Below are positions 1-64,000 of a stretch of 64,000 nt of DNA, in pieces (positions within the stretch are counted from its first letter, which is position 1; each line of letters begins with the position of its first letter). Location: NCBI GenBank assembly GCA_033763455.1, contig JANRKO010000039.1, positions 128,001-192,000 of the forward strand. The letters run 5' to 3'. A program made the position numbers and the translations under genes. The DNA comes from Polyangiaceae bacterium. Its GTDB lineage: Bacteria > Myxococcota_A > Polyangia > Polyangiales > Polyangiaceae. The notes under the pieces were generated by a model. The model was not told the origin of the DNA and made no database searches. It worked only from the letters and a program-made list of their open reading frames with translations.

Positions 1-207
1 GCCTGGTCCGGCTCCCGTGGCGGCACTGCTCCCGCCCGCACCTGGCGTTCCCATCCCGGCGCCGCCGGTGGCTCCCGCCATGGGATTATTAGGCGTCTGG
101 CTATTCGGCCTGCCGCGCTCCGCACCACCCTCAGCGCACCCGACTACGAAGGCTATTGTCGCGATGGCCGTGACCGGCAGCATTCCCCGTGGGTTCTTCC
201 TTTTCAT
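1..207 (-). CDS. Lipoprotein, 5' part only (runs off the window edge), with Gly-rich linker
   Basis: ATG at 207 preceded by AAGGAG; reads MKRKNPRGMLPVTAIATIAFVVGC (lipobox) then a G/A/T-rich linker; not in the ORF track because it is truncated. Confidence 0.7.
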   Translation of the reverse strand, partial: MKRKNPRGMLPVTAIATIAFVVGCAEGGAERGRPNSQTPNNPMAGATGGAGMGTPGAGGSSAATGAGPG

Positions 208-673
208 AGCTCTCCTTCGCTCACAGCTCATTACGGAGCTCAGTCTGATCAACGGCACGCGCAGGCTCCTAGTGGCAATGGTCGTCGGCACGCCGACAAC
301 TCATCTAGGTAAACGAATTGTTCGCGATCAGACTCAAATACACCAGGAGAATTTCCACTAATTTCAAGCAGCTTTGCGCCAACGGTATCAAGCAGTGACC
401 CGCACATATCCGACATCGTCGACGCGTTCGCGCTCCACCCGGGATTGATAATTACAAGCGGCACTTTCGAGAGCGGTACATATTGCCCACATCGCTCTGG
501 TGTCTAAGAGCTTTACGGTCCAATCCCGCTATTAATTGTCCAGCCACACGATGCGTGTCCGGACATATTTGCGTCAGATCAGGCCAACACGGTAAGGTAT
601 CGGCAGAGCCGTTCCGGGTGGTCGCGACGCTCGGGCCGCGGGTGGTGCTGGCTACGTGCCACTCGCCCTGCCC

Positions 674-1906
674 CTACGCCGAAAGCCGAGGCAGCCGATG
701 CGCCGAACCCCAGCGCCTAACAAAGAGCGCCAGGCAACACACAACACCCGCCACCACACTCCATAAATCCATATGGTCGTGCTCAATCAACCACCCCGAA
801 AGCGGAGCTGCCGTAATGCTCGCCACCGACGCCAAACTTTGGCTGAGCCCAAGCACAACGCCTTGCTCGTGTTTTTCCGCGGCACGCGATAACAGGCTCG
901 TGAGATTCGGCCGCAACATGGCATTGCCAGCCGCGATGAGCGCAGTGGCAACCACAAGATAAAATACGGGCTCGATCCGCGGCAGCATTAGAAAGCCGCC
1001 GCCTAGAAGCACCAGGCCTACGGCGACTAACGGCGCCTCCCCAAAACGACGCACCAACCTGCCTAAGAGCCCCCCCTGAATGACAATACCAACGGCACCC
1101 GCTAAGCCATACAACCACCCGATTTGTTCGGCGCCAAAGGCATGCCCCTGCCACGTGTAGCGCCGCTCGGCAAAGAGAGCGAATCCGCTCATGAACATCG
1201 AAAACACGAACAAATAGAGAAAGAACTCCAGGAGAATTCCGCCGATAACCGGGCGCGCAAAGTAGCGACACCAAAGCGCCCAATCGAACGCAGAAGCACG
1301 CCTCCCGGTGGGCAATCCGCTTGGATCCAGCGTGTGCGCGGGAACGCCCTTGGGCAAGATCGTTGCCGTACAGAGAATGCTCGTGGCCGAAAGCGACGCC
1401 GCCGCCAAAAATGGAGCCGCGTAGCTAATGTGGGAAAGCGACGCGGCGATGGTGGGGCCCAACATGAACCCAACACCAAATGCAATACCAATAATAGCGA
1501 ACGATTTGGCGCGGTTCTCCGGCGCTGTATTATCGGCAATATAGGCTTGAGCGACACTCAGATTGCCGGCGGTGAACCCGTCGATGAGCCTGCCCAAAAA
1601 CACCCACCAGAGCGAATTGGCTCCGGCGATGATCAGAAAGCCCATCAACGTGCCGCACTGGCTGAGAAGTAGCACCGGGCGCCGCCCCCACTTATCCGAC
1701 AAGCCACCCAAGATGGGTCCAGCAATCAGCTGACAGAACGCATACGTCGGCACCAAGAGCGACGCCACGAACGCAGAGGCTCCGAACTTTTCTGCGTAGA
1801 GGGGCAGCAAGGGCAACACGATCGTGAGCCCAAGCACATCCACCAACACGATCAGAAAGATCGGATAGAGCGGCTTGGAACTAGCGGGGGATGTGGATTC
1901 CGCCAT
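674..1906 (-). CDS. MFS drug:H+ antiporter, TetA/DHA1-like
   Basis: 410 aa, about 12 hydrophobic segments, MFS motif A GGLSDKWGRRP, GRLIDG, AYIAD. Confidence 0.9.
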   Translation of the reverse strand: MAESTSPASSKPLYPIFLIVLVDVLGLTIVLPLLPLYAEKFGASAFVASLLVPTYAFCQLIAGPILGGLSDKWGRRPVLLLSQCGTLMGFLIIAGANSLWWVFLGRLIDGFTAGNLSVAQAYIADNTAPENRAKSFAIIGIAFGVGFMLGPTIAASLSHISYAAPFLAAASLSATSILCTATILPKGVPAHTLDPSGLPTGRRASAFDWALWCRYFARPVIGGILLEFFLYLFVFSMFMSGFALFAERRYTWQGHAFGAEQIGWLYGLAGAVGIVIQGGLLGRLVRRFGEAPLVAVGLVLLGGGFLMLPRIEPVFYLVVATALIAAGNAMLRPNLTSLLSRAAEKHEQGVVLGLSQSLASVASITAAPLSGWLIEHDHMDLWSVVAGVVCCLALFVRRWGSAHRLPRLSA

Positions 1907-2119
1907 AGCGGGTTCGTCTCATCCCCCGATGCGGGGCCGTTGGCAACTTGGGGTACGGGAACAGTCGAAAGCTCGGCTCCCTATGATGGCGGGCTCACGC
2001 GCGCTGCACTGCCCTGTCAGGGGTTGCGCTCCCCTCCGGGGAGACGTTTAGAGACTACGGACCAGGATTACCCCGGCTGGCGACTCGACGAGGCGGCACT
2101 TGCCCTTGCAGGGTGTCAC

Positions 2120-2347
2120 GGTGACCAATACGAACAGCTCGACCCTCGCCTGACGCGACAGATTGACAAAGCGCTAGGGCGCATTCAGTCCCAGTCTGAG
2201 ATGGGAAAACCGCTACGGGGCGAACTGCACGGCATCTGGTCAGAACGCGTTTCGTTATTTCGCATTCTTTACAAGATCAATCGCTCCACCATTGAAGTTC
2301 TAATTTTGGTTATCGAACATCGAAAGCTTGTTTACGGAGGGCATTAA
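2120..2347 (+). pseudogene. RelE/ParE-family toxin, N-terminus apparently missing
   Basis: GKPLRGELHGIWSERVSLFRILYKI...VIEHRKLVY is a typical RelE C-terminal half; no convincing start or N-terminal strand upstream; start approximate. Confidence 0.6.
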
Positions 2348-2351
2348 ACCC

Positions 2352-2552
2352 ATGCGACACACTATTCTTTCTATTAGCAAAGCAAAAACGCATCTGCTCG
2401 AGCTCGCTCGCCAAGTGGACGAAGAGGGTCGCGCCTACGTCGTTACCAAAGACGGAGCCCCACTCTGTGCGTTGGTGCCTATGGAGGCCTACGAGGCCAT
2501 GCTTGAGGCGTCCTTAGTCGCACGAGATGGCCGCCCCCTCATTTGTTTGTAG
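2352..2552 (+). CDS. Phd/YefM-family antitoxin (possibly C-terminally altered)
   Basis: LSISKAKTHLLELARQV...YVVTKDGAPLCALVPMEAYEAM is the Phd pattern; lies directly after the RelE-like ORF. Confidence 0.75.
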   Translation: MRHTILSISKAKTHLLELARQVDEEGRAYVVTKDGAPLCALVPMEAYEAMLEASLVARDGRPLICL

Positions 2553-2649
2553 GCCAGTGAAGGGTGTAAATGCGCCAGATAGATTCCCGGTGAAGGCCTG
2601 CTCAATCGAATTTGGCCCTTCTGCACTTGAGCACTGATTCCGACGCACT

Positions 2650-2890
2650 TGAGCGGTAGGTCGTCGACAGCGGAGCCTCGCGATGGGTGCACGCGACATC
2701 CGCCGCACAGCACGCCGTCTCGAGAACGCTAAGCTCGCCATGCGTGCTCCATGGAACATGTGCGTTGTGATCCGCTACGTGGCCTCGAAAAAGGCGTTGT
2801 CCGGCAGTTGGCTTCCTGCCGATGGATCCGTGAAAAACACAACGTCGGTGTCGTCGGCACGACGGGCGTAAGCAAGAGCTACCTTTGGCT
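2650..2890 (+). mobile_element. istB: IS21-family IstB helper ATPase fragment (frameshifted relic)
   Basis: RRTARRLENAKL, then in another frame MEHVRCDPLRGLEKGVVRQLASCRWIREKHNVGVVGTTGVSKSYL (degenerate Walker A); truncated on both sides; boundaries approximate. Confidence 0.75.
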
Positions 2891-3110
2891 GCCCTCACCG
2901 ATTGCGCTTGTCGCGCTGGGAGGAACTCGCCCTAGCACGCATAGCTTGATGCAACCATTCGTAGGCCCTTACCGAGCTGTTACTGCCGGACCAGGGGCCT
3001 ATCACTTGCCAATCTCGCAGGCTGCGCGCAAACGCAACGTTCCACCTTTGGGTTGACCTCACTCCAGGTGCGAAACTGAATTCCGCCCGCCCCCCAAACC
3101 CGGAGGTTCT

Positions 3111-3824
3111 TCATTGAATGGGGCTGAACACGTACCCGAAGTGACAGAACGTGCAGCTGAAGGCTCCGTCTTTAGGAGCTGTCTTGAAGAAGGGTGCCGC
3201 TTCGCTAAACGCGCCGCCCGTTTGGTCATTAAACAGCTTCTTATCGCCAACGCCGTAGTACGCCCACGCCGCCGCGTCACCGTCGACTTTCAAATTGGCA
3301 GCTACTCCAATCATTGCGCCTTGCGCGTCGTACATTTCCTTCACCACCATGCTGCCGGTCGTGTGGGGCTTTTCCACTTTGTTCATCACCAGTGCGCCAT
3401 TTCCGGCCGCAGATGATGCTTGGAGCGTATCATTGAAATACACGCGAACCTTGCCGTGGGGCGACGCGGAGTTAGGCAGTGCATCGCGAGGTGCGGCCCC
3501 CTCGCTCTTCCACGGCGCCGCCTTGTGCGTACCCGCAGCGAGAAACGCCTTGATGGCATCCACGGTTGCTTGCGGCGCCGAGCCCGTCGGGGTGTTGCCG
3601 CCTCCGCCGCTACCAGTACTCGCCCCACCCGTAGCTTTGCTCCCACCGGTGGTGCTGGCAGCCCCGCCCGTAGCCTTGTTGCCACCGACGGCCGTACTCG
3701 AACCGCCTGTACCCGTTTGCGTGCCTCCCCCGCTAACGCTGTCGTCCGATGCGCAGCCGACCGCAAACAAAGAGATAGAAGCACCTAGAAGCAAAGACCA
3801 ACGGAGGTTCAACATGGTGCGCAC
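3111..3824 (-). CDS. Lipoprotein with a C-terminal single-heme domain, cytochrome P460-like
   Basis: Lipobox AVGC, Gly/Thr linker, VRVYFN...GSMVVKEMY...WAYY...CTFCH near the C-terminus. Confidence 0.6.
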   Translation of the reverse strand: MRTMLNLRWSLLLGASISLFAVGCASDDSVSGGGTQTGTGGSSTAVGGNKATGGAASTTGGSKATGGASTGSGGGGNTPTGSAPQATVDAIKAFLAAGTHKAAPWKSEGAAPRDALPNSASPHGKVRVYFNDTLQASSAAGNGALVMNKVEKPHTTGSMVVKEMYDAQGAMIGVAANLKVDGDAAAWAYYGVGDKKLFNDQTGGAFSEAAPFFKTAPKDGAFSCTFCHFGYVFSPIQ

Positions 3825-4022
3825 TTTATGCCCGGAGGCCGGAGCGAGCCAACAAAAACGTATCTTGTGCGTGGGTCCCCCGCTCCCGGCCTCCAGGCCT
3901 GCAAGAGCACTGGCCGCAAACAGCCTCCGTAATCTGGCCGAATCGAACGATGCTGAGCACCCAGGGGCATGCTGCCCGTCAACAACGCACAGACATGCGA
4001 TTCACGTCGAACATCCCCGACC

Positions 4023-4085
4023 GACACCCGTTCCAAACATTCCCGAAACATAAGGGAGGCGAGAGTTCCGACACATTCCCGAAAC
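4023..4085 (+). promoter_or_regulatory. Phased direct-repeat boxes GACAC-N6-CAAAC-N6-GAAAC (4023-4049) and GACAC-N6-GAAAC (4070-4085)
   Basis: 11-bp periodic pentamers just upstream of the guanidine operon; the same box recurs at the other nitrogen loci. Confidence 0.6.
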
Positions 4086-4101
4086 CGGAGGTCTCGTCAT
4101 T

Positions 4102-5190
4102 ATGTTCAGTCGCCGAAGCTGGCTATCCGCCGTATGCGCTCTACCCCTCGCTCTCATTGGCTGCCAGAAGAGTGAAGCACCCGCTCCCCAGGTAACGCCC
4201 GAAGCCGCCAAAGCAGAGGCCGCGGTGAGTCCGGCGAAAGCTGAAGCGAAACCGGAAGCGCCGGCCCCGACGAAGGGCAAGCCGCTCGCTATTGCTTACA
4301 GCGACTGGCCCGGTTGGGTGGCCTGGGAAATTGGGATCCAAAAAGGCTGGTTCAAAGAAGCTGGCGTTGAGGTGGATTTTAAGTGGTTTGAATACGTACC
4401 TTCTATGGAGGCCTTCTCCGCCGGAAAAGTCGATGCCGTGACGATGACTAATGGCGACGCTTTGGTGACAGGTTCAAGCGGTGCGCCAAGTGTTGCGATT
4501 CTGATCAACGATTACAGTAACGGCAACGATATGGTGGTGGCCAAGCCCGGCATCAACAAACCAGCTGATTTGAAGGGAAAAAAGGTTGGCGTTGAAGTCG
4601 GATTTGTAAGCCACCTTTTGCTCCTCAACGCGCTCAAAGCGGGCGGCCTCACCGAAAAGGACATCAAGATCGTCAATGTTCCCACGGATCAAACTCCGCA
4701 AACCCTAAAGTCCGGTTCGGTGGATGCGATCGTTGCGTGGCAGCCGAACAGCGGTGCCGCTCTCAAAGAGGTGCCCTCCGCCAAGGCTGTGTTCACAAGT
4801 GCCAACGTGCCCGGCCTCATTTACGACGTGCTCAGTGTTTCCCCCAAGAGCCTCACCGAACGACGTGAAGATTGGAAGAAGGTGGTCGGGGTATGGATGC
4901 GCATTGCAGATTTCGTGACCGATCCGAAAAATGCCGACGAAGCCGCCAAGATTATGAGCGCTCGGGTGGGCCTCAAGCCTGAAGAATACAAGCCCCTAAT
5001 GAAGGGCACATTCTTCTTGAACCTTGCAGGCAATCAGAAGCACTTCGCCAAAGGCGATACGCTCGAATCCATCTATAATTCCACTGAGGTGGTTAACAAA
5101 TTCCAAGTGGAAAACAAGGTCTACAAGCAAGCCGCTGTGATCGAACCGTACCTCGATCGCTCCCTCGTGGATGAACTCGCAAAGAAGTGA
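4102..5190 (+). CDS. ABC transporter substrate-binding lipoprotein, NitT/TauT family, probably guanidine
   Basis: Lipobox [22 protein letters not shown]; first gene of an operon ending in a guanidine hydrolase. Confidence 0.85.
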
Positions 5191-5225
5191 ACCAGAGCGC
5201 GCTGAATCCTGAAACCTAAGAGTAG

Positions 5226-6362
5226 ATGAGAGTGGCACGAACCGGGCTGTTTGCCGTCCGCAAGGAACTCCCCACACGGGCGCGTTTGGTCCTGGTAACG
5301 CTCGCGTTCGTGTTGCCGCTCGCCGTATGGAGCTTCGTTAGCTACGTGCCTTGGGTTTGGCACCCGCTGGTGTTGGTAGAGCATGCCGGCGACTCCAAGG
5401 TGGCAGGAACCTATGACTACTTGGAGGCGGGCCAACTCGTCGAAAAAGAGGCGTTCGTCGGCCGCAACCAAGAGCTTGCAAGGGCGGGCAAAAAGCTCGC
5501 ACAGGGCTCGCCGGCAAACCCCATCTACTTGCCCGCCCCGCACGAGGTTGCCCGCGCGTTCTATACCGCCTTCACAACGGAACCCGAGCGTACAGGCGAC
5601 AAGTGGCTCCATGAGAGCCTTTGGCACAGCTGCAAGATCATCTTCGCGGGTTTCTTCTATGCGGCAATCTTGGGCGTTCCTCTCGGCATTCTGTGTGGGA
5701 CCTTTGGCTTTTTCGCCAAGTTATTCGAGCCCTTCGTGGATTTTGTGCGCTACATGCCAGCGCCGGTATTCGGAGCGCTGGCAGTGGCCGTAGTGGGCCT
5801 TGAAGACGAACCCAAGATCGCGATTATCTTCATCGGTACGTTCTTTCAAATGGTGTTGGTGGTTTCAAACACGACGCGCCAGCTGGATATTGCGCTGTTG
5901 GAAGCCGCGCAAACACTGGGCGCCAAAAACCGACAGCTTTTGATGCGGGTGGTGGTGCCGGGGATCTTGCCTCGCCTGTATCAAGATATGCGGATCTTGA
6001 TCGGATGGGCATGGACGTATCTGGTAGTTGCTGAGCTCATTGGTGAAAAATCCGGCATTAGCGCATTCCTTTATCAGCAACAGCGCTACCGCCACTTCGA
6101 CAACGTCTACGCGTCCATCATCATGATTGGCCTTATTGGCCTTCTCACCGATCAGTTGCTCGCCTTTGTCGGCGGGTTCCTCTTTCCCTGGGAAGGAGAA
6201 GGTCAAGGCCTCTCGCGCTGGATCAAGAATCTGCGCGGGCGTCGTGCTGCTCGCGATTTAGCCAGCCCGAGGACCCAGAGCACAAGCGCTAGCCTTGCAA
6301 CAGTTGTCGGCTCCCAAGCTATTTCGCTCACGGGTTCGACGCACACAAAAGAGTCCCCATGA
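5226..6362 (+). CDS. ABC transporter permease (NitT/TauT family)
   Basis: EAAQTLGA loop, WTYLVVAE, multiple TM segments. Confidence 0.9.
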
Positions 6363-7264
6363 CCCTCGATGCATCCGCTGCCATGAGCACTGACGATCGC
6401 CTCGCCCTGCCCGATTACAGGGACCAATCCCCTGAAGTTGCCGCCTATTTTCGCGAAATCAGGCAACGCCCAGTGGTCATGAGCGTGGAGCAGCTCTCGC
6501 GCCACTTCGAGAGCAGCCGTGGCACTATCACCGCCCTTTCAGATATCAACTACGACGTCCGCAAACGTGAGTTCATCTCCGTCATTGGGCCCTCGGGCTG
6601 CGGCAAATCCACGCTCATTCGTATCCTTGCGGGGTTGGATTACCCTTCCGAAGGCACCGTGCTTCTGGATGGCAAGCCCGTGCATGCTCCCGGAGCGGAC
6701 CGCGGCATGGTGTTCCAGGGCTACACGCTTTTCCCCTGGCTCACGGTCCGTAAGAACGTGGCCTTTGGTTTGCGCATGAAGGGCATGAAAGGTAGCGAAG
6801 TGGAAAAGCAGGTAGATCACTGGCTAGAGGTGGTTGGCCTCACTCGCTTTGAACGCCATTATCCGCATCAGCTCTCTGGCGGTATGAAGCAACGCGTTGC
6901 CATCGCGCGAGCACTCGCCAATGGGCCCCGCATCTTGCTGATGGATGAACCTTTTGGCGCCCTGGATGCCCAAACCCGCGCCAGCATGCAGGCTCATCTG
7001 CTTCAGATCTGGCAGGACGTTGACGTTACTATCCTGTTCATTACGCACGATTTGGACGAGGCCGTTTACCTCTCCGATCGCATCGTGGTGCTCGGCGCCC
7101 ACCCTGGCCACATCCGCGAGATCATCGAGGTGAATGTGCCGCGGCCGCGCTCGCCATCGCAGTTCCTTACTGGGCATTTCCTCGCCACAAAAAAGCGACT
7201 AGAGGAGCTCATCCACCCCGCCCGCCCTGCCCACGCTCCCAACCACGAAGACCTCGAGAACTGA
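6359..7264 (+). CDS. ABC transporter ATP-binding protein (NitT/TauT family)
   Basis: [32 protein letters not shown] overlap with the permease. Confidence 0.95.
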
Positions 7265-7265
7265 T

Positions 7266-8423
7266 ATGTCTTTCTACCTGCGCCACGCACCGGGCCGAAG
7301 AAACCACAACCGCACGCTACCGGACGTCACCCAGTTCAACGGCTACAAAGCTCAAGATTCGGAAGCTCTCTTACCCACGACGGAGTGGGAGTCCGAGTGC
7401 CGGCGCGGCCAGGAGCTCGGCCTCATGCCAGCCGACTCAATTGAAGACAAGCGCGAGATCAGCTGCTTCCAACGGGGAGAGCTGCCGCACTGGTCGGGCA
7501 TCAATACGTTTCTCAAGGCTCCCTACGTCGAAGATGTGCGCAAGGTCGGCGAGTACGATGTCGCGATTCTTGGGGCGCCTTTTGACGTGGGCACCACCTA
7601 CCGCTCTGGCACCCGCTTTGGACCCCAGGGCATTCGCCGCATCTCTTCCCTTTACACGCCGTACAGCTTTGAGATGGGCATCGACCTCAGGGAAAGCCTC
7701 AAGATCTGCGATTTAGGGGACATCTATTGCCCCGCCAACATCACCAAATCACACGATCAGATCAGCAAAGGTGTGGCCCATGTGCTTTCGCACGGCACGT
7801 TGCCCATCATCTTAGGTGGGGATCACTCCATCGGTTACCCAACGGCCCGCGGCATCGCTCAATGCATCGAAGGCAATGTGGGCATTATTCATCTCGATCG
7901 CCATGTCGATACTCAAGAGAAAGACATGGACGAGATCATGCACACCTGCCCGTGGTTCCACGCCACCAACATTCCCAATTGCCCTCCTCAGAACTTAGTG
8001 CAGCTCGGCATCGGCGGCTGGCAGTGCCCCCGCCCCGGCGTAAAACACGGCCGCTCCATGCGCACCACCATCCTCACGGTGGACGACATCGAAAGCATCG
8101 GCATCGAGAAGACCCTCGAAATCGCGCTAGAAACAGCCTGGAAGGGCGCAAGCGCGGTGTTCCTGTCGCTGGATATCGACTGCGTGGATGCGGGCTTCGT
8201 GCCGGGCACTGGGTGGCCGGAGCCGGGTGGGTTTTTGCCACGCGAGGTTCTCGCTCTTTTGCGGGGCGTTGCCAAAGAAGGCATCGCTGGCATGGAAGTG
8301 GTCGAAGTGGCGCCCCCTTATGACATCTCGGATATCACTTCGCTCTTGGCCGTTCGTGCCATCTGCGATGTGCTCGGAGCCATGGTGCAAAACGATCGCA
8401 TCGGTGGTCGTCTCAAGGCTTGA
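7266..8423 (+). CDS. gdmH: Guanidine hydrolase (arginase/ureohydrolase family)
   Basis: GGDHS, DRHVD, DIDCVD plus RGELPH..GINTFLKAPY, MHTCPWFHATN, GIGGWQ, GTGWPEPGG, closely matching recalled cyanobacterial GdmH (Sll1077). Confidence 0.85.
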   Translation: MSFYLRHAPGRRNHNRTLPDVTQFNGYKAQDSEALLPTTEWESECRRGQELGLMPADSIEDKREISCFQRGELPHWSGINTFLKAPYVEDVRKVGEYDVAILGAPFDVGTTYRSGTRFGPQGIRRISSLYTPYSFEMGIDLRESLKICDLGDIYCPANITKSHDQISKGVAHVLSHGTLPIILGGDHSIGYPTARGIAQCIEGNVGIIHLDRHVDTQEKDMDEIMHTCPWFHATNIPNCPPQNLVQLGIGGWQCPRPGVKHGRSMRTTILTVDDIESIGIEKTLEIALETAWKGASAVFLSLDIDCVDAGFVPGTGWPEPGGFLPREVLALLRGVAKEGIAGMEVVEVAPPYDISDITSLLAVRAICDVLGAMVQNDRIGGRLKA

Positions 8424-10306
8424 GCCACTCAGTCGAAGTGTTCGAGGAACACACGGGAGAGCCAAGTGCCACGGGCCCAGCATTTCTATTGCTGGGCGAC
8501 CTGGGTGCAGCCGCGCCTGAGCTTGAGGTCGTCCGGGAGCGGACGGCCAAAGTGCTTGGCTTTGCCCCCGCGCTCGTGACTGGATATTTGCCGACGCGCT
8601 CCGAGGCACGAGCTGGCTTTGGGGCATGGGAGGCCGATCCACTAAAGAACCCCGTGATTTTAGCGTTGTCGAAGTTGGCAACGGCGGGGCACTCCGAAGT
8701 TTACATTTTGCCGGTGCGCCCGGATCTCGGTATTACCGAAAAACAGATCATCACCGAAGCAGTCCGTGAAACGCAGCGTACGTTTCCGAACGTGCGGGTG
8801 CGTTACGACTCGGTGGAGCCCTGCCACCCGCTCTTGCTTTCGGCCTACTTGGAAAGCGCCGCGCTAGCACTACACCGGCTAACGCCTTCGGGCCCAGGGC
8901 AGCTCGGGGTCCTTTTGGTATCGAGCGGTGAAGACGACGCCGTGCCACGCGCACACGCCTACCAACTCATGCGCCTGCTTTGGGAACAGCTCGGCGTTGC
9001 CAAGGGGGAAGTGGCTTTCCTTCGCCACAACAGAACCCCAGTGCCCGAACAGCTTGATGCCTGTTTGGCAACGGGCCTCTCGTGGGTGGTGGTGCCACAA
9101 TTTCTATTTCCTACCGAGCACTTTGAGTTTCTGCAAACCATCTACACGGATTTCGTTCGCCGTCACGAAATTGAAAACGATTGGGCGCTCTCAGAGCCCA
9201 TCGCACAACACCCGGCGTTCACGGCCTGGCTGGAGCAACGCCTCGTACGGATCTGGCAGGAAAATCGGGACAAGACGGACGCGCGCCAACCCACCGCGAA
9301 ACCTCGCAGCCCGGAGGCAAGCCTCCTACACAGGCCCGATGGAGCGATCGCCATGCGACCCGACACCAAGATGGAGTCCGGTTATCCCGGTGCCTGGCTC
9401 GCTGAGATTCGCGACCCCTCCGCGCTCACCCAGCTGACACGTGGCGCCGGAATCGAAGGAGAACGCATCTTCGTTAAGGTGACCTGGCACGGTTACGCAC
9501 AGGGCACGTACACCGATCCGGTAGCTCTCGAAACCTTACTAAAAGCACTTCCTGGCCGCGCCGTTATTCTGGAGGGACACACCTCCAGTCGCAATCAAGG
9601 TGGCGCCGAATGGGACTGGGAAAACGAAAGCCGCGCCCATCGCGCCTGGATCGTAGAACAAGATCGTGAATACCTTGAACGCACTGGGATCTTAGAAGTC
9701 TTAGAGCGCTACGGTGCCACCTATCTCAACCTCACGGAAACCTGGTGGGATGGTGCGTGCGCACCTGCCGCCGAAGTGCACGCGCTTTTGAAGGCTCAAG
9801 GCGTGGAGCTAAAGTTTTCAGAGCTCGCCGAGTTTGTCCCTCGGGTTTTCCTGGAAAACCGAGGCGCGCCCTTCATTAGCTATGCGCGTTTCAAAGGCCC
9901 CACCCGGCTCTCGCTAGCGAACCTCTTTGGCCTCTTACCGCCGCCGTTACGAACGGCGTGGCACGGCCCTAACATTACCTATTTTGCGCAGGTTTGCTGC
10001 GATCTTGCCAAGCTTTACGGTGCCCTGTTCACTACGTACGGCCTCGTGGAGTCGCTCAACGTCGCTGTGCGTTGGGATAGAAAAGGGCTCTACCGCAGCC
10101 GTTGGGGCAATTACGACCTCGTGCCACGGCCTGGGCTCGTCACTCTAGCCGCAGGTTTTGCGGGCGCCGATGTATTGGGCAGCCGCTTGCAAGGGCAAGA
10201 CGTACGGAAGAGTGCGTTCTTCGACGTCGTGCGCCAAGAGCTTGGCTACAACGCCGACCTTGAAACTCTGCCGGTCAATGCAGATCTGGTGCGTCGATTT
10301 GTATAG
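8420..10306 (+). CDS. Fusion of tandem CbiX-like chelatase-fold domains and a DUF362-like domain
   Basis: RLLWEQLG..EVAFL...VVVPQFLF..EPIAQHP (CbiX-like); IFVKVTW...YTDP..LETLL..VILEG and K..TRLSLANLFGLLP (DUF362-like); TTGA overlap with gdmH. Confidence 0.65.
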   Translation: MSHSVEVFEEHTGEPSATGPAFLLLGDLGAAAPELEVVRERTAKVLGFAPALVTGYLPTRSEARAGFGAWEADPLKNPVILALSKLATAGHSEVYILPVRPDLGITEKQIITEAVRETQRTFPNVRVRYDSVEPCHPLLLSAYLESAALALHRLTPSGPGQLGVLLVSSGEDDAVPRAHAYQLMRLLWEQLGVAKGEVAFLRHNRTPVPEQLDACLATGLSWVVVPQFLFPTEHFEFLQTIYTDFVRRHEIENDWALSEPIAQHPAFTAWLEQRLVRIWQENRDKTDARQPTAKPRSPEASLLHRPDGAIAMRPDTKMESGYPGAWLAEIRDPSALTQLTRGAGIEGERIFVKVTWHGYAQGTYTDPVALETLLKALPGRAVILEGHTSSRNQGGAEWDWENESRAHRAWIVEQDREYLERTGILEVLERYGATYLNLTETWWDGACAPAAEVHALLKAQGVELKFSELAEFVPRVFLENRGAPFISYARFKGPTRLSLANLFGLLPPPLRTAWHGPNITYFAQVCCDLAKLYGALFTTYGLVESLNVAVRWDRKGLYRSRWGNYDLVPRPGLVTLAAGFAGADVLGSRLQGQDVRKSAFFDVVRQELGYNADLETLPVNADLVRRFV

Positions 10307-10384
10307 CGGGATTGTGAAGGCCCACCTGATCCGGTAATGCTTTGCCGTTCAGGCAACAGTTCAACCCCAATAGGAGATGCCCGC

Positions 10385-10954
10385 ATGATGCATTCAGTAT
10401 CCACCCGCCGTGTGTTCGCCGCCGTGGCGGCCCTTTCCGTATTGCTCGCCGCTCCGCTTGCTAGCGCACTCGACGCATTCCTTCAGATCGAGGGCGCGGA
10501 GATGAAAGGGGATTCTAAAGACAAAGACTTCAGGGATGCGATCGAAATCGATAGCTTCTCATTTGGCGTTCAGAACACCGGTGCGAGCTCGCCCGGAGCC
10601 GGGAGAGGGCGAAGCGCTCCCAACTTTACCGAGCTTAGCGTCCAAAAGAGCGCGGACTCTGCCAGCACGTATCTTTTCATGGCAGCCGCCAACGGCACGC
10701 TACTCAAGAGTGTGACTCTCTCGCTCAAAAAAAGCGGCGGTGATAAAGGTGGCGTCTTCTACAAAGTCACCCTCAAAGACGCCCAGGTAGCCAGCGTACA
10801 AACCTCAGCAGCCCCCAAAGGCGATGCCGTGCCCACTGAAAGCGTAACCTTTTCGTTCGCGAGCATCATCATCGAATACACCGCCGCTGATCCCAAAGGC
10901 GGACCTGGAAAGAAACATACGTTCAGCTGGGATACGAAAAACGTCAGGCAATAA
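10385..10954 (+). CDS. hcp: Hcp1-family tube-like protein with N-terminal signal peptide
   Basis: DAFLQIEG..KGDSKD...IEIDSFSFGV, DSAS..LF, PTESVTFSF..I..EY, FSWD; preceded by RR + hydrophobic stretch + ASA; AGGAG RBS. Confidence 0.85.
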   Translation: MMHSVSTRRVFAAVAALSVLLAAPLASALDAFLQIEGAEMKGDSKDKDFRDAIEIDSFSFGVQNTGASSPGAGRGRSAPNFTELSVQKSADSASTYLFMAAANGTLLKSVTLSLKKSGGDKGGVFYKVTLKDAQVASVQTSAAPKGDAVPTESVTFSFASIIIEYTAADPKGGPGKKHTFSWDTKNVRQ

Positions 10955-10978
10955 GCTCGAACCGGGGACGCACTGGCC

Positions 10979-11000
10979 GGCCCATGCCTTGACATGGGCC
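10979..11000 (+). terminator. Stem-loop after hcp
   Basis: GGCCCATG-N6-CATGGGCC; no U-tract. Confidence 0.35.
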
Positions 11001-11025
11001 AAGCCGGGCATCAGCTACTTCATGA

Positions 11026-11544
11026 GTGCCCGATTCATTTCTGCAAATTCCGTTGCGAACGCTCGAAGGCGAGCCGTATTCATTGGCTGAGCATGCTGGA
11101 GATGTGTTGTTGATCGTGAATGTTGCGAGCGCCTGCGGATTCACACCGCAATACGCAGGGCTTGAGGCGCTGTATCGTAAGCACAAAGATCAGGGGTTCA
11201 CGGTGCTTGGGTTCCCGTGCAACCAATTCGGCAAGCAAGAGCCTGGGGACCCGGAAGCGATCCGAACATTCTGCAACAACCGCTTCCAGATTACTTTCCC
11301 AATCTTGGAGAAAGTGGACGTCAATGGGTCGAATGCACACCCGCTTTACAAGGCCCTGAAGCGTGCTGCGCCGGGCCTACTCGGGACGGAAGCCATCAAG
11401 TGGAATTTCACCAAGTTCTTAGTCGACCGAAGCGGGAAAATTGTGAAGCGCTTTGGTCCGGCGGACACGCCAGATAAGCTTGAACGGCCAATTGCTGAGC
11501 TTCTCGAGAAACCTTTTGCCTCCAACACGGTCAGTCGGAAGTGA
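11026..11544 (+). CDS. Glutathione peroxidase family protein
   Basis: NVASACGFTPQY, LGFPCNQFGKQEP, IKWNFTKFLVDR. Confidence 0.95.
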   Translation: MPDSFLQIPLRTLEGEPYSLAEHAGDVLLIVNVASACGFTPQYAGLEALYRKHKDQGFTVLGFPCNQFGKQEPGDPEAIRTFCNNRFQITFPILEKVDVNGSNAHPLYKALKRAAPGLLGTEAIKWNFTKFLVDRSGKIVKRFGPADTPDKLERPIAELLEKPFASNTVSRK

Positions 11545-11638
11545 GGTCATAACAATTACCTTAGGCTGGTGCACGGGCGCCCTGCCGCAAACCCAAGCCG
11601 ACATGAAAAACAACTAGAACTCAGCTAGGGTGCTGGGG

Positions 11639-12139
11639 ATGCTTCGAAAAATGACTGGGTTTGAGCGGGATAGCGAGGGCGATTGGGTGGTGGAGCTTGG
11701 CTGCGCCCATCGCCAACATGTCCGACACAAGCCACCCTTTCAAAACCACGCCTGGGTCACTTCTGACGAGGGCCGAACCTCGCGCCTCGGCCAGGAGCTG
11801 AATTGCCCTCTCTGCGATCGACTAGAGCCACCTCACGGCCTCGAAGTCTACAAGCGGACTCCGGAGTGTACGACTGAAACGATCCCGCAGGGCCTGCTCC
11901 GAGACCACACGCTCAAATCAGGTGTCTGGGGTCGAATCCACGTGCTTGAGGGTCAGATCGAGTACACGATTCCATCCTTGGGAGGAAAGATGCATCAATC
12001 TCTTTTGCAACCGGGCAACGTGGGTATCGTCGCGCCAGAGGTTCCGCATCACATTGCGCCCATTGGCCCAGTCAGGCTCTTCATCGAATTTCTCCAACGG
12101 CCACCAACGGCACCATCGGAACTCCTGAGCAAACAATGA
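11639..12139 (+). CDS. DUF3565 plus DUF1971 (TehB-like cupin) fusion
   Basis: DWVVELGCAHRQHVRHKPP...LNCPLC then YKRTP...HTLKSGVWGRIHVLEG...PHHI. Confidence 0.75.
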   Translation: MLRKMTGFERDSEGDWVVELGCAHRQHVRHKPPFQNHAWVTSDEGRTSRLGQELNCPLCDRLEPPHGLEVYKRTPECTTETIPQGLLRDHTLKSGVWGRIHVLEGQIEYTIPSLGGKMHQSLLQPGNVGIVAPEVPHHIAPIGPVRLFIEFLQRPPTAPSELLSKQ

Positions 12140-13044
12140 CCTCACCACCCGGGACAGCACTCGTTACCGGAGCCACAGGCTTCATTGGAAGAGCCCTTGT
12201 CCCCGCCCTTTTGGCACACGGTTGGGACGTTGCCGCGGGGAGTCGGCACACCAAACACGCCAGTCCGACACAAGGCGTACACTGGTTAACGTTTGACTTG
12301 CTGCAGCCTGAGTCCTTCGATACAGCGTTTGAAGGCGTAAAAGTCGCTTATTATTTGGTCCACAGCATGGGGGACCACCAAGCTGATTTTCGCACTCGAG
12401 AGCTACGTGCCGCGCGAGCTTTTGCACAGGCCGCAGAACGCGCGGGGGTCGAGCGCATCGTGTACTTGGGCGGCCCGGCTCCGCCCGTTGGGGCCTCCGA
12501 ACACTTGCGTAGCCGATCAGAAGTCGGAGAGGTTTTGCGTGCGGGCAAGGTGCCAACCGTGGAGCTCAGGGCGTCGATGGTCATTGGTCACGGTAGTGCG
12601 TCGTGGCAAATCGTGCGGGACTTGGCCCTGCGCTTGCCGGTGATGGTGCTACCGAAATGGCTGAGCTCTCGCACGCGACCGATCGCTCTTGACGACGTGG
12701 TGGCCGCTTTGGTCGCCGCAGCAGAGGTGCCCATCGAAAGGAACGAGTGGTTCGATGTTCCTGGGCCCGAAACCATGGACGGGCAGCAAATTCTGGAACG
12801 CATCGCGGCCCTCGGTGGCCGCCATTTTATAGCCCTCAAGGTGCCATTCCTAACGCCACGCCTATCGTCCCTTTGGCTTCGGTTGGTTACGCGGACCGAT
12901 TACGCTGTAGCACGCGAGTTGGTCATGGGATTAACGAGTGATTTGCTGCCTCACGATGAGCGTTTTTGGAGCCTCATCGGCCACACCGAGCTCGTCTCAT
13001 TCGACGAAGCAGCACGACGCGCTCTGGCAGCCGAGCGGGCGTGA
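12136..13044 (+). CDS. NAD(P)-binding atypical SDR / epimerase, YbjT-like
   Basis: TGATGFIG, YYLVHSM, SEHLRSR.EV, LRASMVIGHGSAS. Confidence 0.85.
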   Translation: MTSPPGTALVTGATGFIGRALVPALLAHGWDVAAGSRHTKHASPTQGVHWLTFDLLQPESFDTAFEGVKVAYYLVHSMGDHQADFRTRELRAARAFAQAAERAGVERIVYLGGPAPPVGASEHLRSRSEVGEVLRAGKVPTVELRASMVIGHGSASWQIVRDLALRLPVMVLPKWLSSRTRPIALDDVVAALVAAAEVPIERNEWFDVPGPETMDGQQILERIAALGGRHFIALKVPFLTPRLSSLWLRLVTRTDYAVARELVMGLTSDLLPHDERFWSLIGHTELVSFDEAARRALAAERA

Positions 13045-13179
13045 AACGCGAACTCTCGGGCTTCCCGGCATTTGGCGCTGTTTTTCGGTACGAGAGGTAC
13101 TTCGCATGACAAGTAACTTGGCCTTCAAGCGGGCGCACACTTGCGTTTGCGGGCTGTTTCGACAACCGTGCAAGTCACT

Positions 13180-15744
13180 ATGGGAATTGGCGGTTTCTCA
13201 CGGAGATTGGGCGGTAAGAGTTGGCTTAGGCTAGGCCTTTGGGGGCTTGTGGCGAGCTTTTCCATAGGAGCCTGTGGCAATTCGGACGAAGAAGAGATCC
13301 AGAAGGCGAAGCTCTCTGAAGGCTGCCTCATTAATAGCGACTGCCGAGCGCCGTTAGCCTGCGCCTTTCGCCGCTGTCACACGGCGTGTGAAACCACCCG
13401 AGATTGTGTCGCTCCGCAACTATGCGTGGCGAGCGACAAGCCATTTTCTGTGTGTCAGCTCGAAGACGAGCGTCAGTGCACGTACCATAGTGAGTGTGCT
13501 GGCTCACAGCTCTGCGGCGTTGACGGAAACTGCCGCGACCAGTGTGCCACTTCACGGGATTGTCTGCGGGATCAGGTATGTACGCAAGGAACCTGCGCTG
13601 AGCCTAGCGAACTTCTGAATGGCAGCTTACCGCCGAGTCCGGCGGCTACAGCCGTTGGAGGCCAGGTGTGTACCTACAACTCGGAATGCCCAGGAGATTT
13701 GGTATGTCGCGCAGGTGTGTGCGGCAAAGAGTGCCTTGACACCAAAGATTGCGCGCCGGGTTACCGCTGTAACGCGCAGAATCGTTGCGAAAGTCCCTTA
13801 CAGGGAAGCGCGGGCGCGGGCAACTTGGCGTCGGGTGGCAGCGCCGGCAGCGGTGGCGGCGGCATGAGTGGAGGCAACCAGAACGCAGGCGGAAGCCCGC
13901 TCACTTCCGATGGTGCCGGAGGTATGAGTGCGGCCACTGGAGGTAGCACTGCCACTGGAGGCAGCGGAGGTGCGGGCCCAGAAGTGTGCCCAGGCGCTGG
14001 CTGGACACGCCCCTGCCAAGCGTGTGCCGACGGCCCTGTCGGTGTCCAAGCCTGTGAACAAAACCAAGCTGGCTTTGCTTGGGGCGCGTGCATCGGCGGC
14101 CAGGCTAGCGAAGCCTGTGATGGGAAGGACAACGACTGCGATGGCACACCGGACAACGGAGTGGGCTTCGAGTGCATCCTCGGGCAGACAGCGCAGTGTA
14201 GCCCAGGCGGCAACTGCGCGAGCATTCAGGGGAGCAAGAGCTGCATCGTCGTCGGCAATCTCTGTAAGTACGGTGCTTGCGCCGCGGGCCTAGAAATCTG
14301 TAACGGTGAGGACGACGACTGCAACGGCACTAAAGACGACGGCGCAGGCATGACGTGCATCCTCGGCTCTTCCCCGAGTGCTTGCACGATTTCTAAAAAC
14401 AACTGTAGCCAACCCGGCATTCCCTCCTGCGATGCGGCTTGCCACCTAAAATGCGCACCCGCCGCCGAGATTTGCGACGGGATTGACAATGATTGCGAAG
14501 GCACCATCGATGTTGTTCCGAACGGTATTCAGTGCAAAAAAGACAGCACCGAGCCGTGCATGGTTCAAGCGTGCAACATGACGCTCACAGGCTCACGCAC
14601 GTGCTCAAGTGGCTGCGCCTGGGGCTCTTGCGTGGTGGCGGATGCCTGCAACGATCTGGATGATTCTTGTGACGGCAGAATCGACGAGGGTTACAAGTAC
14701 GTCGCTGGTGTTTCGGGCGTACTGCTGGCTGGAACGTATAACAACACCGGAGTAGCTAGCGTTCTGGATGGCAACACGGTGTGGGTCGGCTGGACCGACG
14801 CAGCGCTGGGGTCCGACAAGCTTCGAGTCGGCAAGTTTGACGTGGCCACGGGCAGCCCCCAGTCGCTGATTGCGGACGCAGGAGTGGGGTTAAGCTTTGG
14901 GAACTACAATCCCGCCTCGGGCGTCAAGATCGGCAACGACGTTTGGTTTGCCGTGATGGGAGCTAACACCACACAGATTTGGGTAGCGCGCGCTAGCGGT
15001 GGCTCACCGGGCGTGGCTCCGGTGCTCACCACTTGGCAGATCGCCGGTCTGCCGGCTTCCGGCGGCTACTACCGGCTCGGGGCTCTCGCTTCAGACGGCA
15101 CGGATCTCTACATCACATACAGGCTAGCTACGGGTCCGCTCCGCGCAGCGCGAATTTCGACATCCACTCTCTTGGTAACCTGGGACCGCGAACTCACGCC
15201 CTCCGAGCCAGCCCCTGCGGCACTCGCGTTCGAGGGGAGCAGCTTGCACGCCATTTGGTGCGATACCGCCCAGGCCAAGTTGCGCCACGCTCGCTTGTCT
15301 ACAAGTGACGGCGTCCCCACGGTGGCGTCTCATATCGTGGTGAACAGCGAATGCACGGCGCCGGGTAAACGCGAAGCATTCGTGGAATACACAAATGGAG
15401 CACTCTTGACCGTGGCTCGATCCGCGACCTTTACCGCTCAAGTCGCCACACTGTCGTTAACTGGGGTAACGCAATCCACCCAAAGCTTCGCCGTGCCCGG
15501 GCAAAATGCTCTGTACTTTGCGCTCCGCGTTGGCAATACCTCAGCCTTCGCGGTAGGGAGCGAAGCGGGGGTTCGTCGCTACTCACAACAAGGAGTTCTC
15601 GCCAGCTCGGCCACCGAAGGCCCCTCCTTGAGCACCTATTCCGCCAATGGCAGCCTACTTTATCCAGCGGGTGGGCCGGTGAGCATCGGAGTGAATCCGA
15701 CGAATCCAGCGCAAATTGTGATGACCCGACTGCAATGTCCGTGA
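13180..15744 (+). CDS. Large Cys-rich surface lipoprotein with E.CDG.DNDC.G (MopE-like putative metal-binding) repeats and a beta-rich C-terminal domain
   Basis: Lipobox IGAC; Cys repeats; four CDG/CND-DNDC-type repeats; Gly linker; start uncertain (13141 or 13180). Confidence 0.75.
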   Translation: MGIGGFSRRLGGKSWLRLGLWGLVASFSIGACGNSDEEEIQKAKLSEGCLINSDCRAPLACAFRRCHTACETTRDCVAPQLCVASDKPFSVCQLEDERQCTYHSECAGSQLCGVDGNCRDQCATSRDCLRDQVCTQGTCAEPSELLNGSLPPSPAATAVGGQVCTYNSECPGDLVCRAGVCGKECLDTKDCAPGYRCNAQNRCESPLQGSAGAGNLASGGSAGSGGGGMSGGNQNAGGSPLTSDGAGGMSAATGGSTATGGSGGAGPEVCPGAGWTRPCQACADGPVGVQACEQNQAGFAWGACIGGQASEACDGKDNDCDGTPDNGVGFECILGQTAQCSPGGNCASIQGSKSCIVVGNLCKYGACAAGLEICNGEDDDCNGTKDDGAGMTCILGSSPSACTISKNNCSQPGIPSCDAACHLKCAPAAEICDGIDNDCEGTIDVVPNGIQCKKDSTEPCMVQACNMTLTGSRTCSSGCAWGSCVVADACNDLDDSCDGRIDEGYKYVAGVSGVLLAGTYNNTGVASVLDGNTVWVGWTDAALGSDKLRVGKFDVATGSPQSLIADAGVGLSFGNYNPASGVKIGNDVWFAVMGANTTQIWVARASGGSPGVAPVLTTWQIAGLPASGGYYRLGALASDGTDLYITYRLATGPLRAARISTSTLLVTWDRELTPSEPAPAALAFEGSSLHAIWCDTAQAKLRHARLSTSDGVPTVASHIVVNSECTAPGKREAFVEYTNGALLTVARSATFTAQVATLSLTGVTQSTQSFAVPGQNALYFALRVGNTSAFAVGSEAGVRRYSQQGVLASSATEGPSLSTYSANGSLLYPAGGPVSIGVNPTNPAQIVMTRLQCP

Positions 15745-15771
15745 ATCGAGCCTTGCGGGGAGGCCCGGGCC

Positions 15772-17124
15772 CTAAGTCGTTAACCCCGGCACGCCCGTTG
15801 TAGCAAGCGCTACATCGCTCCCAAAAGATGTAACCGGGGAGCCCATGATGTTTGCGATGGATAGCAACACTTGGCTCATGTTGCTGCCCGGGTGCCGCAG
15901 GTGTTGATTGCCGGTCAGCTTGCCGCCCGCTTTGCCGATGAGCATGACTGGGAAATCGGTCATCTGGTGTGTCTTACCCCACGCGGTGTCCGTGCTTGAG
16001 TAGATGAGGCTGTAGTCTAGCAAGTTACCCCCTCCCACGCTGATGCCCTGCATCTTCACGAGCATTTCTGCCAGAGATTCCATCGTAAAAAGCACGCCTT
16101 TGTGGACGCGTGTCTGAATATCTGGGCCGGTGTGTCCGCCAGGATCTTCGTGGCAAATCGTGTCGTGGTAGTCGGCGTTCATGTCAGCGCCAAGGCCTCG
16201 GAAATACACGTGCGCCGCCGGCAACATGAACACATAGCTGCCCACGTTCGTGAGCCCGCAGGAAAGTGCAAGAATCATGAGATCCGTCATCGCGGTATTC
16301 ACGGCTGGGGTGGCCTCCTCGTTCTCATCTGCGTCAACGGTTGGGCGCGTTGGGGAGCCGCAAGCGAGCTGTACAGGAGCCACGAGGCGGGACTCAATGG
16401 CACGGATCCCCTCAAGGTGGCTCTCGAGCCTTTGTTGATCTGCCATGCCGAGCCGCCCACGCAAGGCCGCGCCATCGGCGAGCACGGAATCCAACACACT
16501 CCGCTTAACGCCTAGCAATGGAGAGGCTTGCGGTGTGCTCGTGCCCCCCGGCGCCATTTGCGAAAATAGCCTATCAAACACCACCTTTGGGGCGTATTCG
16601 GGGCGCAAGGGAGCTCCGGGGCCGCGGTGAGAAACCGCGTGCAAGGTGATGGCGCCATCTTCATTCGGCGTAGCTGCTGTAACGCCAACTTCGAGCGAAC
16701 GAAACGGCATCCCCGCGGAGGTGATGTCTGCCACCACCTGATCGATCGACGGACCTCCGGGCGTGGTTGTACCTGGAAGAAAGCCACCCACCGTCGCAGC
16801 AGCGGCGCCGCCCCAATGCGTACCAGCATCCACCAAGCTGCCATACCCTGACACCACGGTGAGATATTCCTTCACATGCGCGAGCGGCATCAACTCAGGG
16901 CTAAGCTGCCAATTGGACCCAGTCGCTTCGGGAATAAACATTCCCGGCAAGACACCGTTACCGAAGAACCACGTCAGATAGCGCACCGGTATCGCCGCAC
17001 CCTGTGCGAACGCTGTGCCATTCCCGTTTAACATGATATCGAGCGTGGGTAATGGCACGGCTACGGCTCCACCCGTGGCGAGCAGGCCCTTCAAAACGTG
17101 GCGTCGGCTCAGAGTATTTTTCAT
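15772..17124 (-). CDS. DUF1552 domain protein with Tat-like signal
   Basis: SRRHVLKG, FFGNGV, SIDQVVA, FDRLF, SVLDSV, LG..D..RLE.HL..IR.IE. Confidence 0.85.
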   Translation of the reverse strand: MKNTLSRRHVLKGLLATGGAVAVPLPTLDIMLNGNGTAFAQGAAIPVRYLTWFFGNGVLPGMFIPEATGSNWQLSPELMPLAHVKEYLTVVSGYGSLVDAGTHWGGAAAATVGGFLPGTTTPGGPSIDQVVADITSAGMPFRSLEVGVTAATPNEDGAITLHAVSHRGPGAPLRPEYAPKVVFDRLFSQMAPGGTSTPQASPLLGVKRSVLDSVLADGAALRGRLGMADQQRLESHLEGIRAIESRLVAPVQLACGSPTRPTVDADENEEATPAVNTAMTDLMILALSCGLTNVGSYVFMLPAAHVYFRGLGADMNADYHDTICHEDPGGHTGPDIQTRVHKGVLFTMESLAEMLVKMQGISVGGGNLLDYSLIYSSTDTAWGKTHQMTDFPVMLIGKAGGKLTGNQHLRHPGSNMSQVLLSIANIMGSPVTSFGSDVALATTGVPGLTT

Positions 17125-18908
17125 GGTTGAGCACCTTCGCTGGTGAGAAAACGGAAGCCTTCGCTTGTCACAATATCGAGAGCAAGTGGCATTAATCTGT
17201 GCCCTCCAGCAGTGAACTTATCGGTGAGTTGCCTCAAGGGAACGTCTGCCGGGGCACTGAGCGCCGAGCCCGTTCCATAGTGATAGAGGGCGCGCACCAG
17301 GCATTCGGTCGTCGCAAGATTGGCGGCCAACGCTTGCCCAAGCCCTCCGGGGCCGTCGAACGCGACACCGTCGAGAGTGCCGGTAGCATCTACGGGCTTA
17401 CCACTTTCTTCGGTGCGATAAGCGCCGATAGCATCGAAGTTTTCCAGGCCAAAACCAAGCGGATCCATCAGCTGGTGGCAACCTGCGCATGCGGGCATAG
17501 TTGCGTGCTGCAGCAGCTTTTCGCGGTGCGACAAGACTACGCCGGGCGGCGCGTCAGGAAGCTTGGTGTCAACGTTGACTGGAGGCGGCGGAATTGTCTG
17601 GCAAAGGAGCTTTTCTCTGATGAACTTGCCGCGCGTGGTCGGGGAAGATTGAACCTGGTTGGCGTAGAGCGAAAGGAAAACACCCGAGGCCAAAAGGCCT
17701 GCCCGCGGGCTATCGGCTGGGGCATCCATCTTTACCAGCGCATCTGAGAGCCCGTCCGTTGGCAATCCGTACAGCTTTGCCAAGTCCAGATTCACGTAGC
17801 GCGTTCGAGTGGTAAGAAGATCCAGCGCACTCGCAGCCGGATCCTGCATGGTCCCTTCAAAGAGAGCTCTGACCTCAGCTCCCATGGCAGACGCTAAGCT
17901 GGGCGTAAAGTCCGGAAATAGCGCGGTATCTTTGGCAATGCTCGAAACGCGATCGAGGTCATAGTAATCGGAAGCAAAGCCGCCCACAGTAGCTTTTCCT
18001 TGTGGACTATTGAGCATCCGCATCGCCTCAGCTCGCACTCCATCCACTGTTGTCAGCGTGCCGGCTTCGGCTGCTTTCAGTAAAGCATCGTCAGGCGGCG
18101 CGCCCCAAAGGAAGAAGGATAGCCGGCTAGCGACTTCCAAGTCTGTGGCCTGAAACAGTCCAGCCTGCCCGTTCACCGGCACGCCAAGTTCTGGGCGGTA
18201 AAGAAAACTGAGCGACTGAAGCAGCGCAGAGGCCGACCACCGCGGGCCTGCATAAGGATCGGTAAGCGCTTGGGCCGAAGCTTCTGCCACCCCTACGTAA
18301 CGCAGCACTTCCTCTGGAGCGAGCGTGCGCCGAAACACCAGGCGCCCAAAACGCTGCACGAAATCCCCCGTACACGCATCGTTGGTTACCGTTTTGGGTT
18401 CACAACCCACAAATGCTGAGCGTTTTGCGACATCGCCAAACACTTGGTCCAAAGCGTCATCCACCGCCTCTTGATACTGTTCGACGCCTCTAAGCGAAGT
18501 GACCACGGTGCGGGCGCCAACTACTGCCAACCCGTTCGCGCGCCCATCGGCTTGAACCGGCTTGATGTTGACCGAACCGAGCAGCGCTCGGAGTGAATTG
18601 TTGAATTGTTCCGTTGTTAACCGCCGGAAAGCCTGCGGACTGGCGGGAAACGCGACAGCCGTGGAAACGCCAGGCCCAGGTGGGGTGCCGGGAAGAGGCG
18701 TTCCCGTGGCTCCGCTCGTCGGTGTTGCCGCTGAGCCGCCGGGCATTGTGGTGACATCGACGGTAGTGGCTGGACCTGGCGTGCCCTGAGCTCGACCCGA
18801 CGAAGGACCGCCGCCAGCAACTGCCGTGCAACCCATACTAAGCGGTAGACCTACGGCGACAGCGAACTTTTGGCACCAATGCGCGCGACGTTGAGCAAAC
18901 TTCGGCAT
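17121..18908 (-). CDS. DUF1587/1595/1592/1588/1585 domain lipoprotein with CxxCH
   Basis: RRLT..QFNNS, FLYRPE, ASRLSFFLW..PPD, SPTTRG, CAGCH..MDPLGFGLENFDAIG. Confidence 0.85.
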   Translation of the reverse strand: MPKFAQRRAHWCQKFAVAVGLPLSMGCTAVAGGGPSSGRAQGTPGPATTVDVTTMPGGSAATPTSGATGTPLPGTPPGPGVSTAVAFPASPQAFRRLTTEQFNNSLRALLGSVNIKPVQADGRANGLAVVGARTVVTSLRGVEQYQEAVDDALDQVFGDVAKRSAFVGCEPKTVTNDACTGDFVQRFGRLVFRRTLAPEEVLRYVGVAEASAQALTDPYAGPRWSASALLQSLSFLYRPELGVPVNGQAGLFQATDLEVASRLSFFLWGAPPDDALLKAAEAGTLTTVDGVRAEAMRMLNSPQGKATVGGFASDYYDLDRVSSIAKDTALFPDFTPSLASAMGAEVRALFEGTMQDPAASALDLLTTRTRYVNLDLAKLYGLPTDGLSDALVKMDAPADSPRAGLLASGVFLSLYANQVQSSPTTRGKFIREKLLCQTIPPPPVNVDTKLPDAPPGVVLSHREKLLQHATMPACAGCHQLMDPLGFGLENFDAIGAYRTEESGKPVDATGTLDGVAFDGPGGLGQALAANLATTECLVRALYHYGTGSALSAPADVPLRQLTDKFTAGGHRLMPLALDIVTSEGFRFLTSEGAQP

Positions 18909-18953
18909 AACGGTTTCAGGTCCAGGTAAGAGGGCGAGATTTCCCTCTTTGGC

Positions 18954-18986
18954 TGGTTAGTCGCCGACGGCGTACGATCGGCTACG
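18954..18986 (-). promoter_or_regulatory. Putative ECF sigma promoter, copy 1 (CGTAGCCGAT-N11-GGCGACTAACCA)
   Basis: Lies 46 nt upstream of the DUF1592 gene; identical half-sites and spacing at 20260 and 22744. Confidence 0.7.
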
Positions 18987-19026
18987 CGCGAAACCGAAAA
19001 AACAATCGAGCACGGGATTTGGGCGC

Positions 19027-20217
19027 TCAGGGTTTTCTTTCCTCCGAAAGTCGTAACAACAGCTTCTGAGCTTGCGGTGCAAATGAGCCGTGGGGGTGCA
19101 ACGACAAGTAGCGATTCAGCAATTGTCGTGCGTTTTCTTGTGAGCTGTGTTGCACAGCGAGGCTCGCGGCGGCAAAGCGCGCCATCTCAGCTTGAGACGT
19201 GCCAGGATATTGCGAAGCTACCTCCTGATAACGTCGGATCCCTTCGGAGAAGCGACCTTGCGCCACCAGATCTTCGGCGGAACGAAGGGCTTCCCCCGCC
19301 TTTACCCGGACATCTGGCGTTTTCGGGGCAGATAACACTTCTGTGGCCTTCGATTGTGGTTCGTTAGCAACTCCGGGCGTTGGCGTGGACGGCGCCTCTG
19401 ACCCATGCGGCGGCGCTCCTGTGGAAGACGCGGCTGGTGCGGACAGCACCGCTTTGGGTGGCTGACTTGCACCGGCGCTGCTCCAACCGTCCCCGGCTCT
19501 GAGCGTTACTTTTACGCCGCCCGCACGCGGCAGCACCTCCACAACACCCTCTGAAACCTTTACGGAGCTCCAATTGGCTTCTCGCCGCACGGTGAAATGA
19601 GTGCCCACCACACGGATTTGAGCCTCTTTGGTCCACACCGAAAAGCCCTCCCCGCCCTTTAAGTGTCGCACGGAGAGCGCAACCTTCCCCGCTACCAGCT
19701 GGAGCGTACGGCCCCCCGAGGAGAGCCGCGAGCCTGGCTCAGCCGTTACCCTGGAACCATCTTGCAACTCAAGCTCCGCCGGCACTTCACCACCCACTTC
19801 GAGCTCATTGCCTGGCAGCACAACACCAGCAACAGCCCGACCGCCGCTCGAAACCTGCCCAGACATCACGCGAGCGAAGCCTTCGCCAGTCTCGGCAACT
19901 TGCGCGGAGTCACGCAGCAAAAACACTAAAAATGCCCCGGCGGCTGCTAGAGCGAAGGCACCCCCGGCCCAGGCCAAAGGACGGTAACCCCGACTCACTC
20001 GGATCCCGCTCGGCCGGGCTTCTGCTAACGCTGCTCGCACCTCTGCAAGTTGCTTCGCCTCAGGCACAGGGGTGGCTTCGAACTCCGCGACACGATCGAG
20101 CACGGTTTCGAGCGCGCGCAGGTTTTGAGCGGATGTAGGATCCCCTGCGGCACGGCCGAGCTCTTCCGAACGCGCCTTTCGGACTCCTTCCCAACTCTGG
20201 CCTTTAGGTGTTTTCAT
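19027..20217 (-). CDS. FecR-domain anti-sigma factor with C-terminal TPR-like helices
   Basis: Single TM, LQDGSRV, IRVVGTHFTV, VKVSEGVVEV, YL..HPHG.FA. Confidence 0.85.
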   Translation of the reverse strand: MKTPKGQSWEGVRKARSEELGRAAGDPTSAQNLRALETVLDRVAEFEATPVPEAKQLAEVRAALAEARPSGIRVSRGYRPLAWAGGAFALAAAGAFLVFLLRDSAQVAETGEGFARVMSGQVSSGGRAVAGVVLPGNELEVGGEVPAELELQDGSRVTAEPGSRLSSGGRTLQLVAGKVALSVRHLKGGEGFSVWTKEAQIRVVGTHFTVRREANWSSVKVSEGVVEVLPRAGGVKVTLRAGDGWSSAGASQPPKAVLSAPAASSTGAPPHGSEAPSTPTPGVANEPQSKATEVLSAPKTPDVRVKAGEALRSAEDLVAQGRFSEGIRRYQEVASQYPGTSQAEMARFAAASLAVQHSSQENARQLLNRYLSLHPHGSFAPQAQKLLLRLSEERKP

Positions 20218-20259
20218 AGGATCCCGAGCCCAACGTGGGCGGAATTTCCCTCTTTGGCA

Positions 20260-20292
20260 TGGTTAGTCGCCAGCGCCACGATATCGGCTACG
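20260..20292 (-). promoter_or_regulatory. Putative ECF sigma promoter, copy 2
   Basis: Same bipartite motif, 43 nt upstream of the FecR gene. Confidence 0.7.
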
Positions 20293-20346
20293 CCCTCAGC
20301 CGAAAAATCTCCAAAGCCGCGATCTCGCGTCGGTTCTCGCTTCTGT

Positions 20347-20979
20347 TCAGAGCTCATCGGCATTCACCTCGCGCATCACCTGAGAAACCACGTCGCTGTC
20401 CCTATCCCCGAGCTCCTGCTTGAGTTGGCTGAGCACTTTGCGACGTGCAAAATAGAGACGGGCGCGCGTGGCGGCCTTGCTGGCACCCATCATCCTGGCC
20501 ACTTCTTCCACGGCGTGCCCATAGAGCACCCGCAACACGAAAGCTGTGCACTGTTCCGGAGAGAGGGTATCCAAGATGGAACGGACAATATTCAGCATAT
20601 CGCGCGCTTCGAGCGTCGCTCCAGGCTCCAAGAAGTTCGCCTCTTCCGTCAGACGCTGATGCGCCATCTCTGCACGCTGGCGCCGAGTTTTTCGACGCAG
20701 ATGATCTTTCACCACATTGGCACAGACCCCCCGCACCCAGGTACTCGGCTGAGATTCTTGTGCAAAATGAGCGAGCCCGCGCGTGACGCGGATCATGGCC
20801 TGTTGTTGCAGCTCTTCCAAATCGTCAATCCGCCCAAACGTTAGCTGAATCAATGTTGCACGAATAAACGAGTAATAGTGCAGTAAGAACCGCTCCTGCG
20901 CCTGGAGATCACCTGCTATGGCCTGAGCGGCGAGGCGCGGCTCAATCTCGGAGGTTTTTTCTGGTTGAGTCATGCGCAC
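20347..20979 (-). CDS. ECF RNA polymerase sigma factor
   Basis: Region 2 (STWVRGVCAN...DHLRR) and region 4 (LSPEQ.TAFVL...EVA..MG....TRARL..AR). Confidence 0.9.
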   Translation of the reverse strand: MRMTQPEKTSEIEPRLAAQAIAGDLQAQERFLLHYYSFIRATLIQLTFGRIDDLEELQQQAMIRVTRGLAHFAQESQPSTWVRGVCANVVKDHLRRKTRRQRAEMAHQRLTEEANFLEPGATLEARDMLNIVRSILDTLSPEQCTAFVLRVLYGHAVEEVARMMGASKAATRARLYFARRKVLSQLKQELGDRDSDVVSQVMREVNADEL

Positions 20980-20988
20980 GCTGAGCCC

Positions 20989-22035
20989 TTACAGGTTCAT
21001 GACCCCACCAAGTGCTAAGCGGAGGCGCAGGTGCCCGGTGTCGAGCGCCGTTTCCCGAGCAACCATAACTTTTCCCGCCACTGGGAGTATTTCGACGCCA
21101 GCCTCCCAGCTCAAAGAAAAACGCGGGGACAACCGGTGCTGGTTCCAAAGGCTTGCCCGAAAGAAAGGCGCGAACGTGTTCGCTAAATGGCGCGCATTAC
21201 CCGCCCCATTCACCGCCAACGAGCTCTTTACCCAAGTGGCGCCCGCCTGCCCGCCCCAAAAAATGCTCCAGGCCGCTCCATCCGACAGACGGCCAGGACG
21301 AACGTCTACTCCAAGCCGAGCCGTCTGATTCTCGTACACGCCAAGAGGCGTCGAACGGGAGCTTATCCGCCCCACTTCCAAAACGCCACCCACAAAGTGA
21401 CTCTGCCAGCCGTAACCTGAAACCGCTCCAACGTCCAATTCTAAAATAGCATCTAATGCGGTCAATCCAGCCACATTTGCCATAATTAGGAAGCGCTCAG
21501 GCTCGACTGGAGCACGCTCAGCCTTTTGATTGGTTTGGGCCTTCTGCTCAACGGGCTTGCGCAGCTCTGATGGTGGAGCTTGAGGTGTCGCAGTTGGCAA
21601 GTTACTCGCCGCCGCAGCGATTTCCCCGCGCACCAAGAGGGCTAGATACCTGCCAGCGTCGTCCACCTTGGAGGGCAATTTCTCGGACGTTCGCGCCGCG
21701 CTGTTGTCCGCACGGCGCAGGTCGAAAATATCGATATCAAGATCGATCCCCCCAGGAGCAACATTGAGAAAAACGACCAAATCCGCTGAATGCGCACGTC
21801 GGATCTCAGCGAGCTCTCGCTGGATATCGCGGCGCAGAGGCCGTGCGGTAGCATCAAAATCGCGCAGGTAGATCTGAATAGCTTCTCCAGCCGTTGCGAA
21901 CTTATCGCCGTCGAAGCCGGCTCCGAACAGCACAAGCGCGCGGACTCCCTCTGACTTCGCCGCCACCGAGGGCGACCAGAGCCACGCGGAAACCAAAAGA
22001 CATAGGCTCAGGCCGACGGCGCGTAGGCGGCTCAT
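20989..22035 (-). CDS. Hypothetical exported protein with C-terminal amphipathic beta strands (possible outer-membrane protein)
   Basis: Signal peptide MSRLRAVGLSLCLLVSAW; alternating beta pattern in the C-terminal half; ATGA overlap with the upstream gene. Confidence 0.6.
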   Translation of the reverse strand: MSRLRAVGLSLCLLVSAWLWSPSVAAKSEGVRALVLFGAGFDGDKFATAGEAIQIYLRDFDATARPLRRDIQRELAEIRRAHSADLVVFLNVAPGGIDLDIDIFDLRRADNSAARTSEKLPSKVDDAGRYLALLVRGEIAAAASNLPTATPQAPPSELRKPVEQKAQTNQKAERAPVEPERFLIMANVAGLTALDAILELDVGAVSGYGWQSHFVGGVLEVGRISSRSTPLGVYENQTARLGVDVRPGRLSDGAAWSIFWGGQAGATWVKSSLAVNGAGNARHLANTFAPFFRASLWNQHRLSPRFSLSWEAGVEILPVAGKVMVARETALDTGHLRLRLALGGVMNL

Positions 22036-22652
22036 AGCTCGGCAGCCCACACTTCCACCTCGGAAAAGCTGAGCGTGTGGCGTTCTTGGCTAGTGTCCGT
22101 ATCGTTTGCAAGAGCACACAGAGACGCGTCGACCTGAGGCTGATCCAAGCGGCGTTCGACGCGAATCACACTCCCCTTCACCAAAGCGGGAGCCTCTCGA
22201 AAGAGGTCGATTTCAAAACGCTCGGGGCCACACAGAACATTCGCAGGATTGAGCAATTTCCCACTGTTCGCTTGGTAGTCGAAGACCTTGGCCCCTGAAG
22301 GCCCCTCCAACACTACTACGTTGAGGTCCCGAGCGCGGCCTTGGCAACAATCCTTACGGTTCCAGAGCACTACGCGCCGAATCAACTCGGGACGCGCAAG
22401 GGCGACCTCCCACCATTCAAAAACCTCGCTGTCGCCCGTGGTTGCGCTAAAGGTTGCAGCATTGCCGTCTATCGCCAGCCGAGCATCAAAAGCATTTGAA
22501 CTCTGCGAAGCGACACCACTTCGGGCCACCTCGACGAGCGGCACATCCTCGAGTGCATGCACGGTTTGCGTACACCCGACCGCACCCAAACAAAGTGGCA
22601 GCATCCATCGAACGCCTAGCCGAACCCCTTCAGCCGACCAAGCGTGAACCAT
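22032..22652 (-). CDS. Lipoprotein with F-type lectin / F5-8 type C domain
   Basis: Lipobox AVGC; ASQSS...LAIDGN...WWEVAL...WNRKDCC..R...LSFSEVEVW. Confidence 0.8.
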   Translation of the reverse strand: MVHAWSAEGVRLGVRWMLPLCLGAVGCTQTVHALEDVPLVEVARSGVASQSSNAFDARLAIDGNAATFSATTGDSEVFEWWEVALARPELIRRVVLWNRKDCCQGRARDLNVVVLEGPSGAKVFDYQANSGKLLNPANVLCGPERFEIDLFREAPALVKGSVIRVERRLDQPQVDASLCALANDTDTSQERHTLSFSEVEVWAAEL

Positions 22653-22743
22653 CGCTTCATGAGTTTAGCGGCTCGTTGGGTGCACGCAACGCGAAGAGTT
22701 AGCGAAATCAAGCTCTTGCGCTTGATGCCACAGGCCCGCTCGT

Positions 22744-22776
22744 TGGTTAGTCGCCTGGGTCCGCAGATCGGCTACG
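22744..22776 (-). promoter_or_regulatory. Putative ECF sigma promoter, copy 3
   Basis: Same bipartite motif upstream of the first gene of the lectin-ECF operon. Confidence 0.7.
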
Positions 22777-22874
22777 GTCGAAATGACGATTTGTTAACTT
22801 TAGCGCCCGGCACAGCGAATGGACCTTCTTAGTGGGCTGAATCGCCCGGGCCATCGACGAGCGAACCCCGCCGC

Positions 22875-23612
22875 TCACGTCTCGAACGGCAGCCGTACGG
22901 TGGCGACCGCGCCGCCTTCCGGATGATTCTTGAGCTCCAGCTTTCCGCCGTAGGATTCGACAATTCCACGGCTCACGTAGAGGCCAAGGCCAGCTGCGCC
23001 CTGGGTTTTCCGTGTCGTAAAGAAGGCATCAAACAGGCGTGGTTGCACCTCTTCGCTCAAGCCCGGGCCGTTGTCACACACTTCCAGGTAAATCCAATTC
23101 TTGTCCTGAAACGTCCGCAAGATAACGGTGTTGTCGTCTCGCTTACGTCCGAGGGATTCGCAGGCTTGTGCGGAATTCAACAACAGATTAAGCGTTACCT
23201 GGGCGAGGTGCGCTTCGCAGATCTGAATCGGCCGTGTCTCCAACAATTCGTGCACAATCCGACATACGGGCTGCACCTGGCGCGCGGCTAACCTCACGGT
23301 GAGCAGCACCACATCGTTGATTTGAAGAGCACGCGGCGCTTGACTCGGCGAAAGTACCAAACTGCGAAAATCTCGAAGCGCTCGCGAAACTCTACCAGTA
23401 GCCTGCAAAGCTTCTTGAGCGTGCGGCAAGAGTTCCGCCAGAACAGGATTGGCCGGGGCGAGCTCGCGCATCCGCGCGACCAGGTGATCCAGGCTGTCTG
23501 TCCCGGGCGTCAACTGGTCGGTAGCTTCCACCACGAAGCCTTCCCCTAAAAGGCCCACCTTGGTGATCTGATCGGCGCGCATTCTGCGAGAAAAAGTAGG
23601 GTCTTTGAGCAC
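22875..23612 (-). CDS. Histidine-kinase-like ATPase lacking a sensor domain and the H-box His
   Basis: QV.LNLLLNS, DNGPG, LFDAFFTT, GLGL; H-box position reads GFVVEATDQ; GTG start with AAGGAG. Confidence 0.75.
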   Translation of the reverse strand: MLKDPTFSRRMRADQITKVGLLGEGFVVEATDQLTPGTDSLDHLVARMRELAPANPVLAELLPHAQEALQATGRVSRALRDFRSLVLSPSQAPRALQINDVVLLTVRLAARQVQPVCRIVHELLETRPIQICEAHLAQVTLNLLLNSAQACESLGRKRDDNTVILRTFQDKNWIYLEVCDNGPGLSEEVQPRLFDAFFTTRKTQGAAGLGLYVSRGIVESYGGKLELKNHPEGGAVATVRLPFET

Positions 23613-23713
23613 GGATTCTCCTTCCGCAGCCCAATACCACAGCGGTTGCAGCATGTCGCGCCGCAACCTTGCCTGCACCAGGCTAAAGCCAACCCTACAG
23701 CACTTCCGCCGCT

Positions 23714-23729
23714 GACACACGCCGGAAAC
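23714..23729 (+). promoter_or_regulatory. GACAC-N6-GAAAC box
   Basis: Nearly identical, including the following CAAACCTCA, to the site upstream of ureD. Confidence 0.5.
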
Positions 23730-24021
23730 CAAACCTCACCCATAGCGGCACTCGCGACAAGACGATCCACATCTTGGCCTTGGCAATGCGCGCCAGGAGT
23801 TAACGAGCGTAGGGCGTGAGTGTTTAGGCCGCATCTTATCGCAACTGCGCAGCGCAGGCACGACGCCTAATCAGCGGACAGCCACTGGCTAACTTGCACA
23901 CTCTGGTTTCACCTGCGGGAACACTCGCCCGAGCTAGTTAAAGTGGAAGCAAGCGGAGCTTTTCAACCAGCTCTCGGGGACTCACGAAAGTCACGGAAAG
24001 TGCATCCGTCCGCATCGAATA

Positions 24022-27000
24022 TCAAACGGCCTCCTCAGGGACCTCGGGAACACTGGGCGAGACGGGTTCCGGCAAGGGTTCCGGCAAGGGTTCCGGCAAG
24101 GGTGGCGTCAACAGCACCAGCCAACCCCAGCGCAGCCAACCGAGGAGACGCGAGGCCAACCAAAGCGACCACACGAGCATGAGTCCGCGCCACACCCAAA
24201 TCGAAGTTCCGACTACCATCGGCGTTGGGAGCGAAGCGGGCGACCGATCCGTGTACCAAACCAGGCGTGCCGCTGTGCTTCCTGCTCCCTCGACCTGCAT
24301 ATCCGGCACCACAACGAGCCCCGAATACACAGCTGTGCCGAGCGTTCCCAGCATCACCAGAGTCGCTATCACCAAACCCATAATAATGAGGCGACGCCAC
24401 CAGCGAGCACGGAGACCCACTCGTTCGAACCAAGCGAACGCGAAAAACCAAGCCGGAACAAGCACTGCCAGGGGGGCGGGAATTTGAGTCAGCCCGAGAG
24501 CGAGTCCCAACCATTCAAGACGACGGAGCCTTGAGCCTGGAAGGTGTCCCAGGACAAACGCGGCTAAGCACACAACGGCGAGATAACCCCAAAACAAGAC
24601 CGAAGGTCCGAAATCAGGACCCGCAAGGGCCAGCAACCACCGCTCCTGGTTGGGCTCTGCGATCACCACGACGTTGGCCGCGCCGCCTTCGAGCACTACC
24701 TCGGACGCTTGCCAGAACGTGCTGATCCCTTGCGGCTCTTGCCACGCGAGCCGCACCTCCGAAAGACCGGGACTGAGCCCGATCGCGACAGCTCCGCCCT
24801 CAAGGCGCGAAGCACGTGCTTCGCCAGCCACCGTAAGTTCCTGCAAGACCGCCCCCTTCGGCAATGTAACCCGCTGGGTTCCACCCGAACTTGAACGGAC
24901 CTGAAACGTCAGGCTGGAACGCGTGAGCCGTTCACCTGGAGTGATGGTCAGTGTTGCGCCTTCGATCGTTTTGGAGGTGCCCGGCACTGGCAACGGACGG
25001 GACACGGCAATCTCGATCTTTTCGCCCGCAAAGGGGCGCCATAGCGGCCGCCAACGCTGCTCAAGATCATGTCGCACAGGAGCCAAGCCGGTGGCCTTGC
25101 AGTGCCAAACAAAGCCACAGTCGAGACTCCACACTTCGGCGTAGTTCGTGCCGACGGCAGCGCTCAACAACAGGCGATCCCGCGGTTCGAGAGTGCTGGT
25201 CCAAACGAGCTCGGTTTGCCCACGAGGCAATGAAGCGAGCACGCTTCCGCCTTCCACCGGTACATCGGCAACAGTGACGCGTTCGCCGAGCAAAAGCGGG
25301 ACTCGCACCAAAACTGGCAAATCAGTGGACGTTTCGCGCACCAGACGAGACCGGACGACCCAGCTAACACCGAGCTCGACCTCGCGTGTGAGCGTGAGCC
25401 ACGGGGGCAAACTTGGAGTGCCTGCTTCACTTCCGGCCGCTGCACTCGTCCCCCGGTCGCGGCGTGTAAACGTGACGGCGCCTTCGAGTCGTCCATCCCG
25501 ACCCACCCCGCTCACATCCCACCCTGGTGCCGTGACGACCACGCGTTGCGGCTTGTCGGCAAGCTCCAGCGCTAGATCGTTTACAAGCAACGGACCCTTC
25601 ATCACGACCTGTTGTCGACCCGCAGGGATACGGGCGACCAGCACACCACCCTCGAGCGCCACAGGGGCATGCGCATCGCTCCCGAGCGCTACATTTTCCG
25701 GCACCCAAGCCACGACGGGGCCAGGCAACCTGAGCCGAGTTGCAGCGCCGGCATGCACATCGAGAACTATTGTGAGCGTCGAACCTGTGATCTTCACCTC
25801 GGCACGGGACACGGAAAGGCAGTTGGTGCAGGCGGGCGACAAAGTAAGGCGGCGCGCCAGCTCTGACAGCCGTTCATCGGTGACCTCAGCAGCTGGGCTT
25901 TTACTGCTTTCCGCATTCGCGTGCGTCGAGTAGCCGAGCACGGCGAGCATGGCCCCGATCAGGATCGATGTAATGAGGACCTGAGACGGCGATTCTGGTG
26001 GCGGAGTGCCCGGACGCTGCTCCGTATTCCCCGTTGAGCGGGACCTCCACCAGGCAAGCTTGGCCAAAAGGAGCCCAAACCCAACAACACCTAACACTCG
26101 CAGTACTTCGAGGAGTCTCACGCACCAGGGGGGCAAAAGCCAGAGCCTGAATTGATGCTCACGCGCAACGGGACCGTTCCAGATGAGGCTCTCGGTGTTC
26201 CAAGACCAATGCGGCACGCCGGGGCCCGTCTGCACCACAGCTTTTGGATCTTGGGCGAGGTTTTGGTACGAGTACCCAGCTTTGGATTTCGAAGCCCAAC
26301 GCGAGGAAACATTATCCGCTTGGCCCTTCGGAGGCTCCGGCGCTGCATCCGCGGCGACCTCCTTTTCGTCGGCTTGCTCGAGCGGTGCCACAGCTTGCGG
26401 AACCGGTGCGCGCTTCTCCCGGGCTCCCCCGAGAGTTGACCACGAACTCGCACCCTCGCTGCTATTTCCGCCGTTGACGAGCAGTGGATGCACGGCGGCG
26501 CGCAAATGGGTCGCCGCGAAGGGTACTGCCAGAACCACCCACGCACCTGCAACCACGAGCGATACCGCGATCAGCAGCGGACGCAAAAACGGGGGCACCG
26601 TTGCCTTGCGAAGCGCGACCACCACCAAGAGGGCAGCCCAAATCCAAAACGGGGCGTCACTCTCGCCATGAGCGGCGACAAGAGTCGTAAAGCCAAGCAG
26701 CGCGAGCCCACGGCCGCCGAGCTTGAGCGCAGCGAGAGTCACCAACAAAAGATAGAAAATTGCAAAAAGGTCCCAGCTTGAGAGCCAGGAGCTCGGTGCG
26801 GAATCCACGCCACTTGCCCCAAAAAAGAGCCAGCCTGGCGGGAGGTGCAAGGAAGCGCTCAGGCTTTGCACGTCTTCGCTCCAGCCGTTAGCCGGAAGCT
26901 TTATCGCACGCGGCAAGCGAAATTCTGCTTCGAGATTCAGAATCGAATTGCGCAATTCAACTCCGCCTGGCCCGGCTGACACGAGCGATGTCACGAGCTC

Positions 27001-28221
27001 GGGGTTGCCATCCACGCGGATTGTCCCCGGCAACTGGGCTCGAAGCTCCAGCCGATGCTCGCGCTTCACGCTCCCGGAGAGCACGTCCTTAACCGTGTAC
27101 CCGTGTCCGTCAAAGTCTAACCACAGGTCTCGTACGAGGTTGATTTGGTTGGGTGGCGGCTCCGCGTTACCTCGACGTAAGGTAGAAAACGTGAGCGCGT
27201 CGTTAGCTCGCAACTCAAACGCAGCGAGATTTTTCCAGCTTTCGTCAAGCCCCGTGCGCGCTGGGTCAATTTCCCGGGCGCCCACGATGGCCACTTCTCT
27301 GAGTTCGGAAGAGGGCGCCCAAACCCATATTTCGGTGGCTGGCCACGGCTCCGGGCGGGGCTGCAGGAGGATGCGCTCCGGGGCACCTTCTGCTCGCGCC
27401 TGCACCTCGACCGTGTGCGTTCCGGCGCGGAGTTGCACCACTAGTTCACCGGACGTTTCGAGCCGCGCAGGCAATTCAGAAGTCAACGCAAGCGGAACCG
27501 TCTTTGGCAACAAAACGTTCCCGAGCGGCGCCTCACGCGCTCGCCCCGAAGCTCGCAGCACCAGGCGTGTCGTGATACGCAGGGGAACTCCGTCGTCGAT
27601 GCGACGGAATACTTCCATTGAGAGTGAGTCTGTAGCGGCCCCCTCTGAGGCAGCGCTCGCTCCAAGCCACAAGCGCCCGTCACCTTCGCGTCGCGGAGCT
27701 AGCACCCGCTTACCTTCCACCGTGAGTGCCACAACACCGGTTCGCGCGCCGATAGCCAGCGTTTCCGGCATCTCATTCCAGGAGAATTCGCCCTCGATGC
27801 GATGATTGCCAGGAGTGAGCCAAGTGGTTGGTTCGCCCCCCTCCGCCAACACCACCACATCCTTGCCATCCAACTTAACGGCTTCAGGCCAAACGCCGTC
27901 GGCTCCAGGCAGCGTCACAGGCGCCAAAGCATCGGTGCGAACGTAGAGCACAAACCGTCCTTGTTTGGCGCCCACTTCAAGCTCCAAGAACCCAGGCCAG
28001 ACGCAGCTCCGTTCCTGATCAGAACCCAGGACGCACTCTCTCTCCCCCTGATCCCAGAGCACCCACGGGACCCAATCCCGAAGCTCGGGTGGCACCTCTG
28101 CCAGGCTGAGGGGTCTCTTCTCAACGCCTGTGTCGGCGTGGCTGAACGGGGCAAACACGAGCGTGGCGAGCGCAACGACAATGCCCAAAGCAAACCTTAA
28201 CATCCCAAACATGACACCCAT
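24022..28221 (-). CDS. Large integral membrane protein of unknown function with two similar halves
   Basis: 1399 aa ORF; signal peptide, soluble beta-rich domain, TM bundle, then a second such unit; PLPE repeat at the C-terminus. Confidence 0.75.
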   Translation of the reverse strand: MGVMFGMLRFALGIVVALATLVFAPFSHADTGVEKRPLSLAEVPPELRDWVPWVLWDQGERECVLGSDQERSCVWPGFLELEVGAKQGRFVLYVRTDALAPVTLPGADGVWPEAVKLDGKDVVVLAEGGEPTTWLTPGNHRIEGEFSWNEMPETLAIGARTGVVALTVEGKRVLAPRREGDGRLWLGASAASEGAATDSLSMEVFRRIDDGVPLRITTRLVLRASGRAREAPLGNVLLPKTVPLALTSELPARLETSGELVVQLRAGTHTVEVQARAEGAPERILLQPRPEPWPATEIWVWAPSSELREVAIVGAREIDPARTGLDESWKNLAAFELRANDALTFSTLRRGNAEPPPNQINLVRDLWLDFDGHGYTVKDVLSGSVKREHRLELRAQLPGTIRVDGNPELVTSLVSAGPGGVELRNSILNLEAEFRLPRAIKLPANGWSEDVQSLSASLHLPPGWLFFGASGVDSAPSSWLSSWDLFAIFYLLLVTLAALKLGGRGLALLGFTTLVAAHGESDAPFWIWAALLVVVALRKATVPPFLRPLLIAVSLVVAGAWVVLAVPFAATHLRAAVHPLLVNGGNSSEGASSWSTLGGAREKRAPVPQAVAPLEQADEKEVAADAAPEPPKGQADNVSSRWASKSKAGYSYQNLAQDPKAVVQTGPGVPHWSWNTESLIWNGPVAREHQFRLWLLPPWCVRLLEVLRVLGVVGFGLLLAKLAWWRSRSTGNTEQRPGTPPPESPSQVLITSILIGAMLAVLGYSTHANAESSKSPAAEVTDERLSELARRLTLSPACTNCLSVSRAEVKITGSTLTIVLDVHAGAATRLRLPGPVVAWVPENVALGSDAHAPVALEGGVLVARIPAGRQQVVMKGPLLVNDLALELADKPQRVVVTAPGWDVSGVGRDGRLEGAVTFTRRDRGTSAAAGSEAGTPSLPPWLTLTREVELGVSWVVRSRLVRETSTDLPVLVRVPLLLGERVTVADVPVEGGSVLASLPRGQTELVWTSTLEPRDRLLLSAAVGTNYAEVWSLDCGFVWHCKATGLAPVRHDLEQRWRPLWRPFAGEKIEIAVSRPLPVPGTSKTIEGATLTITPGERLTRSSLTFQVRSSSGGTQRVTLPKGAVLQELTVAGEARASRLEGGAVAIGLSPGLSEVRLAWQEPQGISTFWQASEVVLEGGAANVVVIAEPNQERWLLALAGPDFGPSVLFWGYLAVVCLAAFVLGHLPGSRLRRLEWLGLALGLTQIPAPLAVLVPAWFFAFAWFERVGLRARWWRRLIIMGLVIATLVMLGTLGTAVYSGLVVVPDMQVEGAGSTAARLVWYTDRSPASLPTPMVVGTSIWVWRGLMLVWSLWLASRLLGWLRWGWLVLLTPPLPEPLPEPLPEPVSPSVPEVPEEAV

Positions 28222-28277
28222 GCTCGCCTGGGATTGGGTTCAGTGCTACCGGCAAGCCCAGCCCGTCGATTCGTGAC

Positions 28278-28763
28278 TTGATCCCCCAACGACCGAGCTT
28301 TCCCCCAGCCAGATTTGCGTTTAGGCTGGGCAAACTCGTGCGCTGGGCTCGCTTCCTCTCTTCACCGTTGCTTCCGGATCTTGGTCTGCTGACGATTCGA
28401 TTGTGGTTCGGACTCGCGCTCGCCTTTGGACACGGCTTGAGCAAGGTGCTCGACGTCGGTGGGTTTGCCGCGGGTGTTGGTCGCCGTGGGATCCCATTGC
28501 CGGAGATTTTGGGACCCGCCGCGGCGGCTAGCGAATTGCTCGGGGGTCTGTTGCTGGCAATTGGACTCTTTGCGCGCCCGTCAGCATTTTTCGTAGTGGT
28601 TACCATGTTGGTCGCGGCACTGTTTGTTCACGCTGGCGATCCATTCGCCAAAAAAGAGCTCGCCCTTTGCTATGCGATGGCAGCGCTTGCTCTCCTCCTG
28701 AGCGGTGCTGGCCGCTTCAGTGTCGACGCGTGGTGGAGCAACAAGCGCGCGAGCGCCGATTGA
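28278..28763 (+). CDS. DoxX family membrane protein
   Basis: HGLSK, ELLGGLLLAIGLFAR, GAGRFSVD; true start may be downstream. Confidence 0.85.
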   Translation: MIPQRPSFPPARFAFRLGKLVRWARFLSSPLLPDLGLLTIRLWFGLALAFGHGLSKVLDVGGFAAGVGRRGIPLPEILGPAAAASELLGGLLLAIGLFARPSAFFVVVTMLVAALFVHAGDPFAKKELALCYAMAALALLLSGAGRFSVDAWWSNKRASAD

Positions 28764-28791
28764 ACATTTTCTAAGGAGCGCTTCAGCCTAG

Positions 28792-29574
28792 CTAACGCTG
28801 TAACAGTTGCTGAAAAGTGCCCTTATGGAGCATCGCGAAGACGTCCATGCTCCAGGCTATGCCGCAGTGCACGAAGACGCCGCCGTAGATAGAGCGTGTT
28901 CGCAGAGCAATCGTGCCGAGGGCGGTCCCCGCGATGATGGATCCGAAACACTCCGCAGCCGGTTTTCCGAAATGGATCATGGCGTACGGCACCACCATCA
29001 CGAAGATCGCAAGCGAGCCGATATAGCGAGCCAGTGCAAACAGTGCGAAGCCGCGGAAGAAGAATTCTAGCAAGAAGAACTGAAGGCCATAGGCCGCCTC
29101 CCACACAAAGAAGACACCCCAAGATTCGCCAGCGCCGGCAAACTTTGGGTAGGTCTTGAGGAATGCGGGCGTAGACGAGACCAAATATGCGAGCGGCAGC
29201 ACCACGAGGAACATGGCGAGATACAGGCCCCAAATTCGGGCGCTGTGTCTCAGAGTCAACCCAAAATCAACTACATTTTCCCTAAGCACTAACTTGATAC
29301 ACACCACGGGAATCAGCAGATAGTTAACAACTTTGAAGAGTGCCCAGTAGAGGCTCGGGTAGAGTTCAGGCGTGGGCAGCCTTTGAAGAAAATCTTGTAC
29401 GCCCGGGAGGTTGGCGACACTGGTAGGCTTACCCCAGAAGTGTGCAACTACCAGAGAAATGGCGACTGCTATTAGCACTGCGACAGGCTTGAGGCTCGGC
29501 AGCGATTCCTTCCGGTGTTCGCGGTCCACCAACGCCCATTGGTCAACCGTTAATCGTTTTAGCAAACTCAACAT
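28792..29574 (-). CDS. CPBP (Abi/CAAX) intramembrane metalloprotease
   Basis: LEFFFRG, YAMIH, HCGIAW motifs; many TM segments. Confidence 0.85.
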   Translation of the reverse strand: MLSLLKRLTVDQWALVDREHRKESLPSLKPVAVLIAVAISLVVAHFWGKPTSVANLPGVQDFLQRLPTPELYPSLYWALFKVVNYLLIPVVCIKLVLRENVVDFGLTLRHSARIWGLYLAMFLVVLPLAYLVSSTPAFLKTYPKFAGAGESWGVFFVWEAAYGLQFFLLEFFFRGFALFALARYIGSLAIFVMVVPYAMIHFGKPAAECFGSIIAGTALGTIALRTRSIYGGVFVHCGIAWSMDVFAMLHKGTFQQLLQR

Positions 29575-29617
29575 CTGTGCGTTCTGTGATGCCAAAGTTG
29601 GCCCACAAAAACAAACA

Positions 29618-30553
29618 CTACGGCGGAACGCGCCCTGCACGAGGGGCACCTTCGAACCAACGCTGAACAAAGCGCAGGATTTTCCACTGCTCAGGCCTAA
29701 GGAAGCAAAGAAACGCGACCCCCGACAACGGGTACGCGAAGGCTATCGCCATCAGCGCCAGGATCCCCCAGTGAAATAGCCACACGCCCAGTGCCCAGCA
29801 CCGAGCGACGCGAGGGCCAAAAAGAGCGAGCGGCGCGGCGAGCTCAAGAAAAAGCGAAATACCCGCGAGCGGACTGAAGACGGAACGCCAAGGCGCAAGC
29901 CAAGCACCGAGCGGCGAATGCCAACTCCCGAGCTCGATTTTGCGAAGGTTGTCGAACGCCACCTGGTTCTGGAGAACTTCCCCACTGGCCCAGCCCAACC
30001 CGGAAGCACGCACTTTGGCTACCCCGGCTAACAAGTAGACTGCCACGGTGACCGCGGACAAAGCGCGGATCCCCCAACCGTACCGCCCGTGGTCGGTAGG
30101 GTGCTCGCGTTGTGCTAAACGAGCATCGAGTGAAAGGCTGCTCGCAGCTGGGGTGAGACTCAAGAGCAGGACGTGCAGGGTCATCAGATTCTCTGAGTGA
30201 AACAACATCCCCCAGGAGTTTCTGTAGCTCGTGGTCCAGAGCAGCGAGACGGCATATGCCGGGCCCAGCCAACGAAAGCGCCAGCCCAGGCAAAAAGCTG
30301 CGCCCAAAATAACCGTCAGCGCAAACGCCACCGCGCAGGCAAGTGGTGGCAGTGGCAAAGAGAGGATCACGACGGGCCCCACAGGAGCGAAGCGCTCTTT
30401 TGGGTAGCTTGAGACGACGAGAAAATTCGGCGACCAGATCAAGAGGTATACGAGGGAATAGACCCCCGCTAGCAGGCGCAAGTAGCCCAAACGGAGCGCT
30501 GGCAGCGGCGCGTACCAGTAGCGATCAATGCCGCTTAGCAGTTGGCGCATCAT
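29618..30553 (-). CDS. HTTM-domain (SdpB / vitamin K carboxylase-like) membrane protein
   Basis: LGYLR, SLSLD, YLLAGVAK....W..G, ELAAPL, FH.GI...M. Confidence 0.7.
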   Translation of the reverse strand: MMRQLLSGIDRYWYAPLPALRLGYLRLLAGVYSLVYLLIWSPNFLVVSSYPKERFAPVGPVVILSLPLPPLACAVAFALTVILGAAFCLGWRFRWLGPAYAVSLLWTTSYRNSWGMLFHSENLMTLHVLLLSLTPAASSLSLDARLAQREHPTDHGRYGWGIRALSAVTVAVYLLAGVAKVRASGLGWASGEVLQNQVAFDNLRKIELGSWHSPLGAWLAPWRSVFSPLAGISLFLELAAPLALFGPRVARCWALGVWLFHWGILALMAIAFAYPLSGVAFLCFLRPEQWKILRFVQRWFEGAPRAGRVPP

Positions 30554-30993
30554 TGGGCTCGAGGGACACCACAGCGGGTTAGCATCTGTTCCTGAAGAGG
30601 TTTCGGCCCTAGGGCAAAGTACGCCACGGGATCATACTGGACAGCGACGAGCTCAACGGCAGTGAGATGCCGCCAGCTTGGATCCTGACTCGCACGAACG
30701 GCCACTTCGCGACATAACCCCTGCATGGCAGATTCCCCTTGATTCACACTCCTGCTGATAGTGCTGGCGGCTTGCATCACCTCGGGTCCTCCAACGACAA
30801 GGCTTGGAGGCAAGGCAACTCTATTTGCCTGAGATACCCCGACGAACTTATAGATCCAAGGATCTTCACGCTTCTTGGAAAACATGGGGTACGTCGAAAG
30901 CGGGTAGGAGTCTTTGGGCTCTTTTGACGCTGCGGGAGAGAGAACAATCGCAACGGCACCCAAGCCCACCACATAGGCCAAAAAGCGAGACAC
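30550..30993 (-). CDS. Small membrane-anchored protein, HTTM partner
   Basis: GTG with GGGGAG RBS just after the upstream stop; one TM, then DSYPLSTYPMFS; overlaps the HTTM start. Confidence 0.6.
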   Translation of the reverse strand: MSRFLAYVVGLGAVAIVLSPAASKEPKDSYPLSTYPMFSKKREDPWIYKFVGVSQANRVALPPSLVVGGPEVMQAASTISRSVNQGESAMQGLCREVAVRASQDPSWRHLTAVELVAVQYDPVAYFALGPKPLQEQMLTRCGVPRAQ

Positions 30994-30997
30994 GAGC

Positions 30998-33268
30998 TTA
31001 ACTCCCCTCAAACAGGCCAAGGGCTGCACCGTGCCCGATAGCGGCCCATGCATGTTGCACGTAGTCGATACGGATGCCGGGAGAAGCCAGGTGTCGCGAA
31101 AAGCCCCCAAGAGCTGCCACTGGCTGAGCGCAGGCAAAGCAGTTGTCGTCATTCCACTGGGTCATCACCAGAAATCCAAGCACCTGCCGCATCAGCGCCA
31201 GATCGGCATCTACAGGTTCCTTCCTAACGCGTTTAATAGCGATTGCCGCGGCAAGCGCCTCGCCGAGGCCTGCGGTCGCCGTAGTGTGTGGCAAGGAGAG
31301 TGTCCCAATGCCGTATCCGCCTTCGAGCCCAGCGTCGACGTCGCCAGCCGCGAGCACCAGCCGCGACTTGAACCTCACGTAATCAAGGCAGAAACGCTCG
31401 TAGCCGTCATTCCGGTGCACGGTTAGTGCGGCGCGCGCCGCCAAACAATGCCAATTTTCCTCAAGAAAGAAGAAGTTCCGCAGCGGATGCGCCCAATACT
31501 TCTGGCTCACATAGTCAAGCGCTCGGCCCACGGCTTCCTGCACTTTTGGGAGCTGCGGGAAACCGACAAGAGCTTCGGTAGATCGTTGCTCGCCTATGAG
31601 TAGTTGCTCGAGCCACACGAGCGCGAGTACGGCTTGCCCTTCGGCGTAAAGAGCCTTGGCGCCGCGAAGCGGCTCACCGCGCGTCACATCCATACCAGGC
31701 GCGAAAGAGCCATCGCTTTGCTGAACATGGAGCAGCGCCCTAGCAAGCCGAGCGATGGTGCGGTCGAACTGTCGACCCACCAGTGGTCGACAGCGAAGAA
31801 ATGCCGCCAAGGGTAGCGCCAAATTGTTAAGCGACGCTTGGGCGGTGCCTGGCGTCGGCAATGCCGTCATGTCTCGAATATCCGTTGCGTAAGCCACCAA
31901 ATAGGCGAGCGCCTTTTTCGCAATCTCTGATGCTAAAACGTCAGTGCCTCCCAACTCGCAGAAGGCCAGCGTGGTCCCGGCGTGGCGCGCTACAGAGCGT
32001 GACTGGGCTTCTTCTTCACCTGAAAACGGCTGCGCAAAATAGCGAAAGCCTCCGTCAGGCTGTGCCGCTTTGACCACGTAGCTCTTGGCTCGTTCACTTG
32101 CGCCGTTGAGCATTGATTGGTCGAGCGCACGGCGCACTTCACGCCCGCGTTTCAGCGGATGCAGCGCACCATCACGGCCAACCACCCAGCTCTGCGTTTC
32201 AATTCTCGTGAGACCGGAGAGAGTGCCCTCAGCACTGCCGAGATCACGTCTGAGCTCGTTGGCGTCCACGCCAACGCGGGCATCAGCATCGAAACCTAAG
32301 GCTGCACTCATGAACCGATCTCGGGCAACAAGTTGCCAGGGCACAAGGCAGCGCCCCCCATCACACACACCGTCCAACCCTGGGCGCAACTTGAAGAGAT
32401 CAATCCAGCTCAGCTTAGCGTCCAATGGCTGAGTGGCACTCACCCAATCGAAAGCCATGGGAAAGCGTTCGGCTTGTGTGCTGAGCAAGGGCTCAAGTTC
32501 TCGAGCCAACGCCGCGGGCGAATTCGCCTGAAGACAAGCCGTATGCGGCTGTGCGCCGGCGCGTGCTACGAACGTTACCAGCAGTGTCAATTCACGCTCT
32601 GCAGGCGAGTGGGGGCATTTGGCGGGGCCTAGATGGGCCAGAGGTGTGGCGGAAACGTTCCCGGTTGACCCCTTGAGCGCGGTACGAATCACACGTTCAA
32701 CTTCGGTAGGATCCGTCGGGCGTGGAGTGGCCTGAGCCGAGTGTGCCCAGCTGGCAGTGCCCCAACACACAAAGGCTAAAGCCAATGCGAGCGCACCAAG
32801 CCTTCGCAGATTTACCGCAGCCCCTCGGCGCGTCACGGCGAGCCCCCAGCACGCTAGTGGTAACGTCAACAACACCAGAAGCCCCCAGACAGCAACGAGT
32901 GCCGCCGCAACCCCCGGGCCCAAGCTGCGGTAAAGCGTTGCGAGATACCAGGCACTCGTGAAAATTGCCCAGGTCGCTCCCGCAAGTGCCCCAAGCGACG
33001 CGTACGCTAGAGCTCGCCAGCTGAGTCGTAGCCATGTGGGGCGGCCAAAGATCGCACACAGCGCCGTCGCCGCATGGAGGGCACCTAATACCCAACAAGC
33101 GCTCACGAAGACATGAGCTGAACCCCAGGGTAACTTCCCCGCACCCCAAATAAAGACCGGTGCCTCAAGTAGGCAAATCAGCGTTACTCCCAAGCGCACT
33201 CCCCACCCTATGCGCTGCTCGCTGACGATGGCTCTCTGATCCCCGAGCTGATCCTGGCCATCCGACAT
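30998..33268 (-). CDS. Membrane-anchored protein with a helical C-terminal domain (RHAGT...RIDYVQH)
   Basis: About 5 N-terminal TM segments; Q..DG.F repeats suggest an alpha/alpha barrel; function unknown. Confidence 0.65.
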   Translation of the reverse strand: MSDGQDQLGDQRAIVSEQRIGWGVRLGVTLICLLEAPVFIWGAGKLPWGSAHVFVSACWVLGALHAATALCAIFGRPTWLRLSWRALAYASLGALAGATWAIFTSAWYLATLYRSLGPGVAAALVAVWGLLVLLTLPLACWGLAVTRRGAAVNLRRLGALALALAFVCWGTASWAHSAQATPRPTDPTEVERVIRTALKGSTGNVSATPLAHLGPAKCPHSPAERELTLLVTFVARAGAQPHTACLQANSPAALARELEPLLSTQAERFPMAFDWVSATQPLDAKLSWIDLFKLRPGLDGVCDGGRCLVPWQLVARDRFMSAALGFDADARVGVDANELRRDLGSAEGTLSGLTRIETQSWVVGRDGALHPLKRGREVRRALDQSMLNGASERAKSYVVKAAQPDGGFRYFAQPFSGEEEAQSRSVARHAGTTLAFCELGGTDVLASEIAKKALAYLVAYATDIRDMTALPTPGTAQASLNNLALPLAAFLRCRPLVGRQFDRTIARLARALLHVQQSDGSFAPGMDVTRGEPLRGAKALYAEGQAVLALVWLEQLLIGEQRSTEALVGFPQLPKVQEAVGRALDYVSQKYWAHPLRNFFFLEENWHCLAARAALTVHRNDGYERFCLDYVRFKSRLVLAAGDVDAGLEGGYGIGTLSLPHTTATAGLGEALAAAIAIKRVRKEPVDADLALMRQVLGFLVMTQWNDDNCFACAQPVAALGGFSRHLASPGIRIDYVQHAWAAIGHGAALGLFEGS

Positions 33269-33392
33269 GGAGGCCGCGTAGCACAGGGCGATTCCGAGAC
33301 AAACTCCTCAGGTCCGATGAACCCCGAGGCCGCGTGCGGCGTGATCTCATCCTGGTCGAGATCGCGCCGACGCACCAGGGCTTACCGAGCGG

Positions 33393-34613
33393 TCACCTGA
33401 CCGTAAAAAGCTCTTCCGGCTTACCCGGCGGCGTTACCCAAAGCTGCAGGTTGATCTCGTAGCGGGGCCCCTGAAAATATTCGAGCACAAGTGAATGATC
33501 CCCAGCGCTCAACTGCACCTTCCCGCGAGCTTGCTTGGGCGGATGCACGCCGTCGTTGTCGATAACAACTTGGGAGCCGTCAATGATGAGCTTCGCACCG
33601 TCATCGCTTGAAAGGCGGAACTCATACTCCCCACCTTCTGCAATTTGGAAGGTGCCCACATAGCGGATCGCGAACCACTCAAAGCGATCAGCAATCCCGG
33701 GAAAACCTCGGTCCCAGGCGCGCGGCGCGATGTCCCACTCGCACGCGTAGACAACGCTCACAGGCGTGAGGGATTCCCAATTCTTCGGGAGCTTCTTAGT
33801 TTTCGCAGCAAGCGGGAACACCTGCCCCTCAAAGCAGCCGCGTACGGGCTTCTCGTAGCCGAAAACATTGGGCGGCGGCTCTGCTGGCGGCTCTATTGGG
33901 TTTTCGAGTTCGGCGACGGTGGGCGGCGCTGCGGGAACGGGTGGCGGGGGCGGCGGTGGTGTTGCAGTGGCGGTAGCCGTGGGCGCGGGAGATGGCGCTG
34001 CGGTTGCAGTGGGTGCAGGTGACGGCGGCACGGTGGCGGTTGGTGCGGGCGGTGGTGCTGCGGTTGCCGTTGGCGCGGGCGCTGGCGCGGGCGCTTTGCT
34101 TGCCTGTGGCTTCGTGGGCAGCTTCCCCTGACCCCGACTTAGCACCGTGCCTTCAGAAGTAGCAGGCTTGCTGGCTACTTCTTCCCGCACCGGTGTGGGC
34201 GGCACGGTGGGGGGAACCGGAGTGCGAGGCGGCGCACACTCAGTAGCGGCGCTCTGCCCGCCCGAAACTTTGCCAGACGCATCAGCAGCCCCCTTTGCGC
34301 TTGCCCCATCTGGGCCGATCTTAGCAGTTCCCGCTAAGTGAGCGATGCCGACGAACTTGGTGGGAACCTGCGTTCGACACAGCCGCCCGCTCCGGCCTTG
34401 CCAATCGATCTTAACGCTAGCCTTCACCGACTTGTGAAAACTTCCCGACCACTTGCTTCCCTTTCCGTCCGAGGCCCCTTCGTTAACAGGCGTGGGCGGT
34501 GGCGATTGACCCCCTTGACCCGTGGCCGAGGAGTTCGTGTCCGTGCTGGCGCGGAATTGGGCAGCACAGCCAGCGACGAGGAGCAAGGATAAAGCAGCAA
34601 GGGGACGACTCAT
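33393..34613 (-). CDS. PA14-domain lipoprotein with Pro/Ala/Thr linker
   Basis: Lipobox VAGC; FAIRY.G, FRLSSDDG, IDNDGVH, LEYFQG. Confidence 0.85.
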   Translation of the reverse strand: MSRPLAALSLLLVAGCAAQFRASTDTNSSATGQGGQSPPPTPVNEGASDGKGSKWSGSFHKSVKASVKIDWQGRSGRLCRTQVPTKFVGIAHLAGTAKIGPDGASAKGAADASGKVSGGQSAATECAPPRTPVPPTVPPTPVREEVASKPATSEGTVLSRGQGKLPTKPQASKAPAPAPAPTATAAPPPAPTATVPPSPAPTATAAPSPAPTATATATPPPPPPPVPAAPPTVAELENPIEPPAEPPPNVFGYEKPVRGCFEGQVFPLAAKTKKLPKNWESLTPVSVVYACEWDIAPRAWDRGFPGIADRFEWFAIRYVGTFQIAEGGEYEFRLSSDDGAKLIIDGSQVVIDNDGVHPPKQARGKVQLSAGDHSLVLEYFQGPRYEINLQLWVTPPGKPEELFTVR

Positions 34614-34836
34614 TTAGCGGATATTCGCAGCTCGGCATGGGCGCGTCAAATGCGGCATCGGCACCTGGATTTCCTCGCATTGTCAAGCCGCTTCGTTCGG
34701 TGCTGGGGATTCCAATTCCGAAGATCGACTAGAAGCGTTAGCCAGAAACCCACAACGAATGGCCCTAAGTGGTGCTCCCGTGCGGGGGCGCTCACCGCTT
34801 CAGCGCGTTGCACCGCGCTCTTCGCCAATAAGCGGA

Positions 34837-35496
34837 TCAGCGTTGGCGTATCTTGCCGAGGTTTGACACTAAGTTGCAGTTTGCTACAGCACTGGCTAGA
34901 CGCTGCTTTGCAAGCTCAAAGTTGTCGATAAGCTCGACGTTCCCCTGTTTGATGTGCAGCGTACCCACGTATTCGCAGCGGGCTTTTGCTTTGGGGAACT
35001 CTAGGTTGACCGCGATGGTGCCCATCTCTCGCTTTCCGTGGAACTCAGGGTCTTTCCGGCCCTCCTCTTCGAAGAACGGGTACGAACGAATGAATGCTTC
35101 AAATGTGCGTTCTTGGACAGCACCGCCCAAGTTTAGTCCGCGCTTGGGGGAGGACCTCAGTCCTATGGAGGCCAGGTAGAAGGGCTCCCGTTCAGCCCTA
35201 ACGCTAAAAATCCCACCATGTTCGAGAGCCTCTTGGGTCAGCCCACGAAGGGGTGACGCATCCTCCGGGTTACCGAAGGCCTCGCTGTCCTGAAAGTACA
35301 AGAAACCGAGCGTAGTGGATTTATCATCTACGATGAGTTCTCCGATAACGACTCGCTCATCAGCGCCCACCCAATCAACGTCTTTGGCTCGAAGGTAGCC
35401 TTTCTGGCAGCCCGCGAGGCTACAGATCACGCCAAGGACCCCTGCGATTCGACTGCCGTTACGCGGTGCCACCCACATCGGAGGGCAGCCTAGCAA
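34837..35496 (-). CDS. Hypothetical lipoprotein
   Basis: Lipobox LAGC; ORF fills the gap; start uncertain. Confidence 0.55.
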   Translation of the reverse strand: MLGCPPMWVAPRNGSRIAGVLGVICSLAGCQKGYLRAKDVDWVGADERVVIGELIVDDKSTTLGFLYFQDSEAFGNPEDASPLRGLTQEALEHGGIFSVRAEREPFYLASIGLRSSPKRGLNLGGAVQERTFEAFIRSYPFFEEEGRKDPEFHGKREMGTIAVNLEFPKAKARCEYVGTLHIKQGNVELIDNFELAKQRLASAVANCNLVSNLGKIRQR

Positions 35497-35523
35497 GACC
35501 CGCTCACCGTGCCAATCGGCGCC

Positions 35524-35952
35524 TTACCCTGTTGGCTGGGCTAGGAGCTCACACTTAAAATCGACGACAGCTTGAACCACAAGAAAATCGCGATCCATGG
35601 TCAGAACTGTCGCTCCGAGGACGCGTGCTGATAGGGCGACCAAGACGTCATTGACCAGTGACGCGCGGTGAACCTGATGCCCACGGTCGTGCAGCCTCTG
35701 AAGGACCTCCCCGGCCTGCGCCAGAGTGTCCGGCTGCAACCCGATGCATCGCCCTCCCGCTCGATAAGCGCGTGCTAGCTGGCCCAACGCTCGCCTCGCC
35801 GGAAGTGTACGAGCACCAACTGCAAGCTCCATGAGGACAACCCCAGAGAGGTACCGCGTTAGGCCACGCCCGAGCATTATGTCTTCGTGCAGACCACGAT
35901 TCAGCCAGTTGATGTAGACGTTGGTATCGATAATTACCTTACGCAGGCTCAT
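35524..35952 (-). CDS. vapC: VapC PIN-domain toxin
   Basis: IIDTNVYI, V.MEL, DVLVA.SA, LT.DRDF. Confidence 0.9.
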   Translation of the reverse strand: MSLRKVIIDTNVYINWLNRGLHEDIMLGRGLTRYLSGVVLMELAVGARTLPARRALGQLARAYRAGGRCIGLQPDTLAQAGEVLQRLHDRGHQVHRASLVNDVLVALSARVLGATVLTMDRDFLVVQAVVDFKCELLAQPTG

Positions 35953-36134
35953 CGAACGACGGGCTCGAAGCCACCTATCGACCGAACGCGTCGATGCGCT
36001 TTCAGGATTGGCTCCTCACCCAACACAAGGTCCAGCGCCTGCTCCACCGTCTCCTGCTCCGTCTTTGCGCCCAAGAGCTTCTTCGCGCGATCAATCTTAG
36101 ACTGATCAAGCTTCATGTGTTTGTGCTTCTGCAT
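35949..36134 (-). CDS. vapB: VapB-type antitoxin
   Basis: About 60 aa, LDQSKIDRAKKLLGAKTEQETVEQAL; ATGA overlap with vapC. Confidence 0.8.
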   Translation of the reverse strand: MQKHKHMKLDQSKIDRAKKLLGAKTEQETVEQALDLVLGEEPILKAHRRVRSIGGFEPVVR

Positions 36135-36276
36135 GTACACAGATCATTCTAGCGTGTACATCGTCGATCGACCAGCAGAACTACCATCAAGCACCTTTCG
36201 CGGCTTCCTGGAAGTCTCTCGATCGGCCTCTATGGGCCTGCGTAGCCCGCCCGCTTAAGGTAAGTCGCCGCACTCC

Positions 36277-36292
36277 GACACACCCCGGAAAC
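36277..36292 (+). promoter_or_regulatory. GACAC-N6-GAAAC box upstream of ureD
   Basis: TCCGACACaccccgGAAACC compared with TCCGACACattcccGAAACC at the guanidine operon. Confidence 0.6.
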
Positions 36293-36304
36293 CAAACCTC
36301 AGCC

Positions 36305-37177
36305 ATGCTACCGGGCTGGGCCATGCTTTCCCCCGAACCTCAGCCTAGCCAACCAAAAAGCCACGGGCCCTGGAACGCCCGGCTCTCGCTCGGGTTCTCC
36401 GAACGCCACAGAAGAACGATTCTAACCGCTGAGCAGCACCTGGGCCCGCTCGTGATCCAGAGGCCTTTTTATCCGGAAGATACCGGTGGTTGCCACGTGT
36501 ATATCCTGCATCCACCAGGCGGTGTCGCCGGTGGTGATCGGTTGACTTTCGAAGCTCGGCTTGGCGCTGGTGCACAGGTTTTATTCACAACGCCAGGCGC
36601 CACAAAATATTATCGCACGGGCGATCTGCCTGCGAGCCAACATCAAGCCTTGAGTGTGGGCTCTGGTGGATTTCTGGAGTGGCTCCCACAGGAAACTATC
36701 GTTTTTAGCGGCGCGGACGTAACTCTCGGCACGAGCGTTGAGCTTGGGGAAAACGCTGGGTTTGTGGGTTGGGAGATCTTGTGCTTGGGGCGGCGCGCGG
36801 GAGGCCACAGCTTTGACTTGGGGAGCGTGCGGCAACGCTTTGAAGTTCGTACTCAAGAAGGGCCACAGGTTCTCGATCGCGCACTCTACGAAGCGAAGAG
36901 CAGCCTCCTTCGGGCGGCCTATGGCCTAAATGGCGCGTCGGTGGTGGGGGTACTGCTGATAGCTCAGGGCACCCCAGCGTTAGTGGAGAGCATTCGCGCG
37001 GGCTGGGCGGGCCGCGCCGCACTGGTTTCGGCCACACTCGTCAACGGCATCGCTATCTGTCGCTATCTTGGGGAGAGTGCCGCGGAGGCCAAGGCGCTCT
37101 TTACCGATGCCTGGATCATTGCCAAAACGGCTCTTACCGGGGCTCGGCCTGCTCTGCCTAGGATCTGGGCCACCTGA
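36305..37177 (+). CDS. ureD: Urease accessory protein UreD
   Basis: GPL.IQRPFYPE, LHPPGG..GGD, TTPGATK.Y, LEWLPQETI, PRIWAT. Confidence 0.95.
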   Translation: MLPGWAMLSPEPQPSQPKSHGPWNARLSLGFSERHRRTILTAEQHLGPLVIQRPFYPEDTGGCHVYILHPPGGVAGGDRLTFEARLGAGAQVLFTTPGATKYYRTGDLPASQHQALSVGSGGFLEWLPQETIVFSGADVTLGTSVELGENAGFVGWEILCLGRRAGGHSFDLGSVRQRFEVRTQEGPQVLDRALYEAKSSLLRAAYGLNGASVVGVLLIAQGTPALVESIRAGWAGRAALVSATLVNGIAICRYLGESAAEAKALFTDAWIIAKTALTGARPALPRIWAT

Positions 37178-37195
37178 AGAAGCGAAAGATACGCC

Positions 37196-37498
37196 ATGGA
37201 ACTATTACCGCGAGAGAAAGATAAGCTGCTGTTGTTTACGGCAGGGCTCCTTGCCGAACGCCGGCGGGCCCGGGGGCTAAAGCTCAACTACCCGGAGGCC
37301 GTCGCTTTCATATCCGCAGCAATTCTTGAAGGCGCCCGGGATGGCAGAACGGTAGCTGAGCTCATGAGCTTCGGTAAAACGTTGCTGCGCCGTGATGAAG
37401 TGATGGAGGGCGTGCCGGAGATGATCCCCGAAGTGCAGGTGGAGGCCACCTTTCCAGATGGCACGAAGCTAGTGACCGTCCACAACCCGATCGTTTGA
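37196..37498 (+). CDS. ureA: Urease subunit gamma
   Basis: [11 protein letters not shown]...[14 protein letters not shown]. Confidence 0.98.
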
Positions 37499-37506
37499 GG
37501 CACGCT

Positions 37507-37815
37507 ATGTTACCCGGAGAAATCATTACCTTAGACGGCAACATCGAGCTCAATGTTGGCCGCCCAACGCTCAGTATTACCGTGGCAAACTCTGGAGATC
37601 GACCGATTCAGGTGGGCTCCCACTATCACTTCTACGAAACCAATGCGGCGCTCTTGTTCGACCGCGAACCAACTCGCGGTTTCCATTTGAACATCGCCGC
37701 GGGTACGGCCGTTCGTTTTGAGCCAGGGCAAACACGCAGCGTCGAGCTCGTGGCTTATGCCGGTAAACGCGAGATATTTGGCTTCAATGCCAAGGTAATG
37801 GGGGCGCTCGAATAA
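37507..37815 (+). CDS. ureB: Urease subunit beta
   Basis: [27 protein letters not shown]. Confidence 0.97.
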
Positions 37816-39518
37816 TGGTTAGCATCAGCCGGCGGGCATACGCTGAAATGTACGGGCCCACCGTGGGCGATCGGGTTCGCCTGGGGGACACTGAGCTTTG
37901 GATCTGCGTGGAGGAAGATCGCACTGTATATGGCGATGAAGTGAAGTTTGGCGGCGGGAAAGTGATCCGAGATGGCATGGGCCAAAGCCAGCTCACCAAT
38001 CGCGACGCAGTAGATACGGTGATTACCAACGCTCTCATCTTGGACCATTGGGGCATCGTGAAGGCCGACATTGGGATCCGCGCCGGGCGCATTTCTGGCA
38101 TTGGCAAAGCGGGCAACCCAGACACACAAGCTAACGTCACTATCGTGATTGGCCCTGGTACAGAAGTGATCGCAGGCGAAGGGCTCATTGCAACGCCGGG
38201 CGGTATTGATTCGCACATTCACTTCATTTGCCCTCAACAAATCGACGACGCTTTGATGAGCGGCGTCACCACCATGATAGGTGGGGGCACGGGGCCAGCT
38301 GCGGGCACCAGCGCCACCACATGCACGCCTGGGCCTTGGAACATCCACCGCATGCTCCAGGCAGCAGATGCGCTGCCGATGAATCTAGGCTTTTTGGGCA
38401 AGGGGAATGCCAGCCTGCCGGCGGCACTCGATGAACAAGTGGAAGCGGGAGTGATGGGCCTGAAGCTTCACGAAGATTGGGGCACCACACCCGCGGCTAT
38501 CGACAATTGCCTGAGCGTTGCCGAGCGCTTTGACATCCAGGTGGCCATCCATACGGACACCTTGAATGAATCTGGGTTTGTAGAGGACACCTTCCGAGCT
38601 TTCAAGAACCGCTCCATTCATGCCTACCACACGGAGGGAGCCGGTGGCGGCCATGCTCCGGATATCATCAAAGCTTGTGGGCTGGATTGTGTGTTGCCCT
38701 CCTCCACGAATCCCACGCGCCCGTACACCATCAACACCATCGATGAACATCTAGACATGCTCATGGTGTGCCACCACCTAGATCCTGCCATCGCAGAAGA
38801 TGTGGCGTTCGCCGAATCTCGCATCCGCAGAGAAACGATTGCCGCCGAAGACATCCTGCACGATCTTGGCGCTTTCAGTATGATCTCATCGGATTCCCAA
38901 GCTATGGGGCGCGTGGGCGAAGTGGCCATTCGCACGTGGCAAACGGCGCACAAGATGAAAGTGCAACGCGGCAGCTTGGCGCAAGATCCTGCCGAGCACG
39001 ATAATTTCCGAGCGAAACGCTACATCGCCAAATACACCATTAACCCCGCCATTACGCATGGCATTGCGCATGAAGTGGGCTCGATTGAGGTCGGAAAGCT
39101 CGCGGATATTGTGCTCTTCAAGCCCGCCTTTTTCGCCGCCAAGCCAGCCCTCATCATCAAAGGTGGGCTCATTATTGCCGCGCCCATGGGCGATCCGAAC
39201 GCCTCCATCCCAACGCCACAGCCCGTGCACTACCGCCCCATGTTCGGAGCGCTTGCGGGTGCACGGCACGCCACGTGTCTGACGTTCATCTCCCAGGCGG
39301 CAGAGGCGCTCGGCATCCCTCAAACGCTGCAGCTCAAAAAACGCTCCGTTGCCGTGAAGGATACGCGCTCGGTGAGAAAATCAAGTCTCATTCACAACAG
39401 CTATCTACCTCACATGGAAGTGGATCCGCAAACGTATGAAGTGCGTGCCGACGGCGAAAAGTTGGTGTGTGAGCCTGCCGCCTCTCTGCCGCTTGCTCAA
39501 CGCTACTTCTTGTTTTGA
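37815..39518 (+). CDS. ureC: Urease subunit alpha
   Basis: [31 protein letters not shown]. Confidence 0.99.
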
Positions 39519-39524
39519 GGCACC

Positions 39525-40232
39525 ATGCTGAAAGTTACCGAAAGACTCACCGTTCTGCAGCCGAAGAGCGATTGCGTTCTCTCTCTCCCTTTTGAGCTCC
39601 GTCAACGCAGCCGCCTGCGCTGTGTAGATACGAACGGGCGCGAGCTTGGGCTATTCCTCGCGCGTGGCGGAGTGCTACGCCATGGAGACCAATTGCGCGC
39701 CGAAAATGGCGAAATCATCACCGTTGAAGCCGCTCTTGAAACGGTATCGATCGTCACGAGCGACAATCCTTTTGAGCTAAGCCGAGCTGCGTATCACCTC
39801 GGGAACCGGCACATTCCGCTCGAAATCAAGCCAGGGCGCTTAGCTTACCACCACGACCATGTGCTCGACGACATGGTGCGAACCTTGGGCTTCGAAATCC
39901 AGGTCAAAGATGCGCGCTTCGAGCCCGAGCCCGGCGCGTACGGTGGCCACACACATACGCACGGAAGCAGCGATCATCATCACGATCACACGCAGCGTGA
40001 CCATCATCACGATCACACGCAGCATGACCATCATCACGATCACATCCAGGGTGACGATCACCACACCGACCATCACCACATCGACCATCACCACACCGAG
40101 CACGATCGCCGGCACACCGGGCACGATCACCACACCGGGCACGATCGCCACACCGGACACGATCACCACGTAGACCACTCAGATCACGCAGACGATCCCA
40201 ACACTCACACAGCGCCCGACCCTCATCATTGA
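39525..40232 (+). CDS. ureE: Urease accessory protein UreE with a long His-rich tail
   Basis: AYHLGNRH, DHVLDDM, FEPE.GAY followed by an approximately 95-aa His/Asp tail. Confidence 0.95.
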   Translation: MLKVTERLTVLQPKSDCVLSLPFELRQRSRLRCVDTNGRELGLFLARGGVLRHGDQLRAENGEIITVEAALETVSIVTSDNPFELSRAAYHLGNRHIPLEIKPGRLAYHHDHVLDDMVRTLGFEIQVKDARFEPEPGAYGGHTHTHGSSDHHHDHTQRDHHHDHTQHDHHHDHIQGDDHHTDHHHIDHHHTEHDRRHTGHDHHTGHDRHTGHDHHVDHSDHADDPNTHTAPDPHH

Positions 40233-40954
40233 TGAACGCTTTGGCTCACCCCTCGCTGCCCCCTGAGGCTCGCTCTACACCAACAGAACTTGAGTCGTTG
40301 GCTTTGCTGCGGCTTATCCAGCTAGCATCTCCCACGTTGCCGATCGGTGCGTACGCCTACTCGCAGGGACTTGAGGCCGCCGTCGAGCAAGGCTCGGTGA
40401 GCTCGGAAGCCGACGCTGTGAAGTGGATAGGTGGTGTCTTGGAGCATGGCCTGCGTGCGCTCGATCTGCCCGTTTTGGCCCGTCTTTATGCCGCTTGGCA
40501 GGCAGAGGACGAAAATCTAGTGCAGCGATGGAGTCAATTTCTTTGCGCGAGCCGCGAATCGCGTGAGCTCTTGCTCGAAGAAGAGCAGCTCGGTGAAAGC
40601 CTCCGGAAGTTGTTGTGTGAGTTGGGCGCCAGCCTGGCCGAGGCGCGCCGCGTACGAGCTACCTACCTCGGCTACTTTGCTCTAGGCGCTGTGCACTTTC
40701 GAGTCCCACTCACGCCTGCCCTCTCAGGTTACTGCTTCGCCTGGGCGGAGCATCAGGTGAGCGCCGCAAGCCGCTTGATCCCGCTGGGCCCCATGGCTAG
40801 CCAACGCCTGCTCTCGCAGATCCTAAGCCTAGTGCCTCGCACCATTGAACGCGCACTCACGCTCGCGGATGAAGGCATCGGTGTCACCCTTCCCCGACAA
40901 GCGATCGGCAGTGCACTCCACGAAACCCAATACACCCGAATCTTTCGCTCCTAG
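40229..40954 (+). CDS. ureF: Urease accessory protein UreF
   Basis: LASPTLPIGAYAYSQGLE, HETQYTRIFRS. Confidence 0.95.
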   Translation: MMNALAHPSLPPEARSTPTELESLALLRLIQLASPTLPIGAYAYSQGLEAAVEQGSVSSEADAVKWIGGVLEHGLRALDLPVLARLYAAWQAEDENLVQRWSQFLCASRESRELLLEEEQLGESLRKLLCELGASLAEARRVRATYLGYFALGAVHFRVPLTPALSGYCFAWAEHQVSAASRLIPLGPMASQRLLSQILSLVPRTIERALTLADEGIGVTLPRQAIGSALHETQYTRIFRS

Positions 40955-41065
40955 GCACCACATGGCTCACTCTCATCTTCCGCTCCCGGGTGCATACTTC
41001 ACACCAGGCACTTCGCTGACGGCGAATGGATACCAGGGCACTTTACCCTCTCGCCTTGAAAGGCT

Positions 41066-41149
41066 CGCCACTCCCCCTAACCTTGCGCGCCTTCGTTCCA
41101 AACCCGCATGGCCCGCCACGCCCGCTAACCTTGCGCGCCTTGGTGCCAA
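41066..41149. repeat. Imperfect 36-bp direct repeat (core CTAACCTTGCGCGCCTT at 41077 and 41125)
   Basis: Exact 17-bp core, 48-bp period, in the ureF-ureG gap. Confidence 0.75.
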
Positions 41150-41205
41150 GCGGCGGCCCCCAAATCCTGAACCTCGTATTTTTTTTCACCACTTAGGAGG
41201 ACCCA

Positions 41206-41841
41206 ATGAAACCAGAACATACACTCAGAATGGGAGTTGGCGGCCCCGTAGGCTCGGGGAAAACCGCGCTGGTAGATGCGCTGTGCAAGAAGCTCCGCAC
41301 CCGCTACCAAATCGCCGTCGTTACTAACGACATTTACACCAAGGAAGACGCCAACTTCCTGATCCGAAGCGGCGCTCTCACCGAAGATCGCATCGTCGGC
41401 GTGGAAACCGGAGGCTGCCCCCACACCGCCATCCGCGAAGACGCCTCCATCAATCTGGCCGCTGTCGACCAAATGATGGAGCGCTTCACTGATCTTGACA
41501 TGATCATCATTGAAAGCGGCGGCGATAATCTGAGCGCTACATTCAGCCCCGAGCTTTCCGACCTCACGCTGTACGTTATCGATGTCGCCGCAGGCGACAA
41601 GATCCCTCGCAAAGGCGGCCCCGGAATCACAAAAAGCGATCTTCTGATTATCAACAAGATCGATCTAGCACCACACGTCGGCGCGTCTTTGGAAGTAATG
41701 CGGCGTGACGCCCTCACCATGCGGGGAGAGCGCCCCTTTATCTTCACGAACATGAAAACGGGCGAGGGGCTGGCTCAGGTCATCGAATTCATCGAAAAGC
41801 GCGGCATGCTGCGCGCCCGCACCGAGGGAGACAGCGCATAA
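41206..41841 (+). CDS. ureG: Urease accessory GTPase UreG
   Basis: [33 protein letters not shown]. Confidence 0.98.
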
Positions 41842-41850
41842 CTACCAGGC

Positions 41851-41900
41851 CACTTTCGCACACGCCCACACTTTCGCACACGCCCACAGTTTCGCTCACG
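41851..41900. repeat. 18-bp tandem repeat CACTTTCGCACACGCCCA (2 copies plus a degenerate third)
   Basis: Read directly from the sequence. Confidence 0.85.
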
Positions 41901-41904
41901 TGCG

Positions 41905-42089
41905 GAGCACCCCTTCAGACTGTTAACAAGTACTTGTCATGACAACTACTTCAGCGCTCCGCTACACCCCTCTTCCGGCGCCGCTCCAGGATTGGCGAAA
42001 CGAGCGCTGGCGAGCACCCCTTCAGACAGTTAACAAGTACTTGTCATGACAACTACTTCAGCGCTCCGCTACACCCCTCTCCCGGCGCC
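41905..42089. repeat. Two copies of a 78-bp element (41905-41982, 42012-42089) with a palindromic AT-rich core
   Basis: 76/78 identical by manual comparison; core GTTAACAAGTACTTGTCATGACAA. Confidence 0.9.
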
Positions 42090-42112
42090 AGCTTGGCCAC
42101 GGAGCCTCACCC

Positions 42113-42805
42113 TCATACCACTAAGTAGCGCTGTATTAGGGCGTCATCGAGTTCCTCGATCTTCCCACTCGCTACCGAGCGCCCGCGATCCAAGATCGAG
42201 AACTGTGAAGCTACGCGACGAGCAAACTTGAGCTTCTGCTCCACGAGCAATACGGTGAGCCCCTCGGCCTGAAGCTTGAGCAACACGTCTCCAATTTGCT
42301 GCACAATGTTTGGCTGGATCCCTTCGGTGGGTTCGTCCAAGATCAAGAGCTTCGGGTCAAGTGCGAGAGCACGCCCGATCGCTAGCTGCTGCTGTTGGCC
42401 GCCCGAAAGATCGCCACCGCGGCGCTTCAGCATCGTCTTTAAGATCGGAAAAAGCTCCATGATCTTCTCTGGGAGCTTCTTTTTGCCATCGCGCCTTGCG
42501 GAGAGCCCTATCCGTAGGTTCTCTTCAACGGTGAGCTGCGAGAATATCTCGCGGCCTTGTGGCACAAACCCGATTCCGCGGCGCGCCCGTTCTTCAGGCG
42601 GCGATTTGCTCAAATCTTTCCCCTCGAATTCTACCGTGCCAGAGGCCACGCGCAGGCCCCCCATGATGCTCTTGAGGAGTGTCGTTTTCCCCACGCCGTT
42701 GCGCCCCATCAAACACGTGCACTGCCCCACCGGAACGTCGAGCCCCACGTCCCAAAGGGTATGGCTCTCACCGTAGAATTGATTGAGTGCTTGGATCTTC
42801 AACAC
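42113..42805 (-). CDS. urtE: Urea ABC transporter ATPase UrtE
   Basis: YGESHTL, GRNGVGKT, LSGGQQQQLAI, DEPTEGIQP. Confidence 0.95.
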   Translation of the reverse strand: MLKIQALNQFYGESHTLWDVGLDVPVGQCTCLMGRNGVGKTTLLKSIMGGLRVASGTVEFEGKDLSKSPPEERARRGIGFVPQGREIFSQLTVEENLRIGLSARRDGKKKLPEKIMELFPILKTMLKRRGGDLSGGQQQQLAIGRALALDPKLLILDEPTEGIQPNIVQQIGDVLLKLQAEGLTVLLVEQKLKFARRVASQFSILDRGRSVASGKIEELDDALIQRYLVV

Positions 42806-42808
42806 GGC

Positions 42809-43741
42809 TCATTCCCCTAAGTAAACTTCGATCACCTTTGGGTCGCTTTGCACCTGACTCATGGAGCCTTCCGCTAATACACGCCCTTCGTGAAGCACAG
42901 TGACGGTATCGCCCGCGATGCTCCGCACAAAGTCCATGTCGTGCTCAACGACCACCACGGTGTGCTTTCCAGCCAGAGATTTAAGCAACTCCGCAGTGCG
43001 TTCTACCTCTTGGTGGCTCATCCCAGCGATGGGCTCATCCACCAACAACAAGCGTGGATCGAGCACCAGGAGCATCCCAATTTCTAACCACTGCTTCTGA
43101 CCATGGGAGAGAAGCCCGGCCAAAACGTCTCGCTCAGCAGACAACCCTACGAGCTGCAACACCTCATCCAGCTTGTCTTGCCAAGGCCCACGGCGAGGGG
43201 CAAATAAGGTCTGAAAGACGCCCTTTTTGGCCTTGAGCGCGATCTCTAGGTTTTCAACCACGGAGTGCTGCCCAAAGACGGTAGGACGCTGAAACTTGCG
43301 ACCAATCCCTCTGTGAACGATCTCGTGCTCGGCAAGCGTGGTCAGATCTGTCGCCTCGCCAACAAAGAAGACGCTCCCCTCATCTGGTCTCGTCTTGCCT
43401 GTGATGACGTCCATTAGCGTGCTCTTCCCAGCGCCGTTGGGCCCGATGATACACCGGAGCTCCCCATCGTCGAAGATGAGCGTCAAGTCGGTGAGTGCGC
43501 GAAAGCCATCAAAGCTTACGCTCACGTTGTCCACACAGAGCAACGCATTGGCGCGGTGCTGCCGTACGGCTGCTTGGCGCTCGGTGCTTACGGTATTCGC
43601 ATTTCTGAGCGGCCAGAGCGACTGCCTTTCCTTTTTAACTGGTAACGACGGAGCCTGCGAGGGCAACTTTCGTTCCGCTTCCGCCGACTGGACTGATAGC
43701 TCGGACGACTCAAACAGTGCTTTTTTCTCCACTGCACTCAT
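42809..43741 (-). CDS. urtD: Urea ABC transporter ATPase UrtD, with an approximately 60-aa N-terminal extension
   Basis: VSFDGFRAL, GIGRKFQ.P, LSHGQKQWLEIGM; ATGA overlap with urtC. Confidence 0.93.
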   Translation of the reverse strand: MSAVEKKALFESSELSVQSAEAERKLPSQAPSLPVKKERQSLWPLRNANTVSTERQAAVRQHRANALLCVDNVSVSFDGFRALTDLTLIFDDGELRCIIGPNGAGKSTLMDVITGKTRPDEGSVFFVGEATDLTTLAEHEIVHRGIGRKFQRPTVFGQHSVVENLEIALKAKKGVFQTLFAPRRGPWQDKLDEVLQLVGLSAERDVLAGLLSHGQKQWLEIGMLLVLDPRLLLVDEPIAGMSHQEVERTAELLKSLAGKHTVVVVEHDMDFVRSIAGDTVTVLHEGRVLAEGSMSQVQSDPKVIEVYLGE

Positions 43742-44850
43742 GCCGCTGCCACCTTCTTCTTGCGCCGAGCCATGACCCCACCGAGGAGCCCTTTGGGCAA
43801 GAACAGCGTGACCAAGATGAACAACATACCGAGGAAATACAGCCAAATCTCCGGGAAAGAGCCCGTGAGCCAACTCTTGGCACCATTGACAACTGCCGCA
43901 CCGAGCGCCGCCCCCACCAGCGTAGAGCGCCCACCCACGGCGACCCAAATGGCCATCTCAATCGAATTGGCCGGTTGCATCTCGCCTGGGTTGATGATGC
44001 CAACTTGGGGCACGTACAAGGCTCCTGCCAAGCCGCACACCACCGCTGAAAGCGTCCAGGCAAAGAGCTTGTAGGTCAGTGGGTTGTAGCCCGAAAGCGC
44101 CACCTTAGATTCATCGTCTCGCACGGCCCTCAACACCATCCCAGCCTTGCTGGTGACGATATATCGGAAGATCAGATACATCACCAACAGCGCCACCACT
44201 GAGATCACGTAGAGCGCTACCTTCGTGCTCTCTGCTGCGAGCGGCCAACCGTAGATACGCTTAAAATCGGTAAGCCCGTTGTTGCCACCGAACCCCGTTT
44301 CGTTGCGAAAGAAGAGCAGCATGAACGCAAACGTCATGGCCTGCGTAATAATCGAGAAATAGACCCCCCGAATGCGAGACCTGAATGCAAAATACCCGAA
44401 CACGAATGCCAAAACGCCAGGCACCAGGAGCGCCATCGCTATCGCAAAGAAGAAGTTGTCAAAACCTAGCCAAAACCAAGGCAATTCCTTCCAATCAAGG
44501 AACACCATGAAATCTGGCAAGCGGCTGCGGTACACACCTTGGCCTGCTATCTCCAGCATCAGGTGCATGCCCATTGCGTAGCCTCCGAGCGCAAAGAACA
44601 CGCCGTGCCCAAGGCTGAGAATTCCCGTAAACCCCCAAATGAGATCCATGGCCAATGCAACAAGTGCGTAGCAGGCAAACTTCCCAAGGATAGTTACGAT
44701 GTACGTAGGTATGTGAAGCGGCGAGGCTTCCGAGAGCTCTAGATTCAGCACGGGTACTAACACTGCTAGAAGGAGCAGCACTCCGAGCCAGATCGAGAGC
44801 CCACGGCGTGAATGAATGCGGTTGAGCACGCTCAGCATTTTCTGCGTCAC
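43738..44850 (-). CDS. urtC: Urea ABC transporter permease UrtC
   Basis: LPDFM, GVYFSIITQA, GGNNGLTDF, PQVGIINP. Confidence 0.95.
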   Translation of the reverse strand: MTQKMLSVLNRIHSRRGLSIWLGVLLLLAVLVPVLNLELSEASPLHIPTYIVTILGKFACYALVALAMDLIWGFTGILSLGHGVFFALGGYAMGMHLMLEIAGQGVYRSRLPDFMVFLDWKELPWFWLGFDNFFFAIAMALLVPGVLAFVFGYFAFRSRIRGVYFSIITQAMTFAFMLLFFRNETGFGGNNGLTDFKRIYGWPLAAESTKVALYVISVVALLVMYLIFRYIVTSKAGMVLRAVRDDESKVALSGYNPLTYKLFAWTLSAVVCGLAGALYVPQVGIINPGEMQPANSIEMAIWVAVGGRSTLVGAALGAAVVNGAKSWLTGSFPEIWLYFLGMLFILVTLFLPKGLLGGVMARRKKKVAAA

Positions 44851-46454
44851 GCCTCCGCGGCGCGCCCCTTGAGAGCAAATATTCCTTGGGGGCGCTTCTG
44901 AATGAATAGGATCAATAGCACTAAGAGCAATATCTTACCCAAGACCGCCCCAGCCACGGGTTCGAGAAACTTGGATGTAAGGCCGAGCCCCAACGCGCCA
45001 CAAACCGTGCCCAACACACTGCCCACACCACCCACCACCACCACCATGAAAGAATCCACGATGAAGCTTTGGCCGAGCTCGGGCCCCACATTACCAAGCT
45101 GAGAAAGCGCCACACCCCCGAGCCCCGCGACCCCAGAACCAAGCCCAAATGTCCACATATCCACCCGGCGCGTGGAGATCCCAAGCGCTGCCGCCATAGC
45201 TCGATTTTGAGTAACAGCGCGCACCTTGAGCCCAAGGCTTGTTCGCTGGAGCAACAGATATACAAAGGTTACCACCACCAACACAAAGGCAATCACCAGT
45301 AGCCGACTGTAGGGTAACACCACAGTGGGTAGAAGCTCGAAGCCTCCACTCAACCATTCTGGGTTTGCCACCGTTACGTTTTGCGCACCAAAGATGAGCC
45401 TCACCGTTTGAATAAGAAGTAAGCTAAGGCCAAAGGTTGCAAGTAAGGTCTCTAGCGGGCGCCCGTAGAGAAAACGAATCACGGTGCGCTCCAATATTAT
45501 GCCAACAAGCGTGCACACGGCGAAGGCCACGGGCACCGCGAGGATCAGGTAATACTCCTTGAGCCCCGGCGCGGATTTTGCGAGCACGTTTTGCACAACA
45601 AACGTAGAGTAGGCTCCTATCATCAGCATTTCGCCGTGCGCCATGTTGATCACTCGCATCAGCCCAAAAGTTATCGCCAACCCGAGAGCGGCGAGCAATA
45701 GCACGCTTCCTAGACTCAAGCCATAAAAGAGGTTGCCTACCAAATTGGTGAAGAATAGCTTCGTTTCGATGCGGCTGAGTGCTTCCTTGGCTGCCGCACG
45801 CACGGACGCGTCCGACTCGTTAAATACTCCACCCCCTCCTTTGAGTGTTAACGCTTCAAACGTGGAACGCATTCGCACATCTCCTCCGAGCACCTTCACG
45901 GCATTGAGCCGTTTCTTCGCGTCGGAGCTCACCAGGTTGAGCTTGGCGAGGCCCTGCAAAACCAGCGCGCGAATTTCTGCATCTTGCTCCGCGCGGCTCG
46001 CCTGTTCGAGAACGGGCTCCATTCCACTGGGTGGATCTTTAGCAATCTCCTGCGCGGCGTCGTACCGCACCGAACGATCCGGCGAGAGCAACCGGAGCCG
46101 AGCGAGTGCGGTAGAAAGTGCTCGCCTGGCCCTATTGTTAAGAACTGGAGCCCGCGTAAAGCTCGGGGGTTGCGCGGCTTCGAACGTTCTGGCGTCCAGC
46201 CACCGATGGTTGATTCGCACATAAACTCTCCCCTCTCCCACTTTGAGCTCTTCCCGTTCAAGCGCCAAAAGTAACTGAAAAGCCTTAGGATCGGCGGACA
46301 CTCCTAGCTCGGTAACCACCGCCGCAACGTCGGGATCTGCACCCGCCAACTGTTCCACCACCTGCGGCAAATCAGCCCCGAAGGCGCTGTGCGTGAAGCA
46401 ACATTGCGCGACGAGCAGTTGCACCAAGATCGCCAGGAGTCGTAGAAAATGCAT
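44847..46454 (-). CDS. urtB: Urea ABC transporter permease UrtB (long form with periplasmic HEAT-like domain)
   Basis: INMAHGE, RPLETLLAT, DSFMVVV.GG; ATG with GGAGG RBS. Confidence 0.95.
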   Translation of the reverse strand: MHFLRLLAILVQLLVAQCCFTHSAFGADLPQVVEQLAGADPDVAAVVTELGVSADPKAFQLLLALEREELKVGEGRVYVRINHRWLDARTFEAAQPPSFTRAPVLNNRARRALSTALARLRLLSPDRSVRYDAAQEIAKDPPSGMEPVLEQASRAEQDAEIRALVLQGLAKLNLVSSDAKKRLNAVKVLGGDVRMRSTFEALTLKGGGGVFNESDASVRAAAKEALSRIETKLFFTNLVGNLFYGLSLGSVLLLAALGLAITFGLMRVINMAHGEMLMIGAYSTFVVQNVLAKSAPGLKEYYLILAVPVAFAVCTLVGIILERTVIRFLYGRPLETLLATFGLSLLLIQTVRLIFGAQNVTVANPEWLSGGFELLPTVVLPYSRLLVIAFVLVVVTFVYLLLQRTSLGLKVRAVTQNRAMAAALGISTRRVDMWTFGLGSGVAGLGGVALSQLGNVGPELGQSFIVDSFMVVVVGGVGSVLGTVCGALGLGLTSKFLEPVAGAVLGKILLLVLLILFIQKRPQGIFALKGRAAEA

Positions 46455-46569
46455 ATTCCTCCAAAGTGCACAGGGTTCCACCCGTTCACCCGTGGGTGCG
46501 CTCGATGTTCGCGCGCACGCCACGGATGGGGCCTCTCAATGGGCGAGGCGAGAAGCGTCGTGGGGACGC

Positions 46570-47946
46570 TTACATGGGCTTGTATTTCGCGCTCGTGCAG
46601 TTGCCGCAAACCCAAGGGAACGACCAATCTGCGACTTTGTCTTTACTGTCAGGCACGTATTTGCTCCAAGGCTCCGCACGAATCGGCCCTTCCGTCTTCC
46701 AGACGATTTCAAACTGGCCGTCCGCACGGACCTCTGCGATATAAACAGGCTTGATCAGATGGTGGTTCTTACCATCCATCACCGCATCGAACCCTGAAGG
46801 CGCCTTCACGGTTTGCCCGCCTACAGCCTGTCGAACGGCGTTCACATCCGTAGTGCCAGCCTGCGCCACAGCCTGCGCCCACATCTTGATACCGATGTAT
46901 GTGGCCTCCATAGGATCATTGGTAACCCGCTTGTCTCCATCCGGAAGGTTCTTAGCCTTCACGTAATCCTTCCAAGACTGGATGAACGCCTTATTTTCAG
47001 GGTTATCAATCGACATGAAGTAATTCCACGCTGCCAGGTGGCCCACGAGCGGCTTGGTATCGATACCGCGCAACTCCTCTTCACCGACTGAGAAGGCAAC
47101 CACGGGAATGTCTTCAGCCTTGAGGCCCTGATTAGCGAGCTCCTTGTAGAAGGGAACGTTGGAGTCGCCGTTGATAGTGGAGATAACTGCTGTGCGTTTG
47201 CCCGCCGCGAACTTTTTGATGTCCGCCACGATTGTTTGGTAGTCGCTGTGACCAAACGGTGTGTACTTCTCCATGATGTCTTCATCCGCAATCTTCTGGT
47301 CTTTCAGGAAGTAGCGGAGGATCTTGTTGGTGGTGCGCGGGTACACATAATCTGTGCCCAGAAGTACAAAGCGCTTCGCACCGCCACCTTTGGCACTCAT
47401 GAGGTATTCGAGAGCCGGGATCGCCTGTTGATTCGGCGCCGCTCCGGTGTAAAAAACGTTGAACGAGGATTCTTCTCCTTCGTACTGAACCGGATAGAAC
47501 AGAAGACCGTTCAACTCTTCAAACACGGGGAGCACGCTCTTTCGGGACACACTCGTCCAGCAGCCAAACACCACCGCCACTTTCTTGTTGAGCAACTCCC
47601 GAGCTTTCTCGGCAAATAGCGGCCAATTCGAAGCGGGATCGACCACCACTGGCTCAAGCTGCCGGCCGAGCACACCACCTTTGGCGTTGATCTGTTCGAT
47701 GGTCATCAACGCCACATCCTTAAGGGATGTTTCGCTAATCGCCATCGTGCCGGATAGGGAGTGCAAGATGCCAACTTTGATGGGCCCCTTGTCGTCGGCC
47801 ACGGGGGCGGGAGCCGGGGCAGCTTCAGCCGGTGCCGCCGAGGCGCTTGCAGCGGCCTGAGTGGGGGTAGAGTCGGCAGCGGGCCCTTTACAGCCCAGAC
47901 TCATCATCCCCGAAAACGCTAGTGTTAAGAGCAGCCTTCTTTTCAT
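46570..47946 (-). CDS. urtA: Urea ABC transporter substrate-binding protein UrtA
   Basis: HSLSGTMAISE, CWTSVSRKSV, YPVQYEG, DYVYPRTTN. Confidence 0.97.
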   Translation of the reverse strand: MKRRLLLTLAFSGMMSLGCKGPAADSTPTQAAASASAAPAEAAPAPAPVADDKGPIKVGILHSLSGTMAISETSLKDVALMTIEQINAKGGVLGRQLEPVVVDPASNWPLFAEKARELLNKKVAVVFGCWTSVSRKSVLPVFEELNGLLFYPVQYEGEESSFNVFYTGAAPNQQAIPALEYLMSAKGGGAKRFVLLGTDYVYPRTTNKILRYFLKDQKIADEDIMEKYTPFGHSDYQTIVADIKKFAAGKRTAVISTINGDSNVPFYKELANQGLKAEDIPVVAFSVGEEELRGIDTKPLVGHLAAWNYFMSIDNPENKAFIQSWKDYVKAKNLPDGDKRVTNDPMEATYIGIKMWAQAVAQAGTTDVNAVRQAVGGQTVKAPSGFDAVMDGKNHHLIKPVYIAEVRADGQFEIVWKTEGPIRAEPWSKYVPDSKDKVADWSFPWVCGNCTSAKYKPM

Positions 47947-48124
47947 AACGATCCTCGCTTTCGCTGCCGACAAGGTCAGCAGCCAGCTCCTTTTGTTGAA
48001 GCCCCAATGCTCCCCAGAATCTGGATTTTCATAAGCTCTCCTCCGTTGCTCAAAGCGTTCGTTTCAAGTTGGTGAGTCGACAGCCATCAAGCTGCCGACA
48101 TGTGCGCACCATTCTCGACCTGCA

Positions 48125-48148
48125 GTTTCTCAATCGTTTCGAAACGAT
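48125..48148 (-). promoter_or_regulatory. GAAAC-N6-GAAAC box overlapping the perfect palindrome ATCGTTTCGAAACGAT, upstream of urtA
   Basis: Box at 48125-48140 (minus strand), palindrome at 48133-48148. Confidence 0.6.
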
Positions 48149-48193
48149 GTAGCTGGCGATTTGTTGGGGCGCCGACTGGCCACGCTTGAGCAA

Positions 48194-49924
48194 CTATTCC
48201 GGCCGGCCAGCTCTAAATGCACGCCAGCCGCCAAATTCACTGATATTGCGTGCGCCTTCCAGCGCGTAGCTTTCGCAGTTGAAACCCTTCACCTGGGTAC
48301 CGTCCGATAGTGTGGTAACGCCGATCGTCATAGGCTCCGGCACCTGTGCCACGAAGGACCCAAAAGCCTCTGCGCTGAGCTCCCACACTTCGACTTCGAT
48401 GGCGTGCCCCGCCTTCCCTGGTGTGCGCACCAGCCCCGGCTTAGGCGGCGTGGTTGCCAAGGCAAAAAGCTGATAATCTGAACTTGTTTTGCAAGTTTGT
48501 ATGCGGCGTGCTCCCCGCGACGTGAGCTCGTGATTCAACGGTTGCCCGCTCAGGTGCGCCCCCGCAACGGCCAACCACACCGCGCCAGTGCTCCGCTCTC
48601 GCTTAGAGCCTTCGCCCAAGAAACGCTCGCCCAATTCGAGGAGCCGAGGCTCAGCAAATGCAGGGCCCATGAGCGTTACCCCGAACGGCAGACCGTTCTT
48701 TCGAAACCCAGCTGGGATGGCGAGCGCTGACAGATCCAGCAAATTCACGAAGTTGGTATAAGTACCAAGGCGCGCGTTCAGGGTTATCGGATCTGAAAGG
48801 ACCTCCGCCACCCGATAGTGCGTGGGCGCCGTAGGCAACAAGAGAGCATCAAAATGGGCCAAAATGGGCGCAATCTGCAGCTTCAATTCGCTCAGGCGGT
48901 GTTGAGCCCGAAAGGTGTCCACCGCCGTATGGCGATGCCCGCCGAGCAATATTTCGTGCACCACAGAGTCCATACCGGCCGGCGCACTTTTTAAGAACGA
49001 TTCCAACGGAGCTAACCGCTCGGCCACCCATGGCCCAGAATACAGGAGACGAGCCGCTTCAAGAAAAGGCTCTAAACTGAAGCTCTCAATCTTCCAACCG
49101 AGGCCCTGCGCTTGCTTAACCGCAGCAGCAAACAGCTCCGCGCTTTCCGAGTCTCCGAAAAATTCCAAATCCTCGGTTCGTGGCACGGCAAGGCGCGCTA
49201 GCCCATCCCCCAGGCCCACACAAAAAGAAGCCGGGCGGGCAAATGGATCTAGCGGAACGACACCACTTACGAGGTTAAGTAGGAGCTTTGCATCCGCCAC
49301 GGAGTGTGCGAACAAAGAAACACAATCCAGCGAGCGGCAGGCTGGCACCACACCGCGCGTGCTCACCAAACCTCGCGTCGGCTTTAGCCCCACCAAGTTA
49401 TTGAAGGATGCAGGCACTCGCCCGGACCCAGCTGTGTCCGTACCTAGCGAAAATGTGGACAAACCTAGCGCCACGCTCACCGCGGAGCCCGAACTTGAAC
49501 CCCCGGAAATGTAGTCCGAATTGAACACCGAGCGACACTCGCCGTAAGGGCTGCGCGTGCCGACAAGGCCAGTAGCGAACTGATCCATATTGGTTTTCCC
49601 GACCACGATGGCACCTGCCTGGCAAAGGCGTTCAACCACGGGGGCATTTTCGGTCGGGAAGTATTTGAAGCTTGGGCAAGCAGCCGTAGTTGGCAGGCCA
49701 CGCACATCAATGTTGTCTTTGACGGAAAACGGGACGCCATAAAGGGGCAGCGATGGGTCCCTTTGGGTGAGCGCCTCCAACATAGACTCCAGCGAGAAGC
49801 TGGAGATGAACGCGTTTTGAGCAGAAGCGGCCGCAACACCTTCGGCAACCTCTTCAAGGGCCTCGCGAGGACTTTTGTTCCCGGAGCGGTACGACCCAAC
49901 TAGCTCCGATATCTTGGTTTTCAT
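48194..49924 (-). CDS. atzF: Allophanate hydrolase
   Basis: Amidase signature VKDNID, KTNMDQFATGLVGTRSPYG, GGSSSGS, GTDTAGSGRVPA; C-terminal domain GAHLSGQPLN. Confidence 0.95.
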   Translation of the reverse strand: MKTKISELVGSYRSGNKSPREALEEVAEGVAAASAQNAFISSFSLESMLEALTQRDPSLPLYGVPFSVKDNIDVRGLPTTAACPSFKYFPTENAPVVERLCQAGAIVVGKTNMDQFATGLVGTRSPYGECRSVFNSDYISGGSSSGSAVSVALGLSTFSLGTDTAGSGRVPASFNNLVGLKPTRGLVSTRGVVPACRSLDCVSLFAHSVADAKLLLNLVSGVVPLDPFARPASFCVGLGDGLARLAVPRTEDLEFFGDSESAELFAAAVKQAQGLGWKIESFSLEPFLEAARLLYSGPWVAERLAPLESFLKSAPAGMDSVVHEILLGGHRHTAVDTFRAQHRLSELKLQIAPILAHFDALLLPTAPTHYRVAEVLSDPITLNARLGTYTNFVNLLDLSALAIPAGFRKNGLPFGVTLMGPAFAEPRLLELGERFLGEGSKRERSTGAVWLAVAGAHLSGQPLNHELTSRGARRIQTCKTSSDYQLFALATTPPKPGLVRTPGKAGHAIEVEVWELSAEAFGSFVAQVPEPMTIGVTTLSDGTQVKGFNCESYALEGARNISEFGGWRAFRAGRPE

Positions 49925-50007
49925 GGACGTTTCTTCTTGGGGAGTTCTAGCAGAGCGGCGTCACCATCAAAATCGTAATCGTGCTTTCGAGAACAGTTTA
50001 TCGCCAG

Positions 50008-50023
50008 GAAAACGCCCGGAAAC
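50008..50023 (+). promoter_or_regulatory. GAAAA-N6-GAAAC box between divergent atzF and trtA
   Basis: One mismatch to the shared box. Confidence 0.45.
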
Positions 50024-50067
50024 GATCAGAGAGAGAACCTCTTGCCAAGCCAAGACTCCGCACTCTC

Positions 50068-50736
50068 ATGCCCACCACCCTGATCCAAGCAGAGCCGGAA
50101 CCCATCGCGGTTAATTGGGCGCGTACCGCGCTTGTCATCATCGACATGCAGCGGGATTTCTTGGAGAAGGGCGGCTTTGGCGAGTCACTCGGCAACGATG
50201 TATCGCTCCTTGGTCGCGCTATTTTGCCGTGCAAAGCACTGCTGACGGCAGCACGCCAGCACGAGGTTTTTGTCATTCATACTCGCGAAGGCCACCGCCC
50301 AGACCTCTCCGACGCTCCGCGCGCCAAAGTGGAGCGCGGTGCACCTAGCCTACGCATCGGGGCACCTGGCCCTATGGGGCGCATTCTTGTGCGCGGTGAG
50401 CCGGGGCACGACATCATTGCCGAGCTTGCTCCCGTGCCGGGCGAACCGGTGATCGACAAACCGGGGAAAGGCGCTTTTTACGCGACGGACCTGGCCGCCA
50501 TCCTCTCCAACCGTGGCATTGATTCTTTGATCGTTTGTGGAGTTACTACCGAAGTGTGTGTGCACACCACCGTACGCGAGGCCAATGATCGCGGATTTCG
50601 TTGCATCGTCCCGAGCGACTGCTGCGGCTCATACTTTCCAGAATTTCATGAAGTGGCCTTGCGGATGATCAAGGCACAGGGCGGTATTTTTGGTTGGGTG
50701 ACGGATTCGAAAAGCGTACTCGCGGCCCTCAAGTGA
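50068..50736 (+). CDS. trtA: Triuret hydrolase-like cysteine hydrolase
   Basis: Isochorismatase-fold triad (IDMQ, DKPGKG, EVC); GGFGESLGND, TTEVC, SYFP, GGIFG match recalled TrtA rather than BiuH. Confidence 0.8.
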   Translation: MPTTLIQAEPEPIAVNWARTALVIIDMQRDFLEKGGFGESLGNDVSLLGRAILPCKALLTAARQHEVFVIHTREGHRPDLSDAPRAKVERGAPSLRIGAPGPMGRILVRGEPGHDIIAELAPVPGEPVIDKPGKGAFYATDLAAILSNRGIDSLIVCGVTTEVCVHTTVREANDRGFRCIVPSDCCGSYFPEFHEVALRMIKAQGGIFGWVTDSKSVLAALK

Positions 50737-50767
50737 CACCGAGGCACTGAAGGCGATTCCCACTTCA

Positions 50768-51133
50768 CTATTCGTCCGCCAGGAACTTCACGGATCGCTC
50801 CCAAACAATGAGCACCAAGCAACCCTCCTCACTCCAAACCGAATGCGAGCTCCCAGGCGCGTTCACTACGAACGTTCCTGCATCATATCGACCACTTTCA
50901 TCTTCTTGAGCGCCTTCCAACACCCAGATGTGCTCGTAGCCCGGATGCCGGTGCGCCGGAATTCTAGCTCCCGGTGCGTAACGCAAGAGTGCCGAAGAGC
51001 TACCCGTTTGGGCATCCTCGTAGATCACTGACATCTCAACGCCATCTCGGAAAGGATGGAACCCACCACGAGCCAGAATGGACGCCTGATCACAACGGAG
51101 CGTTAGCGGCCTACCGCGAGAAGAATCGCTCAA
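50768..51133 (-). CDS. ChrR-like cupin protein
   Basis: LLRYAPGARIPAH.HPGYEHIWVLEG...GSSH; TTGA overlap with biuH. Confidence 0.8.
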   Translation of the reverse strand: MSDSSRGRPLTLRCDQASILARGGFHPFRDGVEMSVIYEDAQTGSSSALLRYAPGARIPAHRHPGYEHIWVLEGAQEDESGRYDAGTFVVNAPGSSHSVWSEEGCLVLIVWERSVKFLADE

Positions 51134-51825
51134 AGCAGCACCGAAAGCAGGCTTTCGGAGCTGGAAACGGCTCCAAAAACCCCATTTTGCATGGTTACCA
51201 TCTTAAGAGCGGCGTGATGATTGCCAACATCGGTAGCTGCGCAACAGTCAGAAAGGATCAGGCACTCGTAGCCTCGATCATTGGCTTCACGCATGGTGGT
51301 GTGCACGCACACATCCGTGGTGATACCGGTCAAGACGAGATTCCGAATGCCTTTTTGGCGCAGCAGCATGTCGAGATCTGTTGCGCAGAAAGATCCTTTG
51401 CCCGGCTTATCGATGATGGGCTCCCCCGCTAACGGCTTGAGCTCGGGGATAATATCCCAACCGGGCTCGCCTCGCACCAACACCCTCCCGCATGGCCCGA
51501 GGTCTCCAATGCCGGTTTGGCCCGGGCCGCCGTCCTGCAAACGGCGGGACCTCCAGCGCTTGTTCGCGGGCAAATCTGACAGATCCGCTCGGTGCCCTTC
51601 GCGCGTGTGGAGCACGAGAAACCCTCCGGCTCGAAACGCCTCCAACACCCGAGCGATGGGTGCAATGCACGCTCGTGTGAGCGAAATATCGTAGCCGAGA
51701 AGATCGATGTAGCCGCCTTTGCCGCAGAAGTCGGTCTGCATATCGATCACGATAAGAGCCGTATTTTCGGGTCTAAGGTCTCCGTCAAACGGCCAAGCGT
51801 ACGGATCTGCGGGAACATATCGCAT
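51130..51825 (-). CDS. biuH: Biuret hydrolase
   Basis: ADPY.WP, IDMQTDFCGKGGY, LPANKRWRS, ITTDVC, KM..MQ.GVFG match recalled BiuH. Confidence 0.88.
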   Translation of the reverse strand: MRYVPADPYAWPFDGDLRPENTALIVIDMQTDFCGKGGYIDLLGYDISLTRACIAPIARVLEAFRAGGFLVLHTREGHRADLSDLPANKRWRSRRLQDGGPGQTGIGDLGPCGRVLVRGEPGWDIIPELKPLAGEPIIDKPGKGSFCATDLDMLLRQKGIRNLVLTGITTDVCVHTTMREANDRGYECLILSDCCAATDVGNHHAALKMVTMQNGVFGAVSSSESLLSVLL

Positions 51826-51882
51826 CGAATACCTCACGTATTAAGGGGGGCCATCTTATCGAGCTTATCTCAGCGCTTGACC

Positions 51883-51898
51883 GTTTCGCTTTTGTTTC
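51883..51898 (-). promoter_or_regulatory. GAAAC-N6-GAAAC box between divergent biuH and the porin gene
   Basis: GTTTCgcttttGTTTC on the plus strand. Confidence 0.6.
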
Positions 51899-52064
51899 GT
51901 GACCGCGTCGCAGCTGATCTCGCAAAAATCGAACGCACAGCGATCACTCGATTCGTTTTGTGCGCCACGAATCGCGCACGACACACCGAGTTAACATTGC
52001 TTGGGTGATGGTCCGCGGCGTTGGTCCGTCTTTAACCCGACAACGCAAAATGCAGGTGTCACTT

Positions 52065-53432
52065 ATGCAAAATTCGAATTCTTCGACATGTTTGGGCTTA
52101 CTTCGATACGTGCTGGCAGGTGCGGCACTGCTCTATCCGGGGGTTGCTTGGTCCCAGGAGCAAGCGCCCGCCGCCACGGCAACCGCCACCGCTGAACAGC
52201 CACCGGCCGAGCCACCCACGCCACCCGCCGCCACTGAAACGCCCGCAACCACAGAGCCCCCCCCGAAAGCTGCGGAACCTCCCCCAGAAGCTCCGGCAGC
52301 CGCCACCCCGGAAGCAACACCGCCACCTCCCGCTGAGGTTAAGCCTCCAGAAGAGGAGAAATTCCCTATCACCACTGGTTTTGGCTTCAGAGCGGGCGCG
52401 CGCGCGCAGGATCTTAAGGAGCCGGACAGCGTCAACGGGTTTTCGTTCGATGCCTTGAACGTAGAGGCTCGCTTTGGAGGCAAGGTCACTCCCATCGTAG
52501 GGTGGACCGCGAACTTTACCGTTGAAGGGCGCACGGCTACAACGCTCGCCAACAGTCCGCCCGCGCCCCCCGCCGGACCCCCAGTGGTTTTCGAAGCGCG
52601 AGCCATGGATCTGATCGGTCAGCTGGATTTCAAGGACGAATTCCACGTTTGGATCGGCCGCATGCTCACGCCTTCTGATCGCAGTAACTTCAGTGGGCCA
52701 TGGTTTATCGGGCCTTGGGAGTACCCCGGTGTTTACAGCATTCCAGGGAAAGGCTTCGCCTACATCGGACCGCGCGGAACCGAGGAGATCGGACGTGAAG
52801 TTGGTACGGTGGTGTGGGGTGATATCAACAAGGGCAAATTCAAATACTACGCGGGCGCCATGGATTTGGACGACGCACCCGCCAATTCACCCCTTTGGAC
52901 GGGCCGCGTACAGTACGCGATTGTGGGTTCCGAACCCGGATTTTACGGCAGCAGCACGTATTACGGTTCGCAGAACATCGTGGCTATCGGCGCCGCTGCT
53001 CAATATCAGAAGCGCCTGAGCACGGCCGCCGTTGATGCCATGGGGATGCCCACTGTTGCCAAGGACGATGTTACGGAGATCAACGCGGACATCTTGGCTG
53101 AGTACAACGTGGGAGGCACCGTAAGTTTTGAAGGCGCCTACTACCACATGGATACCGAATCCTCACTCATGCCGGCGGATGACGCCTTTTTCGTCGTCGG
53201 CAGTTACCTTCTGCCGAACAAGATCGGAATTGGTAAACCGCAAGTGGGCGTCCGATATCAAGCCACGATGGGGCCTGACATGTCGATGATGGAAGGCTTC
53301 CTTGCCTACGTAATTAAGGACTACTTCGCCAAGATGATGCTCACGTTCGAGCACACCGACATGGGCAAGGGCTCTGACGGGGCAGCCCGCAAGGGCAACG
53401 CCGTTCGTCTCGGCTTCCAAATCCAACAGTAA
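52065..53432 (+). CDS. Outer-membrane porin, FmdC/short-chain amide porin-like
   Basis: Signal peptide, Pro-rich linker, WIGRMLTPSDRSNFSGPW, YGSSTYYG, beta strands to the C-terminus; nitrogen-cluster context. Confidence 0.65.
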   Translation: MQNSNSSTCLGLLRYVLAGAALLYPGVAWSQEQAPAATATATAEQPPAEPPTPPAATETPATTEPPPKAAEPPPEAPAAATPEATPPPPAEVKPPEEEKFPITTGFGFRAGARAQDLKEPDSVNGFSFDALNVEARFGGKVTPIVGWTANFTVEGRTATTLANSPPAPPAGPPVVFEARAMDLIGQLDFKDEFHVWIGRMLTPSDRSNFSGPWFIGPWEYPGVYSIPGKGFAYIGPRGTEEIGREVGTVVWGDINKGKFKYYAGAMDLDDAPANSPLWTGRVQYAIVGSEPGFYGSSTYYGSQNIVAIGAAAQYQKRLSTAAVDAMGMPTVAKDDVTEINADILAEYNVGGTVSFEGAYYHMDTESSLMPADDAFFVVGSYLLPNKIGIGKPQVGVRYQATMGPDMSMMEGFLAYVIKDYFAKMMLTFEHTDMGKGSDGAARKGNAVRLGFQIQQ

Positions 53433-53445
53433 GCGATGTGGGGTG

Positions 53446-53490
53446 TCTCCCTCCGGGTCCGAACGTCACGCACGTTGCCCCGGAGGGAGA
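53446..53490 (+). terminator. Strong stem-loop after the porin gene
   Basis: TCTCCCTCCGGG...CCCGGAGGGAGA 12-bp stem; no U-tract. Confidence 0.5.
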
Positions 53491-53532
53491 TGGGGCGTCT
53501 CAATGCGCCACCGGTTGAGCTAGGCTCCACAC

Positions 53533-53736
53533 ATGACCGACGACCCTCGCTTCATCTTTCTAGAGACGAAGTTTGCCTATCAAGACAAGCTGCTGGCCGA
53601 GCTGAACGAGGCCTTGATCTCCCAACAGAAGCAGCTCGATACCGTTCTGGCGCGAGTCCACGCTCTAGAGTCCCAGTGGAAAAACAACAGCTCGGCCGGT
53701 GAACTGCCCCCGAACGAGGCGCCGCCGCACTATTAG
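53533..53736 (+). CDS. slyX: SlyX family protein
   Basis: LETKFAYQD....LNE....QQ, C-terminal PPHY. Confidence 0.9.
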   Translation: MTDDPRFIFLETKFAYQDKLLAELNEALISQQKQLDTVLARVHALESQWKNNSSAGELPPNEAPPHY

Positions 53737-53903
53737 GGTGGCGCGGCAGAAGGCCGAGCAAGGCGCGTGAAACGGCCCCGGAATGCACTATCCAGAGCTA
53801 ATACACCTTTGGCATTGGACTCTGGCCAAAGGTGTGGCTAATAGCGCCCCACAGAACGCACCCCCAACTGGCATTTTGGGCCCCTTTCCGAGAACGCAAA
53901 GTC

Positions 53904-55994
53904 ATGACGGACCTCTCTACCTACCGCAACATTGGCATCTTCGCACACGTCGACGCAGGCAAAACCACGACGACTGAGCGCATCCTCAAGCTCACCGGCA
54001 AGATCCACAAAATGGGCGAGGTGCATGACGGCGCCGCCACCACAGACTTCATGGTGCAGGAGCAAGAGCGCGGCATCACGATTCAGTCGGCCGCCACCAC
54101 CTGCTTTTGGGCGGGGCACCGCTTCAACATCATCGACACCCCTGGGCACGTAGATTTCACGATCGAAGTTTACCGCTCCCTCAAGGTGCTCGATGGCGGC
54201 ATTGGCGTGTTCTGCGGGTCCGGCGGTGTGGAGCCCCAATCGGAAACGAACTGGCGTTACGCCAACGATGCCAAAGTGGCGCGTGTTATTTACGTGAACA
54301 AGCTCGATCGCTTGGGTGCGGACTTCTACCGTGTGGTCAAGCAGATCCGTGACGTGCTGGGAGCCAAGCCCATTGTGATGGTTCTGCCCATTGGCATCGA
54401 GTCCGGGTTTACGGGCATCGTCGATTTGCTCGAGCGCAAGGCCTACGTTTGGGACGACAGCGGTCTGCCAGAAAACTACAAGGTTACGGACGTGCCCGAG
54501 AACATGAAGGCCGACGTCGAAAAGTGGCGCGCCGAGCTCGTTGAAACGGCCGTCGAGCAAGACGACGCTGCGATGGAAAAGTACCTCGCGGGCGAAGAAG
54601 TGGACATTGCGACGCTCAAGAAGTGCATCCGCAAGGGCACCATCAGCTTGGCGTTTTTCCCCACGTATTGCGGCTCTTCCTTCAAGAACAAGGGTGTGCA
54701 GCACGTGCTCAATGCTGTGGTGGATTACCTGCCCAACCCCACCGAAGTGCCTCCGCAACCGGAGGTAGATCTCGAAGGCAACCCAACGGGGAGTTACGCC
54801 ATCGTAACGCCTGATGCTCCGTTCCGGGGCCTGGCGTTCAAGATCATGGACGATCGCTTCGGCAGCCTCACCTTTACTCGCATCTACTCCGGCACGCTCT
54901 CCAAAGGTGACACCGTGCTCAACACGTTCACCGGCAAAGAAGAGCGCATTGGCCGCATGGTGGAAATGCACGCTAACGATCGCACCATGATCGACACAGC
55001 TCAGGCTGGCGACATCGTGGCGCTCGTGGGCCTCAAGAACGTGCGCACCGGCCACACGCTGTGCGATCCGAACAAGCCCGCAACGCTTGAGCCGATGGTA
55101 TTCCCCGATCCAGTTATCTCAGTTGCCATCGCCCCCAAAGACAAGGCGAATGCAGAAAAGCTGAGCAACGCGCTTGGCAAGATGGTCGCCGAAGATCCTT
55201 CCTTCCACGTCGAAGTGAATCAGGAATCTGGCGAAACAATCCTCAAGGGCATGGGCGAGCTTCACCTCGACATCAAGGTGGATATCTTGCGCCGCACACA
55301 CGGCGTGGAAGCTACCGTTGGTGAGCCTCAAGTGGCGTACCGTGAAACCATCACGCAGACGGTGGAAGATAGTTACACCCACAAGAAGCAGACGGGCGGC
55401 TCCGGCCAGTACGCGAAGATCGACTACCGCATTGAACCCGGGGAGCCCGGAAGTGGGTTCGTGTTCGAGTCTGAAGTCACCGGCGGTAACGTGCCTAAGG
55501 AATTCATTCCTGCCGTTGAAAAGGGCTTCAAGAGCCTAGTGGAGAAGGGCCCTCTCGTCGGCTTCCCCGTGCTGGACTTCAAAGTCACACTCACGGATGG
55601 CGCGTATCACGCGGTGGATTCTTCGCAGATAGCGTTCGAGGCCGCTGCCAAGGCCGCTTATCGGCAGACCATGCCCAAGGCCAAGCCCGAGCTCTTGGAA
55701 CCCATCATGAAGGTGGACGTGTTCGTCCCAGATGAAAACGTGGGTGACGTTATCGGCGACATCAATCGTCGCCGCGGCATCATGAAGAGCCAGGAAGCCA
55801 CGCCCATCAACGTGCGCATCAAAGCGGACGTACCGCTGAGCGAAATGTTCGGCTACATCGGCGACCTGCGTTCAACCACTTCCGGCCGCGGCCAGTTCTC
55901 GATGGAGTTCAGCCACTACGCTCAGTGCCCGCGCAACATCCTCGAAAAGGTTAAAGAGGAAGTGAAAGCGCGCGAAGCAGAAAAGAAGAAGTAA
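53904..55994 (+). CDS. fusA: Elongation factor G (stand-alone copy)
   Basis: [42 protein letters not shown]. Confidence 0.97.
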
Positions 55995-56012
55995 GCCTTC
56001 GCTCCAGCAGCA

Positions 56013-56044
56013 GGAGAGCCCGCACCTCGATTCGCGGGTTCTCC
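56013..56044 (+). terminator. Stem-loop after fusA
   Basis: GGAGAGCCCGC...GCGGGTTCTCC. Confidence 0.5.
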
Positions 56045-56070
56045 CAAGCGCCGTTTAGAACCTCACCAAC

Positions 56071-57255
56071 ATGTGGCTGATCGCATTCACGTGGTTTGTG
56101 CTGTTGGTGGGTACGGGGTTCGTTTTCCCGTATTTTGGCCTGTATCTCACACAAACAGCCAAGCTTACCGGCACCGAAGCAGGCATTGTGCTCGCCACGA
56201 TCCCCATCGTGTCGGTGTTCGTTCAGCCGCTTCTTGCCGCACTCTCCGATAGAAGCGGTGCGCGCACTCGAGTGTTATCGGGCTTGGCCTTCGCCTCGGC
56301 CTGTGCCCTTCTATTAATCTATAGAGCGAGCGGGTTCTGGCCGCTGGTGTTGGCTACAGCCTTATATGCCGCGTGTTCGGTAACGCTGGCTCCGGGGCTC
56401 TGGGCGGTATCGTTCGCACTTATCTCCGCTATCAGCCCACGAGCCATGGGCTACGCGCGGGGCGCCGGCACGCTCGGTTTCGGTGTGGCAGTGGTGAGCT
56501 TCCCGTGGCTGTCTTCATGGCTTTCCACAAGTGGCATCATTCCAAGTTCGCACTCGGCACTCTCCTCCATCTTCCCACTGGCAGCACTGGCCACGTTGAT
56601 CGCCGCGTTCGCTTTCAGCCGCTTGCCACGCACCGCGGAAGCCACTCGGCGGGCGAGCATGAAGGAGCTCGCCACCATTGCCAAGAACGGCCCTTTTCTG
56701 CGGCTGCTGCTCTTGATGTTCCTCGCGTTCTTCTGTTTTCACGGGCCCACGATCTTTTTCCCCGTGCTCATTCAAGCGCATGGCGGAGGTGTGGGCGCGA
56801 TAAGCCACATGTGGCTCCTCATGTTGGTGCTCGAAGTTCCGCTCGTTTTGAGCTTCGGCTGGAGTGTCTCAAAGCTTGGTGTGCGATGGGTCGTGTTTAT
56901 TGGCCTTCTCGCGGGTGCCCTGCGCTGGCTCCTCACCGGATGGCTCACGGATATGACCTGGATTTCCTTCGTCCAAGTCCTGCATGGCGTTACTGTGTGG
57001 GGCACGGTTTTGGGTGGCACTACCTACGCTGATCGCCAAGTACAAGCGAACCAGCGCTCCACGGCGCAGTCGCTGGTTTCCGTGGTGAGCGCGGGCCTCG
57101 GCGGAATGTGCTCAAGCTTCGCGAGCGGCTGGCTCGTGGACCATCTAGGCCCGCAAGCCCCGGCCCTTTTTGGCGGCGGACTCGGGCTCCTCATCGCTCT
57201 TAGCGTATGGTGGCTTCTGCCGGAACAACGGGTGGCTGAGAGCACGCAAGGGTAA
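56071..57255 (+). CDS. MFS transporter (HcaT/nucleoside permease-like)
   Basis: 12 TM pattern, LSDRSG, YARGAGTLGF, EVP, QVLHG. Confidence 0.85.
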   Translation: MWLIAFTWFVLLVGTGFVFPYFGLYLTQTAKLTGTEAGIVLATIPIVSVFVQPLLAALSDRSGARTRVLSGLAFASACALLLIYRASGFWPLVLATALYAACSVTLAPGLWAVSFALISAISPRAMGYARGAGTLGFGVAVVSFPWLSSWLSTSGIIPSSHSALSSIFPLAALATLIAAFAFSRLPRTAEATRRASMKELATIAKNGPFLRLLLLMFLAFFCFHGPTIFFPVLIQAHGGGVGAISHMWLLMLVLEVPLVLSFGWSVSKLGVRWVVFIGLLAGALRWLLTGWLTDMTWISFVQVLHGVTVWGTVLGGTTYADRQVQANQRSTAQSLVSVVSAGLGGMCSSFASGWLVDHLGPQAPALFGGGLGLLIALSVWWLLPEQRVAESTQG

Positions 57256-57302
57256 TACGCCGTCCGCCTCAAAACCGCCCGCGCAGACAGCCAACAGCGT
57301 CT

Positions 57303-57572
57303 TCAGGCAACAGACGACTGGCTAACGAGCGCACCTGACGCAAGCAGCCGGCGATGAATCGACGCGGGGCTGAGCTCGAGCCCGTTGGGCCAGCACAACG
57401 CGCCCATGTCAATAAAGAAGCGTCCGAATTGCTCCGGCTCACGAATTCCCTCGGTGAGCGGAGTGTTGCGGGCTAACAGCGGAGCTACGTCGAGGTTCCC
57501 GGAGGTCCCGTCGGAAAAATCAAGACGAATCACGTACCCTGTCTGGTGCTTGGCTCGCAGGATCTTAATCAT
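57303..57572 (-). CDS. DUF2442 domain protein (putative antitoxin)
   Basis: LDFSDGT.G..D, F..F....G.L.WPNGLELSP. Confidence 0.8.
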   Translation of the reverse strand: MIKILRAKHQTGYVIRLDFSDGTSGNLDVAPLLARNTPLTEGIREPEQFGRFFIDMGALCWPNGLELSPASIHRRLLASGALVSQSSVA

Positions 57573-57593
57573 TATCGGCTCCAGGGATCCTCA

Positions 57594-58535
57594 TCACTCC
57601 GAACACTCCCGCGCAAACGGCAGCACATCATCCACCAAGCACTTCATGTATTCCACGCCCACAACCCAGCGTGGCCCGAGCTTGTCTCCAATTGGCAACC
57701 AAACGCCCTTGAGGGCTAAATTGTGGACGATTTCGACGTGAAGCTCGGCGCCTACGCGCGCTGCCCAAGCCGGATCGCCCAACAGGCCGTAACTTGCTGC
57801 GCCGCCGCCGAAACGCGTGAAAAGGGTGCTGTCTTGGATCATGGAAAGGCCGAGGTCCCCACCGAATGCATTGCTAGAAGCGAAACCTCCAGCTGATAGG
57901 TACCAGGTGGGCACATTCAGGTGCACACGCTGGCCTTGCGCACCGCGTACAATGGTGGAGCTGCCGAGGCCCAGATCTAAACGGCCGCCGGCAGCCACTT
58001 CCCATTCGAGGCCACCATAGCCAGTATTGCCCGAAGATAGCCACGGTGAGGCCAGAAGGTGAAAGCGCTTTGGCCAAATCGAATTGCCCTGCAGCGGGAT
58101 CTGCATGGGCAGCCCATTGCAACGGCCTGGATGCTTTTGGTCGAGCCCGTTGGGGCAATGTTCGGGCTTGGTGGGAACACCGCACTGCCCTGCCTCGGGC
58201 ACGCTTGGCAAAGCGCCCGGCAAACACCCGAGAACGCTGCAGGTTCCGTCCACTGGGAGATACTCAAGCTGGCCATCGTCCCCCTCGTGGCTTGCGCGCG
58301 CACAGGCCTTTTTGCCGTAAATTTCAAGCAATTGGGCATCGCTGAGCGAAGCTGGGTCCAACTTCTTGCCGGCTTCTTGCGCCAGAAGGCTCGACATTTG
58401 GATGAAGCTGCCGAGCACCAAAGCCAAAGTAGCAACGCTCGCGTGTTTAAGGAAAGCGAGACTGCGCTTCTCGTGAGTCGTTTCGCACTTCATTTGAGCT
58501 GACGCGTGATTCCGATCAACGCCATGTCGCTTCAT
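57594..58535 (-). CDS. Hypothetical exported Cys-containing protein
   Basis: Hydrophobic N-terminal segment, Cys-rich part, beta-rich C-terminus; ATGA overlap with the hydrolase gene. Confidence 0.6.
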   Translation of the reverse strand: MKRHGVDRNHASAQMKCETTHEKRSLAFLKHASVATLALVLGSFIQMSSLLAQEAGKKLDPASLSDAQLLEIYGKKACARASHEGDDGQLEYLPVDGTCSVLGCLPGALPSVPEAGQCGVPTKPEHCPNGLDQKHPGRCNGLPMQIPLQGNSIWPKRFHLLASPWLSSGNTGYGGLEWEVAAGGRLDLGLGSSTIVRGAQGQRVHLNVPTWYLSAGGFASSNAFGGDLGLSMIQDSTLFTRFGGGAASYGLLGDPAWAARVGAELHVEIVHNLALKGVWLPIGDKLGPRWVVGVEYMKCLVDDVLPFARECSE

Positions 58536-59563
58536 GCTAGTAACCGCCGAGTGAGTTCGCCCACGTAGGTGTCGCTCAGTAAGAAGGCGTGTTCGGCGAT
58601 AACCTCGTGCGGACCAATTTGGTCCACCAGCTGGCGTTCGACCGGTGTTAGGCGATTCATCGTGGGCACGCTGGGAACGAGCGAATCCCCAGAAGCTGCA
58701 CGGTTTGGAAACTCGATGCTGCGATCAACCTTGAGCACCGCGTGATCCCACGTGGCACGGTTGGTAGCAAGAACGATGGACACTTGCACCTGTGCCATCT
58801 TCTCCAATGGACGGCGGAGGTAACGTTGCTTGGTCTCAAGTGCACGAGCAAGAAGCTCGGCTGATACATCCGAATACCCACTCCAAGCCGCGGCGTCCAG
58901 GAAGCCACTCGGCGCAGGCCTACCATCTGGTAAGCGAAGCGCGCCGCGGAAATCAGGCAACATTTGATACAAAGCTGGCCAGGTGCGGGCTATTTTCTGA
59001 AAGGCTGGGCTCACCGCCTCCCCAAGCTGTTCGCCACGCACCAACGCGTGTGCGGCGTTGAGCGTCCCGTACAGGGGCACCCCCACCAACACCAACCTAC
59101 GAACTAAATCTGAAAATGCCGTTGCGTCGCCTCCGTGGCGTGCAGCCAGTAACTTGCTGGCGGCAACAGCCACCAACCCTCCTTGAGAATGTGCAACCAG
59201 CCGCCACTTTCCACCCGCTGGCTTCCGCTCCTCCAAAAACTCCACCAAACGCTGCGCGCTGTACACAATATCGCCCCGCCAGTCATAGCGGAACGGCAGA
59301 ACACCAGGCACTTCACGATAGGCCAACGAAAGCACAGGCCCCGCTGATACCTCCACTCCAGCGAGCAACGACGTCTTCACGGGTGCGCGCTGACCTATGC
59401 GGTGCTGCATGCTCAAGAGCGGCTCGATTTCCCCTAGGCCGGAGCCAGCCTGGCTCAGCAAGAACGCCTCCCCCTGAAGCTGCACCGGATACCCAAGGTC
59501 CGCCCCGTTTCGAAGGAGCTTTAGGCCTCCGGTGCCGGGAATAAGCAATGTTGTATCTGCCAC
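58532..59563 (-). CDS. Alpha/beta hydrolase, lipase/LCAT-like
   Basis: LIPG..G, FRYDWR, AHSQGG nucleophile elbow, YQMLP, GDSLVP, EH. Confidence 0.8.
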   Translation of the reverse strand: MADTTLLIPGTGGLKLLRNGADLGYPVQLQGEAFLLSQAGSGLGEIEPLLSMQHRIGQRAPVKTSLLAGVEVSAGPVLSLAYREVPGVLPFRYDWRGDIVYSAQRLVEFLEERKPAGGKWRLVAHSQGGLVAVAASKLLAARHGGDATAFSDLVRRLVLVGVPLYGTLNAAHALVRGEQLGEAVSPAFQKIARTWPALYQMLPDFRGALRLPDGRPAPSGFLDAAAWSGYSDVSAELLARALETKQRYLRRPLEKMAQVQVSIVLATNRATWDHAVLKVDRSIEFPNRAASGDSLVPSVPTMNRLTPVERQLVDQIGPHEVIAEHAFLLSDTYVGELTRRLLA

Positions 59564-59591
59564 ATCGACCTCCCTGGTGCTGAGGATACTG

Positions 59592-60614
59592 CTATTTTGC
59601 GGGCTCAGAGGGCATTTCCATACCAGGCGGCAGCTTAACTCCGGGAGGCAGCTTGAATCCGGGCGGCAACTTAAGCGTGGTGGGCATTCCCGCGGGCATT
59701 CCGGGAGGCATCTTCATCCCCGGTGGGAGGCCGGCTCCTGCTGGCATTCCCATGGCGGCTCCTGCTGGCATTCCCGCGCGCCCCATGGCTCCTGCCATGA
59801 AACCCTGTATCGCTTCTTCGAGGCTCAACACCGCATAACCAGCTGGCGCCTCAAAGAGCGCCGCATCCATCTTCTTTTGCTCCAGCCGGGTGAGCTCCAT
59901 GCGGAGCTTTTCCTTGCCGTCTTTAAACACCACTGCGCGCAGAGGCAAGCTCTTGCCGTCGGCAAGCTGAGCCATCCAAGCATATTCGGCAGGCAAAGTT
60001 GCTGTAAATGGCAACCTCAACCAGGAGGTGCCTTCATCTGACACACACACTACCAGCTTATCCGCGTTTTTAGAACTCGTGATTTCCCACTCTTCGCACT
60101 CACGACCAATCACGCGATCTTTTCGGCCTGTCTTCACGATCTTTGGCAGCTCTGGCTTCTCTTCGGCAGCTTCCTTGCCCCGCGAAAATCGGGATTTGAG
60201 CGCCTTGGCTTGCTCGCCGAGAGTATTGATATCCAGCTGCACCACTTGCTTTTTGCCGTCTAATACCGCCAGCAGCTTCTTGTCGGGAACGTTCGCAATC
60301 ACGTAAGCTTTTCCGCCCAGCTGAGCCGTCTGCTCGGCATCCAGCGGCAAATCAACCCGCAGCTTCCCAGCTTTAACCTGCAGCGTGAACGGCGGAATCG
60401 GCTTCTCTTTAGGATCCGCGGACTTTACGGCTATCCCGAGCTCGCCTTCGAACTCGGACAATGCTCCTACCTTTTCAGGCGTTGCGGCGAGCGCCGCGGA
60501 GGAGCCAGATGCCGCAGGACTCGCATCTTTTTTAGATGAGAACCTATCGCAACCAAAAGCGCCCAGAGCACCCAGAACAACCCACAGACCAACAGTGGCA
60601 GATCCAATCTTCAT
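59592..60614 (-). CDS. DUF4412-like lipoprotein with PPGM/LPPG low-complexity tail
   Basis: Lipobox AFGC; KTG.K..VIG..CEEW, LPLR, LFEAPAGY. Confidence 0.7.
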   Translation of the reverse strand: MKIGSATVGLWVVLGALGAFGCDRFSSKKDASPAASGSSAALAATPEKVGALSEFEGELGIAVKSADPKEKPIPPFTLQVKAGKLRVDLPLDAEQTAQLGGKAYVIANVPDKKLLAVLDGKKQVVQLDINTLGEQAKALKSRFSRGKEAAEEKPELPKIVKTGRKDRVIGRECEEWEITSSKNADKLVVCVSDEGTSWLRLPFTATLPAEYAWMAQLADGKSLPLRAVVFKDGKEKLRMELTRLEQKKMDAALFEAPAGYAVLSLEEAIQGFMAGAMGRAGMPAGAAMGMPAGAGLPPGMKMPPGMPAGMPTTLKLPPGFKLPPGVKLPPGMEMPSEPAK

Positions 60615-60806
60615 GGGCGCGGAGTCTACAGGAAGAGAGATAGCTGCCGAAAGTGAGGCCTGGCGCCCACGTAGAGGCTCGGATGCTCAAAACAATACTC
60701 GATAGCGAAAAACCTCCGTTTGGGAGGCAAGAATTCGGCAACGGCCGCCGGACCGCATGCTGCTCGGGATTCATGTGTAGTCGCGTGACGTCAGGTGGAC
60801 ATTCTC

Positions 60807-60854
60807 GTTGTGGCCGCGCCTAATAACGAAGACCAGTTGGTTGTGGCCGCGCCT
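60807..60854. repeat. 15-bp direct repeat GTTGTGGCCGCGCCT (60807 and 60840)
   Basis: Exact copies, 33-bp period, intergenic. Confidence 0.75.
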
Positions 60855-61026
60855 CACCGCGACTTCCAGAGGAGGCACGGTGTGAATTCTTGCGCTCAGG
60901 AATTTCCGAAAGGATCCATGAGGGGAGTGCTCGTGGCGACGGATGGATATTCTTCGCGCTGCTACTTGTTCTGGCTCTGCCGGATTCGGCTCGACCGGCC
61001 GCTAGCCGGGCCGTACACTCGTGCTT

Positions 61027-61371
61027 ATGGCTGAGGATCCCCCGCTTCATAGCCTGGCAGAAGAACGCAGCCTCGCACTTCATAGAGCTGTAGCTCAGTG
61101 CCTACTCGTCGAACCAAGTGTGCTCGAAAAGGCCCGAGCACGTTTGCAAGATTGGCGACAGGAAGCGAACCGGCATCCATATCTAGAGGCTTGGGAGCGT
61201 ATACTCTCGGGCACACCCGAAGACGTCGCGCGCGCGCTCGTAGAGAGAACGCCCGAAGCCTGTACGCTAAGGCAAGCGTCACCCTTCGCCGGAGCCCTCG
61301 ACCCAAAAACACGCTGGTCCATCCTGCGCCGCCCCGAGCTGAGAGACCGTCATGCGGCGTCGCGACCTTGA
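61027..61371 (+). CDS. Small helical protein, putative antitoxin partner of the DUF6036 gene
   Basis: RSLALHRAVA...AR.RL..W...W..IL...LRQASPFAG; overlaps the next gene. Confidence 0.7.
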   Translation: MAEDPPLHSLAEERSLALHRAVAQCLLVEPSVLEKARARLQDWRQEANRHPYLEAWERILSGTPEDVARALVERTPEACTLRQASPFAGALDPKTRWSILRRPELRDRHAASRP

Positions 61372-61882
61372 ACACATCATCCGAGCGGCTTCGACAATCT
61401 CCGATGACGAGGAAATAGTAGTACTTGGCAGCCAGGCGGTTCTTGCGCAGTACCCCGAGGCGCCTGAAGAGATGCGGGTGTCAGACGAGGCCGATGTTTA
61501 CCCCCGAAACAAGCCCGAACGCTGGGAACTCATCGATGGTGCCATCGGCGAGTTATCACCCTTTCATGAAACTTTCGGCTATTACGCGCAGGGAGTGCAG
61601 GAAGGAGTCGCAACCCTGCCCATGGGCTGGCAAGAACGACTGGTAAAGCTACAAACACCAGGAACAATGGGAGCGATCGGATGGTGTCTGGAGCTGCATG
61701 ATTTGGTGCTCTCGAAATACGTCGCTAATCGAGGAACGGACAAACGTTACAATGAAGCGGCCGCCAGGGCGGGCCTAGTGAATCGTGAAGAACTCATCTC
61801 CCGGCTAGGGGCCATGGATCTAGACGAATCAGTGCGACGGAACGTACTCCTCCTCATCGAGAAGGATTTTTCGACCGCCTGA
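61352..61882 (+). CDS. DUF6036-like nucleotidyltransferase
   Basis: LEHIIRA, VLGSQAVL, S.EAD, IGELSPFH.TFGYYA.GV, LP.GW..RL, DL..SK. Confidence 0.75.
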   Translation: MRRRDLEHIIRAASTISDDEEIVVLGSQAVLAQYPEAPEEMRVSDEADVYPRNKPERWELIDGAIGELSPFHETFGYYAQGVQEGVATLPMGWQERLVKLQTPGTMGAIGWCLELHDLVLSKYVANRGTDKRYNEAAARAGLVNREELISRLGAMDLDESVRRNVLLLIEKDFSTA

Positions 61883-61936
61883 ACCTACGGATCCACTACG
61901 GCGCCAACCCCCGCTCCAAGAATCCGGCAAGTGCGT

Positions 61937-64000
61937 TCAGCGCAAACGCGCTACTGGCCGCACCAGCAGCGACTTCCCGCACGAAACAGGAACCTTCAGT
62001 ACCTCCCCGCCAACCACACGCGACGTTTCCGCCCCGCAGATCAGCAGCCACTCCCCCGCGGGAAGCTTCAGGCTGAGATCCTCACGCACGTGCGCGACAA
62101 TTAAAGCTTCGCTGAGGCTCCCAGATCGCCACTCCATATTCACTTCAAACCCGCCCCACGTCCTTAATCCGCGAATGTTGCCCGTTGACCAGGCGCTCGG
62201 TAAGCATGGCAAGAGCTCAATGTACCCGTCGTGAAACTGGACCAAGAGCTCAGCGATGGCCGCCACTGCGCCAAAATTTCCATCAATTTGAAATACATCG
62301 CCCTGAGGCATCGGGTGCGTATCGAGCAAGCTCTTGGTGTTGTAATCCGTGAGCAGGTGCGAAAGGTGCACGTACGCTTGCTCGGCTTCGCCAAAGCGTG
62401 CCCACAAGCAGCAGATGGCCGCTCGACTCCAACCCGTGTGGCCACCGCCTGCTTCCATGCGTCGCTTCAAAGACACGCGCGCAGCTTCAAAGAATTCCGG
62501 CAACCGATTGGGAGTCATCAGGTTGGCGGGATGCACGCCATAGAGATGGGAAACGTGGCGATGCCCGGGCTCTTGTTCTTCATAGTCCTCTTGCCACTCT
62601 TGAAGCTGGCCGTGCTTACCGATCTGAAACGGCGGAATTCGCTCTAAGATCGACGCCCACCGTACGCGCGCCTCCGAGTCCACATCCAAGATCTGGCTGG
62701 CTTCGATCGCGTTGCCCAGAACTTCGCGAATCAACAAGTAGTCCATCGTAGCCCCGATGCAGAGGCTCACCGGCTTGGCGCCACCTATGAACTTATTCTC
62801 GGGTGATTGTGAAGGGATAGTGACCAAGTGGCCCTGGCCATCTTCCACCAGAAAATCTTCGTAAAATTCAGCCACTTCACGCACAAACGGGTAAGCGTGC
62901 TCCCGCAGAAATTCAATATCTTGGCTGTATTGCCAACGCCAGAAAAAGTGTTGCGCGAACCAAGCCGCCCCACCTGTCCATACGTCCCAACCTTGAGCGG
63001 ACATCCAATTCATCTTCCAGATATCGCCACTCTGATAGAAGAGGCCTCGGCAATTGAAGTAGCGCCTTGCCGCTAAACGCGACGTTTCCTTGTGGCGCTC
63101 CAGAAAAGCCAACAACACATCGCTGCATTCTGGCAATCCACAGATCTCGGCGGGCCAGTAGTTCATCTGGAGGTTGATATCGGCGTGGTAATCTGAGTCC
63201 CAGCAGGGCCGCAGGTGCTCATTCCAGAGGCCTTGGAGGTTGGCTGGCTGTTCACATTTCCTGGAAGAGGCAAGCAGGAGATAGCGCCCGTAATTGAAGT
63301 AGAGAGCAAAGAGCGCTGGATCCTGAGCGCCAGATTGCAAGTGCTGCACGCGTTGATCGGTCGCCAGCTCACCCGAGGTCCCCTCCAACTCAAATGCCAC
63401 ACGCCCGTACAGGGTTTGGTACTCAGCGAGATGGGCTCGGAGCAGAGCATTCACCTCACGCGGCGCCTGCTCCAACACCTGCCGACACGAAGCCGAAGGC
63501 GATTCCCCTCGGTAGTCAGTTGCTAACGCCAGCCGCACTACCACTCGCCGGACCCCATCAAAAGCCAAGGACCCAGCTCGAACAGAGTGCAGCTCTCCCT
63601 CATCAACCTGCACATGAGCACGCGCGCCAAATCGAATGCCCTCGGCAAATTCCGCATCAAACCCAAAAGAATCTCGCTCACGCCAAGGGCTTACGACGGC
63701 ATCTGGATCGGGAATGCGAGAGAGCGCCAGTGTTCCGGACATAACCTCCGAGCTTACAACCTCCAACACCAGCACTTGATCCACGGCGCTGACAAATACA
63801 CGGCGCACGATACGGCAGGTGCCGCTCGCAAACGAAGTAGTCACAACAGCCGTTTCTAGATCGAGCTCATGTTGATAATCGGAAATGGCACCGTCGAGCT
63901 CAAGCGTGAGCTCCAAATCACCCAATGGCTGAAATGGCTGGATGTGCGTGAGCCCAGCTTCTTCATATTTTGGCCCACCGAGCGCTGCGTTCGCCTGTGC
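61937..64000 (-). CDS. Glycoside hydrolase family 95 (alpha-L-fucosidase-like), 5' end outside the window
   Basis: FQPLGDL, YGRYLL.ASSR, ANLQGLWN, INLQMNYW, SPEN, HRHVSHL, FQIDGNFG. Confidence 0.93.
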   Translation of the reverse strand, partial: AQANAALGGPKYEEAGLTHIQPFQPLGDLELTLELDGAISDYQHELDLETAVVTTSFASGTCRIVRRVFVSAVDQVLVLEVVSSEVMSGTLALSRIPDPDAVVSPWRERDSFGFDAEFAEGIRFGARAHVQVDEGELHSVRAGSLAFDGVRRVVVRLALATDYRGESPSASCRQVLEQAPREVNALLRAHLAEYQTLYGRVAFELEGTSGELATDQRVQHLQSGAQDPALFALYFNYGRYLLLASSRKCEQPANLQGLWNEHLRPCWDSDYHADINLQMNYWPAEICGLPECSDVLLAFLERHKETSRLAARRYFNCRGLFYQSGDIWKMNWMSAQGWDVWTGGAAWFAQHFFWRWQYSQDIEFLREHAYPFVREVAEFYEDFLVEDGQGHLVTIPSQSPENKFIGGAKPVSLCIGATMDYLLIREVLGNAIEASQILDVDSEARVRWASILERIPPFQIGKHGQLQEWQEDYEEQEPGHRHVSHLYGVHPANLMTPNRLPEFFEAARVSLKRRMEAGGGHTGWSRAAICCLWARFGEAEQAYVHLSHLLTDYNTKSLLDTHPMPQGDVFQIDGNFGAVAAIAELLVQFHDGYIELLPCLPSAWSTGNIRGLRTWGGFEVNMEWRSGSLSEALIVAHVREDLSLKLPAGEWLLICGAETSRVVGGEVLKVPVSCGKSLLVRPVARLR

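What the first reader, a model, noticed from the sequence alone, without database searches (positions are those of the whole stretch)
4023..51898. A GlnR-box-like direct repeat marks every nitrogen-scavenging promoter region: candidate undescribed nitrogen regulon
Seen: a pentamer pair with exact 6-nt spacing occurs before the guanidine operon (4023-4049, three phased pentamers, and 4070-4085), ureD (36277-36292) and urtA (48125-48140, minus). It also occurs between atzF and trtA (50008-50023, one mismatch) and between biuH and the porin (51883-51898, minus). The consensus is GA(A/C)AC-N6-GAAAC. Known: 11-bp-period direct repeats are typical of OmpR-type regulators, and the actinobacterial GlnR box is gTnAc-N6-GaAAc. 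Inference: one regulator, not encoded in this window, controls these distant loci in an apparently non-actinobacterial genome, in place of NtrC/sigma54 or riboswitch control.
Basis: partly seen in the sequence, partly recalled or inferred. Interest (0 to 1): 0.85.

Follow-up and report, generated by a model that had tools for sequence, protein, structure and literature searches.

The report
Shared direct-repeat operator of nitrogen-scavenging operons
A short DNA signal, two five-base words one helical turn apart, sits in front of every urea, guanidine and biuret utilisation operon in this stretch and in front of the urea transporter of its nearest relatives, so one still unknown regulator probably switches them together.

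Summary
GA(A/C)AC-N6-GAAAC occurs exactly 5 times in the 64 kb window against 0.31 expected (0 of 100 shuffles reach 5). Only the 6-nt spacer is enriched: 5 hits, against 0-1 for each other spacer from 0 to 23. Exact or one-mismatch boxes lie in all 5 promoter regions of nitrogen-scavenging operons: guanidine hydrolase, urease, urea ABC transporter, atzF/trtA, and biuH/porin.

Among 77 fetched urt loci, the exact box lies within 2 kb upstream of urtA only in the three with the most window-like UrtA (L001, L007, L014). N6 is again the enriched spacer there, but not in the other 77 loci.

I found no riboswitch, no sigma-54 promoter, no fixed -10 partner and no significant RNA fold.

Best reading: a DNA operator for one transcription factor, most likely an OmpR/PhoB-type winged-helix regulator binding head-to-tail. 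It resembles the actinobacterial GlnR box, but the host is a Gram-negative, Myxococcota-like bacterium.

Still open: the regulator's identity, activation versus repression, and whether the regulon is global nitrogen control or urea-specific. This is a new variant of a known kind.

The parts
4023..4049 (+). Distal box of the guanidine operon: three pentamers in 11-bp phase (GACAC, CAAAC, GAAAC). It ends 52 nt before the ATG of the substrate-binding lipoprotein gene at 4102.
   Evidence: Sequence; phase table; the N17 hit in the spacer scan.
4070..4085 (+). Proximal exact box of the guanidine operon (GACACATTCCCGAAAC). It ends 16 nt before ATG 4102 and directly abuts the GGAGG ribosome-binding site. 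Its last 13 nt repeat 4037-4049 exactly.
   Evidence: 13-nt direct repeat 4037-4049 / 4073-4085.
36277..36292 (+). Exact box before ureD. It lies 12 nt before ATG 36305 and 30 nt before the second in-frame ATG at 36323.
   Evidence: UreD domain.
48125..48148 (-). urtA box GAAAC-N6-GAAAC (48125-48140, minus). Its upstream pentamer is half of a perfect 16-bp palindrome ATCGTTTCGAAACGAT (48133-48148), so there is a third, inverted pentamer. It lies 178 nt before urtA ATG 47946 and 92 nt before a small upstream ORF.
50008..50023 (+). One-mismatch box (GAAAA-N6-GAAAC) in the divergent atzF/trtA region, 44 nt before trtA ATG 50068.
   Evidence: the frame was corrected.
51883..51909 (-). biuH/porin divergent region: three phased pentamers GACGC-N6-GAAAC-N6-GAAAC, and a 12-nt repeat at 22-bp spacing. 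It lies 57 nt before the likely biuH ATG 51825 and 45 nt before GTG 51837.
23714..23729 (+). It lies at or just upstream of the 5' end of an orphan histidine-kinase-like gene (22875-23732, minus), in the opposite orientation. It shares about 41 nt with the ureD box region.
   Evidence: HATPase_c domain.
4102..10306 (+). Guanidine operon: NMT1/SsuA-type binding lipoprotein, permease, ATPase, GdmH-like arginase-family hydrolase (7266-8423), and a 628-aa CbiX-domain protein.
36305..41841 (+). Urease operon, ureD to ureG. ureC, ureE, ureF and ureG were identified. The small ureA/B genes lie in 37178-37814 and were not annotated separately.
42113..47946 (-). urtABCDE urea ABC transporter operon.
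   Evidence: all five proteins score above the NCBIfam cut-offs. Start codon.
48194..53432 (.). Allophanate hydrolase atzF (48194-49924, minus), trtA-like cysteine hydrolase (50068-50736, plus), biuH (51130-51825, minus) and a porin (51960-53432, plus). These form two divergent promoter regions, each with a box.
   Evidence: Porin homologues sit next to urtA in relatives.
13145..13160 (-). Doubtful extra site GAAACAGCCCGCAAAC (one mismatch) at the annotated 5' end of an 867-aa ORF with no link to nitrogen. It may be chance.

Best explanation
The pentamer pairs are DNA operators for one sequence-specific transcription factor. That factor co-regulates a set of operons that release ammonia from urea-type compounds: guanidine uptake and hydrolysis, urease, the Urt urea transporter, triuret/biuret/allophanate hydrolases, and a porin.

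Two 5-bp words repeated in the same orientation exactly one helical turn apart (5+6+5) are the signature of a head-to-tail dimer of a winged-helix OmpR/PhoB-type response regulator. The third phased pentamers at the guanidine and biuH promoters would seat a further protomer.

I think the factor is an activator that substitutes for a missing -35 element at promoters with no sigma-70 consensus, as PhoB and actinobacterial GlnR do. The regulator is not encoded in the window.

Shown: the motif, its strict spacing, its restriction to these promoter regions, and its recurrence at urt promoters of the nearest relatives.

Inferred: that a protein binds it, the protein's family, the sign of regulation, and the signal (nitrogen limitation or urea-type substrates).

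My odds: a real shared operator, about 0.85. An OmpR/PhoB-type binder, about 0.55. An orthologue of actinobacterial GlnR, about 0.15.
For: - Enrichment: 5 exact matches against 0.31 expected, with 0 of 100 shuffles reaching 5.
- Spacing: N6 gives 5 hits; the 23 other spacers give 3 hits together.
- Location: none of the 5 exact hits lies inside a confidently called gene. Four lie in nitrogen promoter regions. With the one-mismatch trtA site, 5 of 5 nitrogen promoter regions carry a box, against 1 of 21 other intergenic regions (Fisher p 9e-5). With exact hits only it is 4 of 5 against 1 of 21 (p 1.6e-3). The region classes were defined after seeing the motif.
- Relatives: of 80 fetched loci, 4 hold an exact match. 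Of the 77 with a UrtA hit, the box lies within 2 kb upstream only in L001, L007 and L014. These are the three with the highest UrtA identity to the window (86.8, 85.1 and 83.9 %). It is absent from the other 74.
- Position in relatives: L001 has it 106 nt before the urtA ATG. L014 has it 50 nt before, together with an inverted GAAAT-N6-GAAAT pair. L007 has two boxes between an ECF sigma gene and the porin-urtA operon.
- Spacer control in relatives: in L001+L007+L014 (50.9 kb), N6 gives 4 hits against 2 in the 17 other spacers. In the other 77 loci (1.47 Mb), N6 gives 1 against about 3.3 per spacer.
- Tree: on a quick UrtA tree, the motif-bearing rows are the window's nearest neighbours, and 0 of 500 label shuffles cluster as well.
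- No sigma-70 consensus promoter overlaps the sites scanned. The ureD region was not scanned. This would fit activator dependence.
- The 5+6+5 head-to-tail layout and the GAAAC half-site match published GlnR boxes and the GlnR, PhoB and PmrA DNA complexes (PMC10704036 and PMC10235972, passages read).
Against: - No regulator has been identified. None is in the window, and none lies next to the urt loci of L001, L007, L014 or L025.
- Several boxes sit very close to start codons: 12 or 30 nt at ureD, and 16 nt at the proximal guanidine box, right against the ribosome-binding site. That is too close for a box overlapping the -35 element, and it fits a repressor or roadblock better.
- I found no consistent -10 element at a fixed distance. 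'GAGAnT'-like hexamers lie 8-11 nt downstream in 4 of 6 window sites, by eye only.
- Orientation is not constant. The box is reversed relative to the nearest gene at 23714 (window), in L014 and in L007.
- L025 (Polyangia) has the porin-urt operon but no box scoring 12 bits or more.
- The a-site has A, not T, at position 2, and most sites are single boxes.
- Conservation could be tested at the urt promoter only.
Confidence: 0.55

Rival explanations
1. The same boxes are operators of a repressor, of any family including an OmpR-type protein acting negatively. It would sit on the core promoter or the start of the transcript and be released under nitrogen limitation or by urea-type substrates. The logic would be that of AmtR in corynebacteria (role recalled), with a different site architecture.
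For: Boxes end 12 nt (ureD), 16 nt (proximal guanidine box), 44 nt (trtA) and 45-57 nt (biuH) before start codons. The proximal guanidine box lies between the distal box and the ribosome-binding site. Orientation is variable at 23714, in L014 and in L007, which a repressor tolerates more easily.
Against: No sigma-70-like promoter overlaps the sites scanned that a repressor would need to occlude. Same-orientation 11-bp repeats are best known from activating response regulators. At urtA and in L001 the box is about 100-180 nt from the start codon.
Confidence: 0.2
2. The motif acts in RNA, as a 5'-leader element such as a riboswitch, an ANTAR-type antiterminator target, or a protein-binding or SD-sequestering leader.
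For: In the window, all five nitrogen-operon boxes are in the sense orientation and close to start codons. In the guanidine leader, a predicted hairpin (4058-4098) holds the proximal box in its loop and pairs the GGAGG ribosome-binding site.
Against: No Rfam family matches these regions at gathering score or at E up to 5. Folds of the six leaders have z-scores from -1.3 to +1.2 and no common structure. A strict 11-nt repeat of an unpaired pentamer has no RNA precedent that I know of. Boxes are antisense to urtA in L014 and to the porin in L007.
Confidence: 0.05
3. GAAAC is the -35 element of an alternative (ECF-type) sigma factor promoter, or the 16-nt unit is a divergent -24/-12 promoter.
For: ECF -35 elements often read GGAAC or GAAAC (recalled). 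Two L007 boxes lie sense and immediately upstream of an ECF sigma gene. The 16-nt length equals that of a sigma-54 promoter.
Against: No shared -10-like word lies at a fixed 15-18 nt after GAAAC in the 10 sites aligned by eye. The paired upstream pentamer is not explained. The invariant GG/GC of sigma-54 promoters is absent, and no sigma-54-like site lies in the nitrogen promoter regions. The window's ECF sigma is not orthologous to the L007 one (19 % identity).
Confidence: 0.05
4. Chance, compositional bias, or relics of local duplication with no function.
For: The ureD and 23714 copies share about 41 nt, and the two guanidine copies share 13 nt, so some copies arose by duplication.
Against: See the shuffle and spacer controls. 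Flanks differ among the other sites. The motif recurs at urt promoters of three relatives whose intergenic sequence is otherwise unalignable.
Confidence: 0.03

Closest known systems
GlnR box of actinobacteria (OmpR/PhoB-family orphan response regulator GlnR)
   Same: Both have the 5+6+5 same-orientation repeat. The b-site GAAAC is identical to GaAAc. The a-site fits the looser Saccharopolyspora form t/gna/cAC. Both sit in front of urea and other nitrogen-scavenging genes. Extra phased sites occur at some promoters. (Consensus table and text of review PMC10704036; GlnR-DNA and GlnR-RNAP structures in PMC10235972, passages read.)
   Different: The host is a Gram-negative, Myxococcota-like bacterium, not an actinomycete. 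The a-site has A at position 2 in 8 of 8 window sites, where Streptomyces and Mycobacterium have T. Most sites are one box rather than a1-b1-a2-b2. Some boxes lie 12-16 nt from the start codon. No GlnR orthologue has been seen.
Pho box / PhoB and other OmpR/PhoB-family operators (OmpR, PhoP, PmrA, SaeR)
   Same: Direct repeats with a period of about 11 bp, bound head-to-tail. The box replaces a poor -35 element. (The head-to-tail comparison with PhoB and PmrA is stated in PMC10235972. The individual consensus sequences are recalled, not checked.)
   Different: The half-site sequence differs, and so does the physiological theme: nitrogen and urea compounds rather than phosphate, osmolarity or Mg2+.
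NtrC/sigma-54 control of urt and ure genes in Pseudomonadota
   Same: The target genes are the same (urtABCDE, ure).
   Different: No -24/-12 promoter lies in the window's nitrogen promoter regions. A strict TGGYAY-N5-TTGCH site lies within 500 nt upstream of the urtA hit in 5 of 73 fetched loci (L006, L021, L023, L036, L068) and in none of L001, L007 or L014. The contrast is real but weak.
Guanidine riboswitches (ykkC and mini-ykkC classes) in front of guanidine genes
   Same: They control guanidine transport and degradation genes.
   Different: No Rfam match occurs anywhere near the guanidine operon, even at E up to 5.

Membership tests
Actinobacterial GlnR box / GlnR regulon | Two 5-bp sites in the same orientation separated by 6 bp (11-bp period) | tested here: met
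   Sequence. The spacer scan shows that only N6 is enriched.
Actinobacterial GlnR box / GlnR regulon | b-site GaAAc | tested here: met
   GAAAC in 7 of 8 window sites and CAAAC in one. Consensus taken from PMC10704036.
Actinobacterial GlnR box / GlnR regulon | a-site gTnAc (T at position 2) | tested here: not met
   The a-sites are GACAC (4), GAAAC (2), CAAAC (1) and GAAAA (1), so A is at position 2 in 8 of 8. This fits only the looser S. erythraea form t/gna/cAC.
Actinobacterial GlnR box / GlnR regulon | Typical target carries two boxes (a1-b1-a2-b2, 22-bp unit) | tested here: not met
   The phase table shows two pentamers at 5 of the 7 boxes in window promoter regions and three at 2 of them (distal guanidine box, biuH). 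None has four.
Actinobacterial GlnR box / GlnR regulon | Sites upstream of core nitrogen genes (glnA, amtB-glnK, nitrate/nitrite genes) as well as ure and urt | not testable with these tools
   ure and urt are met.
Actinobacterial GlnR box / GlnR regulon | Bound by a GlnR orthologue (OmpR/PhoB-family orphan response regulator) | not testable with these tools
   No DNA-binding response regulator is in the window or beside the urt loci of L001, L007, L014 or L025. The source genome is not available.
Actinobacterial GlnR box / GlnR regulon | Host is an actinomycete | tested here: not met
   The window has a porin, a T6SS Hcp and DUF1552/DUF1592-type proteins. The nearest urt loci are Polyangiaceae and 'Proteobacteria' MAGs.
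Generic OmpR/PhoB-family operator | Same-orientation half-sites one helical turn apart, upstream of regulated genes | tested here: met
Generic OmpR/PhoB-family operator | Box overlaps or abuts the -35 region of a promoter with a weak -35 | tested here: inconclusive
   No sigma-70 consensus promoter overlaps the sites scanned, but there are no transcription start data. Distances to start codons range from 12 to 178 nt.
Sigma-54 / NtrC-dependent promoter | GG-N10-GC (-24/-12) element, TGGCAC-N5-TTGCW | tested here: not met
   No site with 8 or more of 11 matches lies in the five nitrogen promoter regions.
Known riboswitch or leader RNA (Rfam 15) | Covariance-model match in the leader | tested here: not met
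   Searches give only a 5_ureB_sRNA match inside ureC and two weak lncRNA chance hits elsewhere.
ECF sigma promoter | -35 GGAAC-like word with a conserved -10 word at a fixed spacing of about 16-17 nt | tested here: not met
   No common word follows GAAAC at any fixed offset in the window or relatives' sites (inspection).

The most novel reading that the evidence does not exclude
A lineage of Gram-negative, Myxococcota-related bacteria runs its nitrogen-scavenging genes through an OmpR/PhoB-type master regulator with a GlnR-like box, instead of NtrC/sigma-54 or riboswitches. The targets include the recently recognised Ni-dependent guanidine hydrolase and the triuret/biuret pathway. This would be either an independent invention of the actinobacterial solution or an ancient transfer of it. 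The box in front of an orphan histidine-kinase-like gene (23714) would then mark the sensory input of the circuit.
Probability: 0.3. Interest if true: 0.75.

Novelty: new variant of a known kind. Interest (0 to 1): 0.6.

Why it matters
Nitrogen control is textbook knowledge for only a few phyla: NtrC/sigma-54, NtcA, TnrA/GlnR(Bsu), AmtR and actinobacterial GlnR. For Myxococcota-like and many uncultured Gram-negative lineages, I found no description in the four library searches aimed at it.

A compact, strictly spaced box gives a testable handle. It could be used to predict the regulon genome-wide and to fish out the regulator. It also links guanidine, urea, biuret and triuret use, all relevant to fertiliser turnover, into one circuit. 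If the binder proves to be GlnR-like, that would be a striking case of convergence or transfer of a master regulator between Gram-positive and Gram-negative phyla.

Tried and rejected
- Riboswitch or known RNA: the whole window was searched against Rfam at gathering score and at E up to 5. Nothing lies at the nitrogen leaders.
- Common RNA structure: six leaders were folded, with z-scores from -1.3 to +1.2.
- Sigma-54 promoter: scan, none in the nitrogen regions.
- Sigma-70 consensus promoters: none overlaps the boxes in 3800-4150 or 47900-52100.
- ECF promoter reading: no fixed -10 partner. The window's ECF sigma is not orthologous to the one beside the L007 boxes.
- Regulator by neighbourhood: Pfam annotation of 27 ORFs from L001, L007, L014 and L025 found kinases, an EAL response regulator and an ECF sigma factor, but no OmpR-type DNA-binding regulator.
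- Exact 4-mer dyads shared by 4 or more of the 5 regions: none. The motif is degenerate in its first pentamer.
- Sigma-54 contrast in relatives: only 5 of 73 loci carry a strict site, so this is a weak argument.
- Phylum assignment: the two protein-atlas look-ups gave conflicting, thin taxon labels, Acidobacteriota for the CbiX protein and Pseudomonadota for the 1399-aa protein. The phylum stays unresolved beyond 'Gram-negative, nearest urt loci Myxococcota'.
- ORF 3295-4053, which would overlap the distal guanidine box: rejected as a gene because it lacks the codon-position GC pattern of real genes here.
- Literature: searches for GlnR with Myxococcus, for myxobacteria with urea and nitrogen regulation, for Sorangium with NtcA, for 'GAAAC-N6-GAAAC', and for GlnR homologues outside actinobacteria (listings only) returned nothing describing this motif.
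- The careful UrtA tree did not finish. Only the quick tree was used.

Full report
**What is in the window.** Family scans and PDB sequence matches give five transcription units that release ammonia from urea-type compounds.
- 4102-10306 (+): a binding lipoprotein, a permease and an ATPase, then an arginase-family hydrolase that matches PDB 7esr/7oi1 at E 3e-150 and 9fek at 1.4e-160, then a 628-aa CbiX-domain protein. I recall 7oi1 as the Synechocystis guanidine hydrolase; the PDB label shown is 'agmatinase 2'.
- 36305-41841 (+): the ureD to ureG operon.
- 47946-42113 (-): urtABCDE, all five above the NCBIfam cut-offs.
- Divergent pair: atzF, allophanate hydrolase (49924-48194, -), and a trtA-like cysteine hydrolase (50068-50736, +). 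The best PDB matches of the latter, 6xix/6xj4, score above the biuret hydrolases.
- Divergent pair: biuH (51825-51130, -; above cut-off) and a porin (51960-53432, +).

The rest of the window carries a T6SS Hcp, DUF1552/DUF1592-type proteins, an ECF sigma/FecR pair, toxin-antitoxin genes and large proteins of no known family. This is a Gram-negative genome, not an actinobacterium.

**The observation.** All six coordinates are correct.
- The exact pattern GAMAC-N6-GAAAC has 5 matches against 0.31 expected, with 0 of 100 dinucleotide-preserving shuffles reaching 5.
- The cleanest control is internal. With the spacer varied from 0 to 23 nt, N6 gives 5 hits. The other 23 spacers give 3 hits together, and one of those (N17) is the guanidine site read across two periods.
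- An unbiased dyad count found 14 4-mer/gap/4-mer dyads present in 3 of the 5 nitrogen promoter regions and in 0 of 21 other intergenic regions. Twelve of the 14 are facets of this motif. No exact dyad is shared by 4 or more regions, because the first pentamer is degenerate.
- Allowing the one-mismatch trtA site, 5 of 5 nitrogen promoter regions carry a box, against 1 of 21 others (Fisher p 9e-5). With exact matches only it is 4 of 5 against 1 of 21 (p 1.6e-3). These classes were drawn after seeing the motif, so the p-values are indicative only.

**Relatives.** It returned only distant loci, at 48-60 % UrtB identity. The top hits are Polyangiaceae, Myxococcales and Polyangia MAGs, a Binatia MAG and an unclassified 'Proteobacteria' MAG. 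The bulk are Pseudomonas and Enterobacterales. The source genome itself was not among them.
- The exact box occurs in 4 of 80 loci.
- Among the 77 loci with a UrtA hit, it lies within 2 kb upstream of urtA only in L001, L007 and L014. These are the three with the highest UrtA identity to the window (86.8, 85.1 and 83.9 %). It is absent from the other 74.
- In L001 it is sense, 106 nt before the urtA ATG.
- In L014 it is 50 nt before the ATG, on the opposite strand, abutting a GAAAT-N6-GAAAT pair on the sense strand.
- In L007 two boxes lie between an ECF sigma gene and the porin-urtA operon, and a third exact match lies inside the porin gene.
- The spacer control repeats. In L001+L007+L014, N6 gives 4 hits against 2 in the 17 other spacers. 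In the other 77 loci (1.47 Mb), N6 gives 1 against about 3.3 per spacer.
- On a quick UrtA tree, these rows are the window's nearest neighbours. The careful search did not finish.
- L025 (Polyangia) lacks the box.
- Promoters other than urt could not be tested. In the relatives, ureD and biuH follow urtE directly or lie at a contig edge.

**What it is not.**
- No Rfam family matches the leaders, even at E up to 5.
- The leaders have no common or significant fold.
- No sigma-54-type site lies in the nitrogen promoter regions.
- No sigma-70 consensus promoter overlaps the boxes in the two stretches scanned.
- No fixed -10 partner follows GAAAC, as an ECF promoter would need (inspection).
- Flanks differ between sites except for two local duplications: 13 nt within the guanidine region, and about 41 nt between the ureD and 23714 copies. 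So it is not a dispersed repeat element.

**Most likely mechanism.** Two same-orientation pentamers exactly one helical turn apart are the binding geometry of head-to-tail winged-helix dimers of the OmpR/PhoB family.
- The GlnR-DNA and GlnR-RNAP structures show DNA-binding domains bound head-to-tail around the -35 element (PMC10235972, passages).
- I therefore read the boxes as operators of one OmpR/PhoB-type regulator, encoded elsewhere, that activates promoters lacking a -35 element.

This is inference. Three points count against a simple activator model. First, boxes lie 12-30 nt from the ureD start codon and 16 nt from the guanidine-operon start codon. Second, orientation is variable at three sites. 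Third, most sites are single boxes. A repressor reading is the main rival (0.2).

Whether the regulon is global nitrogen control or a urea/guanidine/biuret catabolon cannot be decided without glnA, amtB and glnK promoters.

**Membership.** It works like a GlnR box, but I do not file it as one.
- The T at a-site position 2 is absent in 8 of 8 window sites.
- The two-box architecture is absent.
- The host is not an actinomycete.
- The defining protein could not be examined.

**Novelty and score.** Four library searches aimed at nitrogen regulation in myxobacteria or at the motif itself, plus one on GlnR homologues outside actinobacteria, returned nothing describing it (listings only). It is a new variant of a known kind of element. 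It is well supported as a cis-element, with an unidentified binder. Interest 0.6.

**Left unchecked.**
- No second scan was available for the guanidine, trtA or biuH promoters.
- The phylum of the source remains unresolved.

Noticed in passing
window 47976-48032 (minus): An 18-codon upstream ORF (MKIQILGSIGASTKGAGC) with a strong GGAGGAG ribosome-binding site. It lies between the urtA box and urtA, and its stop is 30 nt before the urtA ATG at 47946. It could be a leader peptide or a small protein. No counterpart was evident in the urtA upstream sequence of L001 or L014.
   Followed up: partly
window 4058-4098 (+): A predicted hairpin (arms CGAGAGTTCCG / CGGAGGTCTCG) holds the proximal guanidine box in its loop and pairs the GGAGG ribosome-binding site of the first gene. 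The fold z-score of the whole leader is only -1.3.
   Followed up: partly
window 8420-10306 (+): A 628-aa protein with a CbiX chelatase domain directly follows, and overlaps by 4 nt, the guanidine-hydrolase-like gene. It has no PDB sequence match. Its nearest atlas clusters are 'sirohydrochlorin chelatase family' proteins of about 560 aa. It is a candidate metal-delivery partner for the hydrolase.
   Followed up: partly
window 23705-23745 vs 36268-36308: About 41 nt are nearly identical between the ureD leader and the region upstream of an orphan histidine-kinase-like gene: the box plus CAAACCTCAsCCAT. The ureD copy ends in the ATG start codon, whereas the other copy reads ATA. This looks like a duplicated promoter/start region.
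   Followed up: partly
window 22875-23732 (minus): An orphan, short histidine-kinase-like protein. It has an HATPase_c domain only, with no Pfam HisKA, sensor or transmembrane domain. A box lies at its 5' end and no response regulator is nearby.
   Followed up: no
window 2348-4101: About 1.75 kb upstream of the guanidine operon has no family hit. Its long ORFs (3111-3824 minus, 3295-4053 plus) lack the codon-position GC pattern of real genes in this window.
   Followed up: partly
window 37968-38250 (minus): An Rfam 5_ureB_sRNA match (104.7 bits) lies antisense inside the ureC coding sequence. It most likely reflects conservation of the urease gene from which the family was built (my inference), not a demonstrated sRNA here.
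   Followed up: no
L025 7060-8445, L007 6975-8420, L014 6147-7703; window 51960-53432: Homologues of the window's porin (26-34 % identity) sit directly upstream of urtA in L025 and L007, and divergent from urtA in L014. This suggests a urea-related outer-membrane channel that travels with urt. In the window it is paired with biuH instead.
   Followed up: partly
window 44847-46523 and 42809-43948 (minus): UrtB carries an N-terminal extension of about 260 aa and UrtD one of about 135 aa before the conserved domains. The UrtB extension is at least partly shared with Pseudomonas homologues: query residues from about 4 onward align in several loci.
   Followed up: no
L014 7704-8360: The 658-nt region between the porin-like gene and urtA holds many further GAAAC/GTTTC and GTTAC pentamers besides the exact box. 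These include an inverted arrangement, GAAAT-N6-GAAAT followed by GTTTC-N6-GTTTC.
   Followed up: no

Follow-up and report, generated by a model that had tools for sequence, protein, structure and literature searches.

Guanidine hydrolase (GdmH) is a recently discovered nickel enzyme that enables cyanobacteria to draw nitrogen from guanidine and complete ammonia oxidisers to grow on this compound. How active the heterologously expressed enzyme is depends strongly on how well it is loaded with nickel. According to the parts of the literature considered here, GdmH homologues need nickel, and Synechocystis GdmH also needs the co-encoded GhaA/GhaB proteins (PMC12704784, PMC12186494). In cyanobacteria, the genes of these HypA2/HypB-like proteins lie next to gdmH, and the operon also encodes a guanidine ABC transporter (PMC12704784). 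For the comammox guanidinase, the corresponding sections of a 2024 paper state that the nickel-loading route is unclear and link the lower Vmax and kcat of the enzyme to incomplete metal loading (PMC11410670).

Here we describe a gene following gdmH in a Polyangiaceae bacterium, the product of which fuses a chelatase-like half to a DUF362-like half. We tentatively regard this fusion as an accessory (maturation) factor dedicated to GdmH, most likely for metal loading or selection. Its proposed role, Ni supply to GdmH, is thus the same as that of GhaA/GhaB, yet it is unrelated to them in sequence and fold: both the zinc ribbon and the Ni motif of HypA are lacking, and neither a HypA domain nor a CobW/HypB GTPase domain was found in it with Pfam and NCBIfam.

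The guanidine operon and its nickel supply

The window, that is, the whole 64,000-nucleotide stretch of DNA analysed, carries the operon on its forward strand. The first three genes encode an ABC transporter, with an NMT1/SsuA-like substrate-binding protein (positions 4102-5190; Pfam NMT1, E 3.2e-20), a permease (5226-6362; BPD_transp_1, E 2.2e-22) and an ATPase (6359-7264; ABC_tran, E 7.2e-35; nitrate/taurine type in NCBIfam). They are followed at 7266-8423 by an arginase-family gene (Pfam Arginase, E 6.3e-76) whose product matches the N. inopinata guanidinase (PDB 9fek; phmmer E 1.4e-160) and Synechocystis GdmH (7esr/7oi1; E 3.1e-150). In alignments, its GTTYR and GTGWPEPGG segments are identical to those of characterised guanidinases. 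Similarity to the solved structures and the conserved segments thus confirm the earlier naming of this gene as gdmH, and we assign it as encoding a true guanidine hydrolase. The specificity residues of guanidinases, a Thr and a Trp (T97 and W305; PMC11410670), are likewise conserved.

The fusion gene (8420-10306, forward strand) is open throughout and encodes 628 amino acids. It is translationally coupled to gdmH, its TTG codon (8420-8422) overlapping the gdmH stop TGA (8421-8423) in the string ...ggcTTGAgcc..., as the sequence-only reading had noticed. The exact start is uncertain, as residues 1-13 have pLDDT values under 50 and do not align to homologues, and an alternative in-frame GTG start is present at 8438; whichever start is used, the spacing between the two genes is at most about 15 nt.

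A urease cluster, ureD-A-B-C-E-F-G (36305-41841, forward strand; Pfam), lies 26 kb downstream and takes the urea made by GdmH. HypA (PF01155) was found neither in any of six GdmH-bearing genomes, among them the source genome (93.7% complete), nor among 184 flanking ORFs of fusion loci, and the only strong CobW/HypB/UreG-family GTPase of the source genome is UreG of the urease cluster (41206-41841). As for HypA, the lack reported earlier for this stretch thus also holds for the genome. Mutual exclusion between the fusion and such genes, also anticipated, is seen in one direction only, as fusion loci without HypA. That GdmH homologues need nickel, and yet HypA was not found in these genomes and loci, argues for another loading factor. 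In several related loci, urease genes are immediate neighbours of the gdmH-fusion pair. Because UreG directly precedes gdmH in six loci and a full UreDEFG set is present in the window, the urease machinery could supply nickel instead.

No guanidine riboswitch was detected in window positions 1-20000 (E <= 1) or in nine related loci (gathering thresholds), and the operons must therefore be regulated in some other way. Matches to 5_ureB_sRNA in the nine related loci fall on urease coding sequence.

Conservation of the gene pair

We collected 548 homologues of the fusion, the named sources of which belong to at least four phyla (Myxococcota, Acidobacteriota, Verrucomicrobiota, Latescibacteria and Rhodothermales are represented). 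There were no Nitrospira or cyanobacterial sources among the few homologues bearing names, which make up a small part of the family. Using the fusion as query, 83 loci were fetched and 66 of these could be evaluated. Linkage to gdmH, singled out beforehand as the point on which the proposal could fail, was found in 64 of the 66, with gdmH immediately upstream on the same strand; in all but one of 69 pairs, the estimated gap lay between -103 and +18 nt. No other neighbour is near-universal. The same type of ABC transporter recurs beside the pair in 36 loci, and all remaining neighbours vary. As the fusion was the query, the share of gdmH genes accompanied by it is known only from one phylum sample, in which the fusion occurs in 2 of 401 genomes, with gdmH adjacent in both. 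Since it stands directly after gdmH in almost every relative examined, the fusion is a good candidate helper for GdmH.

The linkage is kept across fusion proteins only 41-75% identical to that of the window, whereas GdmH is 70-94% identical across the same loci. A partner evolving faster than its enzyme is usual for accessory proteins, and both features support an accessory role. It is further supported by genome G238, in which the fusion follows a comammox-type GdmH (654.6 bits to 9fek). Against an accessory role speak the two loci without gdmH upstream of the fusion (L047 and L070) and genome G112 (95% complete), where a GdmH fragment is followed by a different, 129-aa ORF and searches detected no fusion and no HypA.

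Literature searches revealed no link between the fusion family and guanidine, and most files of the PMC11410670 supplement contain no mention of a chelatase-like or DUF362 protein. Complex prediction with GdmH and fusion residues 15-628 gave no answer (score 0.00) and is evidence neither way.

Two halves of the fusion protein

The AF2 model of the whole fusion has a pLDDT of 90.6 and a pTM of 0.72. All motifs quoted in the sequence-only reading are present in the translation (FLLLGDLG at 22-29, LLVSSG at 165-170, TWHG at 355-358, EGH at 385-387, WHGP at 514-517 and CC at 526-527), and the architecture, which that reading did not recognise, proved to be real and uncharacterised.

Residues of about 20-281 (8477-9262, forward strand) adopt, in the model, the two-lobed class II chelatase fold of CbiX, SirB and HemH. 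Pfam CbiX (PF01903) matches the second lobe only (residues 176-273, 47.3 bits vs. a cut-off of 22), and the family profile of the fusion matches SirB 5zt7 with E 2.7e-5. In VIA alignments, model residues 16-281 gave Z 21.2 with HemH/CpfC (9kta) and Z 20.8 with SirB 5zt7 (239 aligned, rmsd 3.0), and the N-terminal half gave Z 17.8 with CbiX 4ccs; residues 161-278, the second lobe, gave Z 12.2 with CfbA. Foldseek also matched the model to SirB (E 5.9e-8). These results bear out the two chelatase-fold repeats proposed earlier.

The fusion differs from SirB, CbiX, CbiK, HemH and CfbA in its catalytic residues, in its context and in being joined to a DUF362-like domain. The histidine pair of the SirB motif TAAHAKH, which we take to be the catalytic/metal-binding pair, corresponds in the profile alignment to fusion positions 106 and 109, where none of 95 homologues has His. 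The position after strand 1 (27/28) holds D/E and L/A, and again His in none of the 95. The claim that the canonical histidines are replaced thus stands for the first domain; in the second lobe they are partly kept, with His171 in 29 and His234 in 45 of the 95. Other residues of this half are invariant in the same set (R177, Y181, R185, W188 and E189). No tetrapyrrole (siroheme, B12 or F430) genes were found among the window neighbours or the recurrent neighbours of the 83 loci. Because of the missing SirB-type histidines and of this context, the fusion is, as judged from sequence, not an ordinary chelatase, which is in keeping with a role as accessory factor.

The C-terminal half, residues of about 301-628 (9320-10303, forward strand), was assigned to a divergent DUF362 domain resembling the N-terminal domain of LarA. 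Atlas language-model features gave a cosine of 0.95, with 30 of 30 matches being DUF362, and the predicted structure matched archaeal DUF362 proteins (a 307-aa cluster) with TM 0.90/0.88. The DUF362-like character put forward earlier is upheld by these searches, though it falls under Pfam's own threshold: residues 308-628 scanned alone gave 14.6 bits with PF04015 vs. a cut-off of 24 (E 0.036), and no match was reported when the whole protein was scanned. An hhalign comparison of the family profile with the genome's own DUF362 protein was likewise weak (E 0.18). To our knowledge, no function has been assigned to DUF362. The isolated C-domain model (pLDDT 90.3) gave no Foldseek match at E <= 0.001. 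In VIA-align its top five matches all belonged to the LarA family (5huq, Z 11.0, 200 aligned; 7s91, 10.7; 9eia, 10.7; 4nar, 10.2; 9q3j, 9.3) and the next match had Z 5.6, so that LarA proteins are the only solved structures clearly matching this fold. The matches span LarA residues of about 35-270 only, and no additional domain follows before the fusion terminates at residue 628, whereas in LarA a C-terminal domain completes the active/cofactor site. DUF362 and LarA share one Pfam clan, CL0471, according to the part of PMC11770544 covered here.

In addition to conserved residues shared with stand-alone DUF362-like relatives, the domain has features of its own. A His2Cys3 set is nearly invariant among 95 fusions (H357 and H387 in all 95, C447 in 91, C526 and C527 in 94 each), while at the same five positions 14 stand-alone DUF362-like relatives have 0, 6, 0, 1 and 0 such residues. 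These soft ligands have thus been gained by the fusion clade, most stand-alone relatives lacking the set; an RSR motif is also specific to the clade. Position 500, in contrast, is Lys in 14 of 14 stand-alone relatives, but every one of the 95 fusions has Ser or Ala there; H515 does not vary in either group. With regard to the cofactor-tethering Lys and the Ni-binding His of LarA, the Lys at position 500 and H515 are of interest as leads only.

A candidate accessory factor of GdmH

In the mechanism we propose for an accessory factor, the fusion would be produced together with GdmH from a shared transcript. Its C-domain would bind metal, most likely Ni(II), at a putative H357/H387/C447/C526/C527 site situated at the C-terminal ends of beta-strands, and the degenerate chelatase-like N-terminal half may act as a scaffold or docking module. 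Acting together, the two halves would load the dinuclear GdmH site with nickel, or ensure that nickel is the metal chosen for it, in organisms without GhaA/GhaB. Metal insertion, suggested by the sequence-only reading, would fit the folds, the residues, the linkage and the failure to detect HypA. Both fold groups include nickel-handling members (SirB solved with Ni and the nickelochelatase CfbA in one, LarA in the other), and the clade-specific gain of His2Cys3 ligands points in the same direction. On the other hand, searches revealed neither an NTPase domain nor a His-rich tail nor any known metallochaperone domain in the fusion. Moreover, 40 or more C-domain residues, about 50 in all and including many Arg, Lys and aromatic residues, are invariant among the 95 sequences, which looks more like an enzyme or a small-molecule site. 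Ten residues (K353, E385, N392, E440, K492, N501, H515, D528, E544 and D584) are common to the fusions and stand-alone DUF362-like proteins, which means that the core chemistry is not specific to GdmH.

A more specific version of the accessory reading, which we consider possible but more speculative, is that the fusion is an NTPase-independent nickel insertase, in which a LarA/DUF362 fold has lost the tethering Lys and carries a His2Cys3 nickel site, and the His-less chelatase half docks on GdmH. It would then be the missing loading system of non-cyanobacterial guanidinases, the comammox type included.

The invariant residues and the ten shared ones, the latter being what a catalytic core would show, bring in a second pathway enzyme, an explanation that we find rather unlikely. 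Here the DUF362/LarA-like domain would catalyse a reaction that precedes or follows that of GdmH, such as guanidine release from a substituted guanidine or the handling of a side product, maybe with a bound metal or a nucleotide-derived cofactor, and substrate binding would fall to the chelatase-like half. It is also favoured by the fact that the only clear fold relatives, the LarA racemases, are enzymes. However, the transporter, GdmH and urease cover the route from guanidine to ammonia with no missing step, and the fusion has neither the LarA C-terminal domain nor the Lys500 of its stand-alone relatives. LarC (PF01969), present in five of the six GdmH genomes, the source genome included, was dropped as evidence for this enzyme, as 132 of 201 genomes in the phylum carry it.

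That the fusion is a GdmH subunit with a structural or regulatory but no catalytic role, which might stabilise the hexamer, gate the active-site tunnel or respond to a ligand and would take no part in metal delivery, seems improbable. Translational coupling and strict adjacency to gdmH agree with it, as do the likeness of the N-terminal half to periplasmic-binding-protein and LacI ligand-binding folds (Z about 9) and the need for regulation other than by a guanidine riboswitch. Yet the fusion has no DNA-binding or signalling domain, its invariant His, Cys and Glu residues suggest chemistry and not scaffolding alone, and characterised GdmH enzymes are, in the sections covered of PMC11410670, active homo-hexamers without any such subunit.

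The Deinococcus radiodurans protein DR2241 (PDB 2jh3), also uncharacterised, resembles the fusion in joining a chelatase-like module to further domains (Foldseek E 4.2e-7; VIA Z 14.1 on residues 17-286), but the match is limited to the chelatase part and its additional domains are not DUF362-like; we know of no gdmH link for it. Although this match and three conserved C-domain Cys that could hold a cluster are compatible with general metal or cofactor homeostasis (e.g., an Fe-S or tetrapyrrole role, as for CbiX-long or DR2241) by a protein travelling with a guanidine/urea island, this is very improbable, as gdmH is its sole near-universal neighbour and, in the phylum sample, the fusion is a rare gene that accompanies gdmH.

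As an accessory factor of GdmH, the fusion would represent a system for nickel maturation that has no relation to HypAB, UreDEFG or CooCJT and would provide the first functional assignment for a DUF362-family domain. Fully active guanidinases would then be easier to produce for biotechnology, and the fusion is an immediate candidate for co-expression, as it follows gdmH in nearly every soil or sediment lineage examined and also stands next to the gene of a comammox-type enzyme. Even if it is not a loading factor, the strict linkage to gdmH still indicates an unrecognised component of guanidine catabolism.

The guanidine hydrolase operon and its surroundings

Five genes lie in one run on the plus strand of the window, encoding an NMT1/SsuA-like substrate-binding protein (4102-5190), a permease (5226-6362), an ABC ATPase (6359-7264), an arginase-family protein (gdmH, 7266-8423) and, last, the 628-aa fusion of a chelatase-like N-half with a DUF362/LarA-like C-half (8420-10306). 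Judged by sequence comparison, the gdmH product is a guanidine hydrolase: in phmmer searches it matched the Nitrospira inopinata guanidinase (PDB 9fek, E 1.4e-160) and Synechocystis GdmH (7esr/7oi1, E 3.1e-150), the next-best match being guanidinobutyrase at merely 1e-47. Alignments to characterised enzymes showed that it keeps the GTTYR and GTGWPEPGG segments, which contain the Thr and Trp specificity residues whose roles are described in PMC11410670. At its N-terminus (residues 1-28, window 7266-7349) we observed a basic, His-containing peptide conserved in the main fusion-linked clade, with the consensus MxFYKRHAPNHREHxRxLPD and invariant H7, R12, H14 and R16 (38/38). This peptide has no aligned counterpart in 9fek or 7esr and is missing from the GdmH of genome G238; as a tail it might bind metal or serve in docking.

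The sequence-only reading had the fusion gene overlapping the gdmH stop, and the TTG of the fusion does share bases with it (TTGA); every motif quoted there was also found in the translation. The start codon is uncertain, with residues 1-13 poorly modelled and unaligned to homologues, and the gdmH-fusion spacing is at most about 15 nt whichever candidate start is used. Rfam guanidine riboswitches, whatever their class, were found neither upstream of the operon (window 1-20000) nor in the related loci L001, L002, L003, L008, L019, L024, L034, L035 and L042. For cyanobacterial and comammox operons, in contrast, such riboswitches are described in the literature, so the regulation of the gdmH-fusion operons must differ.

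Upstream of the operon, Pfam recognised a ParE/YoeB-type toxin domain (E 5.8e-5) in a small ORF (1940-2347). On the same strand as the fusion and starting 30 nt downstream of it is an orphan hcp gene (type VI secretion tube protein; 10337-10954, Pfam E 2.9e-31). Related loci do not share this hcp gene; in its place L001 carries a CBS-domain gene of opposite orientation. Further on, the gene for a DUF3565 + DUF1971 fusion protein (11630-12139) has a glutathione peroxidase gene on one side (11026-11544) and the gene for an NmrA-like NAD-binding protein on the other (12136-13044). Another gene encodes an 867-aa protein (13141-15744) whose MopE-type motifs putatively bind copper, and after it comes a minus-strand DUF1552 (HXXSHH) / DUF1592-DUF1588-DUF1595 pair (15772-18908) typical of Planctomycete-style cytochrome-like proteins. 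A nitrogen-compound island (36305-51837) comprises ureDABCEFG (36305-41841), a urea-type branched-chain-like ABC transporter (42113-47973, minus), allophanate hydrolase (48194-49924, minus), two isochorismatase-family hydrolases (49981-50736, plus; 51130-51837, minus) and a ChrR-type cupin (50768-51133, minus). We take the isochorismatase pair beside allophanate hydrolase to be reminiscent of biuret/triuret hydrolase systems.

Fold and conserved residues of the fusion

CbiX was the sole Pfam domain in the fusion (residues 176-273, 47.3 bits); NCBIfam gave no match, nor did searching the PDB directly by sequence, and a 36-homologue profile matched SirB (5zt7, E 2.7e-5, profile positions 65-267). 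The AlphaFold2 model, computed from an alignment of 95 homologues, had a mean pLDDT of 90.6 and a pTM of 0.72, low confidence being confined to residues 1-13 and the linker 292-296. Its residues 16-281 matched class II chelatases (HemH/CpfC, Z 21.2; SirB, Z 20.8; CbiK, Z 18.3; CbiX, Z 17.8), and the CfbA nickelochelatase fits the second lobe (Z 12.2). Modelled alone, the C-domain (residues about 300-628) reached a pLDDT of 90.3 and a pTM of 0.91. Foldseek returned no match for this isolated model; when it was aligned exhaustively to 48,161 chains, the first five places went to nickel-pincer enzymes of the LarA family (Z 11.0, 10.7, 10.7, 10.2 and 9.3), aligned over 195-206 residues (LarA residues about 35-270), and the first non-LarA chain had a Z of 5.6. 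Residues 330-628 were independently grouped by the ESM Atlas with proteins of the DUF362 family (cosine 0.95; TM 0.90/0.88 to a 307-aa archaeal DUF362 cluster), the Pfam DUF362 score of the C-half being sub-threshold (14.6 vs. 24 bits). DUF362 and the LarA N-terminal domain (DUF2088) belong to one Pfam clan, CL0471, according to PMC11770544. Sequence and structure results for both halves thus show that the designation "CbiX-like/DUF362 fusion" was correct.

The proposed replacement of the chelatase histidines was borne out in part. Positions 106 and 109, which correspond in the profile alignment to the SirB TAAHAKH histidines, are His in 0/95 fusion homologues, and the loop after strand 1, the site of the GHGS motif in chelatases, is D/E-L/A in the family. 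Second-lobe His residues occur in some members only (position 171 in 29/95, position 234 in 45/95). Invariant residues of this half line one face of helix 174-191 (R177, Y181, R185, W188, E189), and R202 (93/95), H203 (92/95) and H136 (88/95) are also conserved. Source annotations name the fusion as hypothetical, 'sirohydrochlorin ferrochelatase' or CbiX/SirB domain protein; the chelatase label is probably a misnomer, because the histidines are missing and the gene context does not fit it.

About 40 positions of the C-domain are invariant in the fusion family. The comparison set consisted of 14 stand-alone DUF362-like proteins of ~300 aa (family-profile E 1e-60 to 1e-31), with identities of 23-33%. 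Ten positions are common to the fusions and at least 11 of these relatives (K353, E385, N392, E440, K492, N501, H515, D528, E544 and D584), eight of them being kept in 14/14. Marks of the gdmH-linked clade are H357 (95/95 fusions vs. 0/14 stand-alone), H387 (95/95 vs. 6/14), C447 (91/95 vs. 0/14), C526 (94/95 vs. 1/14), C527 (94/95 vs. 0/14), R559 (95/95 vs. 1/14) and R561 (95/95 vs. 0/14), while position 500 is Lys in 14/14 relatives and Ser or Ala in 95/95 fusions. By model secondary structure, H357, E385/H387, N437/E440, K492 and E544 each follow a beta-strand; Rossmann-like folds bind ligands after beta-strands, and we infer that these residues would stand at such positions.

Spread of the family and its linkage to gdmH

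A word-indexed search gave 548 fusion homologues at E <= 0.001, the best 120 of which are 550-650 aa long and 44-75% identical. An exhaustive search of 50%-identity representatives gave 1009 matches at E <= 0.001 (117 at E <= 1e-30), including ten full-length representatives of 581-638 aa; the remainder are mostly fragments, plus stand-alone proteins resembling either half. Among the named sources are Polyangiaceae, Haliangium, Kofleriaceae, Myxococcales, Bryobacterales/Bryobacteraceae, Acidobacteriia, Terrimicrobiaceae, Latescibacteria and Rhodothermales. We also observed N-half-like proteins of 263-302 aa (P0276, P0278, P0292) and C-half-like proteins of 301-310 aa (P0126, P0141, P0158, P0186), the latter on contigs of 228-861 kb. 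Truncation at a contig end is an unlikely origin for halves encoded on contigs this long, and the fusion may therefore also exist in split form.

Window proteins were placed by tblastn in 83 loci (3 genome, 80 metagenome), all fetched with the fusion as query. The linkage expected from the sequence-only reading was upheld: gdmH lies upstream on the same strand in 69/83 loci and in 64 of the 66 with at least 400 nt before the estimated fusion start, counts that overstate independence, since the loci include near-duplicates (L001/L005/L006, L024/L026, L037/L038, L074/L075). Estimated gaps range from -103 to +18 nt, bar one of 1987 nt (L046), which is taken up by a Laminin_G_3 ORF where Metallophos matched weakly and below threshold. 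The exceptions are L047, with no gdmH upstream and a full-length fusion that instead follows an unknown 310-aa ORF, and L070, with a 442-aa form lacking the first lobe and gdmH not upstream. Across loci, identity is 70-94% for GdmH and 41-75% for the fusion. Neighbours other than gdmH vary, among them an ABC transporter (27-36 loci), an outer-membrane barrel (16 loci) and a signal-peptide-bearing metallo-beta-lactamase-fold protein (14 loci).

Among 401 genomes of the window's phylum, a full fusion was found in two (G000, G238), G377 having an ordinary CbiX-type match only, and GdmH at E <= 1e-80 in three (G000, G238, G112). The two genes are adjacent in G238, where GdmH belongs to the comammox type (match to 9fek at 654.6 bits, E 6e-196). 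G112 (95% complete) is a counter-example: its GdmH fragment at a contig start is followed by an unrelated 129-aa ORF, and the fusion was not found in this genome.

Nickel supply and possible roles of the fusion

In agreement with the sequence-only reading, searches for HypA (PF01155) gave no match in the 93.7%-complete genome of the window, in five other GdmH-bearing genomes (G238, G112, G401-G403), or in the 184 ORFs that lie up to 4 kb from the pair in related loci (150 scanned at E <= 1e-4, the other 34 at E <= 1e-6, after five near-duplicate loci were dropped). For comammox, PMC11410670 reports that nickel chaperones were found neither close to the guanidinase gene nor elsewhere in the genomes, and that nickel loading of the heterologously produced guanidinase was only partial.

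At least nine loci have urease structural and accessory genes adjoining the pair (L008, L019, L020, L025, L027, L034, L038, L081, L084). CobW/HypB/UreG-family matches in the flanks are UreG-like, and in L008, L025 and L034 they stand beside urease accessory or structural genes. In L008, L019, L020, L025, L027 and L034 only a few bases separate the end of the UreG-like GTPase gene from gdmH (6162-6824 in L034, with gdmH from 6832), giving the order urease genes - ureG - gdmH - fusion. In these six loci urease and GdmH, both nickel enzymes, might share UreG. In the window's genome, the UreG of the urease cluster is the only PF02492 match, bar a weak second (24.8 bits).

A full-text literature search, judged mainly from abstracts, found no published description of the fusion family or its gdmH link, and no published function for DUF362. 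Our tentative preference is for the fusion as an accessory factor that builds or selects the GdmH metal centre, because it evolves faster than GdmH, GdmH requires nickel, HypA-type chaperones were not found, both folds have a nickel-related pedigree, and the clade has gained His/Cys residues on a scaffold without its conserved Lys. The main rival, that the C-domain is itself an enzyme, draws on its enzyme-like conservation and on the core residues common to stand-alone relatives; we consider it rather unlikely. That the fusion is a non-catalytic subunit is less probable again, and a hitch-hiking metal or cofactor protein is very improbable. The mechanism of the accessory factor is inferred throughout: the C-domain His/Cys site would hold Ni, the histidine-less chelatase half would be a docking or scaffold module, and an adjacent UreG would possibly provide GTP-dependent drive. 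The strict adjacency of the two genes across phyla shows that the fusion is a functional partner of GdmH.

Follow-up and report, generated by a model that had tools for sequence, protein, structure and literature searches.

We propose that the bipartite motif CGTAGCC-N16-CGACTAA is a promoter read by the ECF sigma factor embedded in the same locus, and that genome-wide it drives only three neighbouring units, a reading to which we assign a probability of about 0.87. The motif itself is real and, from its sequence, very probably an ECF promoter. The features concerned lie on the minus strand of the window, by which we mean the whole stretch of 64,000 nucleotides that was analysed:

15772..17124, minus strand: DUF1552 (HXXSHH) protein with a Tat-signal-like N-terminus; its start overlaps the DUF1592 stop
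17121..18908, minus strand: DUF1592-family protein (PSD3, PSD5, PSD4, PSCyt3, PSD2) with one CxxCH motif at residue 474
18954..18986, minus strand: copy 1, predicted ECF promoter of DUF1592-DUF1552; -35 box 18986-18980, -10 box 18963-18957, predicted +1 near 18950
19027..20217, minus strand: FecR-like predicted anti-sigma factor, 396 aa (PF04773, E 6e-13; TPR_16, E 5e-5, below the curated cut-off)
20214..20357, minus strand: open frame of 47 codons beginning within the ECF end, at the congeners' fecR start; its stop overlaps the fecR ATG
20233..20327, minus strand: segment of ~95 nt apparently duplicated from the copy-1 region, within a 129-nt ECF-fecR gap that congeners lack
20260..20292, minus strand: copy 2, predicted extra fecR promoter; -35 box 20292-20286, -10 box 20269-20263, predicted +1 near 20256
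20347..20979, minus strand: ECF sigma factor, 210 aa (TIGR02937, 73 bits, cut-off 42.9)
20989..22050, minus strand: 353-aa protein without a Pfam family; predicted alpha/beta N-terminal domain, low-confidence linker and C-terminal OmpA-like outer-membrane barrel
22032..22652, minus strand: predicted lectin-like lipoprotein, F5/8 type C (galactose-binding-like) domain (PF22633, E 8e-10; PF00754, E 3e-7), lipobox-like AVGC at residues 24-27, start codon uncertain
22744..22776, minus strand: copy 3, predicted ECF promoter of the lectin-barrel-ECF operon; -35 box CGTAGCC 22776-22770, -10 box CGACTAA 22753-22747, predicted +1 near 22740

Motif copies and the local regulon

A pattern search of the window recovered the three minus-strand copies of CGTAGCCGAT-N11-GGCGACTAACCA that the sequence-only reading had described (18954-18986, 20260-20292 and 22744-22776), and none of 100 shuffled versions of the window contained a match. 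The flanking parts are identical, and the spacers (CGTACGCCGTC, ATCGTGGCGCT, CTGCGGACCCA) are unlike in sequence and constant in length at 11. Every copy has a same-strand gene downstream, namely those for DUF1592 (ATG 18908), FecR-TPR (ATG 20217) and the lectin-like protein (ATG 22652), the last being the first gene of an operon that continues with the 353-aa protein and the ECF sigma factor. The predicted leaders measure 42 nt (copy 1), 39 nt (copy 2) and 88 nt (copy 3). Copies 1 and 2 are both followed by GCCAAAGAGGGAAAT, as had been noted, with one extra T before it at copy 2. Independent contigs from two runs, X1 and X4, span copy 2, whose position -35 is A in the contigs of three of four runs.

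The proposed self-containment of this regulon is borne out genome-wide. With spacers of 10-12, the genome of this soil bacterium (92 contigs, 6,563,627 bases) holds exactly three exact sites and none with 1-3 mismatches; the next best carry 4. A weight-matrix scan gave three sites at 35.4 bits and the next at 20.4, while the reversed genome scored up to 23.6 bits. A wider regulon was considered and dropped: a one-mismatch pattern added 2 sites in G000, while the control gave 3 matches. No convincing triplet of this kind was found at any of the 29 other ECF loci of the genome, nor a clear doubled 8+8 motif at three paralogous ECF-FecR loci. Scans of other elements stayed at chance, with 1 sigma-70 site (1.9 expected) and 8 terminators (10.2 expected).

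The likeness of copies 1 and 2 over ~95 nt indicates one duplicated segment: the two regions align with a local score of 103, against a maximum of 55 in 1000 shuffles, and the match (E 4e-10) reaches 81% over 70 nt. This segment had no match in any of the four other genomes searched. The promoter copy of the anti-sigma gene is thus likely to stem from a recent local duplication, so that copy 2 is not independent evidence and the 'triplication' amounts to two independent sites and one duplicate. The 47-codon frame beside it is possibly a translational relay or a product of chance; as a decayed 5' end of fecR it was not significant (p 0.10).

The duplication also bears on the idea that the motif acts as RNA, through a leader structure or protein-binding site, or is a functionless recombination or duplication scar, which we regard as extremely improbable. 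It would suit the duplicated segment and the hairpin into which the stretch downstream of copies 1 and 2, common to both, folds. However, no Rfam match was obtained at E up to 1 in 15000-24500, and the ten sites compared have no common fold. Recombination sites have matched cores, whereas the spacers here differ, only 3 of 11 bases being identical between copies 1 and 2; moreover, copies 1 and 3 are kept in place across congeners despite diverged flanks.

Agreement with the ECF promoter code and the sigma residues

Read as an ECF promoter, the motif can be compared with the pan-ECF consensus TGTAACC / CGTCTAA (Todor et al., 2020, Table S1, PMC7776599). On the gene strand, all three copies share 11 of its 14 positions, against only 8 of 14 on the opposite strand, and a score of 11 was reached by 23 of 20,000 random 43-nt pieces of the genome. 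Judged by this consensus, the boxes proposed earlier (GTAGCC-N16-CGACT) are in the correct register, and their spacing of 16 nt falls within the ECF range of 16-18 nt. Against the general ECF promoter code, as far as the available part of the source describes it, the boxes, the 16-nt spacer and positions -31 and -13/-12 fit, whereas -32 G and -11 A deviate from the consensus (PMC7776599).

At the RpoE-equivalent positions the local sigma factor carries Arg171, Asp84, Arg56, Ala172, Tyr175 and Phe176. In the measured preferences, Arg171 favours C(-31) (0.88) and Asp84 favours CG(-13/-12) (0.62, top of 16) (PMC7776599), and both residues agree with the motif bases C(-31) and CG(-13/-12). Asp84 together with Arg/Lys171 occurs in two of the 32 scored ECF-like frames of the genome, the local sigma factor and its nearest paralogue. 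The rule that a basic residue at position 56 (Lys56) favours -11T (PMC7776599) is broken, with Arg56/-11A in the local system, Arg/A in G025 and Lys/C in L043. Ala172 was uninformative in the published mutagenesis (T 0.31, C 0.30; PMC7776599). The sigma clade lacks Arg176, the -35 determinant (17 Tyr, 4 Phe and 1 gap; n=22), and position -35 is variable across sites (G here, T in G025 and L043).

The residue pair leaves room for an ECF promoter that is read by another sigma factor, for example the nearest paralogue on contig C45, with the local one merely as a target. That paralogue likewise combines Asp84 with a basic residue at 171, and the site in G025, described below, could hardly drive its own sigma gene. 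We nevertheless consider this highly unlikely: the C45 locus is without a site (best 8.7 bits), and across genomes the site tracks the local clade, becoming CA where the local sigma factor has Glu84 and being absent from a congener without the clade.

The boxes could also be the operator of a dimeric repressor or activator on the imperfect inverted repeat TAGCCG-N15-CGACTA (or GTAGCC-N14-GGCGAC). Both dyads reach 5/6 in all three copies, and the G025 site lies over a start codon, as operators can. Against this very improbable explanation, every copy in every locus is co-oriented with its gene, the conserved GAT and TAA fall outside the dyads, and the second dyad drops to 4/6 or 2/6 in relatives. 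Moreover, reading the ORF lists of orthologous loci by eye revealed no evident common one-component regulator, and 8 of 9 sites have an A/T-rich stretch (8-13 of 16 bases) on their upstream side, as a directional promoter would.

Occurrence in relatives

The reading as a promoter of the embedded sigma factor is consistent with the distribution of the site. It is present twice each in G001, G003 and L042, upstream of the lectin gene and of the DUF1592 gene, and once, at the ECF gene, in the distant orthologous loci of G025, L043 and L044, the last two of which were found via the protein and not via the motif. The predicted autoregulatory copy upstream of the sigma factor's own unit is kept alongside this rare sigma clade in relatives. 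G017 carries the variant TTTAGCC-N17-CATCTAA, 16 nt before an in-frame GTG, which agrees with the consensus at 11/14 positions (counted by hand) and was missed by the weight matrix; its sigma factor has Glu84, with measured preferences of 0.35 for CA and 0.33 for CG (PMC7776599). In G002, the congener without the sigma clade, no site was found. At copy 1 of a diverged strain, 4 of the 11 bases in the spacer are changed and none of the 22 in the boxes (Fisher p 0.028 for the boxes against 16/96 other non-coding bases).

Several loci limit how this distribution can be read. The -10 box of the G025 site ends on the A of the sigma gene's ATG, so that a transcript from there would be without that start, and no in-frame ATG, GTG or TTG follows before the conserved first helix. 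The matches in L043, L044 and G017 carry less weight, because there the TAG of the -35 box doubles as the stop codon of the preceding gene. Moreover, the four genomes that matched had themselves supplied the motif pattern and the sigma profile, which makes the tally partly circular.

The sigma profile searches of family and phylum genomes scored 7-8 candidates per genome. Across 383 family genomes the best relative outside the clade reached E 2e-34, against 1e-88 or better inside, and in 380 other genomes of the phylum three matches at E 1e-42 were found, none with the motif. At 44 non-clade loci TA(A/G)CC occurred within -260..+30 in 7, and in none with the cassette's -10 box at 16 nt, a weak test because most of these belong to another ECF lineage without FecR.

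Proposed circuit and known systems

The earlier proposal that the sigma factor drives its own operon, the anti-sigma gene and the DUF1592/DUF1552 pair is supported: consensus, register, residues and co-occurrence favour an ECF promoter, and the predicted regulon is local. A separate promoter of the anti-sigma gene is present as copy 2, but this copy is lineage-specific and such a promoter is thus not general to the module.

In the mechanism we envisage, the N-terminal part of FecR would keep the sigma factor inactive. The predicted layout comprises an N-terminal part of ~80 aa, one hydrophobic helix from residue ~83, the FecR domain and a C-terminal TPR. The sigma factor modelled with FecR 1-80 scored 0.84 against 0.00 for the best control, although sigma/anti-sigma pairs may pass through likeness to solved pairs; at least 74% of the contacts recur between runs, and the partner pLDDT is at least 70. 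Of 78 solved pairs, 51 attained the mark applied, as did 2 of 108 mismatched ones. A signal from the envelope, most likely received via the lipoprotein and the small outer-membrane barrel and passed through the periplasmic FecR-TPR part, would free the sigma factor. The freed sigma factor would amplify its own lectin-barrel-sigma operon from copy 3 and switch on the exported DUF1592-DUF1552 output via copy 1; via copy 2, in this lineage only, it would yield surplus anti-sigma factor, which would sharpen shut-off.

We infer the sensing role of lectin and barrel from gene order and fold only. The model of the 353-aa protein (pLDDT 81, pTM 0.50, 6-sequence alignment) matched OmpA/NspA/OmpW barrels best (E 8e-7), and TolB as well. 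FecI/FecR/FecA is a cell-surface signalling mechanism. Like those systems (ECF239-243; PMC7826278), the cassette has a sigma factor followed by a FecR-domain membrane regulator; unlike them, it shows no TonB-dependent receptor within the range scanned (19 window proteins, 8420-33268), and the operon contains the predicted OmpA-like barrel and the lectin-like lipoprotein instead. Four of these 19 neighbours, one of 1399 aa and three others, are without a Pfam family. Tentatively, and with more doubt than belief, we suggest a receptor-free form of myxobacterial cell-surface signalling, in which a small OmpA-like barrel, together with a sugar-binding lipoprotein, takes the place of the TonB-dependent receptor and signals through FecR-TPR to a private promoter of one of about 80 DUF1592-DUF1552 pairs, this lineage having copied the output promoter before the anti-sigma gene as a negative feedback arm.

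The cassette resembles ECF267, likened here by the group's description and not by its sequences or profile. ECF267 is known from Sorangium and Chondromyces, and its promoter motifs are given as 'not conserved' (Casas-Pastor et al., 2021, PMC7826278). Common to both are a myxobacterial ECF, a FecR-like anti-sigma factor fused to TPR at +1 (here with a TPR match below the Pfam cut-off) and the absence of a TonB-dependent receptor, here among the 19 neighbours. Whereas ECF267 has 1-3 protein kinases nearby (PMC7826278), no Ser/Thr kinase (Pkinase) was found among the same 19 proteins, the only kinase type there being a histidine kinase; the cassette further differs by its clear motif, the barrel, the lectin and DUF1592-DUF1552. 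The G025 orthologue has a protein kinase 2.6 kb downstream of its sigma gene. TAGCC, GTAGC and AGCCGA are absent from the available part of the supplement of the classification (PMC7826278).

In Myxococcus xanthus, DdvS drives a group of four promoters within the DdvS/DdvA locus (GTAA-n16-CGT), close to AT-rich DNA (PMC6061681). This system shares with ours a myxobacterial ECF, a one-pass TPR-bearing anti-sigma factor and local promoters, and the motif here reads GTAG-n18-CGA in the same notation; in contrast, DdvA carries a CHAT domain rather than FecR and the output of DdvS is CRISPR-Cas (PMC6061681). DdvS activity requires CarD-CarG (PMC6061681); here CarD-family frames of 1218, 214 and 167 aa were found, and the one frame inspected by eye (197 aa) showed no AT-hook tail.

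The general principle of an autoregulated ECF with clustered local promoters is thus already known, and we found no published work combining ECF sigma, FecR, DUF1592 and myxobacteria. The locus would add a concrete sigma-promoter pair for myxobacterial FecR-TPR ECFs, for which the published classification, in the part available, found no conserved promoter (PMC7826278). Among the about 80 DUF1592 paralogues in the genome, one would be tied to a defined inducer route, giving a way into a large family of unknown function; the sigma-promoter pair, being unique in the genome, could be used as an orthogonal switch. A clean natural case of a promoter copied before an anti-sigma gene would be copy 2. 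Outside the myxobacterial systems, ECF272 differs in being gammaproteobacterial, with an RskA-like anti-sigma factor and the -35 element TTTAAACCTTT, and the -10 element predicted for it, CG(A|T)CTAA, equals the -10 box found here (PMC7826278).

A motif confined to the sigma factor cassette

The bipartite pattern CGTAGCCGAT-N11-GGCGACTAACCA (boxes of 22 fixed bases, spacer of 11 variable bases) matches the window three times, at 18954, 20260 and 22744, all on the minus strand, as the sequence-only reading had described; 100 shuffles gave no match. The search of the whole genome for further copies, which that reading had proposed, returned only these three, every other site having four or more mismatches. 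With a weight matrix built from seven sites the copies scored 35.4 bits, compared with 20.4 for the next-best genome site and up to 23.6 in the reversed genome. The element is genuine and, within this genome, limited to the cassette; the pattern is also present in two public Polyangiales records.

Genes and motif copies of the cassette, in order of transcription
22875-23732, minus strand, histidine kinase gene, upstream of copy 3
22744, minus strand, copy 3, between histidine kinase and lectin-like genes
22032-22652, minus strand, F5/8-type lectin-like lipoprotein gene
20989-22050, minus strand, 353-aa gene without Pfam family
20347-20979, minus strand, ECF sigma gene
20260, minus strand, copy 2, between ECF sigma and FecR-TPR genes
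19027-20217, minus strand, FecR-TPR gene
18954, minus strand, copy 1, between FecR-TPR and DUF1592 genes
17121-18908, minus strand, DUF1592 gene
15772-17124, minus strand, DUF1552 gene

The 353-aa protein, for which the Pfam scan gave no family, was modelled (pLDDT 81, six-sequence alignment) as an alpha/beta domain with a C-terminal barrel, closest in predicted structure to OmpA, NspA and OmpW; its look-alikes are for the most part from Myxococcota.

Promoter code and distribution across genomes

All copies read CGTAGCC-N16-CGACTAA and match the pan-ECF consensus (TGTAACC at -36 to -30, CGTCTAA at -13 to -7; Todor et al., 2020, Table S1, PMC7776599) at 11 of 14 positions on the gene strand and at 8 of 14 on the opposite strand, a score of 11 being reached by 23 of 20,000 random 43-nt genome pieces. 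Aligned to E. coli RpoE via the clade profile, the cassette sigma has Arg171 and Asp84, whose measured preferences (C at -31, 0.88; CG at -13/-12, 0.62; PMC7776599) agree with the copies. This residue pair occurs in only two of the 32 scored ECF-like frames of the host genome, some of them weak or partial matches (24-33 such frames are counted, depending on method). The sigma clade is without Arg176, the determinant of base -35, and that base differs between sites; Ala172 is uninformative in the measured preferences. Counter to the fit, a basic residue at the Lys56 position is said to favour -11T (PMC7776599), yet the cassette sigma has Arg56 and the copies have -11A.

Orthologous sigmas are rare: 4/401 order genomes at E 1e-45, and 4/383 genomes with a match well above the rest in a family-level search, both lower bounds since only 7-8 candidates were scored per genome; the unpublished genomes G327 and G404 entered these tallies and were used nowhere else. 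Elsewhere, three metagenome loci and 22 proteins were found. The congeners G001 and G003 and locus L042 carry the entire cassette and two sites, one ahead of the lectin gene and one ahead of the DUF1592 gene, and G025, L043 and L044 have a single site at the sigma gene. A 16-base pattern occurred in 9/401 genomes, namely the four sigma-clade genomes and five single matches with no ECF gene within 1.5 kb (controls gave six matches), a partly circular tally because pattern and sigma profile derive from the same four genomes; L043 and L044, recovered by protein, lie outside this circularity. The weight matrix missed the site of genome G017, TTTAGCC-N17-CATCTAA ahead of an in-frame GTG, where the sigma has Glu84, a residue whose measured preference is highest for CA (0.35, against 0.33 for CG; PMC7776599); this pairing is a single case.

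These findings led us to predict, with a probability of roughly 0.87, that the motif is the cognate promoter of the cassette sigma; consensus match, Arg171/Asp84 fit and a site following the sigma clade across genomes all support the earlier reading as an ECF promoter. A different sigma might possibly read the motif, but it is the cassette sigma's clade that the site follows. A dyad operator, for which the window copies match at 5/6 positions, is improbable, as the symmetry weakens in relatives and every site points the same way as its gene. Still less probable is an RNA element or a recombination or duplication scar, the sites having neither an Rfam match nor a common fold.

In G017, L043 and L044 the TAG of the -35 box doubles as a stop codon, and in G025 (L026:8461-8492) the final base of the -10 box is the A of the sigma's ATG, a position that autoregulation in its simple form leaves unaccounted for. 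For one promoter of the myxobacterial ECF DdvS, +1 is likewise reported to conflict with an annotated ATG (PMC6061681), but a TTG lies downstream there, whereas G025 is without such an alternative start. In G001, fecR and the DUF1592 promoter are separated by an inserted gene for a 392-aa ATPase-like protein that runs in the opposite direction (L024:8031-9209); since the motif stays beside DUF1592, the DUF1592-DUF1552 pair would have its own promoter there. Only on the upstream side of the motif, the gene strand carries a T-rich tract (about -51 to -46; window 18997-19002 and 20302-20307), which is also seen at congener sites and absent in G025; it could be an UP-like element. Predicted DUF1592 leaders may form a 5' hairpin in three genomes, although their sequences differ (window 18925-18946; L023:4973-5013; the L024 equivalent).

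Origin of copy 2 and predicted regulation

ECF and fecR directly overlap in the congeners and lie 129 nt apart in the window. An alignment with the copy-1 region covers about 95 nt of this gap and scores 103, compared with a maximum of 55 among shuffles; upstream and downstream flanks are each significant with the boxes excluded, and the gap has no match in the four other genomes searched. Copy 2 is thus, on alignment, evidently a duplicate of the copy-1 region, with copy 1 probably the source and copy 2 the product, judging from the congeners, so the leader noted earlier as common to both is inherited. The proposed separate promoter of the anti-sigma stands in that copy 2 lies before fecR, but it is a lineage-specific addition. 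Contigs of the public runs X1 and X4 span copy 2, which is therefore no assembly error. Between copies 1 and 2 the boxes are identical (22/22) and the spacer agrees at 3/11, which points to selection on the boxes after duplication. Contigs from public sediment and soil runs were also aligned to the locus: at copy 1 a diverged X1 contig has 21 substitutions in 168 nt, with 4/11 spacer and 0/22 box bases changed (p 0.028 against other non-coding bases), a comparison biased toward an unchanged -10 side because contig ends fall at shared words by construction. A 47-codon frame (window 20214-20357, minus strand) joins the ECF end to the fecR start, overlapping both, and may keep the translation of the two genes coupled in spite of the insertion.

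A modelled complex of the sigma with FecR residues 1-80 scored 0.84 (controls 0.00), consistent with these residues being an anti-sigma domain. The threshold applied was attained by 51 of 78 solved pairs and 2 of 108 mismatched ones, and pairs of sigma and anti-sigma may pass it through resemblance to solved complexes. In the usual cycle, FecR-TPR would sequester sigma at the membrane until an envelope signal frees it; freed sigma would then drive positive feedback via copy 3, output (DUF1592-DUF1552) via copy 1 and additional anti-sigma via copy 2. PSCyt genes are reported in carbohydrate-linked contexts, and together with the lectin domain this makes a carbohydrate our best, weak guess for the inducing signal.

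Known systems and neighbouring loci

Of the groups described so far, ECF267 comes closest (PMC7826278; promoter given as "not conserved"): the cassette resembles it in the FecR-TPR anti-sigma and in the lack of a TonB-dependent receptor among the 19 neighbours scanned, but the protein kinases of that group's context are not seen among those neighbours; no membership is claimed. DdvS is an established example of a myxobacterial ECF whose promoters cluster locally (PMC6061681); on the present cassette or its motif, no paper was found in a literature search that covered supplementary material in part.

The host genome holds 81 DUF1592-like and 77 DUF1552-like frames, a very large expansion, with the motif at only one pair. 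The nearest paralogous ECF and FecR-like gene (contig C45:108502-115668), with four or more DUF1592-DUF1552 pairs around it, is without the motif. Another ECF lineage, strongly conserved, with LTVRTRLFY in sigma-4 and Met at RpoE position 84, was found in 25/26 family members (L050-L075) and on host contig C74. At window 10337-10954 (plus strand) lies a lone Hcp-family gene with a signal-peptide-like N-terminus; the scanned neighbours include no further type VI gene. A cysteine-rich protein of 867 aa (13141-15744, plus strand), predicted to be a lipoprotein and carrying MopE-like repeats that may bind metal, is convergent on DUF1552, and a 1399-aa multi-pass membrane protein without Pfam family is encoded at 24022-28221 (minus strand).
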